This document shows, one piece after another, positions 1 through 64,000 of a stretch of 64,000 nt of DNA (within the stretch, counting starts at the first letter, position 1; every line of letters starts with the position of its first letter). The notes below the pieces were generated by a model. That model worked only from the letters and a program-made list of their open reading frames with translations, had not been told where the DNA came from and made no database searches. This stretch comes from Lepidodermella squamata (taxonomy: Eukaryota > Animalia > Gastrotricha), in the NCBI GenBank assembly GCA_047495785.1, contig JBLDXI010000021.1, positions 1,116,001 to 1,180,000 on the forward strand, read 5' to 3'. A program made the position numbers and the translations under genes.

Positions 1-2616
1 TTTTTATAAAATTAAATAAAAACCGGTATTCCAACTTAACAATTCTGTTTTCAAATTTGAGATATGACTCACTTTGAAAAATATCATAGTCGACCCGCTA
101 GATCTTGTGCCGTATTTAATATCAGATTGCTTCGCTAGATCTTCAGCCGAGGAAATTTCGGTTTGCAAACGCTCGATGGTCAAAAACGCGGCTAGATTAG
201 CGGTGTATGAGCTGATAATGATGAGCGTGAAAAACGACCACACGCTGCCGATGATGCGCGTCGAAAAGGCCCGAGGCGCAATGTCACAGCCCTGTTGCAT
301 GAGAGACGATATCGTGAACCACAGCGAGTTGAATAGCGTGAACTGATTTTCAACTATGGCCGGGTTTGGGTCGTGTGGGCACGCGGCTTTACGCACCCAT
401 TCGTAGGGCGTCACCCGGGCGACGATGTACAGAATGACGGAGGTGGCGACGTAGGCGCCTAGAACGTAGATCCAAACAGCGGGTTCAAGCGGGTTCATAA
501 AGCTGAACAAGGTCGGCTTTGTTTGCTTTGGCTTTCGATACAAAATCGATATTCCGAGATTCATATAAGGCGTCGTAAAATCAATCACTTGCTCTCGAAT
601 GTACTAAATAAATTGAATTTTAAATTTCCAAAAAAATCGTGAATATATCGAAATTTTACAGTGATAGTAAGAGGAGCAATCGCGACATCGGCTTTCTAGT
701 AATTAAATTAAATTAATAATTATTTCAGAAAATTCTCAATTTTACCTTTGAAAGAAGTTCTCCAATCATGCCGTTCCACCTCATTGCAGTTGGGTCAACT
801 GGCGCGCCATATTGGCCGTCATCCACCAGTTTCAACTCGTATTTAAAATGTAAAACTTCAGCCAATTTCTCCATCAAATCAACGCAATAGCCTTCAAATC
901 GCGCATTTCCCTCTAGAATTTGACCCGGCTTCGGTTTTCGGAACATGACAAATGGCTCCTCGACAATTGTTGTGACAATGATTGTCTTGTTGCGAAAAAT
1001 CACGTCCGTGTCTTTGCGAGAAGGCGTTGGAACAGTGGCGTATTTTATGCCGCCGTTGTTCGGCAGCCAATCGGCATACCGTTCGGGGCCGCCGTCTTCC
1101 CGATTGACCCGAGTCACCTGCAGGGCGATTCCAGTTCGCCAGCCTCGTTCGTCAACTATCACAGGACCAGTCATGCCAGATAGATCTTCAGTCTAAACGG
1201 GAAAAAATTAGTTAATTTCAGGAAAATTATTCGGAAAAATCACCGTTCGCATGAAGTTGAGCAAATTTTCACCCAGTGCCTTGTAGTAATCCGAATCTTG
1301 ACGGTCACATATAATTGGACCTTTTTAAAAAAATTACTCAGTGGTAAAAAATTCCATAAAATGCGAACTGGTGTCAATTTTTTGTAAACGAGAAAGGTTC
1401 CCGATCGCGCTAGCCATTGATAGAAATCCATCGAATAAAAACATATCGGCAGCCTATAATTATGAGAATTTTCAATGTGAGTATTGTTAAATTATATAAC
1501 CCACCGTCCAGGTCCGTTTTTGCTTAGTTCTAGTAGCCGTGCTGTACGAAGGCTGAATCTGCGCCTTGGCCAACTTATCTTCAACTGTAGCTATGTTTTT
1601 TGTCTGATTCGCAAGCTGCATGTAGGTTATATTAGCGCCGCCGTACCAAAACGCGGCGTAGTCGATCAGGTTGGCATCGAGCGATGTGAAGAGATAGTGG
1701 AAATAAACGTTCAACATGCTAACTTGTTGAGCTTGTTGCAAGAAATGAGTGATTGTTGCTGCTCGACAATCGATTATAAATCGCGAAACGCCACTTTCAC
1801 GCAAATCCTTGAGCAACGGCCTGTAATCGACTGATCCGGGTTGAGAAGGCCGCAATTGGCGAAGAAAAATGCTGAAAAATCAGGATAAGCCAAGCTTTTA
1901 AGCTGGATTCAAAATTTACTTATAAATTGGCCCATTCGGCAAGGGTTCAGAAACGTAGGCCTTGCCAGAAGGGGATAAAGCAGCGGCTTGGCTTTCCATC
2001 AGAAATTCCGTGATTCTCGGCCTGCCAAGATGAAGCAACGTCTGTAAGTAAGCCAGAGCTGGAAAATAAATTAAATATAAAAGAAAATCGTCATTAAAAG
2101 GTGACATTTCAAACCATTTGGATCCTCGTAGATTATAGTGAATGACGTCCATTTTTCCGCTATTATAAAGTCTTCTATCGCCGTTGAAATGAATTCGTGC
2201 CTCGGTCTGATGACCACGCTTGTCGAATCACTTGTCTGTATCGACTGTACCGATGATTTCCTTAGATAAGTCGCTTCCTCAAGCATTGCAACCGGATCGT
2301 TGTAGACAGATGTTGGCAGCATAGCTAGTACGCCGTATTTACTCGCTACAGCTGATACTAACGGGCCCATACTCGCTAGAGGAGGGGCGACTAGGGCAAC
2401 AACGCCCTGGCTGAGTAGGGTGCATGATTTTTCGAAGAGATTCGTGAAAGTTACACCGGTTTCGTAGACCGGAACGATAGTTACCCGGCCGGAGACTTGC
2501 GTAGCCCGGGCGAAGAGTAGGGCGAGGTCTAACACTTCGGCTATCGAGCCATTGCGGGCGTTTAACATATCAAATGGCTCATTGATGGCTGCAGAAGGAT
2601 GCTCAAGAAGAACACC
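1..2616 (-). CDS. Ionotropic glutamate receptor, AMPA/kainate type (multi-exon; 3' end beyond window, first exon not located)
   Basis: Spliced exons including 746-1192, 660-695 and 73-603 give the S1 motif APLTITYIREQVIDFT, M2 SLMQQGCD, M3 SYTANLAAFLT and S2 start KYGT..SGST. Upstream exons (about 1240-2616) encode an N-terminal LIVBP-like domain. GT-AG introns of about 50-56 bp. Confidence 0.93.
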
Positions 2617-4486
2617 TGTGATTTTAACAATGAGTAAGGTTTTAATATTTGCAACCCCAAAATTGACGTTCCTCGATGATAAAAAAATCGAGATATTTCG
2701 GGAAATTCTAATTGCGCTTTCGCCCCAAATGTAGACTTGGAACCCTAAATTTAGGCAGAACCAGGGAGAACGTTCACTTGGCGCATCAAAAAATGACTGA
2801 TCGCAAGCTGCTAGTAGAATTTTTCAGTTCAAGCAAACAAGCCGAGACTAACAATTTTGACCTTCAAAATTCCCTCCTTTTAATTAAATTTAATCCTTCC
2901 TTTTAATTTAATGTTTCTTAAAATTTGTCCACTTCAATTTTGCCCACACTTCTTTAACTTGTCGGCCTATTCTTCCTTTCGGAGGAAAAAATTCAAGAAA
3001 AATGTTGCAAAAATCACTGGCCAACTAAGGTACTAGTCTATTTATTTTGGTTTTCCAAATTAGATTCTATTATCGATTGGTGATTTTTGGATCTCCAGAA
3101 ACCCGAAAACACCCTCTGATTTCCTCCTCCAGGTGGAATCCTCCCAAAATATGTACAAGGCAACCTAAACCTAGTAAATGATTAAATGGAAATGCAACTT
3201 TAATTGGCAACTATACCAGGTACGGTAAAAAATGGGAGTTTCCAGGTAGAATTTGGTATAGTACCGGTCTAGTACCAGTGTTGTCCACCCGACTCAAATC
3301 AGATGTTGATGGAAAAAGGGACACAGCCAGCTAGTATAAAAATTTTACCATAATAGGCAGCAAGATTGTTCCTTATTAAACCTTGATGTTACGGGTAGCC
3401 CTTAGCGATTATTTTGAAAAATTCTATATATCTTAATAGAGCACAAATGACTCAGGCTTTGTACCGGTGTCGTTAATTTTTTTACCTGAAGTTACCGTTT
3501 TTTTAGAATTTTCTTTGGAAATTTACGCTAGAAGTGGACAACATTTTACTCCTGTACGTTATTGCAGCTGAAAGGATGGAAAATTTACCGATTTTTGCGA
3601 TTTCTTGACTTGTACCATGTTGGAAAAAAATAAACATAAAGAGAAGTTGTTGCAACATTGCTGAATGAGCAATCAGTCAATTTAGGCAGCCATAATCTAT
3701 CGAAAACAAATAATGATAGAAAAGCATAACGAAGCAAGGATACGCATCTGTGCATTTTCTTCATCTCTATACTGATAAAACGCCTCGATATAGGCCCCAT
3801 TAATGCTAATAATAGCGGCGGCGAGCAATCATCGCAATAGTTTTTCGCGATAGGCCTTCAGGCGAGAAGAATATGCGTGTTTTCAATTATTATAGTACCT
3901 GCTCTATATAAATCGCCTCAAGTTAACCTTGACGATTTATCTGCGTGGGGGTGAGCAATTTGCCTAAAAATACTCAACAGCCAGTGGTTATAATTCGTAT
4001 TATCTGTTTGCTTAAGCGTATTGCCCGTTATAATATACGAATTCTTATGCATTACGGCAGGTTACTCGCGGAACATAAATGTGCTTTGAACTGGTATTCA
4101 CCACAGTCTTCTATTAGATCGAGAAGTTTTGCCTGGGAGGTTACTGTGTAAAATAAATAAATAAATAAAACCTTTTCAAAAGCTCAGACCTATATCGGCG
4201 ATTAAAATACGGAAGTGGGTTAAGTGGTTTTATTGGATTGATTTGTCAACTGTGAGACATCAACGATAATTCCTATAAGCGGCATCAAGCAGCTATAATT
4301 TTCTAACTAAAAAAACAACAAAAAACTGTCATAACTTGGTGGAAATTATTACGTCCCTCCTGACATTTATTTATTAAAATATTGCATACAATTTTTTTTA
4401 CTAAATCGAGGATTTCGAATCTACATCAGAGATTAATTCATTATATATTAGGTCATTCGTGCGAAACCGCTGTAATCGTCGAAGAT

Positions 4487-4822
4487 CTAAGGGCCCATAG
4501 TGCTCATCGCCTCAGTGGTCATATCCGTGGTAGTCATTTCTTCGGTAGTGGTCATGTCTGTGGTCGTCATTTCCTCAGTGGTAGTCATATCGGTGGTGGT
4601 CATTTCCTCAGTAGTGGTCATGTCCGTAGTGGTCATTTCTTCAGTCGTTGTCATATCTGTCGTAGTCATTTCCTCCGTCGTTGTTGCGTCGGTTGTTGTC
4701 ATTTCTTCGGTAGTTAAATCCGTGGTGGTCCAGCTATCAGTTGTTGTTTCAGTGAATTCATCATCCGAGATGACAAACGCCACTATCGAAGCGACGAAAA
4801 TGCAAGTGGTGATAAATCGCAT
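4487..4822 (-). CDS. Small secreted Thr-rich acidic repeat protein (mucin-like)
   Basis: Signal peptide MRFITTCIFVASIVAFVIS, then five exact TTTEEMTTTDM units plus degenerate flanking units; the DNA repeats differ at synonymous sites. Confidence 0.8.
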   Translation of the reverse strand: MRFITTCIFVASIVAFVISDDEFTETTTDSWTTTDLTTEEMTTTDATTTEEMTTTDMTTTEEMTTTDMTTTEEMTTTDMTTTEEMTTTDMTTTEEMTTTDMTTEAMSTMGP

Positions 4823-5441
4823 TTTTATTAAGGAGGATTTTCCAATGTTCGAGGTTTAAAAAGTGCAAAGTGGCACTTCTCCGCAGTATCAGCCCCAAAC
4901 GCGCCTCCGCTCTCACCTCTATTTCTGTTTTTTTTCGGAATGTCAATTTGAGAGCGTGTTACGCAGAGTATCAGTGTTAAGGTGCCATGGTGTGATCCAA
5001 TTAATTAAAATATTCAATTAACCTGAGTGTACACACTCGCCTTGGTCATGCGGACAGGAGCAAAAAAACCGCGCATGGACGGTATGACGCGTGTTAAATT
5101 GTTGGTGCGACCAAGCACTGAAATGTCTAATCGAAATGTGAACCCATTTTACATTATTTGACCTGTCAGAAAAGAAAAAAATCCCTTCAAAAGTGCTGTG
5201 TTAAGGATGATATCGAAATCTCCAAACTCTGAAGCGCGACAAGAAATGCGATTTCTGACCCGAATCTCGGTCAAAAATTGCACTTATTCATTCCTTCAAG
5301 CGAAGGCCAGATTCATCGCTATTGATTAAAATGCGGTATGGACCTATTGAGTAGTGAATGCGGGCGCAATGTGTCCTTGTAACTAAGTGCAAGCAAGACC
5401 GCACATAAAAAATTCTTCTCGAAAAATAACTCGGCTAAAAT

Positions 5442-6395
5442 ATGCCTTACAAATCCGAAGAAGAGGTTTGAGCCTAATTTCAAAATTAAAATCGTAAAAA
5501 TTATGAGCGATTTTTCAGCTGGAGGAGATGCGGAAGCGGCTGCATGATATCGTGTGGCCTATGCTCAGCGATTTCGATAACACCACCCACTGGTCACACA
5601 AGGCTGGGCATGACCGGGAGAAGACCGGTATCGTTTACAAGGGACATCACGATAAAATAGGCACCACATGGAAAACTGAAGTAAGCCAAGTTTGAAACCA
5701 GCATAACTCAGCTTTAAATCCTTAATTGTTCAGGTTATAATCGACATTACTCCAGACCAATATGTAGATCACATTGTATTGGCTAATGACATGACATGGG
5801 TTCCGAATCTCAGCGAAGTAAGGGTGATAGAAAAAGGCCCAAACTGGTTCGTAACCTATTCGCATACTGAAAAATCAGGACCTATATCAGCCAGGTGGGT
5901 GAAATAATTGATTACAAAATTCCAAAACACCGCGACCTCGTTTCTAGGGACTTTGTTAGCGTCAACTTCATCTATCCTCCTACGAAAGATGGCTCAAGAT
6001 TGATAACTAACATGGCAACAGAACACCCTAATGCTCCTCCGATTACGAAACATTTTGTCAGGTAAAATTATATTTCTTCAATACAGCTTTTATTCAGTTC
6101 CTTGTAGAGGTGAATATCTACCTTCCGCCTGTTACCTAGTGCCTCATCCCGATGACCCGAGCAGGACGATTATGTACTGGATAAGTAACGTTGACACCAA
6201 GGTATAGTCCCAACCTGGATGAAAGCTGATTTAATATCGAAAATTTGTTTTGATTAGGGCTTCATTCCAAGGAGTGTTGTTCACATGGCATTTTCGTCAT
6301 TTATGATTCATTACGGCGAGGCGGTAATTGCCAAATCGAGGCAGATAGCTGAATCTACCAAATCATCAGCTAATTCGAACACGCTCCATAATTAA
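5442..6395 (+). CDS. START-domain lipid-transfer protein (STARD4/5/6-like), paralogue 1, 6 exons
   Basis: Hand-spliced: MPYKSEEE|LEEMRKRL..WKTE|VIIDI..GPISAR|DFVSV..EHPNAPP..FVR|GEYLP..NVDTK|GFIPRSVV. START motifs RDFV, HP..P, VRG and D.KG.IP are present. Absent from the ORF track because the exons are short. Confidence 0.88.
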
Positions 6396-6759
6396 TACAT
6401 GAATAAATTTAAAATTTGAAATAATTTTGTTTGTGTTGGTATTTTTTTCATTAAAGCTTGATCCAGATTTTTTTTAGTCTTCAGTCTTAAACAGTTTTTA
6501 TTGATCTTACACATCATGGTTCTTTCAATGAGAGCAGAAAAAACAGTAATACATAGGTATAAAATATTATTGGCGTCTAGTGCTCGCGTGTTATAGATTT
6601 TTTTCTGTCCAGTTCTCATTTTTGCCCTGCTTATGAGCATTTTAGGCTATAATAGCCGCTTGTGAGAGGTATTCTACACTTCGTTTTCTGTCCAGGAGGT
6701 CAACTTTGTTCCTTATCCAGGCTTGGATTTGCAGAAATTTGCTAAAATTATACTTGAAA

Positions 6760-7174
6760 ATGTAGGCGGCCAAAATTTCAGAATTGTTGGCTAAATTGTT
6801 GGCTTTTCTCGTTTCAGGACTACTATTAATTACGATCAACTCAAAAAGCTGATGGACTCTGGAAAAACTGTCATTGTCGACGTTCGAGAAGCTCAGGAGC
6901 TACAATCCGATGGCAAGATTCCCATCTCCATTCATTTGCCACGTGTGTCTCCAAACTAATTTTAATCTGAGTCATGAACAAAGTTTTGTTTTCAGTTGGA
7001 GACATCAATAATTTCGCATCAAAGGTTCAATGCGCCAAAACTGATAATGTCGTGTTTTACTGCCGTTCCGGAGGCCGTGCTGGAAAAGCAGCAGGCCAAG
7101 TCGCTGCCATGGGCTACTCGAAAGTTTTCGTTTTCCCAGGAGGGGTCGCAGAATGGAAGGCTAATCAAAAGTAG
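6760..7174 (+). CDS. Single-domain rhodanese / thiosulfate sulfurtransferase (TSTD1-like)
   Basis: TVIVDVREAQELQSDGKIPISIHLP|LG..VVFYCRSGGRA..GY..V..FPGG..EW; active-site loop CRSGGR intact. The ATG appears split by an intron (AT 6760-61, G 6818). Confidence 0.9.
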
Positions 7175-7433
7175 TAGGAGAGCATACTGACATTGGAACA
7201 AACATAGGAACTTGACGAGAAATGTGATCAGTTAAAATAAAAATTAAGGAAATAAATTTATTCGAGATTTGCTAGCATTCGTTTTGAATAGGTCTCAATG
7301 ATCCCCATTGATATGACTTTGAATGGATTTTTTCACATAAACACAGAGCTTGGGTTTTTTTAGAGAAAAAACAGCCTTTTTGGTCATACTTTCTTGGCAT
7401 AAAATTGTCTTTTACGAATAAATCCCTTTGAAG

Positions 7434-7907
7434 ATGGCCAAGAAGGTAACAGTAAACTGGTGTCCTACATGCAACCGATTAGCTCATGATCCGTATTTAT
7501 GCCCTCATACTTGCCAATACTGCGGGCTCATGTCCTGTCGGGGTCACATTCGCTGCCACGTCTGCGGAAAATTCGACCAGAAACATCCGTTCCACTCGCA
7601 TGTTAAGTGCCTGATTTGCGATCGGCAGGACAACTGTCGCCACATGTCGTGCAAAAAGTGCATCGACCGCGAGGCGGACTGCGGCGAGCACCGGCAGTGC
7701 TGGATTTGCGGCCAAATTGACCCGCCGTTCCAGCACAGCCATTTTGAGTGCCGCATTTGCGGCCGCGTCGACGAAATGTGCCGCCACACGCAGTGCCCTC
7801 ATTGCGGCGAAATCGACGGCGGGCCGGATCACAATTGCCAGCAGCACCAGGAGGCAGGTTGCAACATTCAGTGTAAGGCTTCTATGGCTGTATTTTATTC
7901 AAAATAA
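7434..7907 (+). CDS. Cys/His-rich protein with eight CxxC...(C/H)xH units, putative zinc-finger array, family unassigned
   Basis: Intronless, GC-elevated ORF; CxxC motifs CPTC, CQYC, CHVC, CLIC, CKKC, CWIC, CRIC, CPHC; AATAAA at the stop codon. Confidence 0.72.
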   Translation: MAKKVTVNWCPTCNRLAHDPYLCPHTCQYCGLMSCRGHIRCHVCGKFDQKHPFHSHVKCLICDRQDNCRHMSCKKCIDREADCGEHRQCWICGQIDPPFQHSHFECRICGRVDEMCRHTQCPHCGEIDGGPDHNCQQHQEAGCNIQCKASMAVFYSK

Positions 7908-9056
7908 ATGTATTATTATTAAATTATTGGTGCCAGGAATTCAACGCGATCGCACGAAGTTTTTTCATCTTCACTCGAAAAGCAATAAACATCAAATTAT
8001 TATACGCACTGTCCTATATTATTTTCAAAGGCTATTTCTGGACAAATAAAATGCTCACCTGGTCGAGGTCTCTTCAAAAGTAGCCATACAATTGGGCGTG
8101 GCCATTATCGATTTCACAAATCACTGATTTTTCCAATATCTTTGAAGTCTTCGAGGGTACAAGCTCTTTAGAATATGAATATTTAGGGTAATTAGGGTTT
8201 ATTAAATTATCGGTCAAGAATGAAAAAATCGATTCAAGAAACATCGGAAACTTCCGCTAAACGCTCAATTCAGTGCCGGAACCTCAATTTTGTTAGTGCA
8301 ACAATTCATACCCTTAACATTTCAAGATGGGTCGAACTTTTTGGCCCGGCCTTATAATTACGGTACATTAAACATTAAGCTTGCGGGTTTCATGTAAAAA
8401 CATAAAAAGTCTTGAGATCGTTTAATTCATGAATTGAACGAAGATGCACTCGGGTTGGCAGGAAACTAGAAAAGCGTAACAGGTTAATTGACAAATCCTG
8501 TTTTAAATAGCTACAATTATGTCCCCTTTAGCTGGACAATTTCAAAACTTGGCACCAAGCCAAAAAAGCCCCTACCAATTTTTTTCGTTTGCTCGCGAAA
8601 ACAGTTTTTCCCACATTCCCTCATTAATGAACGGCGTCCCTCATTAATCCCTCATTAATTAAGGAATTTATACAAATTAAGATCAATTTTTACTCGAAAG
8701 CAGGTTGGGACATCGATTTTACTGGAAGTGTGACCTTTAGAGTATCGCATCAAAACGGCAGACGCTGTATTGTTACCGTTAAAGAACTGTTCCTGGTTCC
8801 TGCCCAGCTTCATAGAACACAAGAGAGCGCGTGGAGAAAAAACGTGACGAGTTACGAGAGAAGGACCCACATAGCGTGGTCGCGGGTGTAATTAATGTGT
8901 TATTTTCTCGTAATTTGCCAACATGTATCTCAACTCGACTTCTAAATTGACAAATTACAACAACTCCTTAAGTTATGTCTTATTTTTTTGATAAGCCCTG
9001 GTGCAATAGTAATAATGTACTAGTAGCGAGCGAATGAGCTTGGAAACGTATCGTAG

Positions 9057-9575
9057 ATGACCTGCTTTCCAATATTGCGGCTGAATGACCGATTATTTAT
9101 TGCCCTTGCATGTCTGCTGATACCGGTTTCGGCTTGGGTCACCAGTTGTTACTCTTGCACTAATTGCGATGGCTCAGAGAAACCGGCTTCTTGCGCTTCG
9201 ACGACTGGAAATCCGTTCCTACTCAGCTGCTACAAGGCAGTTATCGTCAGCTCAACAAGCAGCGTAAATCAGCAATAAAAAATTTACTAATTTTTATCTA
9301 ATTTATCTAAATTTATTAGGGAGGAAAAAACACGACTATTCATAGGGGTTGCACCTACTACTGCGCGACTGAAACTGCCGATGCTAACTATCAAACCTAT
9401 TGCTGCTCGGTAATAATAGCCGAAATTTTAAGATTTTAAAAATTAAAAAAATTAATTAATATTTCCCTTACAGGCCAACGATTGCAACGCAGGAGATTCC
9501 TCTCGATACGATCCCAGAATTCCGTTCACCTCAGTTGTACTTTCAAGCTTATTGATGATTAATCGCTATGAATAA
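9057..9575 (+). CDS. Ly6/uPAR (three-finger) protein 1, probably GPI-anchored
   Basis: Signal peptide, CYSCTNC..C..CYK|..RGCTYYC..YCCS|ANDCN, hydrophobic tail; 3 exons. Confidence 0.85.
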
Positions 9576-9867
9576 AGGATGAATTTTGAAGTTTGAAGGA
9601 CTCCTTAGCGTCCTGTATGGTAAAGAAAAGCAGGTTTACTTACTTTCTTTGTGTGAAAAAACCTTTTCACACGCGCGTTGTTATGCTTGAAATCAAGAAA
9701 AAGCCGAGTGTAAACAATAAATCAAACCTCCGCAATTTCAAAGCCATTGTTCTTGAACAATTACGAGTTAAATGATTTGATTATTCATTGACTACATAAA
9801 TTTTTGTATTGTCTTGCTTCAACTGCTGCGGTGAAAGATTTGATCCGATATAGGCCACACCCTAACG

Positions 9868-10334
9868 ATGAATTATTGGCAATCAGTCACTTCCAGAAAA
9901 TCGATTTTGACTATTTTGGCAATATTCTGCAGCATTTCGAAGGTAGAAGCTCAGGTACCGGTTGAAAGCTGCTACTACTGCTTCGGATGTTCCGGAGTCG
10001 GGGACAAAATTGCATGCAGAAACGGAACAACAGACGGCGATCCGAGTCTTTACTGCTATAAAACCGTCATCGCGCTATCAACGGTGATTTTTTCAAGGTC
10101 ATCGGCAACCAATTTTGTAATTTTTCATAAAATAAACAGTTTCTAGGAACGGAAATTATCACCAAAGGCTGTACCACAAATTGTACGATGCAGTATGGCA
10201 TATTGACCAGGGTTCACTGCTGCCAGGGCGATAACTGCAATTCAGCTCCGAGAAAGCCATACGTGAAGACTTATAGCCTATTAACAGCCACTACTTTCGT
10301 GATCTTATTATCAACTCATTTTATGCATTCGTGA
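9868..10334 (+). CDS. Ly6/uPAR (three-finger) protein 2, probably GPI-anchored
   Basis: Signal peptide, CYYCFGC..C..CYK|..TKGCTTNC..HCCQGDNCN, hydrophobic tail; 2 exons. Confidence 0.87.
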
Positions 10335-10380
10335 TATAAAACAATTAATTGACTCTTCGATTTTCTTTTATAGATTTTTA

Positions 10381-10908
10381 ATGTCTAACTTATTGTTTAA
10401 AGGGACTGCTGCTGTTTGCCTGCTCGTCGCTGTGGTCCACATTTACCTGCCATTAGTTTCCGGTTTGGTAAGCTGAAAGATGAAAGATGATTTTTTTCTG
10501 AAAAACTTTGAATATAGAAATGCTATACTTGTATCAATTGCCAACCCCAAAATAAACCGCAGAACTGTTCGAAATTCGCCAATGCTTCCTGCATGACGAT
10601 GAGCTTTTTCTTGCCTGACCGAACTGTACATCGCTACTGCACACCTGGCTGCAGTCCAATAAGCAATGGCCTATGTAATTATTTGAAAAAATGATGACTT
10701 ATTTTTCTATCAAATTATTATATTTTCAGATTCGATTGATTGCTGTTTCACCGATTTGTGTAATGCGAGTAAAGCACCGAATCGAAACTTTGTAGCGAAC
10801 CGCAATTTGGTGATGGCAATCGCGATAGTGGCTATTTTGGTAATAGGAACAATTCATTCATCCAAAGCGGAATTTTTACAACCTTTCCATCAGACAATAA
10901 CACGGTGA
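10381..10908 (+). CDS. Ly6/uPAR (three-finger) protein 3
   Basis: MSNLLFKG..LVSGL|KCYTCINC..C..C..RYCTPGC|..DCCFTDLCN, then a hydrophobic segment; 3 exons; not in the ORF track. Confidence 0.85.
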
Positions 10909-13195
10909 AATATCGATATCATTAAAATCTAGTTTTTATTTTCCGAATAAAAACCTAATTTCGGATATTATGTGACATTATGTACATTTTGACATCGTCA
11001 GCTTTTGATGCTGCTTTCAAGATCAATGAACGAGGAGTCGAACGATATCAAAAAGATGCTGATAGTCCTCATAGTTGCTGAGAAAATGGGCTTCAAAGTT
11101 TTCAGAAGAAAATTTCGAAAAATGCGCGCTTAAAAAAATTAGCTTTTTTATTGCACCAATAAAATGCGCAGTCGAGATTTTTTGGGGTATTGTGAGGTGA
11201 GGAATATTGCTATAGATATTCAAGCATTTTGATGGAATCAAACTCGTTCTTCCAAGTCAACCGAAACCGATAAGCCGAATCGGCGATACTTTGGGATATC
11301 CTGTCTTTTAAGGTGGATGGTTTGAACTTTGAAAAGTTGAAAAATCCTCAAGAAAAGTTGAGTAAGAGCATCTTGAATCGTCCCACTTCAAGTCAACACA
11401 TCCTATAAAGAAAATTCGCCAAAGCCCCCATTTTTAACTTGTACAGTCATGTGTTTTTTTGGCATAGAGAGCGACTGGCTACCTGTTTGATACAATCACG
11501 GCGTGACAGATCCCGAACGGGTGCAGACGATTTTTTTTTCATCAGCTCAGCGTGTTTTAAAACAAAAGGCGGGTCGCCAGTCGCGACTTTATTCAGCGTC
11601 AACGAGCATGTCGATCGGTGAGAACACGCCATGATGTTTGCAACGAGCGAGCGAACGAGCTAGATTATATTATGCGTTCAGGCCGCCCGCGCCTCCGGTG
11701 AAAAAAAAGACATATGTTTTACTACACACTCGCGCGCTAAATGAGGCCGGTTTCGTTTAGTCGCGCACAAATTAGTTGCCATAATGACGAAAAAACGCGC
11801 GATCGCCACCGTTACAATGCCCACACGGGCACTGTATCATTGTACAAATATGAATACCATATTATATGCTCATAAAAAAATGTATCGCGCTACACACGAC
11901 TGGTAATAGTAATAGTAATAATAATATTGTTAAAAATAGCCCCGTCTCAAGCGGTATTTTTTCTAATACCATTGCCATTTTGTGCGTCGTGTTTATGTTG
12001 CACCTATGCGAACAATAAGCAGGCGCGCGCGGCTGTCGAGTGGCCAATGTCAATTGTGTTTAAATTGTGCGCAAGTGCGCCATCAAACGACATAATTGCT
12101 GCCTCTTTATTAATTAGTTTATCACCAGCCCTTTATATTATCTAACCTAGCCAGGTACGCTCGTGCTATAAACAATATATACTCCGATTTTTCCGACCTA
12201 GTCTATTGAATAACCACTGCGTAGTAATAATTGTTTTTCTGGAAATATCCGGGGATCATTTCGACGCGCTGTAAACCTTGGAATCGCGTTGTTGAAAGGC
12301 AGCTCAATTACGTTTCTAACGTGTTGACTGCCTGGGTTCCAACGAGGTACGTAGTGGAGCCAGGCGTGAGTGTGAGCGCGCGCTCGCTCGCACTCGGAAC
12401 AACACACACCAACGCGTTGCTTTCGCCATGCATTAACGATAAATGAAACCGACCACTGCCTGTTAGCAAAAAACGACACTAAAGCCCCTACGTCGCCAAG
12501 TTTTTACTCAAAGGCTTGGATAAAAGCCGACTTTTAACAATGAATAGAATTTTTACTAGCAGCGTATTTTAATAATAATTATGTAATGCTTGCCTAGAAT
12601 TTGTTTCATTATTTGTATAATAATTCATTGTTCCCAGTTGTACATGTAATGCAAAAATACGTTGCTCTGGCTAATTTCAAGGTCGAGAACACTTTTTGCC
12701 GTAAAGAAAATTCTACGTATGAAGAGTAAGTGAATCACACGCCTTTAACTCGCCATCCTCAAGAATTATACAATAGATACAATGAGGCTTAGCCCATTCA
12801 CACATCGCGTTTATTAGCGTAAAAAAAATTCGAGATAATTTAACTTTTGAATCATTTTGAGTATGATGCCCACGACGTCCTAACACCAAAGCACGAATCA
12901 ACCACACGTCAACCCCCACGCAAAAGTAAACCCACATAATTTTCGATTCAGTTCTATATATTGTTCGAATTAATCGAATTCTCGGTGCATATTTCAAGAA
13001 TTGGCTCGACAGTCATTTCCCTATGCCAGTTTAATTTCGCCAAATTTTTCCTAAATTCAGACTTCGACAACCGATATTCTAGGGAAATTTTTTCGATCTT
13101 CTACCAATGGACAGCCTAGATTTTTGAGACATGAGCAACTATTTAAATGACTTTTTAGATGGATTGGTGAACATTATTTAACTCTATCCTACTGA

Positions 13196-16100
13196 ATGGC
13201 TGACATTCCGACAATTTTCACGGTTCAGAGTGGCGCGGACGCTGCACCGACCAGTATTAATCGAAAAAACGCCGCAATTCTGCTGAATGCTCACCATCAG
13301 CAGCTGCAACGTCACGCGGCTTCAAACACCCTGCCCCGGCGCCAACACGGCTCGGCGGCTATCGAATGCCAGGACCTACCATCACCCGCTGAAATGCAGC
13401 AGATGCGGAGTATAGCGAGGCAAATTGCGGAGCGGAACAAGCACGAAAAGCCACCGGTTATCATTAGCGTTGAGTCACCGATTGCAATCAGCGGGCCGCC
13501 GCTATCACCGCCAACTCCACCAGCTCTGCCTGATCGTAAGGACAGGCCTAAGTACAACAACAACAGCAGCAGCAACAGCAGTAGTAACAATAACTCGAAA
13601 ACTGATATGATATTAGACGCGAAAAAGCTGATACCCGGCAGTACGGATTCGGACGAAACGAAGCGGCAAAGTTCGGATCCACCGAAGCGGAAAAGGGAGA
13701 AAAAGCCTCGCCAGCCGGTCATTGATGCGAACGCTTTGATCAAAGGCTTCAGTAAGCAGAAGCCTTTCACCGAGCCGCCGCTGGTTAAGCATCAAAGTGC
13801 GACGGATTTCGTTCAACCCCTAACTGCATTGGACCCGGCGAAACCAGTCGCAATCGACATGTCCCCAGCTTTAACCAAGTCCGCTCATCCGCCTATCCGG
13901 TTTCAAAGCAGTGAATCAAGCGCTCCGGCTCGCCAGCGTGGCAGAAAGTTGATTAAAGACATCAAGCGAAGCGAAGACCATCGAACGTCACTGGTTACAA
14001 TGCGGAATACAAAGAAAATCTCGCTCGAGTTTAAAAATATGACATTTTCTATATGGGAAGGCAGCGGCAAGAAAAAGAGGGAGAAGCACATTTTGAAGGG
14101 CATCAACGGCTGCTTCGAAGGTCGTCAACTCCACTGCATCATGGGGCCCAGTGGATCCGGTAAAACGACTCTGCTCAACACATTAGCCGGTTTCAAGTGA
14201 GTCAGCCTCAAATTTCGACAAAAATTACCCAAAAAATCAGGAAAAAATCAGAAAAAATTGAAATTTTCTGGGCATTAGGGATTTCTGATTTCCGGTCGGT
14301 GTGAAAAATTTGAGAATTTTCTCATTTTACCTTGATTTTTCAAAAATTTTGGAAAATATGGGAATATTTTGAATTGACACCCACACAATGTCTTTTTTTC
14401 TTAAAATTAAACACGTCATTTTAAATTTTTTAGTGCGAAGGCCGCAAAGGCGCTACAAGTAAGGATAGGCGATTATCGCGTCGAAGCTTCGAAGGTGTTC
14501 TCAGGCGGGAACAAATTTTTCTGCTACATCACTCAAGACATCGAACTACCAGCCTTTCTCACCGTGAAAGAGACCATGGTCTTCGCAACGCGGCTTAAAA
14601 TGCCGCAGCTACCCGTTGGCATGACCACAGATAAATTCGTCGACTCTTTAGTCGGACCACTCGGCCTTAAATCGTCGCTAGATACCTTTGTAAATAATCT
14701 CAGCGGTGGCCAGCGCAAGCGTCTGGCTATCGCGACTGAAATCATCAATTATCCACCGGTTTTATTCGCCGACGAGCCGACTAGTGGCCTGGACTCGGCC
14801 ATGGCTGAGGAATGCATCGAGTTATTCCGGCAAATGGCGAATAAAGGCTGTAATATTATTACAACGATTCACCAGCCATCTGCTAAAGTTTTCGCACTCT
14901 TCGACACGCTCTACTGCGTCAGCCGTGGCGAGTGTATTTACGAAGGCCCGACTGATGAAGTTCTCAGCCGCCTTAATATTCTTGGCCTCACACCGCCGCC
15001 GTTCTACAGCGCGGCGGATTACATCCTTGACGTTGCGCTGGGCGAGGCGAGTGAGAAAAAACTGCGCGAGCTCATCGAAATGACCCGTGAACGGCAACTA
15101 GGCCCGCCAGCCGATGATGGACAAAACATCCTGTCAAATGGCAACAAAGCGCTATTACCGAAAAAAGGCATCAAGGACGCGAAGATTGCTATAACTTCCA
15201 ACGGAAAGCTAGAGGTAATGAGAACTATCAACTTAGAAATTCCGTTTAATTATACCAGAATTCAGCGATTTTATTAAGATTATTAATTAATTATTAATAG
15301 TGCCATTTTCAAGGTCAAATTCCTATATTTAGATCCTTGGATCCTTTGATCCTAGAATCAAAATCCTGGAGCTCGGGCCCCTTATCCCTTTATTGCGTAT
15401 CTAAGCCAAGGGTTAGGTTCAGGGTTAGGGCTAGGATTAGGGTTAGGGTTAGGGTTAGGGCTAGGGTTGGAGTTTGGTTTTAGCTTGGATACGCAAATGA
15501 GGGTAAACCTTTGGCACTTCCATAGAGATCAGATTAACCTGATCTCTGATCTCTATGGGCACTTCAAGAGTACTTTGAGATATTTAAAATTAGAGTTAAA
15601 ATTATTACAATTATTATGGTGGATTATTTCATCACACAAATTATTGATTGTTTTATTTGATATTTTTCACAGAAAATTATTCCTTCGTTCAAATCATCAA
15701 ACGCTTCTTTCTGGAGCCAAACAGCTGCCTTGAGTGAACGCGTCCTTAAAACAACTTGCCGAAATCACGTAAATAATTCAATTTTTTTTTGAAAATTTTT
15801 CTATCAATTATTTTCATAGATGCTGTTTCTCTTTCGAATTTCCGGTCTTATTGCTATCGGCCTGTTGATGGGCGGCATATTTTTCGGTGACAGCAAAACT
15901 TCGACGCCGCAAATTTTAGCCATCCTATCATCAGCTCTTTTCACATCATCCTTTATGCCTGCAGTTATGGGCATCCCTCTCGATGTCAAATTTATGACAA
16001 CAGAGTATCTTAACTCTTGGTACGGCATTCCGGCTCTTGCGATATCAACAACGCTAACGGATTGCCTGCTGGAGATAGCCCATCCATTGCTGTTTACAAT

Positions 16101-16705
16101 AATTATTTGGAAAATGGCAAATTTGCGAGAGTACAGTGATTTAAGGATGCTGCGGAGTTGTCTCATATCCATACTCAGCGCTTGGAATGGTCGAAGTGTA
16201 GGAATTCTAGCCGGTACCTTCAGTTCGAGATTGGTTAGTTTACCTCAATTATAGGAATAATTTTTAGTATTTTAAATTTAAATTATTTCAGACATCCGCC
16301 TACGTAGCTTTCGGTGGCATGGCGCCGTTTTTCGTATTTACCGGATCCGTGTTGCCCTACAATTTAGCCCCAGCCTACCTGCAATGGCTGTTCTACGCAA
16401 ATAGTTGTTTCTACGTTTTCGAAGGCCATTTACAGATGGTATACGGGGGTGGTAACTACTTCCGACCCGGTTGGAACGAAACCGTGTGTGACATCAATCC
16501 TATAAGCCTGTCATGCATCGAACAGCGGCAGAATAACGATGGCAAATTTGTTATCGAAACTGTTTTTGGCTTCAAAGATGACGACTCGAATTACTACAAA
16601 GTCATCGGCATTCTCGCGGGTTATTTCGTGGTCATGCGAGTTCTCGGCGCGTTATCGCTCTACTGGCGTTTGAGGCGAGAGCTGAACCGCGCCAACAATC
16701 GCTAA
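13196..16705 (+). CDS. ABCG (white-family) half-transporter with a long low-complexity N-terminus
   Basis: Exons about 13196-14196, 14434-15214, 15673-15768, 15820-16232, 16292-16705. Walker A GPSGSGKT, signature LSGGQRKRL, Walker B FADEPTSGLD, H-loop TIHQP, C-terminal transmembrane domain. Confidence 0.93.
15393..15496. repeat. Degenerate (TTAGGG)n tract inside a 17-bp inverted repeat, in ABCG intron 2
   Basis: About 10 TTAGGG-like units at 15409-15469; arms TTGCGTATCTAAGCCAA (15393-15409) and TTAGCTTGGATACGCAA (15480-15496) match at 15/17. Confidence 0.8.
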
Positions 16706-17326
16706 ATAACAGCGGCAACAATAACTTCAGCCTTTCGAAATTCAAAACTCAAGAAGTTTCTACTATATTCTTTTATTTTTGCCGGAAAAAATGTTGGAAA
16801 AAATTGTATTTCACGCAACGAGAAAGGCCTCTTGAACCACACGATACGGTCTGAAATTTGCGAAAAAATGGAAGATACGATCGAAATAAAAAGAACGACG
16901 ATTTCATATGAAATGGGTTAGAAATTAGAAAGTGTTTTCATCTTGGAATAAGCAAGCAGATTAACTGATATACTCGATCATAATGAACGAAAAAGAAAGA
17001 AGAGAATGAAGGCTGACTATTTATTTTGTCGCAGCTGAATTTCAGCCATTAATAACGATGGGAAAGCTAAAATGTTAAAGCAGCAGCGTTAATACACACT
17101 CTTGAATTCGAAGATGAGAAAGATGAAACTATCTAAGATATGTTCATATATTCCTTTGTTCTTTTCCCATATCAAAAAATGGCGGTATATTCCTACAAAT
17201 AACGTTCATGAACCCTGCGCAGTTTCTACAGAGTTATCAAATTCTCAAATTCAGGGATATGTCTACAGAAAATGCAATTATTCGTGCGAGTTTTTAGATG
17301 TTGAGATGATTCTGAAGTTACAAAGT

Positions 17327-19643
17327 ATGAAAATACTTGAAATCTATGCGTGGGTGATTTTTGGCCTAGTTGTTATTCAAGTCGCCGAGGTACCTATCGA
17401 ACTACAATTTAGTATCTAAAGATCCACTTTTCACGTTTTCGAATTTCAGGGAAAATTTGAGAACTGTAAAAGCGGTGTAATTACCGATATTGCGAAAATT
17501 CGGCATTATATTGCTGATTGGAGTGGAACGATTGCTGAATTGTCCACGAAATCCGAGTATGCCAGCTGGAACTGGTCAACCAACATAACAGATGCAAATG
17601 CGAAAATAAAGGTAATTTTTTTAACTCAAGATTTGTCATTTTAGCCCGAATAATTCAATCATCTATTAAGGAAGAGTCGAATAAACTTTTGGCCATTAAA
17701 AGCAAAGAGTATTGGACTATTGCGAGGTGTATCGACTGCGAGAAAGCGAATTGTTCGCAAGAAGAAAAGCGCCGACTTTGGGTTGGCTACAGCAGCATTG
17801 GACCGGCTGCTCTACCTCCTAAATCCTACGCTAACGTGAGAATATTTTAAGAGCTAATAGTCAGAATTAAAAGGCGAGCAAAAATTCGCAGCTCCAATAT
17901 TCCATCACAGTTATGCTTGGAACGCTTTCAGTGGCTCAAGTTTGTCGAGTGGATGAAAGAACCGCAAAGAAAACCTGTTTGTCAGAACCTGGTTATAGAC
18001 TTGGCGAATTTTACGAACGGAGTTTATTTCGAAATTATTTTGCAGAACTGGATGACCTTATGAGCCAATCAACTGACTATTGTACGCTGCAATGGGCTTG
18101 GGAAGGTTGGCGCAACGTAACAGGCCGGAAAATTCGAGGGTATTTCATGTCCTATGCCGTGCTATTAAATGAAGCCGCAAAGCTGAACGGCTTCAACAAT
18201 GCGAAGGAGATGTGGACTGCCGATGTTGTACACGATGATCCGACGTATTTCGAACAACTCGAGGAATCTTGGCTGAAAGTCAAGCCCCTGTATGAACAAC
18301 TGCACGCTTATGCGAGACGAAAGCTGAGAGACGTTCGGTATCCGAAATACGCAAAATTCTTTCCAGCAAGTGGGCATATTCCAGCTCATATTTTGTCGAA
18401 CATGTATGGCCAGAATTGGGGATCTCTTATCAATCTGTTGAAGCCTTATCCAGAAGCTTCTGATTTTGATCTCACTGCTTTGCTGAATCAAAACGTGGGT
18501 TCATCTCGATCTCGCTTTGCTCGGTTAATTTTAATAATTACATTCTAGAAATCAACTGTGGAATCCATTTTTCGGGAGGCTGATCGGTTCTTCCAATCGA
18601 TAGGGCTTCGTCCGATGGTAAACGATTTTTGGGCCAAGTCGGTTTTTGAGCAGAGGAATGATACCAAGATGGTGTGCCATGGATCAGCTTGGGATTTCAA
18701 TGTTCAGACTGATTTTCGGGTCAAAATTTGTGCCAAGGTTTCCTACGGGTACTATGGAACCGCTCATCACGAAATGGGTCATACTCAATACCACATGCAG
18801 TATAGCAAACAGCCGTTCGAGTTCCGCGAAGGTGCAAATGGGGGATTCCACGAGGCCATTGGCGATCTTATTGCTCTCTCGGCACTCACGCCAACTCACA
18901 TTAAAGCGATTGGCCTATTGCCAAAGGACTACAAGGAAGATAAAAGTAATTTCTTTTCCTGAACTTCGCAGGACATGTTATACATTTTTGCAGGGACTTC
19001 GCTTAGCGCACTGATGACCATGGCTCTGAGTAAAGTACCTTTATTGCCGTTCAGCTACATTGTCGATAAGTACAGATGGGCAGTTTTTGACGGCAACATC
19101 TCTTTTTCTCAGCTCAACTCTGAGTGGTGGAAGATGAAGTGCCGCTATCAAGGTTTTGTACCGCCGGTTCGTAGAACTGAAAATGACTTTGATGCCGGGT
19201 CGAAACACCACGTAGCGGGATCGATGCAGTACGATCGTTACTTTTACGCTCGTATTTTGGAGTTTCAAGCCCACCGCCATCTTTGCAGGAAGATTGGCTA
19301 TACCAAGGACTACCATCTATGCGACATCAGTGGTCACAAAGAAGAAACTTCTGCCCTGAGGGAAGCTTTGGCTTTGGGTAAATCAAGGCCTTATCCCGAT
19401 GTGCTGGAAATACTGACGGGCAGCCGCAAATTGGACTCAACTGCGATGGTCGATTATTTCAAACCTCTCTATGACTGGCTGGTCGAACAGAACAAAGGTA
19501 TTGTCGATTTTTTCCTGAAATAAAACTGGCACATTGTCTCTTGAACAGAATCAGGCGAACGTGTTGGATGGGACGATGAGTGTCCAACACATTTACCGGA
19601 ATCATCATGTGGCGATTATTCGAACGTGATACTGATGCCATAA
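17327..19643 (+). CDS. ACE: Angiotensin-converting-enzyme-like peptidase (M2), single domain, no membrane anchor; copy 1
   Basis: Signal peptide exon, WAWEGWR, GHIPAH, CHGSAWDF, zinc motif HHEMGH, EAIGD, FDAGSKHH..YDRYF; ends GDYSNVILMP*. Confidence 0.93.
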
Positions 19644-20433
19644 TTATGCAAAATGTATCGGAAAAATGCATGTGTCTTAATTAAGAGCTAACATTTTGGT
19701 TAACGCATCAACATATATAGGTTATCATACAATCGTGTTATCCTTTGGCAATTCTGTGGAATAAAAGGTGTACCTAGTTTATAATTGTTGATAGCTATAC
19801 TTATGCCATTTTTAGGGGTTCGCCGGGATGATTCTTGCGTGAACCTTGACGTCTCCGTGGACTAAACAGGGCTTGAATTTTGATTATGGTTTTCTGAAGC
19901 CGGCTTGCAGGATTTTACATCGCAAGGGCTGATGAGATGTCAGGTGGTAAGGAAGCCATACGGAAAAATACCTTCTGGACCAGATTATTCTGGCTAGTTT
20001 TGCTGCAAGTCATTTTTAGGGACGTTCGGTCTCATACTTGTTCAAGGCATCGGGCTGAGATTCACAAATCTTCAGGGCCTATTCCGCGTAGTCAGCAAGG
20101 TTGGGGCAGTGGTACCGCTTTGCTTTGAGTGCTTTGATGTGGCTCGGGCACATTTTCGCCCAAACATTCATGAAATCTGGTGTATAGGTATGTATTTCAG
20201 ACATATTTCAGGGTGCACATTTCTCTGATGTTGTGACATCGTGAGTGAGAGAAATCCAGATCTCGGTCATATTTCGTTATCATTTTTATAATGTTAGGTG
20301 CTTAATCGGTAATATAACCTGATAAGATGCGGGAAATACCCGTGAATTCGTACTCTTAATGCTCGACTAACTTGCCGACCGTTCCCAAATTATAAATTCT
20401 ATCTAGCTTTTCAACGGCTTTTATGCTGGAGTA

Positions 20434-22614
20434 ATGGTTACGCATCACTTGTCGTGGAAATTTAGTGTGCTATCCGTAATTTTCGGCTGCTTTTCGATAG
20501 TTTCAGCTAAATTGTCAATATCCCATGGTTCGATTTGCTTAACGGCAACACTATTGGGCTTTGCTGCTTTATGCACCGGCATCGCATCCGTTTTAGCCGG
20601 TTATTTGGCAGTTTTTCTCCCGATATCGCGCCTCCACAGTAGCATTCGTACCGCATTAGTTCACTTTTGCTGCAATGTCTATTTCAGCATTCAAGGTTAC
20701 TTCTACTGGCGGCGAATTTTCAGGTCAACAAATGACGTCAGGGAGGCTCAGGAGAACACTCTCAAGCGGATTTTGCGGCAAAATGCAGCGACTGAGTATG
20801 GCCAGAAAGTGAAACTTGGGGATATTAAAGACTCATCTCAGTATCGACTCAGACATCCTTTGACAAGCTATGATACTTTCCAGGAGTATATTGAAAAAAC
20901 TGCAAACGAAGGTTCTTTTTACACAGAATAGCAAGACCTCAATTTTTAAAACATTTTAATTCCAGGTGTGCAAAATATGTTGACTAGTCAGGATATTATT
21001 CAATTTTTCCTGAGTTCCGGAACCACTGGCAAAAGCAAGAAAATTCCTGGTAATGTAGTCGCAACGAATTCTCGAGGCGAGGGTCTTTACCAGTACGTAT
21101 TTTCATATTATACTTGTTACATTTTCTAAAGCTTTTTGACTACGATCCCAGCTTTCATTTCATCTCCTATTTGCTACCGACTGGTCCCTTCCTAGCACCC
21201 CTGAAATCGCTTTTAATCTCATTCAGCATCAAGCTTTCATCCACAGTGTGCGGCATTGTTATGACCCCTGTTTCTTACATACCCCGGCAGTTTCAATCTA
21301 CCGAAATATATCTGCCCCGTTCGACCCCGGATCAAGCTCGGATAGAGATTTCTGAAAGCGCCCAGACTTACTTGCACTGGCTTTTCGCCCTGTACGACAC
21401 CGAACTCTGCAGAATCGATTGCGCTTTCAGCGGCGGCCTCGTTGCGGCTCTTGAATTCCTCGCGAAAAATCACCAACAGCTTACTAAAGATATCGAATTT
21501 GGAATGATAAGTGACAGTCATTCTTTAGGAATTCCCGACGACGTAGCTGGAAGAGTCTCAGACCTAATGTGGAAAGATCCCGACAGAGCTAAGGAGATCG
21601 AAGCTGAATTCGCGAAAGGATTTCAAGGGATTGTCACTCGTCTTTGGCCTAGGGTCAACATGTGCTATGTCACTGTATCAGGAAGTCACGCCTGTGCCCT
21701 AGACCGGCTGAAGTTTTTCTTCGGACCTGATGTTCATTTCTACTCGATGATTTACGCATGTAGCGAGTGTGGCGTTATTGCTGCTAACATGGCTCATCCT
21801 CATCTCGGAAACCCTGTTTCGCTGAAACAACAGTTCACGATGCTGCCGGATGTTGGCGTCTTCTATGAATTCATTCCTATCGATGACGAAGGTGCAAAAA
21901 CTGTGGGAGAAACAGTGCTGTTGCATGAAGTTAAGGTTGGTTGCCGTTATGAGTTGGTAATCACCTGCGATGCTTCAGGGCTTTATCGCTACCGAATGGG
22001 GGATGTGTTGAAAGTCGTTGGACTCTACAACCAGTCGCCGGTCATTGAGTTTTGCTCTCGAATCGGAAGTATGCTAGACGTAGTCGGCGAGAAAACTGGC
22101 GAGGATTCTGTGTTCACAGCCCTGACGTCATGCGTCCAACACAACAAGTGGCTTGGCGCTAAATCCATCGTTAATTTCTCATCGACTGATTGCTTCTCAT
22201 TCACGAAGACGATAGAAGCCACGTCTGATAAAAGATTCGATAATATGAAAGGCGACCCTGGGTCTTTGTTCTACGTCATCTTCGTCGAACTTGAAGGGTT
22301 GGAAAGGAAGTTAACTGACGAAGAAACAACGGCTTTTGACAAAGAGCTGCAGAGATGTGCTCCGCGATATGAACATTATCGGAAAGTTGAAAGAATAACC
22401 GCGCCAAAGGTAACGTTTTGCATCTACGAAAAGCTGAATTTAATGAGATATGATTTTATTTCAGGTCTTTGTTTTGGCTCGCGGCTCCTTCGAGAAGATG
22501 AAGCAACAGTCTCTGGCCAAGTCAGGAAACGCTTCAAACCAATACAAGACACCACGATTTATCAAAGATATCGAAGCTATTCAGCTACTAACAGGCTATG
22601 CTTTTTTATATTGA
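20434..22614 (+). CDS. GHDC: GH3-domain protein (acyl-adenylating amido synthetase family), copy a
   Basis: Four exons with an N-terminal hydrophobic segment, LSSGTTGKSK, YACSE, GLYRYRMGD and C-terminal NQYKTPR. Confidence 0.92.
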
Positions 22615-23058
22615 CCTTAGGCCTATAACAAAAACAATATCAATGAAAATCCATAATAAACAAATGTAATGATTAATCGCTGCTGACAGTGGCTTGTGAA
22701 TCCTATAAATCCTACTCGACTACTGATATCGAAGTTTCAAAGCGGAACCGGAAAAACTCGGATTTGGCGTGGAATTTGATATCGAGGCATTTCGATATCT
22801 AGTGACGAACAAACCGGGAGCCAGTTTTGACTATTTTGTGATATTTTCAGGGTCATAAATTCTTGTTTTTTTTTATCAGTACGGGACCGCAGGCGAGACC
22901 TATAACCGAAAACTGTATATCCGCTGTCTTATCAGTAAACTGTTTCTGTTTTTTGCTCCATAATTGCAAGACTATTTTCCCCACAAAACACACCACAGAA
23001 TTGTCTTAAATTTACTTCATCATAGTGAATTGTTAATTAATAATTGTTACTGATCAAG

Positions 23059-24009
23059 ATGCCTTGCAAATCTGAACAAGAGGTCCGAATGATTTGATAT
23101 ATACAAAATTCAATAAAATTTATTTAATTGCTTAGGTCGTACAAATCAGGGAAAAGATCTACAAGGACGTCTGGCCCCTTGTTAACGATTTGGAGAATAA
23201 GCAATGGACCTTGAAGAAAGGCACTAGCAAAGAGGAAACTGGTCTCGTCTACAAGGCTAAGACTAAGAACTTGGGAACTGTTTGGAAAATCGAGGTAGCA
23301 TTTTTAAAATTTCAAAATTAATAAATACGATTATTTTCCCTTCTCCAGTTGATCTTAGACATCTCAGTTGAACAGTTCGTCGAGCGCTTCCATGTCAAAC
23401 AAGACTTCGGCTTCCTGCCTAACATGGCTGAGTTCAAGCAGTTGGAATTGAACGACAACGGAGGCGAATGGGCATGGGGGGTTACCTACACGCGCTCGCA
23501 AGGCCGAGCTGGCTTTGACGATCGGTATTTCTCTAATTTCGAAACAATTCGATGAAAAATTGATGTTTTATTCCAGAGATTTCGTCACCATGGTTTTCCA
23601 CCAAAAGATGGCTAACGGATGGGCTTTTGACATGAGCATTGCCACAGAGCACCCCGACGATCCGAAGCCCAGTAAGGTCGTGAGGTAATCCAAAATAACT
23701 TGTGAGAAAACGGAATTGATTCGGGCCTATTTGACCTAGAGGTGAGCAATTGCCCTCAGGCAGCCTGATCCGACCCCTTGCCGGTAATCCGAAGAAGTGC
23801 GAGCTCATCTGGATGAACAACATGGACATGAAGGTGATGAGAATTTGAAATCCTGAACCTTTGTTTTCTTATCTTCTTCTTCTGCTTTCTTCTAGGGCAT
23901 GTTGCCGAAGAATGTAATTAACCTCATCCTGTCGACTGTTTTGCTTGAAATCGGAGCTGCTTTCATCAAAAAGTGCAAAGAAGTCGCAGCTGAATCTGGC
24001 AACGCATGA
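23059..24009 (+). CDS. START-domain lipid-transfer protein, paralogue 2, 6 exons
   Basis: MPCKSEQE|..WKIE|LILDI..FDDR|DFVTM..EHPDDPKPSKVVR|GEQLP..MDMK|GMLPKNVI; same intron positions as paralogue 1. Confidence 0.88.
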
Positions 24010-24292
24010 TTTCACTTCCGAATAACTGTCTTCATCTTCCTGATAACTTATGTCTATTTCTATTTTCCGAATCACATGTTCAGTTCCTGATTTGAATGAC
24101 GACTGAATAAAAAGTGTCCTTCGCCAAAAGCCCCTTTTTCGAGGAATAGATAGTGAAAAAGTTATTTCCTTATCACATTTTATCATACATAACTCGTGGG
24201 AAGTGAGATAGAGCCAAACCCTCACTACGCCCACCTCATTTTCAAAAGCGATATAAAACCAAGAATAGAGCTATAGTTGACAAAAATCACAC

Positions 24293-27200
24293 ATGGCTAA
24301 TGTAAACGCAGTATTTTGCGGCTTGGTCGGCATCTTCAGCGGTGACGGTAAGAAAGAGACCGTTCCATTTTCTGTAAGAAACGTCAAGATCAACGCAAAT
24401 GTACGAGGATGGGCAGCTGCGACAAGCGCTGAAATAATTTACGAAAACACGTTTGAAAAGGAAGCTCTGGATGCTAGATTCGTCTTCCCAGCTACTCAGC
24501 ACTACGGCCTCTACAAATTCGAGGCAATTATCGAGGATGGAAAGCAGCCGGTTGTAGCCAAGCTGCAATCAACGCCCGAAACTCCAACAATCCAATCGTA
24601 ATTTTTGATAGTAGTTAATTTCGCAATTTTCACCTGGTTTTTTTTAAGGGGGATTGCCGATGAAATTGTGGCCGATGTGTATCGAATCCCGATCGGGAAA
24701 GTTCCGATTGGAAAGCGAGTGACTATCAAAATAGGTGTCGTGCAGCAACTTCGCCGCAAGCCGGAAAATGGGCAGCTAATTCTCGATTTCGCCCCTGTTC
24801 TACTGCCCCGGCAACTGCCTCGCTGGGATCTCAGCCCTGACGCGAATGTTGTCCGCGATAAACTCCGACTTCAGTCAAACTACGTCGCAGTTTCAGACGT
24901 AGAATATTCGCTTACTCTATCTTGTAATGTGACGCTAGGAGTTGGCGGGAAAATTGGCAAAATCTGGCTCGAAAAGTTTGTCGGCGATCTCAGCGCGGTT
25001 AAAATCGACATAACGCCTGATAATTCCGTAGCAATTTTGACGCTGAATAAAGATCGATTTCGCTCATCGACTAATATTGCAATCGCGATTTTACCTGGTG
25101 ACATCAATTTGCCAGTTGTTGAAGCCGAACCGGGAGTTGACGGCGGTGCCAATTCGTGGTACGAGAAATCAATAGCAACAGCTTGGTACGAACCTGGTAC
25201 AATCGCAGCCTCGGTTAATGCTGAAATTGATGAGGATTTACAGGCCGGGCAGGGCTACGAGTACTGGTTGATTCTTGATCGATCTGGATCCATGTTCGGG
25301 CCGAAGATCGAGGAAAGCAAGCGACTTATGCTGCTTTTTGTTAAGAGTCTTCCACTCGGTTGTAAATTCAACATTCTCGGATTCGGTTCAACTTTCGAAG
25401 TCCTCTTTAAAGACGGGTAATTTAAATTTAATTTAAATTTTCAAAAATTATATGAGACTCTGTTGATGATGCTGGCACCCTCATTTTGACGGGTGCCAAT
25501 TTTTTATTAATTAATTGAAAAAAATCGATTAATTAATTGATTTATTGATTTTTATTGGGTCCAAATATTTGCACCACTAAAATTGAAGTTCCAGCGCTAA
25601 ATTAAAGCGTCCTGGCACTAAATGTTTCAGATTCCTTGCGATTTCGGCGTTTTCGTTTTTTGATTGATACAGATGCCCTCCCTGAACCTGGGATTTTTAT
25701 TTCAGATACACGGTGCTCTATAAGCTAGGTAGAAAAATTACCGATGCTGGGTTCCAAGACGGCTGATATCGGGAAAATCACTGATTTGTAAAATCAATAC
25801 TTGGAATCGATATCGGCTCTATAGGATGAAGTATAACTCTTAAACTGACCGCTCAAAGCGCGAAATACGCGTAATATGAAGGTCTATTGGTTAGGCAAGA
25901 TTACAAAAAATGTGAGATTATAGTGAAGACTGGAAACTTGAAAAACCATATTTACGGGAAATCTAGTGCTGGAGTCTCAAATTTAGTGTTGGAACTCTAA
26001 ATTTAGGGTGCACACTTGGCACACCCATTTTTATTGATTATTGATTTTTCCAACATTTTAATTATTCGCCCAATATTTTAATATTATGTTTTAGGCTGGG
26101 TTTTCAGCTTTTTCGTTTTAGTTTTTTTCCGGCTTTTTATAATTTTAAATTTATCAATTTCAGATGTGTCGATTATGACGAGATTAACGTTGAAACTGCT
26201 CTGAAATACGCGTCGACCTTGCGAGCCAACATGGGTGGAACCAGCGTGATGGGACCGTTAAATCACATCTTCGGCCAAAAGCAAACCCCTTCGCGATGCC
26301 GATTCATCATTTTCATGACAGACGGCCAATTTGCGGAATCACTCGACAGCGTGAAACGCGTCATTATCCCGCAAACCGCAACATCCCGACTGTTCACAGT
26401 CGGCATAGGAAAAGACGTCAATCGATCAGCGCTTGAAGAATTGGCCCGAGTTGGCAGTGGAATGTCGGAATTTATCGAGGGAATCATGGATTTCCAGCCG
26501 AAAGTCATCCGTTTGATGAAAGCGATGAGCAATCAAAGTTTAGCTGGGTTCGAGCTTGACTGGAAAATTGATGGAGGCCTGGTTGATAAACGGATCCCGG
26601 TCAAACTCGCCCTTGCCTACTACTACGGCAATCCTATGACTCAAACAGTCGGTATAACTAGAACTGCCGTTAACGAGTCGCCGATTTTAGGCGAAGCCAC
26701 ATTCATTTCTTCAAATCAACCGAAACAAATCGTCAATTTCAAGTTACCATTTGGCGGTAAATCGAACGAGGACGATCTTGTCCTTCACCGACTCGCAGCT
26801 TTTCTGCAGTTGAGCGAAATGTTGGAGAATCCTAATAGGAGCAGTGAAGCGGCTAAATTCTCCGAGGCAACGGGTATTTTGTGTAAATACACGTCCTTCT
26901 CGATTCAAAGCCCTGTTGAAGCGAAATCGTTGCCGAATTTAATTTCCGACGCGACTACAACCGCCGGCTTTGACGCGAAAAATTTCGCGAAGGCTGATAT
27001 TAGGTCTGGTAAGGCTGATGACTCATCCGTGCAGCTGGCAGAGGAAGTCGTAGCGCCTATCCTATCTTTCGAAGCAATAGCCGGCCTGCAATTAGTCAAC
27101 GGATCTTGGCAATTGAATGACGCCCTGGTTAAGGTGGTTAATTCGCAGTTTTTACCAGATGTCGCCTCACTTCGAGATCGAGTCGTGAAAAGTCTAGCGA

Positions 27201-30200
27201 GTCGACTCACTGCCAGTCCTGATTTCATGCGTGACGATGACGTAATCGGCACTTTAGTTGGCTTGGCAATTCTCAGCCGGCGGTTTAACGAACGCCGAGA
27301 TCAGTGGGTCATTATCGAACGTAAAGCTCACGCATTCCTCCGAGCTCGAAAGGTGACCGGCGTCAATCGCGAGTTGATCTATTTACTGGCGACACGGTTG
27401 GACGGAGCGGCCGGGCCGACTGATGACGAACTTGAGCGGTACAACGAGCGGGTTGAAATTTTCGAACGCGTCGATCAGCATGCACTGGCTGTTTCGAATG
27501 AAAATCGCCACGATCAATTTCAGGATATTGTCACGCATTTAATCAACACCATATGGATAGGAAGTAAGCACTAGGTATTTTTTGAGTGGGAAATTTATGC
27601 GGGAGTGGCCTACTTCAGATTAGCGACATATCGATGAGAGTCATAAAATTAAGTTTTTTTTTCGTCTTATCAGGAATTTTTACTCGGCTCATATCTGAAA
27701 TTTTGAAAAAATCCTCCTTACTAAATTTTTTATTGAAATTAAATATGAGCAGCTATTTCAAATTTTACGGTAAGTTCATTGAAAAAAATGTGTAGTTTTT
27801 TGACAGCCTCTCGGGATAATAACATCGGCATTTCATTTCGTAGAGTCATTTCCGCATATAATAAAAAAAACGCATCGGACACGCTACAAATTACCGCACC
27901 GTGGGAACACATTTTTTCTAGACTTAATCAATGAATAATTTTGCTTGCATGGCCGTGTATCTGGAAATATCGGCCTACATAATATAAATAATGTAGTGTT
28001 GAAAATTCCGTCCTAATTCCATTGTGAAATATAATAATGAGGCCTCTATTCTACCCGTGGAACTATGTTTCAGGTGATTTGGAGAAAGCTCGCGCCATTT
28101 TCATCTGGTTGTCGTCGAAAGACCTGGCGAAGATGCAGTTCGACAACGCCACGCCCGGGTCGCCTGAAAGCATTTTGATGGAGCTGAAAAACGGCCGTGA
28201 AACTTACGCCCACGTCTATGAAATGCTATGTACCCGAGCCGGGTTGAATTGCGTCGCGATTTCCGGCTACGTCAAAGGCATTGGCTACCACCCGGGCATG
28301 CAGTTCGACGGCCGTGATCACCAGGGCGCGTGGAATGCGGTTAAAATCGATGGCAAATGGCGACTTGTCAACGCCAACTGGGCGGCTCGGCGGGTTAGCT
28401 CTGAAGGGCTACAGTACCAGCTGGATGAATTCTTTTTCCTAACCGACCCCCGTCAACTCATCCATACGCATTACCCTAGCGACCCGGCATGGCAGTTGCT
28501 GGATAAACCTATCAGCCTACAACAATTTGAATTACTGCCACCGGCGAAGAGTTTGTTCTTCACCCTTGACATGCGATTTATCGGCGAGACATCTCGGGCT
28601 ATTGTTAGCGCACCAAAGGGTGTAGTCACCCTGAAAATCGCCCACAACCGCCCCGAGATGACACCTCTCGTCGATTTTGATTATTCCCTGATTGACGCTA
28701 ATGAACCGCAATATTTCACGGACAACAAACGTCTCCATGGCTATGTTTTTCACGAAATTTCAGCCTCTGGCGTGGCTAGTTTTGAAATTCGACTGCCAAA
28801 ACGAGGCGAGTATCGCTTTGTTATCTTCGCCGCTGTTTCTAAAACCGGCGAGCCGTTTTCTATGATCAAAAAGGACGCGCATCAAATTTATACGGATATT
28901 TGCGAGTGGAAAATTGTCGCTGATAACGATGGCGGCGGCGTCACGTGGCCGGCATTCCCGCCGTGTTCCGGCGCCAAGTGGGGTGCGCCGCATTTCGAAA
29001 TCGCAAAGTCACGCGGTTTCAGCTTGATAAAGCCGATCGATGCGAAAATTAAAGCCGATAAAAATGGCCAAGCCGAAGTTGCCCTTGATATCGCAATCAA
29101 GCAGGAGATGTTTTTTGTCGCAAAACTGCGCTCTAATGAGGTCAGAATGTCTTTTAAAGGACGCCTTAATCGATCCTAATTTTTTTATAATTTTTATTCA
29201 AAAAATTAGTTTAATTAATTTTAAAATTAATACAGCGTTTCTCCTGCAAAGCAAAAACGGTTCTATGCCAATTGAGCAAAACGAGATTAGAGCAAAACGA
29301 CACGAGAGCAAATTTAATAATTAATTGCAGCTGTTATTTAAATAAATAAAATTTGCCCTCGTGTCGTTTTGCTCTAATCTCGTTTTGCTCAAAAGTCATT
29401 TTGCTCTAATTTCGTTTGCTCAGAAGTTGTTTTGCTCTAATTTCGTTTGCTCTAATATCGTTGCTCAAAAGCCCTTGCTCTATTTTCGTTGCTCAATTTT
29501 CGTTTGCTCAATTGGCATGGAACCGCAAAAACATAGGTTGCGGGTTCAGAGAGTGGTTCAGAAACTCTAAAATGAGAAACGAGTCACTTAAGGCCAGAAA
29601 ACTTTTAGAAAAATTCAAAAAATCACTGCTTCATGCTTAATCCGGAGAAATTTGGTCCAATCGGGTAAAATACCGAAAATTACCGAACCAGTTACTTACT
29701 ATCGGGGTTTACCGGGTTTTATCCGGTAACTTTTTTATTTCTTCGGTTAAATCGCGGGTAAAAGATGGAATATTCTCTCGATAGGTTTAACTACAAAAAA
29801 TTAATTGAATTTCCTAAAAAAAAGTTGCCAAATTAAAAAAAATTGCTGCGCCTGGAAACACGCTGTAATATAATTTAAATTAATTCTGATTTAAATTTTT
29901 ATTTTTTATTTTTTAGGCTGACGAAGAAGTTTTGTCGCGATCAATTCTGCAACGGCGAGTTGGTAACCAAGCAATTTTTACGGTATCAAGCCCAGATCGA
30001 GGCGAATTCGGCCTTGAAATATTCTGCAACCGAGTCGATCAAGCTCGTCATGAGGATGAAAATGCCGATACGTGTGCTGTTTTCCCGTTTTGCCAATTCT
30101 TAATCACCAGCGAAGTAGCTAGTGTTGCCCCGCCCCTGCCCGCATTCCCACCAAGCTACCTCGGCCCCCAGCCTGCCTTCGCGAAACTAGGCCTAGAATG

Positions 30201-30852
30201 CCTCAGCCACCCTGATCCTCTCCTAACAGTTGATGATTTATCAACCCAGCTTCAGGTGGTTTTCGGTCTGAACGAGCCGGGTAAATCGGTCCGAGCTGTC
30301 GCTAATCTCATCCGCCTAAACGATTCCGGCGATGAAGATATGACAGAATTCGTCCTGCACCAGTCGCCGTTATCTGGCGACCGTATCGCCTTTGTTTGCC
30401 GATTTCCGAAATCGGGCACCTACAAACTTGAAATCTACGCCTTGGCTAATGATGCTGTTCAAAAATCGAACTCGATCCCATGTGTCTACAACTACGTGGT
30501 TGAAGTCGGGGGCGGCGGGCATAGTCAGGACTTCGATCAAGCTGTCATACCCTTCCCGAAACAGTACTCGCAATGGCATGACGGCTGTTTCCTGATAACG
30601 CCCATCGACGCCGCGATTAAAGGCATGGCCGACTCTGTAACTATTCAAGTTTCTGTCGGCAATAACGCGAGAAGAGTTCTGGCTGTAGTAAACGACATAT
30701 CTAAAGCGTTTGAGGCTAATAGCGATGGGATCTGGGAAACAGTTGTCCCAGCTGATATGATGAAGCCTAACAACAAACTGGCTGTTATGGCCAACTACGC
30801 GGCAGATCCGCCTGGCTCGTTCGCTGTCTTGCTCGAGTATCAAATCGTTTGA
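24293..30852 (+). CDS. Fusion protein of about 1491 aa: VIT + VWA (VWA5A-like) + hillarin/KY-type transglutaminase-like domain + three Ig-like repeats
   Basis: In-frame exons 24293-24597, 24649-25416, 26164-27563, 28074-29140, 29917-30852. VIT (YENT..ARFVFP..KFEA), MIDAS DRSGS/GGT/TDG, then VDQHAL..|SDLEKARAIF, SGYVKG, AWNAVKIDGKWRLV, EFFFLTDP..THYP and three P..G.Y/F..IF/Y repeats. Confidence 0.82.
25558..26021. mobile_element. Degenerate MITE/foldback element in an intron
   Basis: Imperfect inverted repeats of about 65 bp at about 25558-25628 and 25958-26021. Confidence 0.55.
29233..29865. mobile_element. Tc1/mariner-type MITE (CAGCGT termini, TA target-site duplication); same family as 44589-45299
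   Basis: TA|CAGCGT...ACGCTG|TA; the right arm AAAGATGGAATATTCTCTCG...AAAGTTGC.AAATTAAAAAA is shared with about 45200-45299. Confidence 0.75.
29258..29525. mobile_element. Nested MITE with ~15-bp internal tandem repeats
   Basis: Terminal inverted repeat CGGTTC(T/C)ATGCCAATTGAGCAAA; flanking direct repeat (CAAAAA, or GCAAAAAC if the ends are GG/CC); TTTGCTCTAATTTCG-type units. Confidence 0.85.
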
Positions 30853-31114
30853 AAAAAATATCAACAATTAAATTAATTTGTTATTGTGTGATTGACTTCA
30901 GTATTTTCGGTGCGAATAAACTGCCATATTGATTTAAATAATTTTTGACTAATTAAAAAATGTATATTTTAAGCCTAATCAGATTAAATCGTCTTCGTAA
31001 TGGATACCCTGGATTTTTCTAGCGAATTTTGAGAGAAGCCATAAAATCGCATCAAAGCTCATGTTTTGACTAATGGTGAATATTTGCGAGTTTTCAGTTT
31101 AATAAAAACTTAAA

Positions 31115-33508
31115 ATGTACGGCTTACTTTTGAATGCATCTGTTGCCTATCTTCAACACGTCTATCCAGCGATTTACAAGGATGTATTGGAAGAACTCGG
31201 ATTTTCTGAGCAGGTATGTTTGAAAATATCCGCAAAAAGATCATGGTATTAAGGGCGATATTTTAAAGCGAGATCTGGATCAATACCAAATTTATTCGGA
31301 TAAATTATTTGGTCGCATCACGAAGCTCATGTCAGAAAAAGCTGGCTGTGCCGAGGATCAGTTGATGGAAAGTTTCGGCGAATATTTCGTCGACTATACC
31401 ATTCGCGTCGGCTACAACGATTTGCTCTTCTCGCTCGGACGGTAATAAAAAATTCGAAAAAAAATTCCTAAATTTTTTCGAACCTTTTAAGGACACTCTC
31501 GGACTTGTTCAACGAGCTCGATAATTTGGTATTTTTAAGAAAAATTACAATTTTATCAAAAAAATGTGGGGTATTTTACAGCACGAGTACATCCGATTTA
31601 CCTACCCAAAACTGAAGGCTCCTAGCTTTATTTGCCTGAACGAGTCTGTTGATGGAATAACCCTACTGTACAGAAGTCGCCGGCGTGGGTAATTTTTTAA
31701 ATAATTTTTTTGTAAATGTACAGTTTTTCTCTTCTTTCAGCTTTCAGTCCTACGTCAAAGGAATCCTGCGAGGAGTTTCGCAAAAGTACTACGCGACGTC
31801 CATAAGCATCGACATCGCATCGACTCGAGAAGTTGGCGAGCGTCTTGAAGTTGTTTACAAGTAAATTATACCGAAAAAATAGATCCGCCTTAATTTTTCC
31901 CGATCACTCTATTAGTCTTGTATTCGACAATTCAAGCCGATACGCCGCTAGCGGTGATGTCATCTTACGAGACACGTATTTCAAGAACAAGGTCATCATG
32001 GCTGATACTATTTTTGAACTCTACCCATTCCACATTTTAATCAACGATAACATGGGTATTAAATATATTTCCGTTTAATTATCACTTTTCTATCATTCGT
32101 TTTTCGAATCAGAAATCCTGTCAATTGGAAGAGGGTTAAAACAGCTTTTCCCTAAGGCGCTGCGAGAGGATTTCACGTCGCTGTTCGAGATCATCCGCCC
32201 GGATATTGAGCCGAATTTCAGAACAATCCAACACCACCTTAACAATATTTTCGAGCTCAATTGCATTTTGGCGCGTTTTGCAACGGGCGATGCGACCATG
32301 GACGCTTCGAAAGGCAAATCAGGCGGTTTGACAGTTAGTAAAACCGATCGAAGTAGCGCTGGCGATATACAGACCCAGATGACACCGGGTGGCATGCCGA
32401 ATCGATCGATGGATAGCACGAAAAGCGAAGATAATGGTAAAAAAAATCACCTCAAACCGAAAATTTATCAATTTTTCTGTTTTTTTCAGAGTTAATTTTG
32501 AAAGGTCAGATGATTTTCATTGAAGAGTGGGGCTCTGTGATGTTTGTCGGCTTTCCGCTTCTAATGATGCCTGAGCAAATGCTGAAAATTGGCCTGTATC
32601 TCAGCGACCTGAGCCTATTCGACTCGTCACGTGACCTAGTTATGGCCGCGGCTCAGGACGCCGCTGATCGGCATTTGACCCAGAAACTACTCTCAGTCAA
32701 GTCTGACATAGTCGCCGAGGCTAATCACATGGCTGAGAAGGCGAAGGAAGACTGGCAGCGGACCCACTACGCCCTACTGCCGTCGAGTGTCTCGCAGCGA
32801 TTGATGCGAGCTGAACCAGCCTATGCCATGGCTTGCATGTTCGAACACGCTAGCGTGATTTCGGTTGAAATAGTCGACGAGCGGTTGCACAGTGTTGACA
32901 AGGCGCTGTTCGGCCTCATCGAGGAGGTGCATAAAGAGGCGCAGCAAATTTGCAACAAGTACGACCTGTTCAAGGTCGATGGGCGGCTGACGGATTTCAT
33001 CATGCTAGCCGGGGTTCCGGATGTTACGAATACGCCTGAATTGCTGGCATTTCGAGCCGCGCAAATGCTAGCTAACCAATACACGGTTCGAATCGGCATT
33101 GCAACGGGCCAAGTTGCAGCGGGTGTCATCGGGACTAAGCTTTTAGCGTACAAGTAAGCTTTTTCAGTCTGATAAATCCGATTATTAACGAAGCCTTGAA
33201 AAATTTAATTATTATTTTTATCCGCTATTATAATATAGGCCATTTGGTACTGCGGTGAAGTCGAGCCGGAAATTGATGCTTATCTCTACGGTTCGTCGAA
33301 TTCTTGTTGATGAAGCCACGTGTCAGGCGTGCGCTAATGAGAAGGACGTAGAGAGCGAGCCGGGGCCTGAATCACAGGATTCGCAGGTTAATTTTTTTCT
33401 AATATTATCTTTTGAGTATTACTATCTATTTTTCAGTTAAGTCACAAGACTTACTGGATTCGAACGAGGAAAACAACAAAAGAACCTGGCTCTACAAAGA
33501 AGAAGTAA
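31115..33508 (+). CDS. Atypical soluble guanylate-cyclase-like protein (H-NOX + HNOBA + degenerate cyclase domain), many short exons
   Basis: MYGLLL start, FGEYF, LDNL|HEY proximal His, PSF, YRSRRRG|[33 protein letters not shown] and [15 protein letters not shown]. Confidence 0.9.
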
Positions 33509-33861
33509 TAAATCCGGATAAACGGGGCGAAACGGATGAAATCCGAGACCAATTTATTTGTTAGATTTAATTTTTGTTGTGCTTCAAGTCACATCTCGTG
33601 ATTAATATTGGTACGCACAGACAAAAATAATAATAAAAAGAATGTGAAACTCTTTTCTATCAGAAAAGCGCTATTAAACTGGACTGAAAATGAGCTCATA
33701 ATTGATGAATCACATTAAATGACCGGGATCAGTGTAGCCATATATTATAGGAAATGGCTGTTAATACAATCTAACCTTTACCACCTTGACAAGGGTGATT
33801 CTCCCAAAGATCAAAATTAAAATATCTCTGTTAAATGTGGTTCCTATTGGAAATTGAATCA

Positions 33862-36175
33862 TCAACAGGCCAGTATCACGTTCGAATAATCGCCACACGG
33901 TGATTCCGGTAATTTAGCTGGACACTCCTCGTCCCAGCCAATGCGCTCGCCTGAAGCTGTTTTAGATACGCCATTATTATTCGATATTTGAGGTACAAAT
34001 CGAAGGAACTTTACCTTTATTTTGCTCGACCAACCAATCATAGAGAGGCTTGAAATAATCGACTATCGCAGTTGAGTCCAACTTGCGGCTTCCCGTCAAT
34101 TTTTCCAGCACATCAGGATAAGGCTTCGATTTACCAAGAGCCATTGCTTCTCTCAGAGCAGATGTTTCGTCTTTGTGGCCACTGATGTCGCATAGATGGT
34201 AGTCCTTGGTATATCCGATTTTCCGGCAAAGATGCCGGTGCGCTTGAAACTGCAAAATGTGGGCGTAAAAGTAGCGGTCGTAAGGCACAGATGAGGCTAT
34301 GTGATATTTCGCCCCGGCATCGAAGTCATTTTCAGTCCTATGAACTGGCGGTACAAAACCTTGATATCGGCACTTCATCTTCCACCACTCAGAGTTGAGC
34401 TGTGAAAACGAAATGTTGCCGTCAAAAACTGCCCACCTGTATTTATCCATGATATAGCCGAATGGTAGGAAAGGAACTTTATCTAAAGCCATTGTCATCA
34501 ACGCATTAAGAGAAGTCTCTGCAAATAGCTAGTTGAAACGGTAAGATGCATGTTTAAGAGAAAAATCACTTTTATCTTCCTTGTAGTCCTTTGGCAATAG
34601 GCCAATCGCTTTAATATGAGTTGGCGCGAGTGCCGAGAGAGCAATAAGATCGCCAATGGCCTCGTGGAATCCCATATTAGCACCCTGACTGAACTCAACC
34701 GGTTGTTTGCTGTACTGCATGAAGTACTGTATGTGGCCCATTTCATGATGAGCAGTGTCGTAGTACTCTCTCGCAGCTTCAGCGCACATTTTGATTCGAA
34801 AATCAGTCTGGACTTTGAAATCCCACGCCGATCCATGGCACACCATCTTAGTATCATTCCTCTTCTCAAAAACCGACTTGGTCCAAAAATCTTCTACCAT
34901 CGGACGAAGGCCTATCGATTGGAAGAACCGATCAGCTCCCCGAAAAATAGATTCCACAGTTGATTTCTAGAATGTAAATATCAAAAGTAACCAAGCAAAA
35001 CGAGATAAACCTACGTTTTGTTTCAACAAAGCTGTTAAATCAAATTTAGGAGCTTCGGGATAAGGTTTTAACAGATCGATGAGATAGGTCCATTTCTGGC
35101 CATACATCTCAGACGAAACATGAGCTGGAATATGCCCGCTTGCTGGGAAGAATTTCGCGTATTTCGGATACCGAACTTCTCTCAGCTTCCTTCTCGCATA
35201 GGCGTGCAGTTGTTCATACAGGGGCTTGACGTTCAGCCAAGATTCTTCGAGTTGGTCAAAATACGTCGGATCATCGTGTACAACATCGGCAGTCCACATT
35301 TCCTTCGCATTGTTGAAGCCGTTCAGCTTTGCGGCTTCATTTAACAGCACGGCATAGGACATGAAATACCCTCTAATTTTCCGGCCGGTTTTATTACGCC
35401 AACCTTCCCAAGCCCATTGCAGGGTACAATAGTCGGTTGAGTGTTTCATAACATCGAACAAATCTGCGAAAATTGCGACAATAGAATTAAGTTCATCTGC
35501 AAAACATGTTATACCAGGCGCCAGTGGCAAACAGGTTCTTTTCGAAGATCCTCTGTCCATATGACATACTCGAGAAGAATGACTAGCCACCATAGCTCCA
35601 ACAGAATATTGGTACTGCATAGAATTTTCCTTCAACATTGAAATTTCGTCTTTCATCGGTCACTCACGTTTTCAAAGGCTTTTGCTGGTAGAGCTGCGGT
35701 TCCGATGTTGCTGTAGCCAATCCTTAGCCGTCGCCTTTCGTGTTGCGAACAATTCGCTTTCTCGCAGTCGATACATCTAGCTAAAGTCCAGTACTCTTTG
35801 TTTTTCATGGCCAACTGTTCACTCATCTCAAGCTTCAATCAATCGAGTGGCATTCAAAGTTGAAAATAATCATTTCATTTTTACCTTCACTTTCGAGTTG
35901 GCTTCTGTGATGTTAGTTGCCCAGTTCCAGCTGGCATACGCCGATTTCGTGGACAATTCAGCCATCGTTCCACTCCAGTCAGCAATATACTGCCGGATTT
36001 TCGTAATATCGGAAATAACGCCGCCTTTGCAGCTTTCATATTTCCCCTACATTTTTCGAGCAATCTCTCAATTCGGGAAAAGTTCAATTTCAGTAAAATA
36101 ACGTGGACGTACCTCTGCGATTTGAGCAAAGATAAGCCCGAAAATTGCTAATTGCATAACTGAGTTGTTGTCCAT
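33862..36175 (-). CDS. ACE: ACE-like peptidase (M2), no membrane anchor; copy 2
   Basis: Signal peptide, HHEMGH, EAIGD, FDAGAKYH..VPYDRYF; ends GDYSNVILAC*. Confidence 0.93.
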
Positions 36176-37020
36176 TTTTTAATTTGAAACAACCTAGGTA
36201 TCAAAAATCAATGCGGGAAGCGCATAATTGTCCACCGTTTAACTTTTCTGAGCGATCGTAGTCAATGCCCCTAAATCCTAAATTGAGAACACCCGTAAAA
36301 TTGTGATATTGCATGCAAAATAACTTGCTAGAATGGATAAAATTTGCTTGTAATTGCGTGGGAAAATATTACTCACATAATAGATGCTAACTTCCTCTTT
36401 TCACTGGGAATTCTTCGATCTCTAGTAACAGTCTTTAACTTGCTGGAGCAGCTGTGTTGAGAGCTTCACATCATCTTATAAGCCGCTAGTTGACATTCAG
36501 CTGCGAAAAGGCAAACAACATGACTGAATTGGAAAAATAATACAGTAGATAATTTGTTGTATGTAGGTGGTTTGGATTAGACATTCCACATGAATTGAGA
36601 TCCGCACATTTGTATTTTGTTCGGAGCCAAGCTTTCTGTGAATTTTTGCAAATAACTGCCATTTCAAAAGATGATACTTGCATTGATTGTCCCAAGAGTT
36701 TCAAATTCAAAGTTTCATGAGAAATATCAATTTCTATGTACGGTAATGGGTGCCGAATTGCTTCCGCTGCGCCAGCTTAGATTCATAGGATGAGTTGGAG
36801 TTTTTCTTTAAAAAATCATGGTCATATGCCACGGATCAAGAAAAGCGCGCTCCAAATGCGGCAACAGAGTGACAGGTTTACAGCTTAGGAACGCAGGTAT
36901 AATAAGACACATTTCTAAGCTAGCTTTTATTTGATATCATAAAATTTAAGAACAACAGCGAGTGTTTGTTCCCGAAATTGATGGGTTCTTAACAAGTTGG
37001 ATGCGCTCAGATACTAAATA

Positions 37021-37837
37021 CCGTAAGGCGGTCTTACTTCGGACAAAAACGTGTTTTTGGGGCTTAGTTTTTCGAGGTGAACGAATTTTTTGACGGGCTT
37101 TATGTCAAAAGATGCGCCTTGAAAAACTGCATATTCTAGTATCAACTCCGGTAAAAAAATAATTTTTCCCGTACAGGTATTAAAGGAAAACTGGTCCGGC
37201 TAACTTCGGACACAACTGGGGTAATTTCGGACAGCTCAATGTGAATATTTATATTGGGGTCAAAGTTCACATTAAAGCGAGATAAAACTTGTGAGCAGAT
37301 TTAAGAAAAAAAAACTTAAAAAAAACCAAAATGCATGATGAGGGATTCGAACCCTCAATATTGAATTGTGCTCCCAACGCAGATTAGTGCTGTTCTCAAT
37401 AAAATATGGAGTTTAATAAATGTCAAGGTCAATTGACATCTTTTTGAATTTCCCGTAGTTTGAAGCTGTCCGAACTTACCCGGGACAAAATTTGTTTTCT
37501 AAAGTATTTCCTGATCAAAATTTTCGTTAAAAATTGGTTTGAACATGACAGCATTACTAAATCGATGGTGCTCTATCTTTTCCGCTTCTCTCCAGCAAAA
37601 AATACCTACCTACCAAAAGTTAGCAATTTTGGGTCGCGGGACATGACTGCCAAGAAGTTGGACTATTCTTCGCATACTTATCTGTTTTCAATGTTTTTGG
37701 TGTCATTTGAAAGCCAAGACTCAGGGCTATCTTTTGCAATTTGAACGGTCTCTATATTCACCGGGGCTGAGGAGAAATTCCAGTTCAAAGTCAAAAGTGT
37801 CCGAAGTTACCCTGTCCGAAGTAAGACCGCCTTACGG
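37021..37837. mobile_element. Non-autonomous pogo/Tc1-mariner-like element
   Basis: Perfect 25-bp terminal inverted repeat CCGTAAGGCGGTCTTACTTCGGACA, TA on both sides, internal TTCGGACA subterminal repeats, no transposase. Confidence 0.92.
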
Positions 37838-37882
37838 TACTCTTGTTTTAAGAGTTTGTTTTTCTTCCTCAATGTTGAGTAC

Positions 37883-40384
37883 TTATGGGGCTAGAATAAC
37901 GTTTGTATAATCGCCACATGGTGATTCCGGTAAATTGACTGGACACTCATCGTCCCAACCAACACGTTCGCCAGACTCTGTTCAAGACAATCGTGTCAGT
38001 ATTATTTAAGGAAAGCATCAGCTATCATACCTTTGTTCTGCTCGACCAGCCAATCATAAAGAGGCTTGAAATAATCGACCATTGCAGTTGAGTCCAGCTT
38101 ACGGCTGCCCGTCAGTATTTCCAGCACTTCAGGATATGGCCTTGATCTACCCAAAGCCAAAGCTTCTCTCAGGGCAGATGTTTCGTCTTTGTGACCACTT
38201 ATATCGCACAGATGATAGTCCTTGGTATAGCCAATCTTCCGGCAAAGATGACGGTGCGTTTGAAACTGTAACATGTAAGCGTAAAAGTAGCGGTCGTAAG
38301 CCATAGATCCCGCTACGTGGTGTTTCGCCCCGGCATCAAAGTCATTTTCTGTTCTACGAACCGGTGGTATTAAGCCTTGATACCGACATTTCATCTTCCA
38401 CCACTCAGCGTTGAGCTGAGAAAACGAGATGTTGCCATCAAAAACTGACCATCTGTACTTATCAACGATGTATCCGAACGGTAGAAAAGGAACTTTATCC
38501 AAAGCCATTGTCATCAACGCGTTCAGAGAAGTCCCTGCAAAAAATTCATCACATTTATAGCAAAATTTAGGAAAAGAAATCACTTTTATCCTCCTTGTAG
38601 TCTTTTGGCAGTAGGCCAATCGCTTTAATATGAGTTGGCGTGAGTGCCGAGAGAGCAATAAGATCGCCAATGGCCTCGTGGAATCCCCCATTTGCACCCT
38701 CGCGGAACTCGAACGGCTGTTTGCTATACTGCATGTGGTATTGCGTGTGGCCCATTTCGTGATGAGCGGTGTAGTAGTACTCTCGAGAAACTTCGGCACA
38801 CATCTTGACTCGAAAATCAGTCTGAACTTTGAAATCCCAGGCCGAGGCATGGCACACCATCTTTGTGTTATTTCTCCGCTCGAAAATCGAATTTGTCCAA
38901 TATTCTTTTAACATCGGAGGAAGCCCTATCGATTGGAAGAACCGATCAGCCTCCCGGAAAATGGATTGCACAGTTGATCCCTATTGAAATGACAACATGG
39001 AATTAACTGGAACACACGAGAGATAAGGTAGGCCATTATCCCTCAGAGTTTATCTGTCAAATTGTATGAAACTTCGAAGAATAGCATGCAAATAGCGGGG
39101 AATCGCTTCTAGGCGTTGTTTTAGTATGGGTCATGCAATTGTTCCTGATTGACCACGCAATGACCTTGACTTCGTTGACTAGATTAGAGATAAACCTACG
39201 TTTTTTTTCAGCAAAGCTGTGATATCAAAGTCTGGAGCTTCCGGATATGGTTTCAGCAAATGGATGAGAGAGCCCCAATTCTGGCCATACATGTTCGACA
39301 AAATATGAGCAGGAATATGCCCGCTTGCTGGGAAGAATTTTGCGTATTTCGGATACCGAACGTCTCTCAGCTTCCTTCTCGCATAGGCGTGCAGTTGTTC
39401 ATACAGGGGTTTGACGTTCAGCCAAGATTCTTCGAGTTGTTCGAAATACGTCGGGTCATCGTGTATATTACTTGCTGTCAACAACTCCTTCGCGTTGTTG
39501 AAGCCGTCCAGTTTTGCGGCTTCGTTATACAGCAATGAATAGGCCATAAAATACCCTCTAATTTTCCGGCCGGTTTTATTACGCCAACCTTCCCAGGCCC
39601 ACTGCAGCGTACAATAGTCAGTTGATTGTCTCATGACATCGTCCAGTTCTGTAAAGAAATATCGATGATAATTAATAGCCATGTGCAAATTTCGCTAATT
39701 CATTTATATTACCTGGCTCTAGTTGCAGACAGGTTTTCTTCGTAGATGCTCTATCTACGTGACAAACTTGAGCCACTGAATGTGTTGCGAGCATTGCTCT
39801 GAGAGAATATTGGAACTGCGAATATTCGCTCGCCTTTAAAATTTGACAATTAGCTCTTGAAAGATTTCTCACGTTTGCGAAGGATTTGGAAGGTAGAGCA
39901 GCCGTTCCAATGCTGCTGTAGCCAAGCCAAAGTCGGCGCTTTTCTTCATGCGAACAATTCGCTTTCTCGCAGTCGATACACCTCGCAATACTCCAATACT
40001 CTTTGCTTTTAATGGCATAACGTTTATTCGGCGCTTCCTTCATACATAATTCAATTAATCGGGCTAAAATGATCAATCTTGATATACAACTTTACCTTCC
40101 TTATCGCATTTGCATCTGTTATATTACTTGCCCAGTTCCAGTTTGCATAAGCGGATTTCGTGGTCAGCTCAGCCATCGTTCGACTCCAATCGGCAATATA
40201 TTGCCGGATTTTCGTAATATCGGTGATAACGCCACCTTTGCAGTTCTCAAATTTACCCTGAAATTCGAAAAAACGTACAAGGTAGAGAATTTGATAGTAA
40301 ATTGCAGTTGAAAATATGTACCTCCGCAACTTGAATGACAACTAGGCCGAAAATCACCAGTGTACAGATCGCAAGTAGTTTCAT
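37883..40384 (-). CDS. ACE: ACE-like peptidase (M2), no membrane anchor; copy 3
   Basis: MKLLAICTLVIFGLVVIQVAE signal, [32 protein letters not shown]; ends GDYTNVILAP*. Confidence 0.93.
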
Positions 40385-41116
40385 ATTTAGCAAAATTATC
40401 TTAATACCTAGAAATTCGCACGAATTTTACTAGTATGTTTTACCTAAACTTCTTCCCGAATCTGATAATTTTTGGGCGAGAAACCGGAGCAGAATTATGT
40501 TCCAAAAGCTTATACTGTTTTCCTAGAATAAACTGCGAGATTCTATACATGGGAAAAGAATATAAGGGACAATGAACATCTTTGATGGTTTCATTGCTTC
40601 ATCTTTGAATTCAAAAGTGTGTATAGTTACGTTCACGACTTGCTGCATTAGCTCCGAATTTTTTACTTCCCTCATCGTTATTACAACAATAGCATAGCTG
40701 ACAATCAGCTGCGGCAAAGTAAATAGTCAGCCATTATTTTTCTTATCTCTTCTGTTTTCATTCCATATTATCGATTCTGTATTACGTCTGAAATTTCAGC
40801 CTGATCAGCAAATCTTAAGGTTAGGTAACAAGTTGATTCAAGATAAAGCTTTTTGATCCATCTCATAAAAACGTTTCTATTTTGAGCAGGTCTTCTCTCT
40901 TTTCCCGCAAATTTCAGACTGTATGGTGGTTTTATCAACCAAAAATGAATCACCTGGGTTACCTCTTGTGATGTGTGTCACTCCTCCTTCTATTGAATCA
41001 CTTTATTTCAAATGTTGGCAAAATGCTCAGAAGCGCAGTTAAAATCTTCCACGTTCAAAAAGCCACTTTAGTCTGAAAGGAAAGATAGAGTGATGACGAT
41101 TATAAGCGCTTCAAAA

Positions 41117-43350
41117 TCATAAAGCGTGGTCCAGCAAAAGCTGAATAGCCTCGATATTTTTGATAAATCGCGGTGTCTTGTATTGATTGGAAGCGTTTCC
41201 TGACTTGGCCAGAGACTGCTGTTTCATCTTTTCGAACGAGCCGCGAGCCAAAACAAAAACCTGAAATAGTATAATTTTGCGTACACCTCAGATTTGTCTT
41301 GAATCAATTTACCTTGGGCCTCGCTATGCCTTCAACTTCTCGATAATGTTCATAGGCCGGAGCACTTTTCTGTAACTCTTTGTCAAAAGCAACAGTCTCT
41401 TCGTCAGCCAACTTCCTTTCAAATCCTTCAAGCTCAACGAAGATGGCATAGAACAAAGACCCAGGATCGCCTCTCATATGATCGAACCTCTTATCAGGCG
41501 TGGACTCTATCGTCTTCGTGAATGAAAAGCAATCAGTCGATGAGAAATTAACGATGGATTTAGCGCCAAGCCACTTGTTTTGTTGGACGCATGACGTCAG
41601 GGCTGTGAACACAGAATCCTCGCCAGTTTTCTCGCCGACTACGTCGAGCATACTTCCGATTCGAGAGCAAAACTCAATGACCGGCGACTGGTTGTAGAGC
41701 CCAACGACTTTCAACACATCCCCCATTCGGTAGCGATAAAGCCCTGAAGCATCGCAGGTGATTACCAACTCATAACGGCAACCCACCTTAACTTCATTCA
41801 ACAGCACCGATTCCCCTACAGTTTTTGCACCTTCGTCATCGATAGGGATGAATTCAAAGAAGACTCCGACATCCGGCAGCATCGTGAACTGCTGTTTCAG
41901 CGAAACAGGATTCCCGAGATGAGGATGGGCCATGTTAGCAGCAATAACGCCGCACTCGCTACATGCGTAAATCATCGCGTAGAAATGAACGTCTGGTCCG
42001 AAGAAAAACTTCAGCCGGTCCAGGGCACACGCGTGACTTCCTGATACAGTGACATAGCACATGTTGATCCTAGGCCAAAGACGAGTGACAATCCCTTGAA
42101 ATCCTTTCGCGAATTCAGCTTCAATCTCCTTAGCTCTGTCAGGATCTTTCCACATTAGGTCTGAGACTCTTCCAGCTACGTCGTCGGGAATTCCTAACGA
42201 TTGACTGTCACTTATCATTCCAAATTCGATATCTTTAGTAAGCTGTTGGTGATTTTTCGCGAGGAATTCAAGAGCCGCAACGAGACCGCCGCTGAAAGCA
42301 CAATCGATTCTGCAGAGTTCGGTGTCGTACAGGGCGAAAAGCCAGTGCAAGTAAGTCTGGGCGCTCTCGGAAATCTCTATCCGAGCAGGATCCGGGGTCG
42401 AACGAGGCAGATATAGTTCGAAAGTTTGAAACTGACGGGGTATGTAAGAAACCGGGGTCATGACAATTCCGTACAATGTGTATGGAAGCTTGGAGCTAAA
42501 CGAGATTAAAAGCGATTTCAGAGGCGCTAGGAAGGGACCAGTCGGTAGCAAATATGAGATGAAATGAAACCTTGAAAACGAAAATGTGGAAAAACGTATT
42601 ACCCAAACACCTAATAAGGAAAATGGCTTACAAGTAAAGACCCTCGCCGCGAGAATTTGTCGCAACCACGTTGCCAGGAATTGTTTTGCATTTTCCTGTC
42701 GTTCCGGAGCTCAGGTAAAACTGATTAATCTCTTGATCGGTCAATAAATTCTGCACACCTGTAATAAGAAAAATATGTTAGAACTCTAAACGTCTTGGGA
42801 CTTTGGAAATTTTGTCACATAGTAATAATCATTTGAGCCGCAAGCAGCGACTTTTTTGGGCGTGAAACAAACCTTCGTTTGCGGTTTTATCAATATACTC
42901 CTCGAAGGTTTCATAGCTTGATAAAGGATGCCTGAGTCGATACTGAGACGAGTCTTCAATATCCCCAAGTTTCACTTTCTTGCCATACTCAGTCGCTGCA
43001 TTTTGCCGCAAAATCCGCTTGAGAGTGTTCTCTTGAGCCTCCTTGACGTTATTTGTTGACCTGAAAATTCTCCGCCAGTAGAAGAAACCTTGAATGCTGA
43101 AATAGACATTCCAGTAAAAGTGCACTAAGGCGGCACGAATGCTTCGATGAAGGCGTGATACTGGGAGAAAAACTGCCAAATAAGCCGCTAAAATTGATGC
43201 AATACCAGTGCATAAGGCAGCAAAACCGAGTAGTGATGCCGTCAAGCAAATTGAACAATGGGATACTGAATATTTAGCTGAAATTATTGAAAAGCAGCCG
43301 AAAATTACGGATAACACAATAAATTTCCATGACAAGTGATGCCACACCAT
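41117..43350 (-). CDS. GHDC: GH3-domain protein, copy b (recent duplicate of copy a)
   Basis: Same four exons; LSSGTTG, YACSE, YRYRMGD, NQYKTPR; long stretches identical to copy a. Confidence 0.92.
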
Positions 43351-44022
43351 AATTACAGCTATAGATAATAGTAGTGAATTATAAATGGGGAGTGCTCGAC
43401 TGGTTTGCAGATCTGTCTGGCTATATGCAGCGGTACTGGTTCCGTGTTATCAGCTGCTATTATCCACTACCCGTGCTGCTATTATCCATTTATTATTCGT
43501 GGTTAATGATAAAGGAAACAAATATGTACTATTTTCGGAATAAAAATCGTCTACTTCCAGACACCATTATTCGGCTTATCATTCCGAACGTCCTTTTGGC
43601 CAATTTCATGGCCAATTTTGTCATCGATTACTGATACGATGAAGACTCACTTCGATCGCGTTTTGTTGCACATCGAAAACAAGAATGAGTGAAATCAGAC
43701 ATTTACAAACGTGGTCATTGTTCGCCTAAAATGAGCGATGAATATGCAAACATCCGAGACAACCGCAACAAAAGCAGACGAGCAAAAAAGAACAAGAAAA
43801 TCAATTAAGCGCTTCGTAATTTCGGGAACATAGGCAGGTTGTAGATAAGAATAATGGATTGGTTACATAGATAATATCGCTTTGCGATAAATACGCTTAG
43901 AAACAATTGGTTTATTAATGAACTATCAAATCAAAGATTGCATTTTTCCGTCTGTTAGCAACAGACCGCAAAATAATTGCGTGCTAGTTCTGGCAGTGAA
44001 TCGGCGAGTAATCCAGGCCTGA

Positions 44023-46465
44023 ATGACCGAAAAGCCTCGTACCATATCGGTGCTATCGCGATGCCGCGGAACTCTACTCTTCGCCTCATATTTTTTACTT
44101 GTGACTCTAGCTGCTGCGTTCCTGTCATTTGTTTATTTCAACTCGAACCATCGCTGTTCGTCATTCAGCAGTCGACTACTAACTTTCGATTCGCCGACAT
44201 CAACGGCCGCCGTAATTTTAGAAGAAAATAACTCGACAACACCGGCACAACCGCCTCGAATTGCCAGTGTTTTCAGTGACAGTCCAGTGGTAGATCTAGA
44301 CGTATTGGCTGAATTTAAACAATGGCTAACTGACAAGTATATCAACGGTTTTGTGGCGAAACAGTTACAAGATGATTCAACCTGGCGCAGTGCCAATTTC
44401 GCAATTTACGGCTGCGATGGGTTCTGCGGCGGATGGGGCGATCGGGTTCGCGGTATGACGGCCACTTTCTACCTAGCCGTGCTATCGGAACGTGTGTTCT
44501 GGATGAAGCACACAGCGCCTAGTAATCTCGATCGCTATTTTAGTCTCAGCTACGCTGCTAAAATTACAAAGGTTATATATTATAGGAACAGCGTGTCCCA
44601 GAAGTTGCGCAACTATTTTTAAATTTATCAACTTTTTGTAGGAAATTCAACTAGATTTTGAAATTACCGAGAGAATATTCCATCATTTATTCGCGATAAC
44701 CCAAGGATTAAAAAATTTGCAGGAGAATATCCGGATAATCCGATGGTGTCAGGTTCGGTAATTATCGGGCCTAACACGGGTTTTACCTGGTTGGATCAAA
44801 TTTCTTCGGATTTTTTTAATCCTATTCACAAGAGACGTTGATTACTTGATTTCTGTAAAGATTCTGATGAAAACACTTGATTACTAATTCTTGCCATGAG
44901 ATATGACTTCTTTCATTTTAGAGTTTCTGATCCCTCTTCCGCCTATTTCCTTTGCTTGCGTTACTAGGGGAAAAGCTGTATAGTAGAGTTCATAGTAGTT
45001 AGAAAGATTTTAGAAAAATTCAAAATATCACGAAAATAGGTATGTAGTAATGTATGTATGTCACTTGTCAGTGGGATTAAAAAACCGGAGAAATTTGGTC
45101 CAACCTGGTAAAAACTGAAAATTACCAAACCTGATACCATCGGGGTTTCCGGATTTCCTCCGGCAAAATTTGTTAATCCTTCGGTTAAATCGCGGATATA
45201 AAAGATGGAATATTCTCTCGGTAATTTCAAAAATTAGTTGAATTCCCCGAAAAAAGTTGCTAAATTAAAAAATAGTTGCGCTAATTCTGGGCCAGGCTGT
45301 AAAAGGGTTTATTTCATCTGCTCGTGGAAAATTAATTTTTTTATTGTGAAATTCCATTTTATTCAATTTATACAAAATAAAATGGAAATCCACAAGCAGA
45401 ATCGAGCAGATGAAATAGACCCTAAATCTTCAACTTATGAAAAATCGCCATAATTCGTTGAGCAATCAGAAATTGTCTCCCCACCTTCCTCAAAAAGGAC
45501 AATATTTCATCTATAGCACTACATTTTAGTCCTCAAATTGACATCACTTTACAGTAATTCAACTATTAATTCATGATTTTTTCAAAACACAGGAAAGAAA
45601 GGAGATCATCGAAAGGGATATCGCAGCCGAGGCAACTAGGCACAATTTGGTTGATGTGAGAAATGGCGCGTTTTTCGCCACGCCTGACTTCACAGCAAAG
45701 CATGCGAGTGAGCGATATATGACTTTACACATCAACGTCGACGCTGAGCCATTCTTCGCCGCTCACTCATCTCTATTCGATAATCCTGATTTCAAGACGA
45801 ATTTCGACCGCTATTTCCGGGCTTTTCCCCGATTCTCGCAGCTTAATCAACGAATCCTGCAAGCGGCTGTGGTCCAGTTGCTATTTTCAAGCCCGAGCAA
45901 AGAAATTGAGGCGGGTTTCGATAGTTTGTTGGCGAAGGCTCAAGTGACTAAGGAAGATTGGAATCGGGCTAATAAGATCGGGCTACAACTCCGAATCGAA
46001 CAAGCCTCTTGGGGTGAAAATATTCATGACCGCGTCCAGCCGTCGCAATCGCCTTGTTTCCTAGCTGAAGTACTGAACCAGGTCAAAATTAACAAATTCC
46101 CCACCGCCAACGTCCTAATCTATGTAACAGGCAGCGACACTTCGATAACCCCGGTGGTTGTCAACTTTTTGAAAGCCTGCAGCTTCCGAGCTTTCGCCAT
46201 GGAAGACGCGCCTGTGAATATAGACCGGCTGGGCAAGGGCGTTGATGGCAATACAGCCATGCTTCGCACCATGGTGGACTGGTACGCCTTCTCGCAAGTG
46301 GATGCCATTGTAGGCAGCAAAAGCGGCTTCGTCAAAACTGCCGGTCTAATGCGGGGTGTTCCAATCCGGTTGTTTGCGCACCTTCGCTCACTAAATTCGA
46401 ATTCAAGCTGTATATTCGATGATTACCTTCTACCTGTGATATCTAAAGGGATGAAGCCTAATTAG
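44023..46465 (+). CDS. Type II membrane fucosyltransferase-fold glycosyltransferase (FUT8/NodZ/GT37-like superfamily)
   Basis: Exons 44023-44571 and 45593-46465 join in frame. N-terminal TM and stem, GGWGDRVRG, IGLQLR (motif I), VTGSD (motif II), DW..FSQ.D.IVGSKSGF (motif III). Confidence 0.82.
44589..45299. mobile_element. MITE with imperfect terminal inverted repeats of about 200 bp, in the glycosyltransferase intron
   Basis: The left arm CAGCGTGTCCCAGAAGTTGCGCAACTATTTT..GAGAGAATATTCCATC mirrors the right arm ending GGCTG|TA. Confidence 0.85.
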
Positions 46466-47851
46466 ATTGGTAATTTGTTGTTCATGGCACTTGTGATTCA
46501 ATTTTTCCATTATCTTCAGTTTACAAAAATATGCATGTAATATAGCAATTTGCGACCGATTAATAATTTGGAAAAGCATACACATTATATACAGCTTATT
46601 AATTCCCCAATGCCTTCATGTAATTCTTCATATACCCGTGATCCGTGATCTGAAATAAAGGGAAGGAATTTGGTGGAACCCTAAAACCAGGCTTGCCAAG
46701 TATTTGAATTTTCTTGCCTCTCTAAATGCTGAACGGATGATACGCTTTGAACTCTTGATACGGAGGGTCATGGGGCTCAGTAAAACCGCTCCTTTGTGAA
46801 AGCAGTAGTTCAAGGTGACTTTTACCTACTGTCATTTTTTAAACGAATTCTAACTACCCCGCAAATCCTAAAATCAACTAGGATCCAGGCAAAGTGTTAT
46901 GTGGCTGAAATCGCAAAGGCCGCGACAGCATGACGCCCCTCCAAGTTCCAAGTTTCTCAAGAGAAAAACCTGATCAGTATCGCGGTGGCTGCCAGGAAGA
47001 GATTTCGACGACCTCAATTTTGTCACATTTTTATTTTAGCACGTTAAATTGCTTTTGGATAAAATCGGGTTCTCGCTGTTTTTAGTGACTCTCCTAAGAT
47101 TCTCGAGAAAATACGTTTTCTGGGGCGTTTCGAGGCCAATTTCGTGCAAAATGCTGCCCAAATTAGTGAGAATTTCTAGCCATGGAGAAATTCATTGCAG
47201 CCATAATTCAATTTCCCTATGGCAAAATTTTACCACGCGCATGTAGGAATAGATAAAAAATATCTTGTTGTCACAAGCAGCAGATGTCAAGCTGTTATTT
47301 AACTCTCTTACCTATTATTCACGCAAAACTATCTAAGACGTAGGCTAAGAAGAAGAACCTAATTTCCTACCATAGCCGGCAATATTCCTTCGACTACGAA
47401 AAAGCCGTGAAAGAAAAAAGACACTCAATTTTTTGCAAACTGGCCTCTCACGGGTCATTGGTGTCCAAAGGAAACCATCGGGCATCCGTTAATTTTCAGA
47501 TAGAATTGTGCCGGGTCACCAAGGTTCGCCCATTGTTAGGAAGAACGAAACAGAAAAACGGTTACCGTATTACCGCGTTTATATCTTACATCACTGCTGT
47601 AATCGATTTACTCATCTCAACTCGTCTCCGACTTGTTTCGATTCGAAAATCTCGGCCGGCTCCGTTCAGATATGAACGGAGCCTCCTTTCTCTTGTTATA
47701 TCATATTTTATCATACAATTGTAGGGTTCCAACAGTGAATTTGAGAAGTTTGTGTTTTGTTTCATCAGACACTTATAGAACGGGTCTTGCTGGATGGTGC
47801 CCCGGTACTGCATGAGCCCTTCAGCCATCCGATCGGACGCGAGAAAATCAA

Positions 47852-47904
47852 TTTATTCAATGATCAGACAATCTCTCGGAGAGATTGTCTGATCATTGAA
47901 TAAA
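47852..47904. repeat. Perfect 53-bp palindrome (26-bp arms, 1-nt spacer)
   Basis: TTTATTCAATGATCAGACAATCTCTC-G-GAGAGATTGTCTGATCATTGAATAAA. Confidence 0.95.
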
Positions 47905-48745
47905 CGACCCCAAAACAATCGAAAAAACACTGAACTTCAGCCATGATCTCTTGCTTATATATTTTATTTTATACATGCTGAGGGCCCGAGTCCGAATTCT
48001 GCCCGTACGCAGACGGGTAGCATCGAATCGCCGCTCCGCGCTCGGGCCGCTTTAAAACATGCCCGTATGCGACGTTTACTGTAAATTTAACAAAAAGTCG
48101 AAAGAATCACGCTTCACCACACACGGGCACGGCGGAGAACAATGGGAACCAGCGCTATTATTCAGCCGGCCCAATCCCGGCGTCCCGAGTAGCGCTGGTT
48201 CCAGGTGGGGCGGGAAGTGCGGGAAACCAGAGAAAATTGCTGAATGCTCTGCGGAAGATACGGACGAGTCTGGCTGTGCGGGCAGAATAAAAAATGTACA
48301 TGGGCAGTGCCCGGCTTTTTTGCGTTCGGACAGGCCGGGCTGAATATAAAAATACACCCATACGGGCATATTCCGTGATAATGATATTCTGTCTCGGTTT
48401 GCTTCCCTTTTTGAGTGAAGGATACGTAATGAATCATTACAATTATCAATTGCGATTATTCAGATAAAAAACGAATTCAATTGATCACTATTCTGGAGTA
48501 ATAACCAATAAAAATTTCAAAATTTTACAATTCTTCTTCTTCACAGCCTTTTTGTCCTGGATAGTTCTGTGATGAGTAATACTTGACTGGAGAAAGAAAA
48601 AGAACTCAACACCTGCTGCTTGTGACAACAATTGTAATACCAGTGTTATACTTCAATCGATCAGACTTGCATTTTTTCGTATTTTTGGCAGCAAAATGCT
48701 GTGTCATCAGCGTTCCCTATACCGTGTGGACGGACCTAGATGTTT

Positions 48746-50025
48746 TCATCGGAACAACAATAACTTTTATCGGACTGTTTTTACTTAATTCATCGGAAAG
48801 TCAAAAATAAGAATATTTTTAACTTAAACCGTCGGAAAAATAGTGATTCATAGCTACATCGCTTATTACGAGCTTATTTTATCGGAAGGTTTGCTGCTTT
48901 CATCGGAATATTACATAGTAGTAGAAGTAATGTAAATATTTTTATACGACACCTTAAAAGGTTTTTTCATCAAACTGAAAAGCTATTCCCGATTTGTTCA
49001 TTTGGACTTTCAAATAAAAAGCAAGACGAGGAGGAGGAGAGTTTCGGCGGTGGCGAATAGGAGAATCTTGTCGGTGTATAAGACGACCGCGGTATCGTCG
49101 ATGATGACGACGATTTCGATGTTGAATCGAGCGAAATCGAATATATTACATGTACTAGATACTACATGCTACCTCCTGGTATGTCGTTTCAGATGGCGAA
49201 GAAATTTATTAAAGATAATTAGGACGACCTCTGGATTGATACCAATAAGCGAAGCGCGACAAAAGCAGCTTGGTACTATATAGTCACTTGCTACAATTGC
49301 TGCATGAAATTCCGATGTCATAAGTCAAAATTTAGTTTTCAAGATAGCAGACTGGCGCCTTGAGACACGGTGCACAGCATGCTCACCCTTGTTCAACTCG
49401 CTAGTGATTACGACGATGAGGTGAGTTTCCGACGCTTTTAGTCAAATTTGACCGCTGTAAAAAGAAAAGTGTATCTTTCGCGCTGTTGTAATCATTTTCA
49501 GCTATTTTCAGCGAAAGGCGAGTCTTGAGGTAAAACAGGATTCTGATTTAAATTTATATCAGTATGCCGTTTGAGTCGTAGATTCCGAATTTCGCATCCC
49601 GAATCTTCAGTCGAAGCTGAGACTAGACGGGGTCGCAGCTAGTTCACGTCGCGGAAGAACTCGGTATTTTTTTACAGTAGAATTCAGTAAAGCATTTACC
49701 GTATGTACTGTCGGACGTTTTCTGAAGTGCGGGTCTTCTGCGACGCTGTTCGCTTATTGGCCATTCATTTTCAGCCTTCAATTGATGTTGGAGGTCGAGG
49801 TGGAGGGCCGCGGTGGCCGTCTTGGGCTAGCGTGATTTTTTTGTTAGGAAGGTAGCATTAATAAATGATGAGGCAATAGTTGCCTTATTACATCGGAATA
49901 TTCAATAAAACCAGAATAATGCTTTTCCGATGAAAATAGACGTTTTTCGTGTATAACTAATTATTCCGATAAGTCCGATGGTTTAAGTTAAAACGGTTCG
50001 ATGAAAGTTATTGTTGTTCCGATGA
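48746..50025. mobile_element. Foldback/MITE-like element of about 1.3 kb
   Basis: Inverted arms TCATCGGAACAACAATAACTTT (48746-; -50025) and AACTTAAACC.TCGGA (48821-; -49989); repeated ATCGGAA motifs. Exact ends unresolved. Confidence 0.7.
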
Positions 50026-50132
50026 TTTGAAGTTACTTCGTGTGGACTTGATAAATACCACCGCCATAATTCGTGAAAATTCATTATCGGCATTTTCTTT
50101 TTATCAACTTGATATTCATATTGTCATTTTAA

Positions 50133-50501
50133 ATGGCTAGACTCCTGCTCCCTGCATTGGCTGTTTTCATGGCGATCAATTCAGCCATCGAGGCGCAAAG
50201 TCCTAGTAAGTTTCCTAGTGTCGGCTGATGCTTTAAATGCGGCTTTTTATGCCATTTACTTTCAGCTATTGCTGGCTACCAATATAATGCAAAAACCTGT
50301 AGCTCGACGACCAATTTTAATGTTATTGGTTTTTCACCGTCGACTCCGCGTCCAACCGTTCAGGCGTGCGCTGACTCTTGTACCAAGAATGCAAATTGTC
50401 GAGCTTTCCAGTACTATTCTACCAATCTCTGTAAAATATTCACTTCCTGCGTCAACAAGTACGACGCCCCTGCTGGTGATCTTAATTACTTGAGGATCTA
50501 G
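50133..50501 (+). CDS. Small secreted PAN/apple-domain protein, 2 exons
   Basis: Signal MARLLLPALAVFMAINSAIEA; intron 50206-50265; CADSCTKNANCRAFQYYSTNLC PAN pattern; not in the ORF track. Confidence 0.8.
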
Positions 50502-50805
50502 CGTGCCGCAGGGCAGTTTTCGTGCTGAGAGAATGAAATTCGGATGCATAAGTAGCTATTACGCTTTTGCTTGAAGATTTGCAGCATGTGGAGCGCAGAG
50601 CCATCTCATCGCTTGATTCTTCTTAGTTGCTTTGGAGTGGGAAATAAAGGAAATAAAGGCTGATAAGTAATACCTGGGAGGTTTTGAAAACAGCATGGGT
50701 GATGTCGTCGGTAGCATTGACATGGAATCACCCCGTGGCAACCCCGAGTGGATTTTTCCAGCTGGGGGGCCGGTGCCCCCCTGGCCCCCCCTAGTTACGC
50801 CCCTG

Positions 50806-52396
50806 CGTGGCGTGGGGTAACTGTGTGGCCGTAAAAGTCGCATTCCGGTCGATATCACATCGAGAAAAACCTTTTTCACAAAAAATTTTTCATAGGAATA
50901 TTCCTTGCCACCTGAGCTACAACTCTCTAAAATCGTTTTTTAACTGACATGGAAGGTCAGTACCAACGCGTTCATTTTAGGCGCTGAGATTTTGAGCATT
51001 TATAACAGGGAATTCTGGGATCGGAGGAAGACGCCAATTTCACAGAAAGGTTCCTCTCGGTGATATCTTTCAAATGACACCTTGAACTCAGAAAACTGAT
51101 GTCTCAACCGCGATCGGTAATTACCCGAATTTAGTGCGGTAGAGGACCCCGCCCTAATTTCGGCCGCTTTTCAGGTTTTTCCTACTTTGCCAGCGAGGTG
51201 ATTTTTTAGAAAATATTCGGCAAAAGCAAAATTAAAGAGGCGTTCTTAGGCTATCGAATGCCGCTTTCCGCAAGTCCGGACGATTTTACCTTGATTTATG
51301 GCTAATTTTTTAGTCACCCAGACACCCGGCCGGAATTAGGAAGCGGGGTGCCCTAATTTCGGCCACCTTATCCAGGTACACTAATACCATAAGTTTGGTA
51401 TCGTTAGATTCGTCTCAAAAAGCTGACTATAAAAACCGCCTTTGTTGCTTCACCTGTGAGCTTATCCTTGACGACGTGATGCCTGAAACTCAAACTAGTT
51501 TTGACAGGTACAAGTTTGATAACTTGTTTTCTATCTAATAGCCTAACTGCGGTTGACTTTCTAAAATTCTGGAAAAATATATCTAAAAAATCGCTTGCCT
51601 CCTGTAGAATGAAAGTATCGATTTTGTTTTCCCGAATTCAATTCCACTATTGACTGCTAATTTTTGGAATCGAACCCTCGAAAACCCTAAAATTGGCCCT
51701 CTCGATCTCTTCACCTGGGCGGTTTTAGATAGAATATTTTATACCAAAATGAAGCTGGCATTTAGCTGGTAATTATTGATGTGAAAGCAGTAAATTTTAA
51801 AGAGCCAGTTTCATGTAAATTATACCTGCAAAGTAGCGGTAACAGAGCACTCGAGAAGCGACATAAGCCCGCTCGCTCGCATTTAGAATTATTTTTTTGC
51901 GATCACGTGCTTGAAAAATCATGAAACAGATGGGTTCAACAATGCAAATTTCTTGAATTGCGTGCAAATAAAACTGCTGCACAGCACTTTGAGTCCAAAT
52001 TTCGGCCGGTGGCCGAAGTTAGGGCGCAGCGGCCGAATTTAGGAAGCGGCCGAAATTAGGGCGGGGTCCTCTAACTTGGCCGATTTTTAACGTGCGAAAT
52101 GCGCACTAAAATGTGGCCTAGACATGGGAGGGCGTGATGAATCATCACCCTAGTTTCTGCCAGATGGTTTATCGCCAAGTGAAATAGCCATGCGGCCAAG
52201 TTACCCCACTTGGTCAAGATCACTTCAACCTCCACAGAATCGAATGATTTTATCGGTCGTCGACCGGGTTTTGACCAACCGATTGAGAATTGAGCGGAGA
52301 TTTTTTTGGTATAAAATTTAAAGCGAAACAAGTTACCGGAGACGTAAGAGGTTCAATAGACCATAATATTTCCGGCCAAGTTACCCCACACCACGG
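50806..52396. mobile_element. Outer pogo-like MITE (terminal repeat CCGTGG.GTGGGGTAACT..GGCCG), left end clipped
   Basis: Left CGTGGCGTGGGGTAACT; right CGGCCAAGTTACCCCACACCACGG|TA; an internal copy of the motif at about 52192. Confidence 0.7.
51142..52071. mobile_element. Inner non-autonomous DNA transposon with TA target-site duplication
   Basis: Perfect 28-bp terminal inverted repeat GAGGACCCCGCCCTAATTTCGGCCGCTT with TA on both sides. Confidence 0.92.
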
Positions 52397-52566
52397 TATG
52401 GATCGAAAAGCCGATGGCTAAGGTTTATCCGTGATTAATACCAAGAAAGACCAAACCGTAGAAAAATGGGCACCCTTAAATGTGGAAATGAATATGTTTT
52501 CTGTGTTTCACTCCTCGCGAATGATGGACGAGAAAGTTTCGGGTTTTGAGGAATGCGAAGGGAAGG

Positions 52567-52791
52567 CGGGCTACAAATTTAGTCCCAACAGCCGATAAAA
52601 TCCTAATTTTGTTATAGCAGAATTCAAATTATGTGATATCACGGGCGTTGACAGCAATACAGTCATGCTTCGCACCCTGGTGGACTGGTTCGCCTTCACG
52701 CAAATGGATTGTAGGCAGCAAAAGCGGCTTCGTCAAAACTACCGGTCTACCTACGTGTGTTCCAACCCGTTTGTTTGCGCAAGTTGCTTAT
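52567..52791 (+). pseudogene. Decayed fragment of the fucosyltransferase-fold gene
   Basis: GGGCGTTGACAGCAATACAGTCATGCTTCGCACC..GTAGGCAGCAAAAGCGGCTTCGTCAAAACT matches about 46237-46380 with a frameshifting deletion. Confidence 0.85.
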
Positions 52792-53337
52792 TCGATGTTT
52801 ACTTGTCGACATGTCGTTAGCGTCGTTGAATAACTCGGATTTAGGCTTGTTTACATCCATTTCAAGGTGATAGGTGACAAGACACCGAACTACGCCGAAA
52901 AACACTTTTTTGTATGAAATAAGACCAGCTTACGGTAATTTTCAACATTTTACACAATATTGCTTATTCATTTTCCTGTAATTCATTCAATTTATAACCG
53001 TGATCGTAAAATAAAAAATTTAATTGTCTTCTGACGTGATGAAATAAAGCTTTATCAATTTGTTTGGCAATCCGGAACTGCAATAATTTTTGCACTTATC
53101 GCCGCACACCCTGTTGGAGCATCGTGAGAATTAGATAGCATTAATTGTGTGTCCAAACTGCTCTCTTTTATATTATTTCTTGACTGATATTTTGAAACAG
53201 CTTGTCCTCTATTCCTATTACGCGAATACGCCTTCATGAGTAAACAGGAAAAATATTAGATAAAAGTGGGCTTTACCGCCACAGCAGCTGTATAGTTGAT
53301 GGATGTAAAGCAGTGTTGCTGATAGCTGTCTACAAAA

Positions 53338-55843
53338 ATGAAACAATTAATCCTAGGTTTAAGCCTAGCTATTGCACTGGTGAGTATATGGCTATTTCAC
53401 CCCAGAACAGCAAAGTATTTTTTTATTTAAAAAATTCAAGGGTGTGCTCGAAGCTGCCCAGACGCCGAAATGTCCCGATGGCCAAACGGTAGTGACTGAT
53501 TTGGCACAAATTCAGCAGCTCGTTACCGCTTGGAACGACAGCGTAACGAATCAGCAAATTATTGCTATCACTGCTGAATGGAACTGGGCGAGCAATTTGA
53601 CGGATTACAATCTTGATATTAAGGTAGATTTTTTTAATCAAAGTTCGAATAATCTTTTATTCCTATTTCGATTTCAGTCGCAAAAGAATGCCGAACTAGC
53701 TGTGCTGTTGAAGAAGGTTTGGAATGAAGCAATTTGCGTTGATTGCTCGAAGGCGCCATGCCCAGCTGATATTGCTCGTTCGGTTAGGTCGTACCAAAGT
53801 ATCGACTTGTCGGCCCTTCCTGACGATATCTACAGCGAGGTTCATTTTTAAATATTTGTTCGCGATTTCCAACATTTTCTGTAATTTTTCTCAGTACACC
53901 TACGTCCAAGCGACGATGGAAGACATTTACGGCAAGGCCAAGGTCTGCCGAAAAACCGCATCAGGCTCTGAGGAGTGTTTGCCTCTAGAACCAGGTACTT
54001 ATTTTCCGAACATTTTGTGAAATATTACATAATTTATTTTGGCTAAGACCTTACCAACATCATTTCGAACTCGCGCGATTATTGCGAACTTCAATGGGCC
54101 TGGCATGGCTGGCGAAATGAGAGTGGCAAGAAAATGCGAGGCTACTTCACATCTTACGCTCATTTGCAAAACGAAGCGGCTCGAGCGAATGGTGATTTTT
54201 TCAAATTGTTTGGAAATTTTCGTGCATTCAATCAAACTAGGGTTCGACAATGCTAAGGAAATGTGGACCAAGTCCTACTGGACTGATGAGCCTGATTTTT
54301 TCAACCAGGTCGAAGAGGCGTGGCAGGCAGTTCGCCCGCTCTATCAGCAGCTGCACGCCTTTGTTCGCAGCAAACTTCGCGCTTATTACAGCAAATTCCC
54401 GTTCCCAAAGAGCGGCCACATTCCCGCTCATATTCTCGGCAACATGTGGGCTCAGGATTGGGGAGCTATTTCCAGCCTAGTCACACCCCACCCGAACGCT
54501 CCTTCGATTGATATCACTGCTCTTTTGCGTGATAAGGGCATCAAGGAACTCGACTTGTACAAGATGTCCGACGACTTCTTCCAGTCTATCGGCCTCGACC
54601 CGATGACTGCCGATTTCTGGAAAAATTCAATCCTACTCAAGCCGCAAGATCGTGAAATGGTATATTGAAACATTGAGAAAAATTCAACTTTAATCTTGAA
54701 ATTTTCACTACAGATTTGCCATGCGTCTGCTTGGGACTTTTACCAGCAAACCGATTTCCGCATCAAGCAGTGCACTGAGGTCACCCAGGCCCAATTTCAG
54801 ACTGTTCACCACGAAATGGGCCACATTCAGTACTTCATGCAGTACAAAAATCAACGAATTGAATTCCGAAATGGCGCCAACCCCGGTTTCCATGAAGCTA
54901 TGGGTGACCTTATTGCGTTGTCAGTCATGACACCCGACCACCTTAAAACAATTGGCCTATTGCCAGCAGACTTTAAAGTCAGCGATGGTAAGAAAAAAAA
55001 TGCCCCACTTGATCAAATTTATGGCAATTATTTATCCAGAGACATATTTGAATTCGATGATGACTATGGCTCTGAAGAAAATCGTTTTCCTACCATTCGG
55101 TTACTTACTCGACCGATATCGGTGGGGAGTTTTCGAGAAAACGACGTCATTCAACAACCTGAATGCTGATTGGTGGAAGATTAGGTGCTCGATGCAGGGC
55201 CTGTCGTCGCCAGTTACTAGGTCAGAGGACGATTTCGACCCAGGAGCCAAGTACCACGTGCCGGCCTCAGTGCCTTACATTCGCTACTTCTTCTCCCACA
55301 TCGCGCAATTTCAATTCCACATTGCGATTTGCAAAGAAATGGGATTCACTGATAATTGGGACAGATGCGACATTTACAACGTAAAAAATGAATTTTTCCG
55401 TATCATGCGCCCTAATTTTCAATTTTTTCAGAATAAACAAGCCACGGAGAAACTTCGCAAGGCTATGGAGTACGGCCAGTCTGTGCCTTACCCAGATGTC
55501 CTCGAAGAGTTGACTGGAAGCCGCAAAATGGACGCTTCTGCTCTCCTGGCTTACTTCAAGCCTCTCCAGGAATTTCTGGAAAAAGCCAATGCTGGTTCGT
55601 TTTTTCCCGAAATTTTAAGGAGGATTATAATAATTCCGGTTTTTGAGTATAGCCAGCGGTGAATCAGTAGGCTGGAACGATGTTTGCAGCGACGCGCCAG
55701 CAAATACCTGCAGCTACGACCCACCGGCCCCTCCTACCGAGGCCCCTCCTACTGCAGCGCCTACAGCAGCGCCAACAACATCGGGTGCTCTCAAGATCAC
55801 CGGCCTTGTTTGGCTTGTGGCTTTCGCCTTGATTTTCGCGTAA
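53338..55843 (+). CDS. ACE: ACE-like peptidase (M2), canonical active site, Pro/Thr stalk and GPI-like tail; copy 4
   Basis: [52 protein letters not shown]; tail [27 protein letters not shown]. Confidence 0.94.
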
Positions 55844-56922
55844 AAACCCTACTCAATTATTACGAACAATTGCTAGATTGATTTCCAGTGTTGAACTGCT
55901 ATATGATATAAATTCTTATTCGGCAAGTATGAAAATACGCGGCTTAGCATATGGATAATAAAAACAAACCGATGTTTCACTGGGGAATGAACATTTGTTG
56001 CCGCAATAAACATGACAGGTGCGCCGATAAAAAATCGCTTTGCGATAGGCTCCATATTACTATACTATAAATCGTCTTCCATTAACGATCTTTATGATCA
56101 TAGTGCAAACAGCTTCCTTTCATTTCTCATTACAAAAAAACGCAACAACCTAACAATTTTGCCAATATTGTTGAAAATCTCCAAAAAAATGTCAGACCTC
56201 AAGGACGATTTACAATCTCTTAAGAGAAATTTACTGCCTTCATGGTTTCGTGCCAGCTCTCGCTTAGTTATAATATACTTTTCTCGTGGTACTGCGATGT
56301 CTCTTGTTATGCAGCGATGGCTGCAATTGATATACGTAACTTCTGGATGGCGTCATCATCGCAGCTTCTCAGGAAGTAGTCGGCGCTCGGCACAAAAACT
56401 CGCCGCCTCGTTAAAGGCACACTGCAACGTAGTAATATATTACGAAAAATACCCTGTCATGCGCACACAGGTTGACTCCGTTAAGCGTTCTGTTTATCTG
56501 CGACTGAAGACTCGCGTACAAGTACTGCACCTCATCAGCAGGCTGTAGCGTAGATGGCGTAAATGTGAGAGGCGAGAGATGTGATGGGCCACGTTTTTAC
56601 GGGAAGTTTATTCATGCGCTCACTCTCTCACTCAACCACAATTGCGGACAAATAATAACACAACGCTGAGTCTCTTGAAATTTTAACCACAACGACGCGG
56701 TTCACTGGCATCAAATCAAATAATACTCTCCTTAATTTTATTCTGTTTATTATTTTTAATGAGGTATCAGCAAATGCAAAATTCTTGAGCCACTTTTATA
56801 TTACCTTTGAAAAAATCCGAGAATAAAAATTCACAATTCCTTAGGTTATTACGTAACGATCGTTTTCTTTCGCCTTATATACGATTATTATTACGAGTAA
56901 TTTTTCTCTTGATTTAGGTCGA

Positions 56923-57084
56923 TTCTCATTGAGAAAATTTTCTAAATGCAATAGAGCATATATAGGCGGGTCACATTTTGGGTTTTCCTACTTTTAGCCA
57001 GTCAGTTGAATTTTTATAAAATATTCGGCAAATGAGAATTATAGAGGAGCTCTCGGGCTATCGAATGCCGGTTTCTGCAAGTCC
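56923..57084 (+). mobile_element. Fragment of the 51142-52071 transposon family
   Basis: TTTTCCTACTTT..AAAATATTCGGCAAA..GGCTATCGAATGCCG.TTTC.GCAAGTCC is shared with about 51177-51277 and 63700-63858. Confidence 0.8.
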
Positions 57085-57142
57085 ATTATTCCTATTTAAT
57101 AAAGCTCGTTACCTATTCATTGTAGGTGGTTGAGGCAATAAA

Positions 57143-60100
57143 ATGCGGATTTTTCTCGCAACAGTTTTATCTTTAATTGCAATAATAACGCAGGTAATAA
57201 CGAAATCTGCCCTAGAATTGATTGAGACTGATTTTTCCCTTTTTTCAAGGTCGAATGCGTGACAAAATGCACAGGTAAACTTGTCACAGACGTGGCGGCA
57301 ATTAGAGCCAACATGACTAAATGGAACGAAACTTTCACCGCTGTTATGAATAATGTCACCGAAGCCGAATGGAAGTGGGCTTCGAACATCTCAATAGAAG
57401 CTGAAAATGTCAAGGTGAGTTATTGAAGAAATTCGCCGTTTCGGGAATTTAAAACAATTTTACAGGTGACTGAAAATGCGAAACTGGCACAACTCAGCAA
57501 AGAACTGTGGCAAACAGCTGCCTGCTATGACTGCAAAACTGCTGGCTGTACACCGGATGAAGTACGCCGGTTGTCCTATTATGAAAGTATAGGAACGGCC
57601 GCTTTGCCCGCTCAGCAGTTCAAAGATGTATAATATTTTCCCGAAAATTGCCGAATTTTGCAGGCTTTTAATCTCTCTCCCATTTAACAGTATTCCTACA
57701 TCCAAACTGCGATGGAAAATGTCTACGCTACCGCTAAGGTTTGCCCCTCAAAATCCGGGAAATCAGAATGTCTTCAATTGGATCCTGGTACAACATTTTA
57801 TTCCGAAATTAATCGATTCAAATAGAAAATATTTCAGACCTTTCTAACATAATGAGTGAATCTCGCGATTACTGTACTCTTCAATGGGCTTGGGAGGGCT
57901 GGCGTAACGAAACAGGTCGAAAGATGCGAGGCTTCTTCACATCCTACGTCATTGTTAGCAACGAGGCAGCTAAAATGAATGGTGAGTACTTACCGTATTT
58001 TTTTTCAAATTTCAAATTTTTCAGTGAACTGTGATTTCTATGACCGTTGAAAGTGAAAAGTAGGATCTTGCTAATTTTTTTGTATTTTCCATATCACTTG
58101 AAGACTATTTTTGGATTTCAAGATTTTCTGACTCAGTTTTTGTCGAGGATTTTAAATTTTCAAATTTCAGACCTTTATGAGGCCCGAGTGTGTTCAATTC
58201 AGGCTGTTCTAGAGACACTAGCTTGATCCGAACAACATTTTTAAATATTTAGCTAGACTCCTCACCTCAGATTATCGTAAGCAATTTTGACAGCGCATAA
58301 GAAAATAGCGCCTATAAGATTTGCGTTTTTTGCATCAATTAATATTCCCCCACGCAGTAAATTCTTATGCACTTTTTTGACATAAATATTTTTCGCTTGT
58401 TAACTTTGAAGCCAAAATTCTCAGCAACCGTGATGACAATCAACCTATTTTTTTATATCGTTCGACTTGGCGTTAACTGATCTTGAATGTGTCAAAATCT
58501 CACGATATCAAAATAACTTTTTCCAAAGCCCACTTTTCACTTGTTAGCGGCTCTATTTAACCCTTTAATTATTTATCCGCGGGAGAAAACATATTTGACC
58601 GCAGTTCTAGGGGTTCACGATTTTGAAATCCGTTTGTCTTTACTTATCACCGTTAAGGCTGTACTGTGTAAGAAATCGTCCTATCCGCCCAGCTGATTTC
58701 AGACGATTTTTCGAACACCCTGATTTCTGTGTCTGCTGCCTTCAGCTTTGGAATTTCAGATTACAAATTATTCCCATGAATGTCCCTAAGATTCTCCCTC
58801 ACTTATATCACCGACAAAATTCAGTTTAAAAAAGTTTTAGAGGCTCAGCATTCAGATCTGAATTCAGCTTTTCAAGTTATTCCTTGCGACAGTTTTTGCA
58901 GCACAAAAATCACGCACTCCGCCTGTATAGGTCTGGGCGGATAGGACGAATTCGGCCAGTTTGATTGAATTTCAATAGTGTCTTCATTTTTAATTTCCAA
59001 CTCGAAACAATTTACACAGAGGTAAATGAGACTATGACGGAAACGGTGGTATTTTTTGTTTGATCAAAAATGATCAGAACCCTATGAAATTTCAAGTTTA
59101 AAAAAAATCGAAATTTCAATCTCAGGTTGACTATTTTCAAATTGCTAGTACGTCCTGACCATGCAGGATAACGGTGCCCTGGTCTCAAAACCTTGTAGCC
59201 AACATCGAAAAGTAATATTCCTCAAAAACGCGATCAAAAATTCATCGAATTCAATTTTCTTGCGAAATTGCGAAATCGTCCTTCCCGCCGTGAAAGGGTT
59301 AAATTGCAAAAATTTCCGTCTGGAATCCACAATCCACAAGCCACACTCATCGAAAGTTTCTAACCTCAATTTCAAAAATGAATCTTTCAATTTATTCGAC
59401 CCTATTAAATTGATTTTATCTATAGGATTTGCTGATGCTAAGGAAATGTGGACAAAGCCGTACACTCGCGATGAGCCGACATTTTTCGAGCAAATGGAGC
59501 AGGCCTGGCGAGACGTGAAGCCACTCTACCAGGAACTTCACGCTTACACAAGACGAAAGTTACTATCGACGATTTACAAAGATTACGCGAAACACTTCCC
59601 CAGCAGCCGTCACATTCCGGCTCACCTGCTCGGAAATATGTGGGCGCAGGAGTGGACGGGACTTTACGACATCCTTGTACCTTACTCGGACGCAGCGGCT
59701 ATCGACATTTCAATCCTTCTGAAGCAAAACGTTCGTAAAATTCCCTGTTGATCTGGAATTTATTTATTTCCCATATTTTAGAAATCCGGCGTAATGGATT
59801 TGTTCCAAGAATCGGACCGATTTTTCCAATCGATAGGAATGGAGCCGATGACCACTGATTTTTGGAAAAAATCTATTTTCACGCGACCAACTGATAACAC
59901 GCAAATGGTCTGCCACGCTTCGGCCTGGGATTTTTTCCGGAAAACAGATTTCCGCATCAAAATGTGTACCCAAGTCAACCAGGAAGATTTTCAAACGGTT
60001 CATCACGAAATGGGTCACATCCAGTACTTCATGCAATACAAAGACCAGCCTATGGAATTTCGTGATGGCGCTAATTCTGGTTTCCATGAGGCGATCGGTG

Positions 60101-60912
60101 ACCTTATTGCGCTATCTGTCATGACCCCGAAGCACTTGAAGGCTATCGGCCTTTTGCCGTCAACATTCGTCGAGGATGAGCGTAATTTTCTTGAAATATC
60201 TGTAGTTTTCCTTGATTTTTCTGTTTTTGTAGATACCAATCTAAACGCTTTGATGATGACCGCACTTCAAAAGGTTGCGTTTCTACCGTTCGGATATTTG
60301 ATGGATAAATATCGATGGGCGATTTTCGAGCGGAAAGTCGGTTTCGCCGATTTGAATGCTGAATGGTGGAAGCTGCGGTGTCAAATGCAGGGCATTTCGC
60401 CGCCGGTAATGCGAACTGAGGAGGATTTCGACGCCGGCGCCAAGTACCACATTCCGGCCTCGGTACCCTACGACCGTTACTTTTTCTCGCACATCCTCCA
60501 GTTCCAAGCTCACCGGGCCATTTGCCAACGGATGAATATTACAAAAGATTTTCACAAGTGCGATATTTTCGGGCAGAAGGAGGCCACCTCGGCGCTGCGC
60601 CGTGCCCTAGCGCTGGGCTCGTCCCGGCCGTACCCGGAAGTGATGGAAATTCTGACCGGAAGCCGGACACTCGACTCAACAGCCTTGGTTGACTATTTCG
60701 CGCCACTCTACCGGTGGCTGAAAGAGCAAAATAAAAACGAAGAAAAAACTTCTTGGGATGAAAGCTGTCCGAGCAGCACACCGACATCGCCCTGCGGTGA
60801 TTATCAAGCCATTAAGCTTCAACAATCGAATAACGCGGTTATAACTGGGCAAAAATGGTCTGAAGTCTTATACTCTCTCGCTTTATTTATCATTATGACC
60901 GTAAGGCATTAA
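57143..60912 (+). CDS. ACE: ACE-like peptidase (M2) with a GPI-like hydrophobic tail; copy 5
   Basis: MRIFLATVLSLIAIITQ signal, LGNMWAQ, HHEMGH, EAIGD, FDAGAKYHIPASVPYDRYF; tail SNNAV..VLYSLALFIIMTVRH*; one intron of about 1.4 kb. Confidence 0.93.
58561..59298. mobile_element. piggyBac-like non-autonomous element in an ACE5 intron
   Basis: TTAA|CCCTTT...AAAGGG|TTAA; internal inverted repeat TCGTCCTATCCGCCCAG (about 58676) / CTGGGCGGATAGGACGA (about 58933). Confidence 0.7.
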
Positions 60913-61141
60913 AATATTATTTTAACGCAATGGTGCTCTCGACTATTGAAAATAAAAACAAGAAATGAGGTAGTTAACTTGATTTATTCGAGTTACAGAT
61001 TTCCAGATTTACATCAATTAAAAAAATGGGACAACAGAAGTAGGACATAAAATTGGCCAAAAAGAACGAATTCAATTATATATGCGGCATTATTAGTATC
61101 GTAAATATCGAAATCGCGGCGAGAGATAATATAAAACTACG

Positions 61142-63420
61142 CTAAATAGGAAGGTGGAATAAACGAGATTTCCGAGCCTGGGGAAGTTTAGTCGACGGAA
61201 ATCGCAAAAGCTGCTGCTGTTCGAGGCAGTGAACGGCCCATGGGCGCAGCTGTTCGACGTCGTAGTCGACTGTGGCCGGATCGGCCCCCGCCGTGTAGCA
61301 TTTCCGCCAGGTTGGCAACCAGGTGGAAGCCGCAATCGCTGCCATTTTGTTGCTGCGGGCATGCAACAAATTCGATGGTGAGGCGGCTTTTCGCGTCGCG
61401 CTCCACGGGTTCACCAGAGCGGCGCGATAAGAATTGCTTAGCCTGTTGCCCTTCGACGTCAAGCTGTCGTAGACCCGGATGACCTTGCCGTCGTCGAAGA
61501 CAGTATCCAGTGGTCGCCGATATGATGGGGATGTATGGTGGCGAACCTGGTGGTACCCTGTACCCGTGTACAGGTACAGGTATGTATAGGTTCGGCCAAA
61601 TAGCGGTTGACTTCTGATGCAGCTGGCTGGTTCGGCATGATTTCGGCAAATTCTGATTCATCGGCCTGCAGGGGCAGGAAGTCACGTCCATAGATCTTTA
61701 CGACAGCCGTGACGACATCATCAGGCATCCAGGTACCTAATATTAAAATCATTTTTTAACAAATAAATTGCAAAAAACTCTTCAATTTAGCTTCTTTCAG
61801 CATGTCTCTTCGCAAAAAGTCCCAGTTTTTGATTGTTATTTGCTCGAATTGCTGCGGAACGGGTAACTGAGGCGCTTCGCTAAGACGGGCTTGCTTTGGC
61901 GAATTGATGCCAAGATCGTCCGGAGATAACAGACGCTTCTTTGAGCTGGCGGTTGTAGGCCGAAGTTGAGCAAATGTTTGAGGCGAATCTTCGTTCGGCG
62001 GTGAAATTCGCGATATTCTGCAATCGCCAAAATTAGCAAGGAAGTCGTTTATCTCCGTGATGGGAGAGGAGCAATAATGATCGAAATTCAGGTCGGTATT
62101 GCCGTTAACAGTTGCGAATGCCGAGTGCCGCTCATCTTCCCAGGGTCGAAAAGTTTTAAATGCACTTTTTCCGGGCGTCTTCAGGTCAATGTTGCCCGTT
62201 ACGGCTTGCGGCTCAATTTCGGGTAAATCGCTCGAATTCAGCGGCGAATCAGCGAATAGGCCCGGTGACGGCTGCCTGGCTGCTGCGAGAAAATGTTTCG
62301 GGGCTGATGCGAGGTCGAAAGGGTTGATCAGGTTGTCATTCGAAGCTCCAACACCTCGAGGTTTCACGTTTGGCGATGCCGGCGTTAATGGTTCCAGGTG
62401 GCCGGACTGCTCGCGTGACTTGAGGGTTTTGAGTTTTGAGGGTTACGATCGCCTTTTTTCACGACTTTTTGCTGCCGAAGCGACTTTTCGTAGGTAATTT
62501 TCGGCTTTTCGGCCCACGCTGCTTTTTCTCGGCCTTCTTGTTTGACGGGGCAGCTGGCGTGGGCAGTTCAGGCGATTGCGCCAACCCAAAACTTCTTTTC
62601 TCCTCAGCTTCGAGTTCGAGGTTGCTGCATTCCCCTAAATTAAAAAATAATTGAAAAAACGATGCGTATTACAAGTTTCTTCGAATAAATCTATTTTATA
62701 AAACGTAACGCGTTTATTCCGATTAATTATTTAAGAAATTAAATCGAATTTTAAGTCAAGTTAATAATTAAGGTGGATAAAAATTACAAGAAAAAATTAT
62801 TATGACTAATTTTCGCTTTTTTGCGTTTTTCGCTAATCATAATCACTCGAGTTCGGTAAACTACTCAATAATAATCATTAATCTAACCTTTTGCGAAGTA
62901 GTTCTTGAGTTGCCGGACGGGTGGATGGTAGCTCAGTGTTTGCGCGACTCCATGTTGACAGGGTCGACCCGGGCTAGCACCGCATTTCGGCCATTGTTCG
63001 TCAGCCTGACGATTCGATGCGGACCGATGTAGCGCATCGTCCGTACTTCGCCGCCTTCGCGATCAGCTCGTCTCATGTTCGCTAACATGACAAATTGACC
63101 GACCTTGAAACGCGTCCAGTGTTGTGCCGCCGGTTGTAGTCTCGTTGCTGCTTGGCTTATTGGGCCCTCACGATGTTCTTAGCCGCCTTAGCCCGGATTT
63201 TAGTTATCGCCGTAATTTCATTCTTCATTGACGCCATGATATCGTCGACTTCGAATTCGCCCCTAACAGCCTCCTCATCTTCGTCATCGTTCGTGTTGTT
63301 GATGCCGCTCTCGGGATTGCTCATCGATTCAGGAATCCCCTCGGTCGGATTCAAAGACAGCCCCAAAGCGCCCATCTTCAAATCGATGGGGGTGAGCATG
63401 TTGTAGGAGTATAACAAACC
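61142..63420 (-). mobile_element. Decayed Ginger-like element: Gypsy-type integrase C-terminus (GPY/F region), spacer, Ulp1/C48 protease
   Basis: AAKNIVRAQ*AKQQRDYNRR / FKVGQFVML..YIGPHRIV integrase tail; HW, YDS and QQQNGSDCG Ulp1 motifs spread across frameshifts; AT-rich intron-like gaps. Confidence 0.75.
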
Positions 63421-63699
63421 CGGCGGCCTATAAACTGTTATAAACTGCTATCTGGTGCAGTTACCTGGTTTTTTATCACCGTTCACGTGACATTTCGTGT
63501 CCCGCTCATATATAGGTAATTGGCCAATGCGAGTCCTTGATTGATGCTATGCTGTTTTGTTAGATTTCGCAAATTTCAAGTCGCCAGTTCGACTATTTCT
63601 ATTTTCTATTAAAAACACTGAAATACCCTTAAAAATCTGTTTTGTTAACTGTTTTGGAAAAAGCAACTACCAAACCGAAATCCTGGCTACGCCCCTGGT

Positions 63700-64000
63700 A
63701 ATTCTCATTGAGAACATTTTCTACATGCAATAGAGCATCGCAATAGAGAGTATGTTTTTCCTACTTTGCCAGCCAGATGAATTTTTGAAAATATTCTGCA
63801 AATACAGCATTATAGAGGATGAGTTCTTGGGCTGTCGAATGCCGGTTTCTGCAAGTCCGGACGGTTATCCTTGATTCATGGCTAATATCGTTGTCACCTA
63901 GACTGCTGGCCGGAATTAGGGAACTGGGTGCCCTAATTTCGGCCACTTCACCCAGTTACGCTAATACCTTTAGTTTTATGCCGGCAAATTCGTCTTGGCA
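63700..64000 (+). mobile_element. Partial copy of the 51142-52071 transposon family (runs off the window)
   Basis: Collinear with about 51175-51410, including GGCCGGAATTAGG..GGGTGCCCTAATTTCGGCCAC. Confidence 0.82.

Follow-up and report, generated by a model that had tools for sequence, protein, structure and literature searches.

The three anchorless ACE genes (copies 1-3) in the 64-kb window, which denotes the whole stretch of 64,000 nucleotides analysed here from Lepidodermella squamata, form a lineage-specific trio, and in our assessment (probability roughly 0.6) they would encode functional, secreted, single-domain ACE-family zinc dipeptidyl carboxypeptidases whose pockets and chloride sites are altered. 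All three copies conserve the zinc site and the general base, together with the transition-state residues and the Q281/K511/Y520 dock, and purifying selection acts on their scaffold; the chloride-binding positions and those of S2 to S2′ are replaced, and the replacements differ among the three.

Exactly five Peptidase_M2 (ACE) genes were found in the window, five HEMGH motifs occurred across its whole length (Table 1), and no ACE-like DNA beyond the five copies was detected by tblastn across the window. Splicing at GT-AG introns gave intact ORFs for all five, and the models of copies 1-3 were free of stops and frameshifts; the exon joins of all five copies are models built here from the DNA letters. 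The outer bounds given by the initial annotation, 17327 and 40384, coincided with the start positions of the spliced models of copies 1 and 3, respectively.

Table 1. The five ACE genes, with exons and selected codons of copies 1-3 (tACE number and residue @ window position, from codon mapping and alignments)
Feature	Window position	Strand	Details
ACE copy 1	17327-19643	+	8 exons, 650 aa; GT-AG introns 38-60 nt; Pfam and PDB ACE matches
Copy 1 exons	17327-17389, 17450-17611, 17671-17835, 17874-17991, 18046-18494, 18549-18945, 18994-19497, 19549-19643	+	
Copy 1 codons	18213-19253	+	220 W @18213; 224 V @18225; 279 Y @18405; 354 G @18681; 377 Y @18750; HEMGH @18768; 391 H @18792; 407 G @18840; 457 L @19041; 489 K @19137; 512 H @19206; 518 M @19224; 519 Q @19227; 521 D @19233; 522 R @19236; 527 R @19251
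ACE copy 2	33862-36175	-	8 exons, 649 aa; spliced model and Pfam
Copy 2 exons	36113-36175, 35885-36046, 35668-35832, 35515-35629, 35015-35463, 34570-34966, 34015-34518, 33862-33956	-	
Copy 2 codons	34259-35296	-	220 W @35296; 224 V @35284; 279 Y @35104; 354 G @34834; 377 Y @34765; HEMGH @34747; 391 F @34723; 407 M @34675; 489 K @34375; 512 Y @34306; 518 V @34288; 519 P @34285; 521 D @34279; 522 R @34276; 527 H @34261
ACE copy 3	37883-40384	-	8 exons, 651 aa; spliced model and Pfam
Copy 3 exons	40322-40384, 40096-40257, 39873-40037, 39713-39833, 39200-39648, 38584-38980, 38031-38534, 37883-37977	-	
Copy 3 codons	38275-39481	-	220 L @39481; 224 N @39469; 279 Y @39289; 354 A @38848; 377 Y @38779; HEMGH @38761; 391 H @38737; 407 G @38689; 489 K @38391; 512 H @38322; 518 M @38304; 519 A @38301; 521 D @38295; 522 R @38292; 527 Y @38277
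ACE copy 4 (comparator)	53338-55843	+	10 exons, 672 aa; HEMGH @54810; canonical pockets
ACE copy 5 (comparator)	57143-60912	+	8 exons, 667 aa; HEMGH @60004; canonical except P407S, I521D

Nine exon ORFs of copies 1-3 matched the Pfam profile Peptidase_M2 (PF01401) at 138-239 bits, the cut-off being 23, with E-values of 1.8e-41 to 2.1e-64 for copy 1, 6e-41 to 1.8e-70 for copy 2 and 4.7e-40 to 1.3e-67 for copy 3. Together they covered positions 115/128-574 of the 581 in the profile, and human ACE structures (PDB chains) were matched at E-values of 1e-53 to 1e-99. Residues were compared with a panel of 103 full-length homologues and with the human testis-ACE construct (P0063), which served as the numbering reference only, and were checked again in HMMER alignments without gaps against ACE chains from the PDB; residue roles in copies 1-3 were assigned by alignment from those in human ACE. 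The gluzincin zinc site, HEMGH plus E411 lying 24 residues downstream, was present in all five copies, and H353, H513 and Y523, which serve the transition state and the substrate backbone, were unchanged in all five, the alignment to human ACE being ungapped here. Equally unchanged in the five was the carboxylate dock Q281/K511/Y520, which receives the C-terminal carboxylate of the substrate (PMC7642307, PMC12820606) and sets the dipeptidyl-carboxypeptidase mode. The claim of the initial annotation that the zinc and catalytic residues are kept in every copy was borne out, as H383, E384, H387, E411, K511, H513, Y520, R522 and Y523 were identical in all five. Because copies 1-3 retain Q281, K511 and Y520, they are predicted to be ACE-type enzymes and not ACE2-type mono-carboxypeptidases. 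That they are active, as had been proposed, is well supported at the sequence level by the intact ORFs, the canonical splice sites, the zinc, catalytic and dock residues and a dN/dS of about 0.2.

The N-termini of copies 1-3 were hydrophobic, with a 12-residue hydropathy of 2.35-3.16. At the C-terminus, the maximum 13-residue hydropathy was only 0.26-0.57 in copies 1-3 compared with 2.5-2.6 in copies 4 and 5: in copy 4 a Pro/Thr/Ala-rich stalk precedes a hydrophobic tail (13-residue hydropathy 2.62), copy 5 has a hydrophobic tail (2.5), and copies 1-3 stop about 28 residues before the end of copy 5. The hydropathy scan of the gene models therefore agreed with the earlier description of copies 1-3 as anchorless, and their assignment as secreted soluble ACEs with a putative signal peptide is well supported by hydropathy for the 3′ exons modelled here, to which alternatives may exist.

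Every residue change that had been listed for copies 1-3 was recovered in our alignments. In copies 1/2/3, respectively, W279 was replaced by Y/Y/Y, R489 by K/K/K, P407 by G/M/G, F391 by H/F/H, V518 by M/V/M, P519 by Q/P/A and A354 by G/G/A, and position 512 was H/Y/H. To this list we added W220L in copy 3, D377Y in copies 1-3, F457L in copy 1, F527 to R/H/Y in copies 1/2/3, and I521D, which copies 1-3 share with copy 5. R489K, W279Y, F391H and F512H each occurred in 0 of the 103 panel sequences, and A354G in 2 of 103. The proposed replacement of Y224 by V/V/N was also correct, since a two-residue insertion near this position, present in 11 of 11 clade members, falls after Y224; it was so placed because the eight canonical members keep an aromatic residue at W220+4. 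HMMER and MAFFT-auto put His opposite Y224, an arrangement that was rejected by the clade-wide comparison and by the L-INS-i alignment. Published assignments, in which F512 and V518 form S1, A354 lies in S1′ and F457 and F527 lie in S2′ (PMC12820606), together with those of the chloride sites (PMC3894356, PMC7642307), back the view that the changes fall in the pockets. As to copies 4 and 5, which had been called near canonical, the description fitted the pockets of copy 4, but copy 5 carries the two changes given in Table 1. An apparent R522S in the metagenome copy L001_C, obtained by gapped tblastn, was traced to intron read-through, and splicing by hand gave Ile at 522.

Chloride site 1 consists of R186, W485 and R489, and site 2 of Y224, R522 and W220, the last through water (PMC3894356, PMC7642307). 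Copies 1-3 departed from the canonical site 1 in that R186 and W485 were kept, R489, which is Arg throughout the panel (103 of 103), was Lys and the shell residue W279 was Tyr. Loss of the site does not follow from R489K by itself, because human ACE2 binds chloride at the equivalent of site 1 through Arg169, Trp477 and Lys481, its site 2 being empty (PMC7642307); an ACE2-like site 1 with Lys at 489 thus probably survives in copies 1-3. The canonical site 2 was also altered: R522 was kept, Y224 was V/V/N, positions 407, 519 and 521 were changed, and in copy 3 W220 was Leu in addition, whereas copies 4 and 5 retain Y224, W220 and R522. The stronger argument for altered chloride dependence comes from site 2, where the Tyr224 hydroxyl is gone and the 407/519/521 shell differs, with W220L as a further change in copy 3. 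For these reasons site 2 may be weakened or lost in copies 1-3, and their chloride activation should then be reduced or changed. The new specificity and altered chloride dependence that had been proposed may thus apply to copies 1-3, as an inference from sequence.

In the tree, copies 1-3 formed a lineage-specific clade with 100% support and a stem of 0.5 substitutions per site. Copy 5 grouped with its metagenome orthologue, copy L001_B, as sister to copies 1-3, and copy 4 with the metagenome copy L001_A. Pairwise dN/dS among copies 1-3 was 0.18-0.21 at dS 0.47-0.62, indicating that these are maintained genes. Their scaffolds had been described as almost identical; long identical blocks do exist, but the description was overstated, the protein identity being 79-85% at the dS just given. 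Of 102 near-invariant family columns, 11-14 were changed in copies 1-3; copies 4 and 5 had 4-5 such changes and no panel member more than five. With a list of 38 pocket positions (chloride and subsites) that was assembled partly after seeing the data, 16 of 38 varied among copies 1-3 against 122 of 527 elsewhere in the protein (OR 2.4, p=0.017), whereas the same positions gave OR 0.09-0.45 in five canonical ACE comparisons; with a stricter list of only the positions named in the cited literature, 8 of 20 varied. Pocket dN was about twice the dN of the remaining protein, and pocket dN/dS was 0.12-0.43, not above 1, on only about 18 synonymous sites. These values fall short of showing positive selection on the pockets, and relaxed constraint confined to them would yield the same pattern; relative to copies 4 and 5, synonymous sites were too saturated for a dN/dS on the stem branch.

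It is unlikely that copies 1-3 are functionally ordinary ACEs in which near-neutral substitutions accumulated, with essentially normal specificity and chloride activation and with differences mainly in the place or time of expression, through dosage or regulatory subfunctionalisation. The inverted pocket-versus-rest conservation speaks against this, as do the replacements that are absent or nearly absent from the panel and the fact that Y224 became a non-aromatic V or N and not F, even if R489K is compatible with chloride binding as in ACE2 (PMC7642307), the key site 2 ligand R522 is retained, Y224F or a changed 407 or 519 is seen in several panel ACEs of other phyla, and the subsite positions 282, 376, 379, 403 and 453 vary family-wide anyway. 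The number of near-invariant positions broken, and a pocket that is the most variable class among copies 1-3 yet has dN/dS below 1, might instead suggest a drift toward non-catalytic, binding-type ACE-like proteins, a fate that has been suggested for Drosophila Ance-2 to Ance-5 and mammalian ACE3, with the pocket changes reflecting relaxed constraint and not new specificity; inactive ACE paralogues are indeed common in Drosophila (PMC8648576). We regard such a drift as improbable, because the zinc, catalytic and dock residues were all kept in three copies across a dS of about 0.5-0.6 at a low overall dN/dS, and because the inactive Drosophila paralogues lost HExxH (PMC8648576) and copies 1-3 did not. 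An artefact of wrong exon joins, misalignment or unexpressed recent pseudogenes is scarcely credible: the gene models are our own and the Y224 column hinges on gap placement, but every listed residue is internal to a long exon and none falls at an exon join, exons 6 and 7 are ungapped against human ACE at every scored position (the sole exon 6 gap lies upstream of 354), the gap is fixed by the eight clade members with the aromatic residue, and the reading frames are open at low dN/dS.

Functional enzymes with altered pockets, our preferred reading of copies 1-3, have parallels in known ACE systems. Drosophila Ance and Acer likewise have a single catalytic domain, a signal peptide, no anchor and a complete zinc motif, and these paralogues are soluble and active with differing inhibitor and substrate preferences (PMC8648576). 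Copies 1-3 are not their orthologues, as they belong to a separate clade that also includes copies 4 and 5 and relatives from the metagenome, and they differ from them in carrying R489K, W279Y, H391 and H512 and in having no Tyr224. Human ACE2 shares the Lys at the tACE Arg489 position; in contrast to copies 1-3, its dock has Q281, K511 and Y520 replaced by Arg273, Leu503 and Phe512, and its S2′ is blocked, making it a mono-carboxypeptidase (PMC7642307). Copies 1-3 further differ from human ACE2 in being anchorless. The N- and C-domains of human ACE provide a precedent in which a few substitutions such as R186H, V518T and F391Y change specificity and chloride dependence with the scaffold unchanged (PMC3894356, PMC12820606); the substitutions in copies 1-3 (His at 391 and 512, Met at 518, Val or Asn at 224) are less conservative, and the human N-domain has lost chloride site 1 and kept site 2, a situation that appears reversed in copies 1-3. 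Oyster CgACE, with a single domain and a C-terminal hydrophobic anchor, resembles copies 4 and 5 (PMC3235092), whereas copies 1-3 have no hydrophobic tail. Mammalian ACE3 is an inactive ACE-like paralogue near an active ACE gene, with conserved positions diverged. Drosophila Ance-2 to Ance-5 resemble copies 1-3 as lineage-specific duplicates near active ACE genes whose conserved positions have diverged (PMC8648576). However, Ance-2 to Ance-5 and ACE3 lost zinc-motif residues, and in copies 1-3 HEMGH, E411 and every catalytic residue are present.

The ancestor of copies 1-3 may have been a copy-5-like gene with a hydrophobic, anchor-like tail that was then lost. A burst of change, corresponding to the long stem branch, would have come first and duplication into copies 1-3 afterwards; this duplication may have travelled partly with a neighbouring GH3-family gene and been followed by some gene conversion. 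The products would still cleave C-terminal dipeptides, from differing sets of peptides. In copies 1 and 3, S1/S2 would be narrower and His-lined (H391, H512, M518), S2′ of copy 1 would carry R527 and L457, and copy 2 would combine a canonical S1/S2 with an altered S1′/S2′. More tentatively, the trio may represent a secreted ACE-type battery in which diversifying change was aimed at the pockets, two members having a pH- or metal-sensitive His-lined S1/S2, with no chloride-2 switch and an ACE2-like chloride site 1 kept. If true, this would be an ACE subtype with chloride control opposite to that of the human N-domain, and a set of natural specificity variants on one scaffold.

ACE is among the best-studied drug-target peptidases, and the rules by which chloride sites and subsites govern its substrate choice are still argued from comparisons of the human N- and C-domains and from point mutants. 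Copies 1-3, at about 80-85% identity and with the catalytic core kept, differ in S1, S2, S1′, S2′ and chloride site 2 and could thus serve as a natural mutagenesis series; they would also offer a first view of what ACE does in an invertebrate lineage that has been poorly sampled. New specificities have probably arisen in the duplicated enzyme. Insects already provide familiar examples of secreted ACE-like peptidases that expanded and diverged within one lineage, which makes these genes useful and not surprising. When copy 1 exon 7 was used to search elsewhere for fragments resembling copies 1-3, one match within the length range covered was obtained, with 53% identity.

Judged from their sequences, copies 1-3 are ACE-family genes that are intact and have been maintained; the catalytic core is complete, an anchor is lacking, and their chloride-site and subsite residues are derived and unlike between copies. 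Five HEMGH motifs were found in the window by a six-frame scan, at 18768(+), 34747(-), 38761(-), 54810(+) and 60004(+), and no further ACE-like DNA was detected there beyond the five copies when tblastn was run with the final models. Spliced models were anchored on stop-to-stop ORFs, every frame-preserving GT/GC-AG join being scored against eight full-length homologues, and an intact model was obtained for all five copies; the starts proposed for copies 1 and 3 in the initial annotation agreed with these models. Database searches were run exon by exon, and the joined proteins were confined to the alignment, tree and dN/dS scripts. Introns across the five genes measured 38-219 nt, with the sole exception of a 1444-nt intron in copy 5 (window 57982-59425). 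Intron 5 of copy 3 (window 38981-39199) was 219 nt long, whereas the same intron measured 54 nt in copy 1 and only 48 nt in copy 2; this suggests an insertion in copy 3.

Spliced models of the five Peptidase_M2 (ACE) genes, numbered by position in the window
Gene	Window position	Strand	Exons	Protein (aa)
ACE copy 1	17327-19643	+	8	650
ACE copy 2	33862-36175	-	8	649
ACE copy 3	37883-40384	-	8	651
ACE copy 4	53338-55843	+	10	672
ACE copy 5	57143-60912	+	8	667

Nine exon ORFs of copies 1-3 matched the Pfam Peptidase_M2 profile at 138-239 bits (cut-off 23), jointly covering positions 115/128-574 of 581, and exons of these copies matched human ACE structures with E values of 1e-53 to 1e-99. Exon 7 aligned to these structures without gaps, and the single gap of exon 6 lay upstream of residue 354. 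Residues were numbered after the human testis-ACE (tACE) construct (index + 39, HEMGH beginning at residue 383) and checked in a MAFFT alignment of the five copies with 103 full-length homologues. In this alignment H353, H383, E384, H387, E411, Q281, K511, H513, Y520, R522 and Y523 were retained in all five copies, bearing out the earlier statement that the zinc and catalytic residues were kept throughout. The N-terminus of every copy started with a hydrophobic segment. Copies 1-3 ended shortly after the conserved Cys-Gly-Asp-Tyr motif, their best C-terminal 13-residue hydrophobicity window reaching 0.26-0.57; it was 2.5-2.6 in copies 4 and 5, which run on into a hydrophobic tail, preceded in copy 4 by a Pro/Thr/Ala-rich stalk. 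The tails lie at the extreme C-terminus (copy 4, window 55653-55843; copy 5, window 60233-60912) and resemble a GPI signal more than a membrane-spanning helix followed by a cytoplasmic tail. Anchored ACE is already known in invertebrates.

The same alignment confirmed every change that had been listed in copies 1-3 at positions 279, 489, 407, 391, 512, 518, 519 and 354, and added others. All tabulated residues sit within exons 5-7, clear of exon joins, by codon mapping. R489K, W279Y, F391H and F512H occurred in 0 of the 103 panel sequences and A354G in two.

Residues of copies 1-3 at changed positions (tACE numbering)
tACE residue	Copy 1/2/3	Remark
W279	Y/Y/Y	in initial annotation
R489	K/K/K	in initial annotation
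P407	G/M/G	in initial annotation
F391	H/F/H	in initial annotation
512	H/Y/H	in initial annotation
V518	M/V/M	in initial annotation
P519	Q/P/A	in initial annotation
A354	G/G/A	in initial annotation
D377	Y/Y/Y	additional
F527	R/H/Y	additional
F457	L/F/F	additional
W220	W/W/L	additional
I521	D/D/D	additional; copy 5 likewise D

Position 224 required separate treatment. HMMER and MAFFT-auto placed a His opposite Y224, and this placement was rejected since the loop of the whole clade has two extra residues, found in all 11 members (five window copies and six from metagenome contigs). A Tyr or Phe stands exactly at W220+4 in eight canonical clade members, with the same spacing in all other ACEs, and the gap falls after Y224 in the L-INS-i alignment. 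With the insertion after Y224, copies 4 and 5 retain this residue and copies 1/2/3 carry V/V/N, as had originally been read. The insertion, directly after Tyr224, is located at window 59449-59475 and equivalents, and is common to all ACE copies of the clade, including those on the metagenome contig L001 (ena:ERZ27333047:k141_23170) and on L005, another sequence carrying such copies.

In copies 1-3 and copy 5, Asp replaces the near-invariant Ile521, which adjoins the chloride ligand Arg522. We take P407, P519 and I521 to belong to the shell of chloride site 2, and F391 to be part of S2. The ligands of chloride site 2 are R522 and Y224, with W220 via water, P519 caps the R522-bearing helix, and chloride site 1 has R186, W485 and R489 as ligands within a four-tryptophan shell (PMC3894356; PMC7642307). 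S355, F512 and V518 make up the S1 subsite, S1' takes in A354 and V380, and S2' takes in F457, F527, Y523, K511, Q281 and Y520 (PMC12820606); in a docking study, W220, W279, F391, P407, F512, V518 and P519 were listed as channel contacts of longer peptides (PMC9987361). In copies 1-3, chloride site 2 is probably weak or lost, because its Tyr ligand is gone and its shell is altered. Chloride site 1 is probably retained in an ACE2-like form, since ACE2 binds chloride through Lys481, the equivalent of tACE 489 (PMC7642307), where copies 1-3 also have Lys; by this analogy, the earlier use of R489K as an argument for altered chloride dependence needs correction.

Copies 1-3 shared 79-85% protein identity among themselves, as against 49-58% with copies 4 and 5 and 42-45% with human testis ACE. 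Their pairwise dN/dS values were 0.21, 0.18 and 0.20, with matching dS of 0.58, 0.47 and 0.62, indicating that the three copies are not recent and have been held under purifying selection. The description of their scaffold as almost identical holds for blocks only (some 50-codon windows had dN = 0 at dS 0.24-0.30) and overstates the overall likeness. Among the 102 columns conserved in at least 97% of the panel, 11-14 were broken by copies 1-3, 4-5 by copies 4 and 5, and at most five by any panel member. Chloride and subsite positions varied among copies 1-3 at 16 of 38 sites versus 122 of 527 elsewhere (odds ratio 2.4, p = 0.017), on a list compiled partly after the data had been seen; with the list restricted to literature-named positions, 8 of 20 vary. 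The same positions were far less variable than the rest (odds ratios 0.09-0.45) in five canonical comparisons, namely copy 4 with its orthologue, copy 5 with its orthologue, copy 4 with copy 5, three lophotrochozoan-type ACEs, and human with amphioxus. Pocket dN among copies 1-3 was about twice that of the rest; positive selection in the pockets was not shown, the pocket dN/dS of 0.12-0.43 coming from only about 18 synonymous sites.

In the tree, the five copies and their metagenome relatives formed a single clade (100% support), within which copy 4 paired with L001_A and copy 5 with L001_B, both ACE copies on L001. Copies 1-3 formed a clade with 100% support that adjoined copy 5 and its orthologue (87%); the stem of this clade was long, at 0.5 substitutions per site. 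No orthologue resembling copies 1-3 was present in the 15 kb retrieved from the ACE array of the relative, and when exon 7 of copy 1 was used as query in a word search restricted by a length window, a single 53%-identical fragment was returned. Exons 1, 3 and 4 were closest between copies 1 and 3, and from intron 4 through intron 5 the closest pair was copies 1 and 2. Such mosaic identities indicate gene conversion, which explains why V224 and G354 are common to copies 1 and 2, and H391, H512 and M518 to copies 1 and 3.

It is plausible that copies 1-3 encode active secreted dipeptidyl carboxypeptidases of shifted specificity, and the initial reading of new specificity with altered chloride dependence is likewise plausible. 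Soluble active paralogues with differing specificities (Ance and Acer) are well known in Drosophila, as are inactive ones; copies 1-3 would be a new variant on an already familiar theme.

L001 (noted at 5020-6981) comes from an uncultured relative, a eukaryote in which at least five ACE genes, all poor in introns, stand in tandem. Its copy L001_C is long-branched and falls outside the group of copies 1-3; it has Y224F, H512, N518 and Q519, and R522 became Ile after hand splicing, changes that point to an independent paralogue without chloride site 2.

Two mutually inverted GH3-family genes (Pfam GH3, GH3_M) flank the ACE trio, one adjoining copy 1 (window 20425-22628, +) and the other copy 3 (window 41139-43359, -). 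Their identity is 92.6% at the protein level (over 420 aa) and 88-89% at the DNA level, and they were probably duplicated along with the ACE genes; the order, ACE-GH3 on the forward strand versus GH3-ACE-ACE on the reverse, is not that of a simple block inversion. ORFs matching ABC transporter ATP-binding and ABC-2 membrane domains lie upstream of copy 1 (window 13196-15277, +), and VWA, transglutaminase-core and KY-type Ig-like domain ORFs, followed by an HNOBA/cyclase-like ORF, lie between copies 1 and 2 (window 24293-33508, +).

Follow-up and report, generated by a model that had tools for sequence, protein, structure and literature searches.

A VWA5A-type protein joined end to start to a hillarin/KY-type pseudo-transglutaminase module in the gastrotrich Lepidodermella squamata

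Two protein families, represented in humans by VWA5A and KY, seem to meet in one gene of Lepidodermella squamata, which raises the questions of whether this gene is genuine, of which parts of each family it has retained, and of what its product may do. Each of the two families is widespread, has links to disease and is poorly understood in function: VWA5A (BCSC-1) is a tumour-suppressor candidate and KY a myopathy gene, while Hillarin and Cyk3 act in cytokinesis. A preliminary description of the 64,000-nucleotide stretch of contig JBLDXI010000021.1 that was analysed, hereafter the window, had proposed a new chimera between a VIT-VWA module and a catalytically dead hillarin-type transglutaminase domain, and its claims are taken up below together with the results that bear on them.

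The fusion gene occupies positions 24293-30852 of the forward strand and consists of five exons (Table 1), whose spliced coding sequence of 4476 nt has no internal stop and encodes a protein of 1491 amino acids; every intron is bounded by GT..AG, and the reading frames and splice sites are those that had been given at the outset. An in-frame stop lies four codons 5' of the exon 1 ATG, and the N-terminus of exon 1 can be aligned to that of an orthologue encoded by a metagenomic locus, L001. At the other end, the C-terminus of exon 5, LLEYQIV, is family-typical and alignable to the ends of L001 and of unfused relatives. From N- to C-terminus the protein comprises a VIT domain, a VWA domain, a disordered linker, a helical bundle, a hinge of about seven residues, lead-in helices, a pseudo-transglutaminase core and three Ig-like_KY domains, of which exon 3 alone holds, in this order, the C-terminal half of the VWA, a beta-sandwich, the linker, the bundle, the hinge and the KY/hillarin lead-in helices. 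The KY/hillarin module, starting some seven residues past the bundle, is 710 residues long. A high-copy repeat was also noticed in intron 2.

Table 1. Features of the fusion gene, in positions of the window.
Feature	Position	Strand	Remarks
Exon 1	24293-24597	+	Start codon and N-terminal part of VIT; ORF, GT donor at 24598
FCGL motif of VIT domain	24314-24325	+	Exon 1
Exon 2	24649-25416	+	Remaining VIT region and N-terminal half of VWA
MIDAS DxSxS, DRSGS	25277-25291	+	Exon 2
Intron 2	25417-26163	+	Phase 2, within VWA domain; GT..AG; skipped by X1 record 1
Exon 3	26164-27563	+	One continuous ORF; site where both families join
MIDAS Thr, GGT	26231-26245	+	Exon 3
MIDAS Asp, TDG	26315-26329	+	Exon 3
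VWA5A-type C-terminal helical bundle	about 27053-27406	+	Exon 3
KY/hillarin lead-in helices	27428-27563	+	Exon 3
Intron 3	27564-28073	+	Phase 1, directly before xLEKARA; X1 RNA
Exon 4	28074-29140	+	Pseudo-transglutaminase core and first Ig-like_KY domain
Pseudo-transglutaminase core	about 28076-28555	+	Exon 4
GRETYA, Arg for catalytic Cys	28193-28210	+	Profile alignment to 9crn_A
GAWNAV, Gly for catalytic His	28325-28342	+	Profile alignment to 9crn_A, family alignment
LVNANW, Asn for catalytic Asp	28364-28381	+	Profile alignment to 9crn_A, family alignment
Intron 4	29141-29916	+	Phase 0; GT..AG; packed with high-copy repeats
Exon 5	29917-30852	+	Ig-like_KY domains 2 and 3; TGA stop 30850-30852
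AATAAA, likely polyadenylation signal	30905-30910	+	Putative, read from sequence

This gene is real and transcribed. The VWA5A-like frame continues into ELERYNERVEIFERVDQHALAV (27428-27493) without a stop, all within exon 3, and in L001 the join likewise falls in one ORF, which bears out the claim that the fusion lies inside a single exon and does not depend on a guessed splice. The junction is covered both by DNA contigs of run X2 and by RNA contigs of run X1. One of the latter (record 3, 1511 nt) reads 27185-27563 and then 28074-29139, an exact splice that spans the joint at which RNA had been called for and confirms the phase-1 intron; X1 depth is 0 over 27700-27899, inside this intron, and the bins on its two sides, with depths of 10.5 and 4.25, match exactly the values expected for exon boundaries at 27563 and 28074. 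Record 1 covers 24902-25413 of exon 2 and goes on into exon 3, and the joints spanned by the listed X1 RNA contigs are thus those of exons 2/3 and 3/4. Record 3 stops at 29139 with 66 unplaced letters, the depth pattern is consistent with the exon 4/5 joint, and for exon 5 itself RNA contigs span 30037-30895. Over intron 4, the X1 RNA depth is 0-7, as against up to 26,000 for the X2 DNA run.

For the N-terminal half, the proposed VIT-VWA architecture stands, and the type to which it belongs can be narrowed. Exon 1 alone reaches 26.5 bits with Pfam VIT (cut-off 26.5) and 25.8 bits with VIT_2 (cut-off 23), a weak and divergent match, and exon 3 reaches 42.9 bits with VWA_3. The MIDAS residues are intact, as had been stated, with DRSGS, GGT and TDG all present in the sequence and identical in L001. 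A PDB sequence search with exon 3 gave no match, and the sole PDB sequence match of the L001 N-terminal exon was PARP4, weakly and to its VIT. The AF2 model of exon 3 has a pLDDT of 33-38 across the linker, rising to 77-92 in the bundle at exon residues 297-412. Foldseek places exon 3 residues 2-412 on residues 343-775 of the 786 of human VWA5A, while the alignments to ITIH and PARP4 reach only about residue 290. Therefore, what the preliminary description had compared with VWA5A, PARP4 and ITIH alike is by Foldseek a complete VWA5A-type protein, including its C-terminal bundle, and not a PARP4 or ITIH type.

VWA5A (human O00534) and the cytoplasmic VIT-vWFA proteins of the Dictyostelium Vwa1 type have in common with the window protein an N-terminal VIT starting with FCGL, a VWA with a complete MIDAS, a beta-sandwich, a long disordered linker and a C-terminal alpha-helical bundle. 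However, the VWA5A chain stops after this bundle, whereas the window protein continues into the KY/hillarin module, and its VIT is more divergent than that of VWA5A. PARP4 and the ITIH heavy chains also have VIT followed by VWA, but they lack the VWA5A C-terminal bundle; moreover, ITIH is secreted and PARP4 has a PARP catalytic domain. Another VIT-VWA protein, P0036, was seen to be fused to a Ras/Roc GTPase domain.

In the C-terminal half, Ig-like_KY (PF23265) was matched by exon 4 with 70.1 bits and by exon 5 with 74.1 bits, the latter in two stretches, and Transglut_core by exon 4 with 22.4 bits, slightly under the cut-off of 23. The family profile found FAP246 (1.3e-13) and TglA (2e-07) in the PDB. 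Foldseek with the KY module, run on the orthologue P0001, whose core is 65% identical to that of the window protein, gave a probability of 1.00 to Hillarin, LTD-1 and KY with alignments from residue 1-5, the best Swiss-Prot matches being Hillarin (E 8.5e-22) and LTD-1 (E 2e-20); from the same residues of the model, the lead-in helices are alignable to Hillarin, LTD-1, KY and Cyk3. The structure models, which are of moderate confidence (mean pLDDT of 62 and 68), thus point to VWA5A-type and hillarin/KY-type folds for the two halves, in line with the structure-prediction check that had been suggested.

Hillarin (Drosophila Q0E908; leech) and C. elegans LTD-1 (G5EF51) have the lead-in helices, the transglutaminase-like core and Ig-like_KY in common with the window protein. 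However, the hillarin/LTD-1 subgroup carries an N-terminal LIM domain, which is present in 85% of the members of a nematode hillarin-like Atlas cluster, whereas in the window protein a whole VWA5A-type protein takes this place, and a Pfam scan of exons 1-5 gave no match to LIM. The window protein also has one KY module, compared with two in tandem in the unfused P0151 and P0152. Vertebrate KY (kyphoscoliosis peptidase) has the same module, namely, a transglutaminase-like core and then Ig-like_KY, without the VIT-VWA part, and it retains the Cys-His-Asp triad.

The triad positions were set by aligning the family profile to 9crn_A, a solved Cys-His-Asp transglutaminase-like protein, and in the window protein all three are replaced, by Arg, Gly and Asn, respectively, as had been claimed. 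The His site reads HSWNAV in unfused relatives and SSWNAV in L001, and the Asp site LVDxxW in unfused relatives and LVNSNW in L001; the catalytic Cys is already missing in unfused hillarin-type relatives (P0151-P0155, P0158). The description of the core as catalytically dead therefore holds in that the triad is gone, but this does not set the fusion apart, since only the loss of His and Asp is particular to the fused clade. Indeed, transglutaminase-like domains without activity form an established subclass, to which those of Cyk3, hillarin and LTD-1 are assigned (PMC3718969). In Cyk3 from budding and fission yeast, an inactive domain of the same fold sits on an unrelated N-terminal adaptor domain, SH3, and is accompanied by a different C-terminal Ig-type domain (Ig_CYK3_C); at 15% identity the likeness is in fold only, and the Pfam search of the window gene exons gave no match to SH3 or Ig_CYK3_C. 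Cyk3 offers the best functional parallel for a dead core.

The fusion is conserved, as the same protein is found in L001 at 42% identity. This orthologue is 1442 amino acids long, its VWA-to-KY part is encoded by one uninterrupted ORF of 1107 codons, and both loci have ACE-like and START-like genes on their upstream side. Identity is highest in the pseudo-transglutaminase core (65%), followed by the VWA (51%), and is 31% in the VIT region, only the linker dropping below this value. Intron 2 is matched in position and phase in L001 (intron 2951-3012) and in the gene of an unfused paralogue (L005), and its counterpart in L007 is shifted by one codon. Intron 3 is matched in both respects in the unfused KY-type gene of L002 and is absent from L001. 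Intron 2 is accordingly family-typical for VWA5A-like genes and intron 3 for KY/hillarin genes. Unfused VWA5A-like paralogues (P0002-P0005) end where the KY lead-in of the window gene begins, and at L005-L008 no KY-type gene adjoins the unfused VWA5A-like paralogues, as a pre-fusion arrangement would have it. The gene thus probably originated from a complete VWA5A-type gene fused end to start with a hillarin/KY-type gene, the latter having presumably lost everything ahead of its lead-in helices.

Besides the L001 orthologue, no protein combining VIT-VWA with KY/hillarin was encountered, in agreement with the novelty that had been proposed, within the following scope. An exhaustive HMMER search of 1.84 billion cluster representatives, for which exon 3 served as the query, yielded none among the best 150 of 3154 matches. 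Word-based searches of 5.8 billion proteins gave no second fused architecture; with a word pre-filter and 8000 candidates scored, they yielded few matches and missed most known KY proteins, and so constitute weak evidence. Atlas look-ups gave no other such combination either. A scan of JGI metagenomes with an alignment of the junction returned only L004, an AT-rich contig whose VWA protein stands alone and has no KY part, and this locus was rejected. What is new here is how two known scaffold families are combined, and the fusion does not amount to a new kind of system; each module has already been described in combination with assorted other domains, and, because both are promiscuous fusion partners elsewhere, the finding is less surprising than the preliminary description had held.

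Several other explanations were weighed against this evidence. Fusion gene models are a frequent annotation artefact, and an intronic ATG at 28037, just 5' of exon 4, could be taken as the start of a separate gene, such that two neighbours, one VWA5A-like and one hillarin-like, would have been merged by a guessed splice, by read-through transcription or by an assembly chimera. We assign this a probability close to nil: no X1 RNA was found over 27564-28073, and this ATG is for that reason absent from the X1 RNA contigs; the join sits within exon 3 rather than at a splice, next to a lead-in that belongs to the KY fold, and is crossed by X2 DNA and X1 RNA contigs; and L001, assembled independently, has it inside a single ORF. 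A real fusion of which one half is a decaying passenger without a function of its own would fit the weak conservation of the VIT region (31%), its Pfam score at threshold, and the additional loss of His and Asp if read as decay. Nevertheless, open frames, MIDAS residues and family motifs have been kept in both halves in two species at 42% identity, with no segment other than the linker under 31%, and we regard such decay as improbable.

With regard to the product, the ITIH heavy chains exemplify extracellular proteins with VIT-VWA, and a short hydrophobic run, AVFCGLVGIF, lies in the N-terminus, as might be expected if the protein were secreted and its KY module acted outside the cell. Yet every known protein of the KY, hillarin and Cyk3 kinds is intracellular; this run corresponds to the conserved FCGL at which the VIT begins, seven residues from the Met and likewise so in L001; by Foldseek the protein falls with the Vwa proteins of Dictyostelium and with VWA5A, C-terminal bundle included, whereas the alignments to ITIH and PARP4 extend only to about residue 290; and the VWA5A clade has been described as nucleocytoplasmic (PMC10539598). 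Secretion is accordingly very unlikely. That the transglutaminase-like domain is still an enzyme, acting through other residues, would suit a core that is better conserved (65%) than any other segment and that has a conserved Cys nearby, in YEMLCTRAGL, but it is scarcely credible when the triad positions are all replaced in both orthologues, this Cys lies inside the helix and is also found in relatives without the nucleophile, and Cyk3, the closest studied dead domain, acts by binding (PMC3718969).

We thus favour an end-to-start fusion of a VWA5A-type with a hillarin/KY-type gene, whose product is probably an intracellular, non-catalytic adaptor. An intracellular location is suggested by the match of the N-terminal sequence to the VWA5A clade, and the cytosolic scaffold envisaged in the preliminary description is plausible; binding instead of catalysis, a cytoskeletal or small-GTPase context, and coupling of the two halves would complete this proposal. 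The VIT-VWA half would contribute a putative metal-dependent (MIDAS) binding site and the VWA5A C-terminal helical bundle. From the KY half would come the surface of the pseudo-transglutaminase together with three Ig-like domains; hillarin, LTD-1, KY and Cyk3 use parts of this type at the cortex of the cell, in the cleavage furrow or at the Z-disc. With a hinge of only about seven residues between the bundle and the KY module, binding at one half could be transmitted to the other. As to possible partners, Cyk3 binds Rho1-GDP through its inactive transglutaminase-like domain, and D-hillarin works with the septin Pnut (PMC3718969); at the leading edge, VWA5A has been found together with CDC42 and F-actin and in association with CDC42 and RAC1 (PMC12540739); and it has been proposed that the C-terminal bundle of VWA5A/Vwa1 docks on the vWFA domain (PMC10539598).

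It is tempting to go further and to read the fusion as a 'Rosetta stone', according to which VWA5A-type and hillarin/KY/Cyk3-type proteins would share a pathway in control of the actin-septin cortex and of Rho-family GTPases. In that case the fused protein might work as an autoinhibited switch, in which the bundle, the seven-residue hinge and the pseudo-transglutaminase would link the binding of a MIDAS ligand to that of a GTPase or of the cytoskeleton by the dead core. The hints to this effect come from Cyk3 and Rho1-GDP (PMC3718969), from VWA5A and CDC42/RAC1 (PMC12540739), and from the Ras/Roc fusion of P0036, and we consider this extension rather unlikely to be correct. A transglutaminase-like core that has lost its whole triad and is nonetheless the most conserved segment does lend support to a role of this fold as a binding surface. 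More generally, a conserved and expressed fusion of two complete proteins hints that the two may share a target or a complex and provides a compact object with which to test this; if the pathway suggested above were true, it would give a testable lead for the poorly understood human proteins VWA5A/BCSC-1 and KY.

The fusion gene, which joins a VWA5A-type half to a hillarin/KY-type half, occupies 24293-30852 (+) as five open segments with compatible frames, separated by introns of 51, 747, 510 and 776 nt, all four bounded by GT..AG. Its spliced coding sequence of 4476 nt encodes 1491 residues without internal stops, an in-frame stop lies four codons 5' of its ATG, and AATAAA is found about 50 nt 3' of its TGA stop. 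Pfam searches detected VIT and VIT_2 at threshold in exon 1, VWA_3 in exons 2 and 3, Transglut_core (22.4 bits, slightly below the cut-off of 23) together with Ig-like_KY in exon 4, and two Ig-like_KY domains in exon 5. A neighbouring 3' gene begins 260 nt past the stop.

Exons of the fusion gene and surrounding features, in window numbering
Feature	Position	Strand	Remarks
Exon 1	24293-24597	+	boundaries read in sequence
Exon 2	24649-25416	+	boundaries read in sequence
Exon 3	26164-27563	+	boundaries read in sequence
Exon 4	28074-29140	+	boundaries read in sequence
Exon 5	29917-30852	+	boundaries read in sequence
START-like gene	23136-23839	+	directly upstream of fusion gene
Second START-like copy	5531-6204	+	18 kb upstream
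Neighbouring 3' gene	31115-33508	+	
Duplicated block, left	16974-22586	+	
Duplicated block, right	33871-43359	-	inverted copy
ACE-like copy	17913-19523		
ACE-like copy	33977-35656		
ACE-like copy	38002-40076		
ACE-like copy	53444-55662		
ACE-like copy	59161-60912		

The preliminary description had placed the join of the two families inside one exon, and indeed the VWA5A-like frame enters ELERYNERVEIFERVDQHALAV (27428-27493) within exon 3. In the AF2 model of this exon (mean pLDDT 68), the C-terminal half of the VWA domain leads into a beta-sandwich and a pair of helices. A disordered linker (pLDDT 33-38) separates these from a confidently modelled helical bundle (residues 297-412, pLDDT 77-92), and more helices follow after a short hinge of low confidence (residues 415-419). 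Foldseek aligned residues 2-412 to residues 343-775 of the 786 of human VWA5A, the next matches being mouse VWA5A and Dictyostelium Vwa proteins, whereas ITIH and PARP4 align only to about residue 290. The N-terminal half is thus a whole VWA5A-type protein, to about 11 residues short of its natural end. For the KY module, the lead-in, core and first Ig domain of an orthologue (described below) were modelled (pLDDT 62), and matched Drosophila Hillarin, C. elegans LTD-1, mouse and human KY and both yeast Cyk3 proteins with a Foldseek probability of 1.00; matches in the PDB were FAP246, from the Chlamydomonas central pair, and TglA. Since the former alignments begin at model residues 1-5, the lead-in, for which the last part of exon 3 codes, is part of the KY module.

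Transcription was evaluated by placing contigs from two public runs, one of RNA (X1) and one of DNA (X2), on 24900-30899, the exon 1/2 joint lying outside that range. One X1 contig of 1511 nt (record 3) covers 27185-27563 and then 28074-29139, with the phase-1 intron 3 spliced out exactly, and another (record 1) links 24902-25413 to 26163-26563. X1 depth is zero at 25900-26099, 27700-27899 and 29700-29899, and the bins flanking intron 3 (10.5 and 4.25) are as expected for coverage ending at 27563 and restarting at 28074. Therefore, X1 is spliced RNA, and its transcripts link exons 2-3 and exons 3-4; support for the exon 4/5 joint consists of depth and of the X1 contig ending at 29139. The alternative of two genes, with a separate start near 28037, was also addressed: no X1 RNA contig covers that ATG, and thus transcripts in X1 do not start separately at 28037. 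Contigs from both runs differ from this range by 3-5%, with many variants common to the two, and X2 also has, at half depth, stretches that match the window exactly; X2 seems to contain both an identical and a diverged form. The contigs are therefore from alleles or a very close strain, and the pattern suggests two diverged haplotypes or strains. Introns 2 and 4 (25500-26100 and 29100-29900) hold very high-copy repeats with many internal-deletion variants, as in a MITE-like family, where summed X2 contig depth reaches 38,780 and 26,578, respectively, versus about 90 in exons.

The residues of the MIDAS, the predicted site of metal-dependent binding in the VWA domain, are intact as previously described (DRSGS, GGT and TDG), and identical in the orthologue. 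In the core profile alignment, Arg (GRETYA), Gly (GAWNAV) and Asn (LVNANW) lie opposite the Cys, His and Asp of TglA (9crn_A). The triad had been presented as dead, and these replacements stand, but the loss of Cys is not special to the fusion. In six unfused hillarin-type relatives (P0151-P0155 and P0158), this position is taken by K, Q, S or D while HSWNAV and LVDxxW are retained, and thus loss of the nucleophile is a family trait older than the fusion, in agreement with inactive transglutaminase-like proteins being a recognised subclass (PMC3718969). Among the relatives compared, loss of His and Asp is common only to the window protein and its orthologue (SSWNAV, LVNSNW).

This orthologue emerged from an exhaustive HMMER search with exon 3 against 1.84 billion cluster representatives. 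Among the best 150 of 3154 matches, only P0001 (1091 aa, 40% identity over query 29-462) extends to the junction; its cluster at 90% comprises four members, each on a different contig. A 13-kb metagenome contig (L001) encodes P0001 in one ORF that starts in the middle of VWA and continues through the whole KY module, with VIT and the N-terminal half of VWA in the ORF directly upstream. The two ORFs are separated by a single 62-nt intron, whose codon and phase are those of window intron 2. This intra-VWA intron is the only one of the four present in L001 (1983-6373), introns 1, 3 and 4 being absent, and L001 is thus from an intron-poor relative. The spliced L001 protein (1442 aa) shares 42% overall identity with the window protein; by segment, identity is highest in the dead core (65%), followed by the VWA domain (51%), the VIT region (31%) and the linker (25%). 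Both loci have ACE-like and START-like genes on their upstream side and are thus orthologous.

The intra-VWA intron is common to an unfused VWA5A-like paralogue (L005), and is one codon off in another (L007); such paralogues stop where the KY lead-in of the window protein starts. Window intron 3, in turn, shares codon and phase with an intron of an unfused KY-type gene (L002). Each half thus has the gene structure of its parent family, a pattern that agrees with two whole genes having fused and not with the shuffling of a single domain exon.

An inverted segmental duplication (78-89% nucleotide identity) places ACE-like and GH3-like genes on the left and their reversed copy on the right, flanking the fusion gene together with the START-like gene and the 3' neighbour. 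The 64-kb window holds at least five ACE-like copies (HEMGH, peptidase M2), and a further ACE-like fragment lies at the edge of L001, where the START-like gene keeps its position (414-1421).

As for the proposed novelty of the combination, no other protein with VIT/VWA and Ig-like_KY/Transglut_core was found in word-based searches with P0001, the fusion alignment or the KY alignment, nor in a JGI metagenome scan, and no other protein or large cluster in Atlas look-ups. Both modules are, however, frequent fusion partners. In 15 long VIT-VWA matches from the HMMER search that were scanned with Pfam, the partners were UBA (P0015, P0075, P0117), ZZ fingers (P0073), Ras/Roc GTPase (P0036), MRF_C2, FG repeats and EF-G; judged from this variety, the VIT-VWA module recombines freely. 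The KY module is joined to LIM in nematodes, CH in Dreissena (P0154) and SH3 in Cyk3, or occurs as tandem copies, as in the metagenomic P0151 and P0152, whose two complete modules both lack the catalytic Cys and have His and Asp. Since these results come from the best 150 of 3154 matches and from searches with a word pre-filter, they support a combination that is rare and so far limited to one lineage, which we do not claim to be unique. A stand-alone VWA protein was also seen on an AT-rich metagenome contig (L004, 1-6674) with dCMP-deaminase-like, large glycosyltransferase-like and TnpB/OrfB-like ORFs; this contig may be a fragment from a giant virus or a protist.

The fused, conserved and expressed architecture is demonstrated here, and we infer that the protein most likely serves as an intracellular adaptor without catalytic activity. 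Members of the VWA5A clade are nucleocytoplasmic, and the C-terminal bundle of this clade has been proposed to be autoinhibitory, docking on the vWFA domain (PMC10539598); through its VIT domain, human VWA5A is found together with CDC42 and F-actin at the leading edge (PMC12540739). On the other side, the inactive core of Cyk3 is a binding partner of Rho1-GDP, D-hillarin works together with the septin Pnut at the cleavage furrow, and the patterns that LTD-1 follows are actin-like (PMC3718969). It is tempting to speculate that the hinge of about seven residues that links the bundle to the KY module would allow the two binding activities to be coupled. The fusion gene is a new combination of domains of known kinds, and its main value lies in the possible functional link that it offers between two obscure protein families.

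Follow-up and report, generated by a model that had tools for sequence, protein, structure and literature searches.

Between positions 31,115 and 33,508, on the forward strand, the window (the whole 64,000-nucleotide stretch of Lepidodermella squamata DNA analysed here) contains a single gene whose product has the domain order H-NOX, HNOBA/PAS, coiled coil and cyclase-like domain, which is the architecture of soluble guanylyl cyclase (sGC), the receptor for oxygen and nitric oxide. The coding sequence of 1884 nt (627 codons and a stop) is distributed over 10 exons separated by nine introns of 50–85 nt each, all of them GT–AG with T-rich, AG-terminated acceptors. The initial annotation had described the frame as open across all exons, and the exons do join into one spliced frame without internal stop whose joints agree with those seen in cDNA. 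Family, PDB and database searches were run exon by exon, and the spliced model of 627 residues was used for local alignment, the tree, substitution counts and hhalign. The features of the gene, with the evidence for each in brackets, are as follows.

31115..33508, forward strand: whole coding region (model, splice sites, cDNA joints, open frame)
31115..31213, forward strand: exon 1, aa 1–33, H-NOX N-terminus MYGLLL (gene model)
31269..31441, forward strand: exon 2, aa 34–91, H-NOX (Pfam HNOB, 30.8 bits; intron 2 joint in cDNA)
31492..31528, forward strand: exon 3, aa 91–103, with LDNL at its end (cDNA loose ends at 31528/31581 are neighbouring-exon sequence)
31582..31688, forward strand: exon 4, aa 104–139, with His104, Pro117 and Tyr133-Ser135-Arg137 (Pfam HNOB, 31.8 bits; register against beta1)
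31741..31860, forward strand: exon 5, aa 139–179, with Tyr143 at the beta1 Ile145 / distal-Tyr position (alignments; intron 4 and 5 joints in cDNA)
31916..32055, forward strand: exon 6, aa 179–226, end of H-NOX and start of HNOBA/PAS ([11 protein letters not shown]) (model, paralogue alignment)
32113..32436, forward strand: exon 7, aa 226–334, HNOBA/PAS and the linker of aa 286–333 (Pfam HNOBA, 30.4 bits)
32490..33153, forward strand: exon 8, aa 334–555, C-terminal part of HNOBA, coiled coil and first two thirds of the pseudo-cyclase domain (Pfam HNOBA, 76.7 bits)
from about 32822, forward strand: start of the pseudo-cyclase domain within exon 8 (PDB alignments, site table)
32867–32869, forward strand: Glu460 (exon 8)
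32978–32992, forward strand: Asp497 and Thr501 (exon 8)
33089–33091, forward strand: Arg534 (exon 8)
33239..33386, forward strand: exon 9, aa 555–604, [11 protein letters not shown], with Lys555, Lys562 and Lys566 (alignments, site table)
33437..33508, forward strand: exon 10, aa 605–627 and the stop codon TAA, KTYWI as what is left of the cyclase C-terminus, with a polybasic tail and without a CaaX box (model, paralogue alignment)

Two public sequencing runs cover the region of this gene. One of them, X1, is cDNA, as indicated by a SMART cDNA adaptor on one loose end. In its contigs, introns 2, 4, 5 and 7 are each spliced out precisely at their GT..AG joints, and intron 9 is bridged by a 50-nt skip. 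Loose ends match the junction of exons 3 and 4, and introns 1, 6 and 8 have almost no read depth. The window gene is expressed and spliced as predicted.

Comparison with solved structures agrees with the domain order. Exon 8 aligned over its full length with sGC alpha1 of Manduca (E 1e-15) and human (4e-13) and also with beta1; its second half further matched the cyclase domains of the ANP receptor and of bacterial adenylyl cyclase (E 1e-5 to 7e-4). The 49 residues of exon 9, used as a query by themselves, had no useful match in the PDB.

The heme-sensing half and the relatives of the protein

The motif LDNLHEY is interrupted by intron 3 after its fourth residue, which places the proximal His104 at 31582–31584. 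Pro117 lies within APSF, Tyr133, Ser135 and Arg137 form YRSRR (31669–31683), and Tyr143 (31751–31753) belongs to GFQSY. The register of these residues was fixed with the help of a paralogue that carries the whole sensor half in one intron-free exon. In a HMMER comparison of that exon with Manduca beta1 (6pas_B, E 8.5e-27), His stands opposite His, Y-x-S-x-R opposite Y-x-S-x-R and Tyr opposite the beta1 residue Ile145; the window protein aligns with the paralogue without a gap across the heme-motif region. Two statements of the initial annotation are thereby borne out, namely that the heme features (LDNLHEY, PSF, YxSxR) are intact and that a Tyr occupies the position of the distal Tyr. The residues expected of a heme-binding H-NOX domain (PF07700), namely the proximal His, Y-x-S-x-R and Pro, are all in place, and HNOB scores above the cut-off on exons 2 and 4.

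A distal Tyr is needed, though not sufficient, for O2 binding. The window protein has this mark of an O2-type sequence in Tyr143 and shares it with Gyc-88E-like proteins, its nearest named relatives. The O2-type label rests on this shared residue, and O2 binding is predicted from it. In bacterial H-NOX, the distal network includes Trp9/Asn74 partners (PMC1435932).

The paralogue is located on contig C13, where six exons encode 625 residues with 59% overall identity to the window protein and the same dead-site residues; like the window gene, it lacks a CaaX box. A word search with its first exon returned only Gyc-88E-like proteins (at most 37% identity) and one fragment, P0042. The source of this fragment is a 25.9-kb ENA metagenome scaffold that carries two tandem genes. 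The first (META_A) is the orthologue of the window gene, with 66% identity and an N-gap inside its H-NOX domain. The second (META_B) is the orthologue of the C13 paralogue, with 65% identity; about 25 nt are missing from it, which is a frameshift or an assembly error. In a maximum-likelihood tree, the window protein pairs with META_A (support 96/93) and the paralogue with META_B (99/95), and the four form a clade at 100/100 on a long stem. This pairing implies that the duplication is older than the divergence of the two species and that both copies have been retained. Rooted with an alpha subunit, the tree puts the clade among the atypical sGCs on a long branch (1.65), with the backbone forks left open.

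Outside this clade, relatives are distant. When a profile of exon 8 was run against 1.84 billion representative proteins, only P0042 passed 1e-30; the next matches, at most 114 bits, were ordinary sGCs named Gyc-88E-like or gcy-31-like from molluscs, hemichordates, arthropods, amphioxus, a shark and Pristionchus. Nothing else close was found among 1.8–5.8 billion proteins, the nearest named being O2-sensing cyclases of the Gyc-88E/GCY-31 type. A word search with exon 8 gave no relatives beyond the two proteins of the ENA scaffold, the exon-8 profile found no relative in JGI metagenome contigs, and a literature search for pseudo-cyclase sGCs returned no description of such a protein. An ACE exon from the window likewise had metagenome proteins as its best matches, its named relatives reaching about 50% identity and coming from many phyla.

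The cyclase homology domain and its site

The catalytic positions were taken from the structure paper on CYG12 (PMC2576301). Their counterparts in the window protein are given one per line.

Metal Asp 1 (CYG12 Asp482), canonical Asp: Glu460
Metal Asp 2 (Asp527), canonical Asp: Thr501, with Asp502 next to it
Base Glu (Glu523), canonical Glu: Asp497
Base Cys (Cys592), canonical Cys: Lys555
Ribose Asn (Asn599), canonical Asn: Lys562
Transition-state Arg (Arg603), canonical Arg: Lys566, with Arg565 one residue before
Triphosphate Lys (Lys640), canonical Lys: absent
Triphosphate Arg (Arg571), canonical Arg: Arg534, kept

Seven of the eight positions are thus replaced, the sole survivor being the triphosphate Arg. 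In addition, the G-F-T phosphate-loop motif after strand beta1 is deleted, leaving the region 3–5 residues shorter, and a deletion of about 15 residues lies ahead of the RxGxxxG strand. The set that marks a competent class III guanylyl cyclase (metal Asp pair, Glu/Cys, Asn/Arg and the triphosphate contacts) is not present. The degenerate motifs named in the initial annotation (VISVE, KVDGRLT and LAYK|[11 protein letters not shown]) all occur in the spliced frame. Its reading that neither alpha- nor beta-type catalytic residues can be supplied agrees with the table, in which the alpha-type metal Asp pair and the beta-type Glu/Cys, Asn, Arg and Lys are all gone. Metal binding by Glu460 and Asp502 is conceivable in principle, and with Arg534 and Arg565 retained the domain may still bind some nucleotide.

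The divergence is also seen at the level of the whole domain. Pfam Guanylate_cyc gave a 25-residue match on exon 8 at 20.3 bits, under the cut-off of 21.9, and the PF00211 scan of the genome did not detect the cyclase-like domain of the window gene. When the C-terminal 188 residues of the four clade members were compared with canonical cyclase domains by hhalign, homology was recovered with a probability of 98.6% (E 1e-15, 19% identity). Judged by this profile comparison, the C-terminal part is a genuine cyclase homology domain that has diverged strongly.

The loss is a property of the clade. Seven of eight replaced positions and a shortened P-loop are found in all four members, and the replacements Asp497, Thr501, Lys555 and Lys562 recur unchanged in the paralogue and in the two orthologues; in META_B a Gln occupies metal position 1, and the position of Lys566 is His in the paralogue lineage. 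Since both half-sites have been lost throughout, no pairing can rebuild a site, and the window protein probably lacks cyclase activity.

Adenylyl cyclases, as class III cyclases, have a Lys/Asp pair at the base positions, and the Asp/Lys pair of the window protein mirrors it. This bears on whether the domain could be a remodelled enzyme with an unusual cyclase or other nucleotide activity, in which Glu460 and Asp502 would hold the metal and Asp497 and Lys555 would read the base. The replacements are non-random, with the same Asp/Thr/Lys/Lys in four sequences and Arg534 kept, as would fit a conserved pocket. However, the domain has neither the G-F-T loop nor the ribose Asn nor the triphosphate Lys; META_B has Gln at metal position 1, and the Pfam score falls below its cut-off. 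Further, single losses of these catalytic residues abolish activity in studied cyclases. A remodelled enzyme is for these reasons very improbable.

Selection and the H-NOX repertoire of the genome

A dead catalytic site and a long branch are also what a decaying gene copy would have, with the frame open by chance, and neutral evolution had been named beforehand as a sign that the gene is a pseudogene. The second run, X2, speaks against this. It is DNA of a strain or sister species that is about 98% identical, and none of its six indels touches coding sequence: each lies within an intron or a short distance before the ATG. Among the coding substitutions listed, a best-supported subset beside which there are 23 further read differences, 25 of 25 are synonymous, eight of them in the cyclase-like part. 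The chance of such an outcome is about 1e-16 if synonymous sites make up 22.5% and about 1e-10 if they make up 40%. A 33-nt skip in X2 at 32778–32812 was considered as a deletion and rejected: the loose ends of the contig match the C13 paralogue, and the skip is a cross-match.

Between species and between paralogues, synonymous sites are saturated (pS 0.7–0.97), so dN/dS at this distance is not meaningful and pN is given for each domain instead. The per-domain comparison suggested at the outset therefore yields evidence of constraint from pN, whereas the ratio itself is uninformative. In this test, which spans the two species carrying the clade, between-species pN is 0.14–0.17 in H-NOX, PAS and coiled coil, 0.27 in the pseudo-cyclase domain and 0.58 in the low-complexity linker (aa 286–333), which evolves fast and retains 21% identity between orthologues. 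Conservation is highest in HNOBA/PAS and the coiled coil. The pseudo-cyclase domain is 62% identical in the intact orthologue and paralogue comparison despite saturated synonymous sites, and its pN relative to that of the sensor implies that the dead domain is constrained at about half the sensor's strength. It has the attributes of a pseudoenzyme domain: it is homologous to an enzyme, its catalytic residues are lost, it is expressed and it is under purifying selection.

Collectively, a gene that is expressed as spliced cDNA and under strong purifying selection, and that has an intact orthologue and paralogue with the same domain, is not a pseudogene. Decay of the window gene can be dismissed with near certainty. 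A doubly dead cyclase domain that is nevertheless conserved and expressed appears, on sequence comparison, to be what sets the window protein apart within the sGC family.

The genome was scanned over 121 Mb in 151 contigs. It has seven H-NOX loci, and an HNOBA scan returned the same seven with none extra. In none of the seven is the cyclase domain canonical. PF00211 produced about 70 cyclase-domain matches in the genome, and no match of normal strength coincides with any of the seven H-NOX loci, the best being 67 bits at C28:701734. The five H-NOX genes other than the window gene and its paralogue (L040–L044) are on contigs C1, C28 (three) and C33 and end in CaaX boxes (CKVS, CPVS, CTIS, CITS and CNVS). 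In the tree, the CaaX-tailed group and the window clade are sisters at 88/90, a moderate support for which long-branch attraction is possible. The window gene and the C13 paralogue form a subfamily separate from these putatively lipid-anchored genes, without that anchor.

The initial annotation had offered the role of a dominant-negative partner as one option. As the genome has no soluble subunit with an intact site, a dominant-negative effect on a normal sGC would have no target, and with no canonical H-NOX/HNOBA cyclase gene present this is the least likely of the options put forward. A related alternative is that the window protein is a regulatory subunit whose pseudo-cyclase domain pairs with another cyclase, either receptor-type or CaaX-tailed and sGC-like, and switches its cGMP output up or down in a gas-dependent manner. 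Class III cyclase domains function as dimers, the roughly 70 cyclase-domain matches would offer partners, the dimerising PAS and coiled coil are the most conserved parts, and sGC subunits can form inactive heterodimers. MsGC-beta3 is cited as such a case among sGCs (PMC1435932). However, nothing connects the window protein with any receptor cyclase, no H-NOX/HNOBA gene with a canonical cyclase is present in the genome, and sGC-type coiled coils normally pair within their own family. Further, a protein that offers neither half-site could only silence its partner or act allosterically. We consider a regulatory subunit unlikely.

A candidate non-catalytic gas sensor and its counterparts

The explanation that we favour, with some confidence, is that the window gene is functional, belongs to a lineage-specific branch of the atypical (Gyc-88E/GCY-31-type) sGCs and encodes a non-catalytic heme gas sensor. 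The loss of both half-sites, the expression and the purifying selection support the cGMP-independent sensor that was among the original proposals. Should the window protein bind gas, the output of its heme sensing must be something besides its own synthesis of cGMP.

In the sGC family, HNOBA and the coiled coil form the dimer. The window protein may accordingly act as a homodimer or as a heterodimer with its paralogue. Its H-NOX domain would bind ferrous heme and, on the distal side, a gas, most likely O2 stabilised by Tyr143 (or NO or CO). The signal would reach the pseudo-cyclase pair by way of PAS and coiled coil, the route that cryo-EM shows for real sGC (PMC6839917). The pseudo-cyclase pair would then serve as a docking or ligand-binding output module and not as an enzyme. 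The identical Asp/Thr/Lys/Lys in four sequences speaks for a pocket that has been reshaped and made more basic and that serves a purpose of its own.

A broader proposition, which we put forward tentatively, is that the whole sGC repertoire of this animal (seven genes in two clades) has been converted to non-cGMP heme sensors, and that the pocket of the window clade, rebuilt as a basic one (Asp497, Thr501, Lys555, Lys562 and Arg534), could bind a ligand or effector. To our knowledge, H-NOX sensors signal via cGMP in every studied animal, and subunits defective in one half-site are rescued by a partner. If true, the proposition would mean a cGMP-independent output pathway for animal H-NOX gas sensing. 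Here, a sensor has been kept under strong selection after the loss of both half-sites, without a canonical soluble partner in the genome, which raises the question of what a cyclase homology domain does once it is no longer a cyclase. The replacement residues that are identical in two paralogues and two species are targets for mutagenesis. The window clade may be regarded as a natural counterpart of the pseudokinase domains of receptor cyclases.

Among known systems, Gyc-88E of Drosophila and GCY-31 and GCY-35 of C. elegans share the domain order of the window protein and lend their names to its best database matches. With the Gyc-88E type, it has in common the His, the Pro, Y-x-S-x-R and the Tyr at the position of beta1 Ile145, at 32–37% identity in the sensor half. 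However, Gyc-88E-like proteins keep all eight catalytic positions and make cGMP, whereas the window protein keeps one, has no phosphate loop, carries the deletion of about 15 residues before RxGxxxG and belongs to a clade of its own on a long branch. Gyc-89Da/Db-like proteins, sGC alpha and some GCY-31-like proteins resemble it in that their site is also partly missing, and they are hence partner-dependent. Yet the 89D-like proteins lose the metal Asp, and alpha and the gcy-31 of P. pacificus lose Asn/Arg, while the window clade has lost both halves. Thus the comparison with Gyc-88E, 89D and GCY-31 types that had been proposed as a check separates proteins that lose none or one half from one that has lost both. 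Within the same genome, the CaaX-tailed H-NOX genes have intact H-NOX and HNOBA, Tyr in most and non-canonical cyclase domains; they differ from the window gene in their CaaX ends and in how the cyclase is degenerate, L044 being without the phosphate-loop deletion. Finally, the stand-alone H-NOX proteins of bacteria provide a working analogy, and only that, as heme sensors without a catalytic output of their own. They consist of one domain, and their genes lie next to those of kinases or diguanylate cyclases, whereas the window protein has four domains and would carry its output module, a dead cyclase, within itself.

Composition of the sGC-like gene set

The L. squamata genome holds seven sGC-like genes, namely the window gene, its paralogue on contig C13 and five others, but lacks a canonical soluble cyclase. 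The five remaining H-NOX/HNOBA genes are as follows.

C1:2947000-2956500, H-NOX/HNOBA gene (L040)
C28:1088000-1097500, H-NOX/HNOBA gene (L041)
C28:1101000-1110500, H-NOX/HNOBA gene (L042)
C33:1435000-1444500, H-NOX/HNOBA gene (L043)
C28:697500-706000, H-NOX/HNOBA gene (L044)

All five end C-terminally in a CaaX box, and their cyclase-like regions lack the canonical motifs.

The linker of the window protein

The HNOBA region of the window protein contains a low-complexity stretch.

Window 32295-32436 (aa 286-333), Ser/Thr/Gly/Asn-rich low-complexity linker

The linker is variable in length and evolves almost freely, orthologues being only 21% identical there. It was used as an internal, near-neutral yardstick.

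Other genes in the window

The window also carries at least three angiotensin-converting-enzyme-like (ACE-like, Peptidase_M2) genes and two GH3-family open frames.

33977-35656, minus strand, ACE-like gene
38002-38850, minus strand, ACE-like gene
59794-60912, plus strand, ACE-like gene
21114-22628, plus strand, GH3-family (acyl-acid amido synthetase-like) open frame
41304-42665, minus strand, GH3-family (acyl-acid amido synthetase-like) open frame

For one ACE-like exon the top named relatives reach only ~50% identity and are spread over many animal phyla; this low identity implies that no close relative of the host has been annotated. The GH3-family frames, ~450-500 aa each, lie ~20 kb apart in opposite orientation.

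Gene structure among close relatives

On the metagenome scaffold L045, gene B, the orthologue of the C13 paralogue, is missing ~25 nt of coding sequence (the letters of 10 residues) at L045:5990-6005, which shifts the frame. Either the gene truly carries this lesion or the assembly is wrong here; gene A, the window-gene orthologue on this scaffold, also contains an N-gap.

Intron turnover seems to be fast in this lineage, because intron numbers differ widely (nine in the window gene, five in the C13 paralogue and three in gene A) and most of these genes have just two introns in common, the final one and a phase-2 intron at AYK|PFG. One intron of the C13 paralogue has no counterpart in the window gene.

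L039:4183-4241, third intron of the C13 paralogue

Its start nearly duplicates the exon sequence directly following the intron (GGTGAGCCAACC versus GGTGAACCAGCT), and it looks like an intron gained via a small tandem duplication that would have created a new GT donor.
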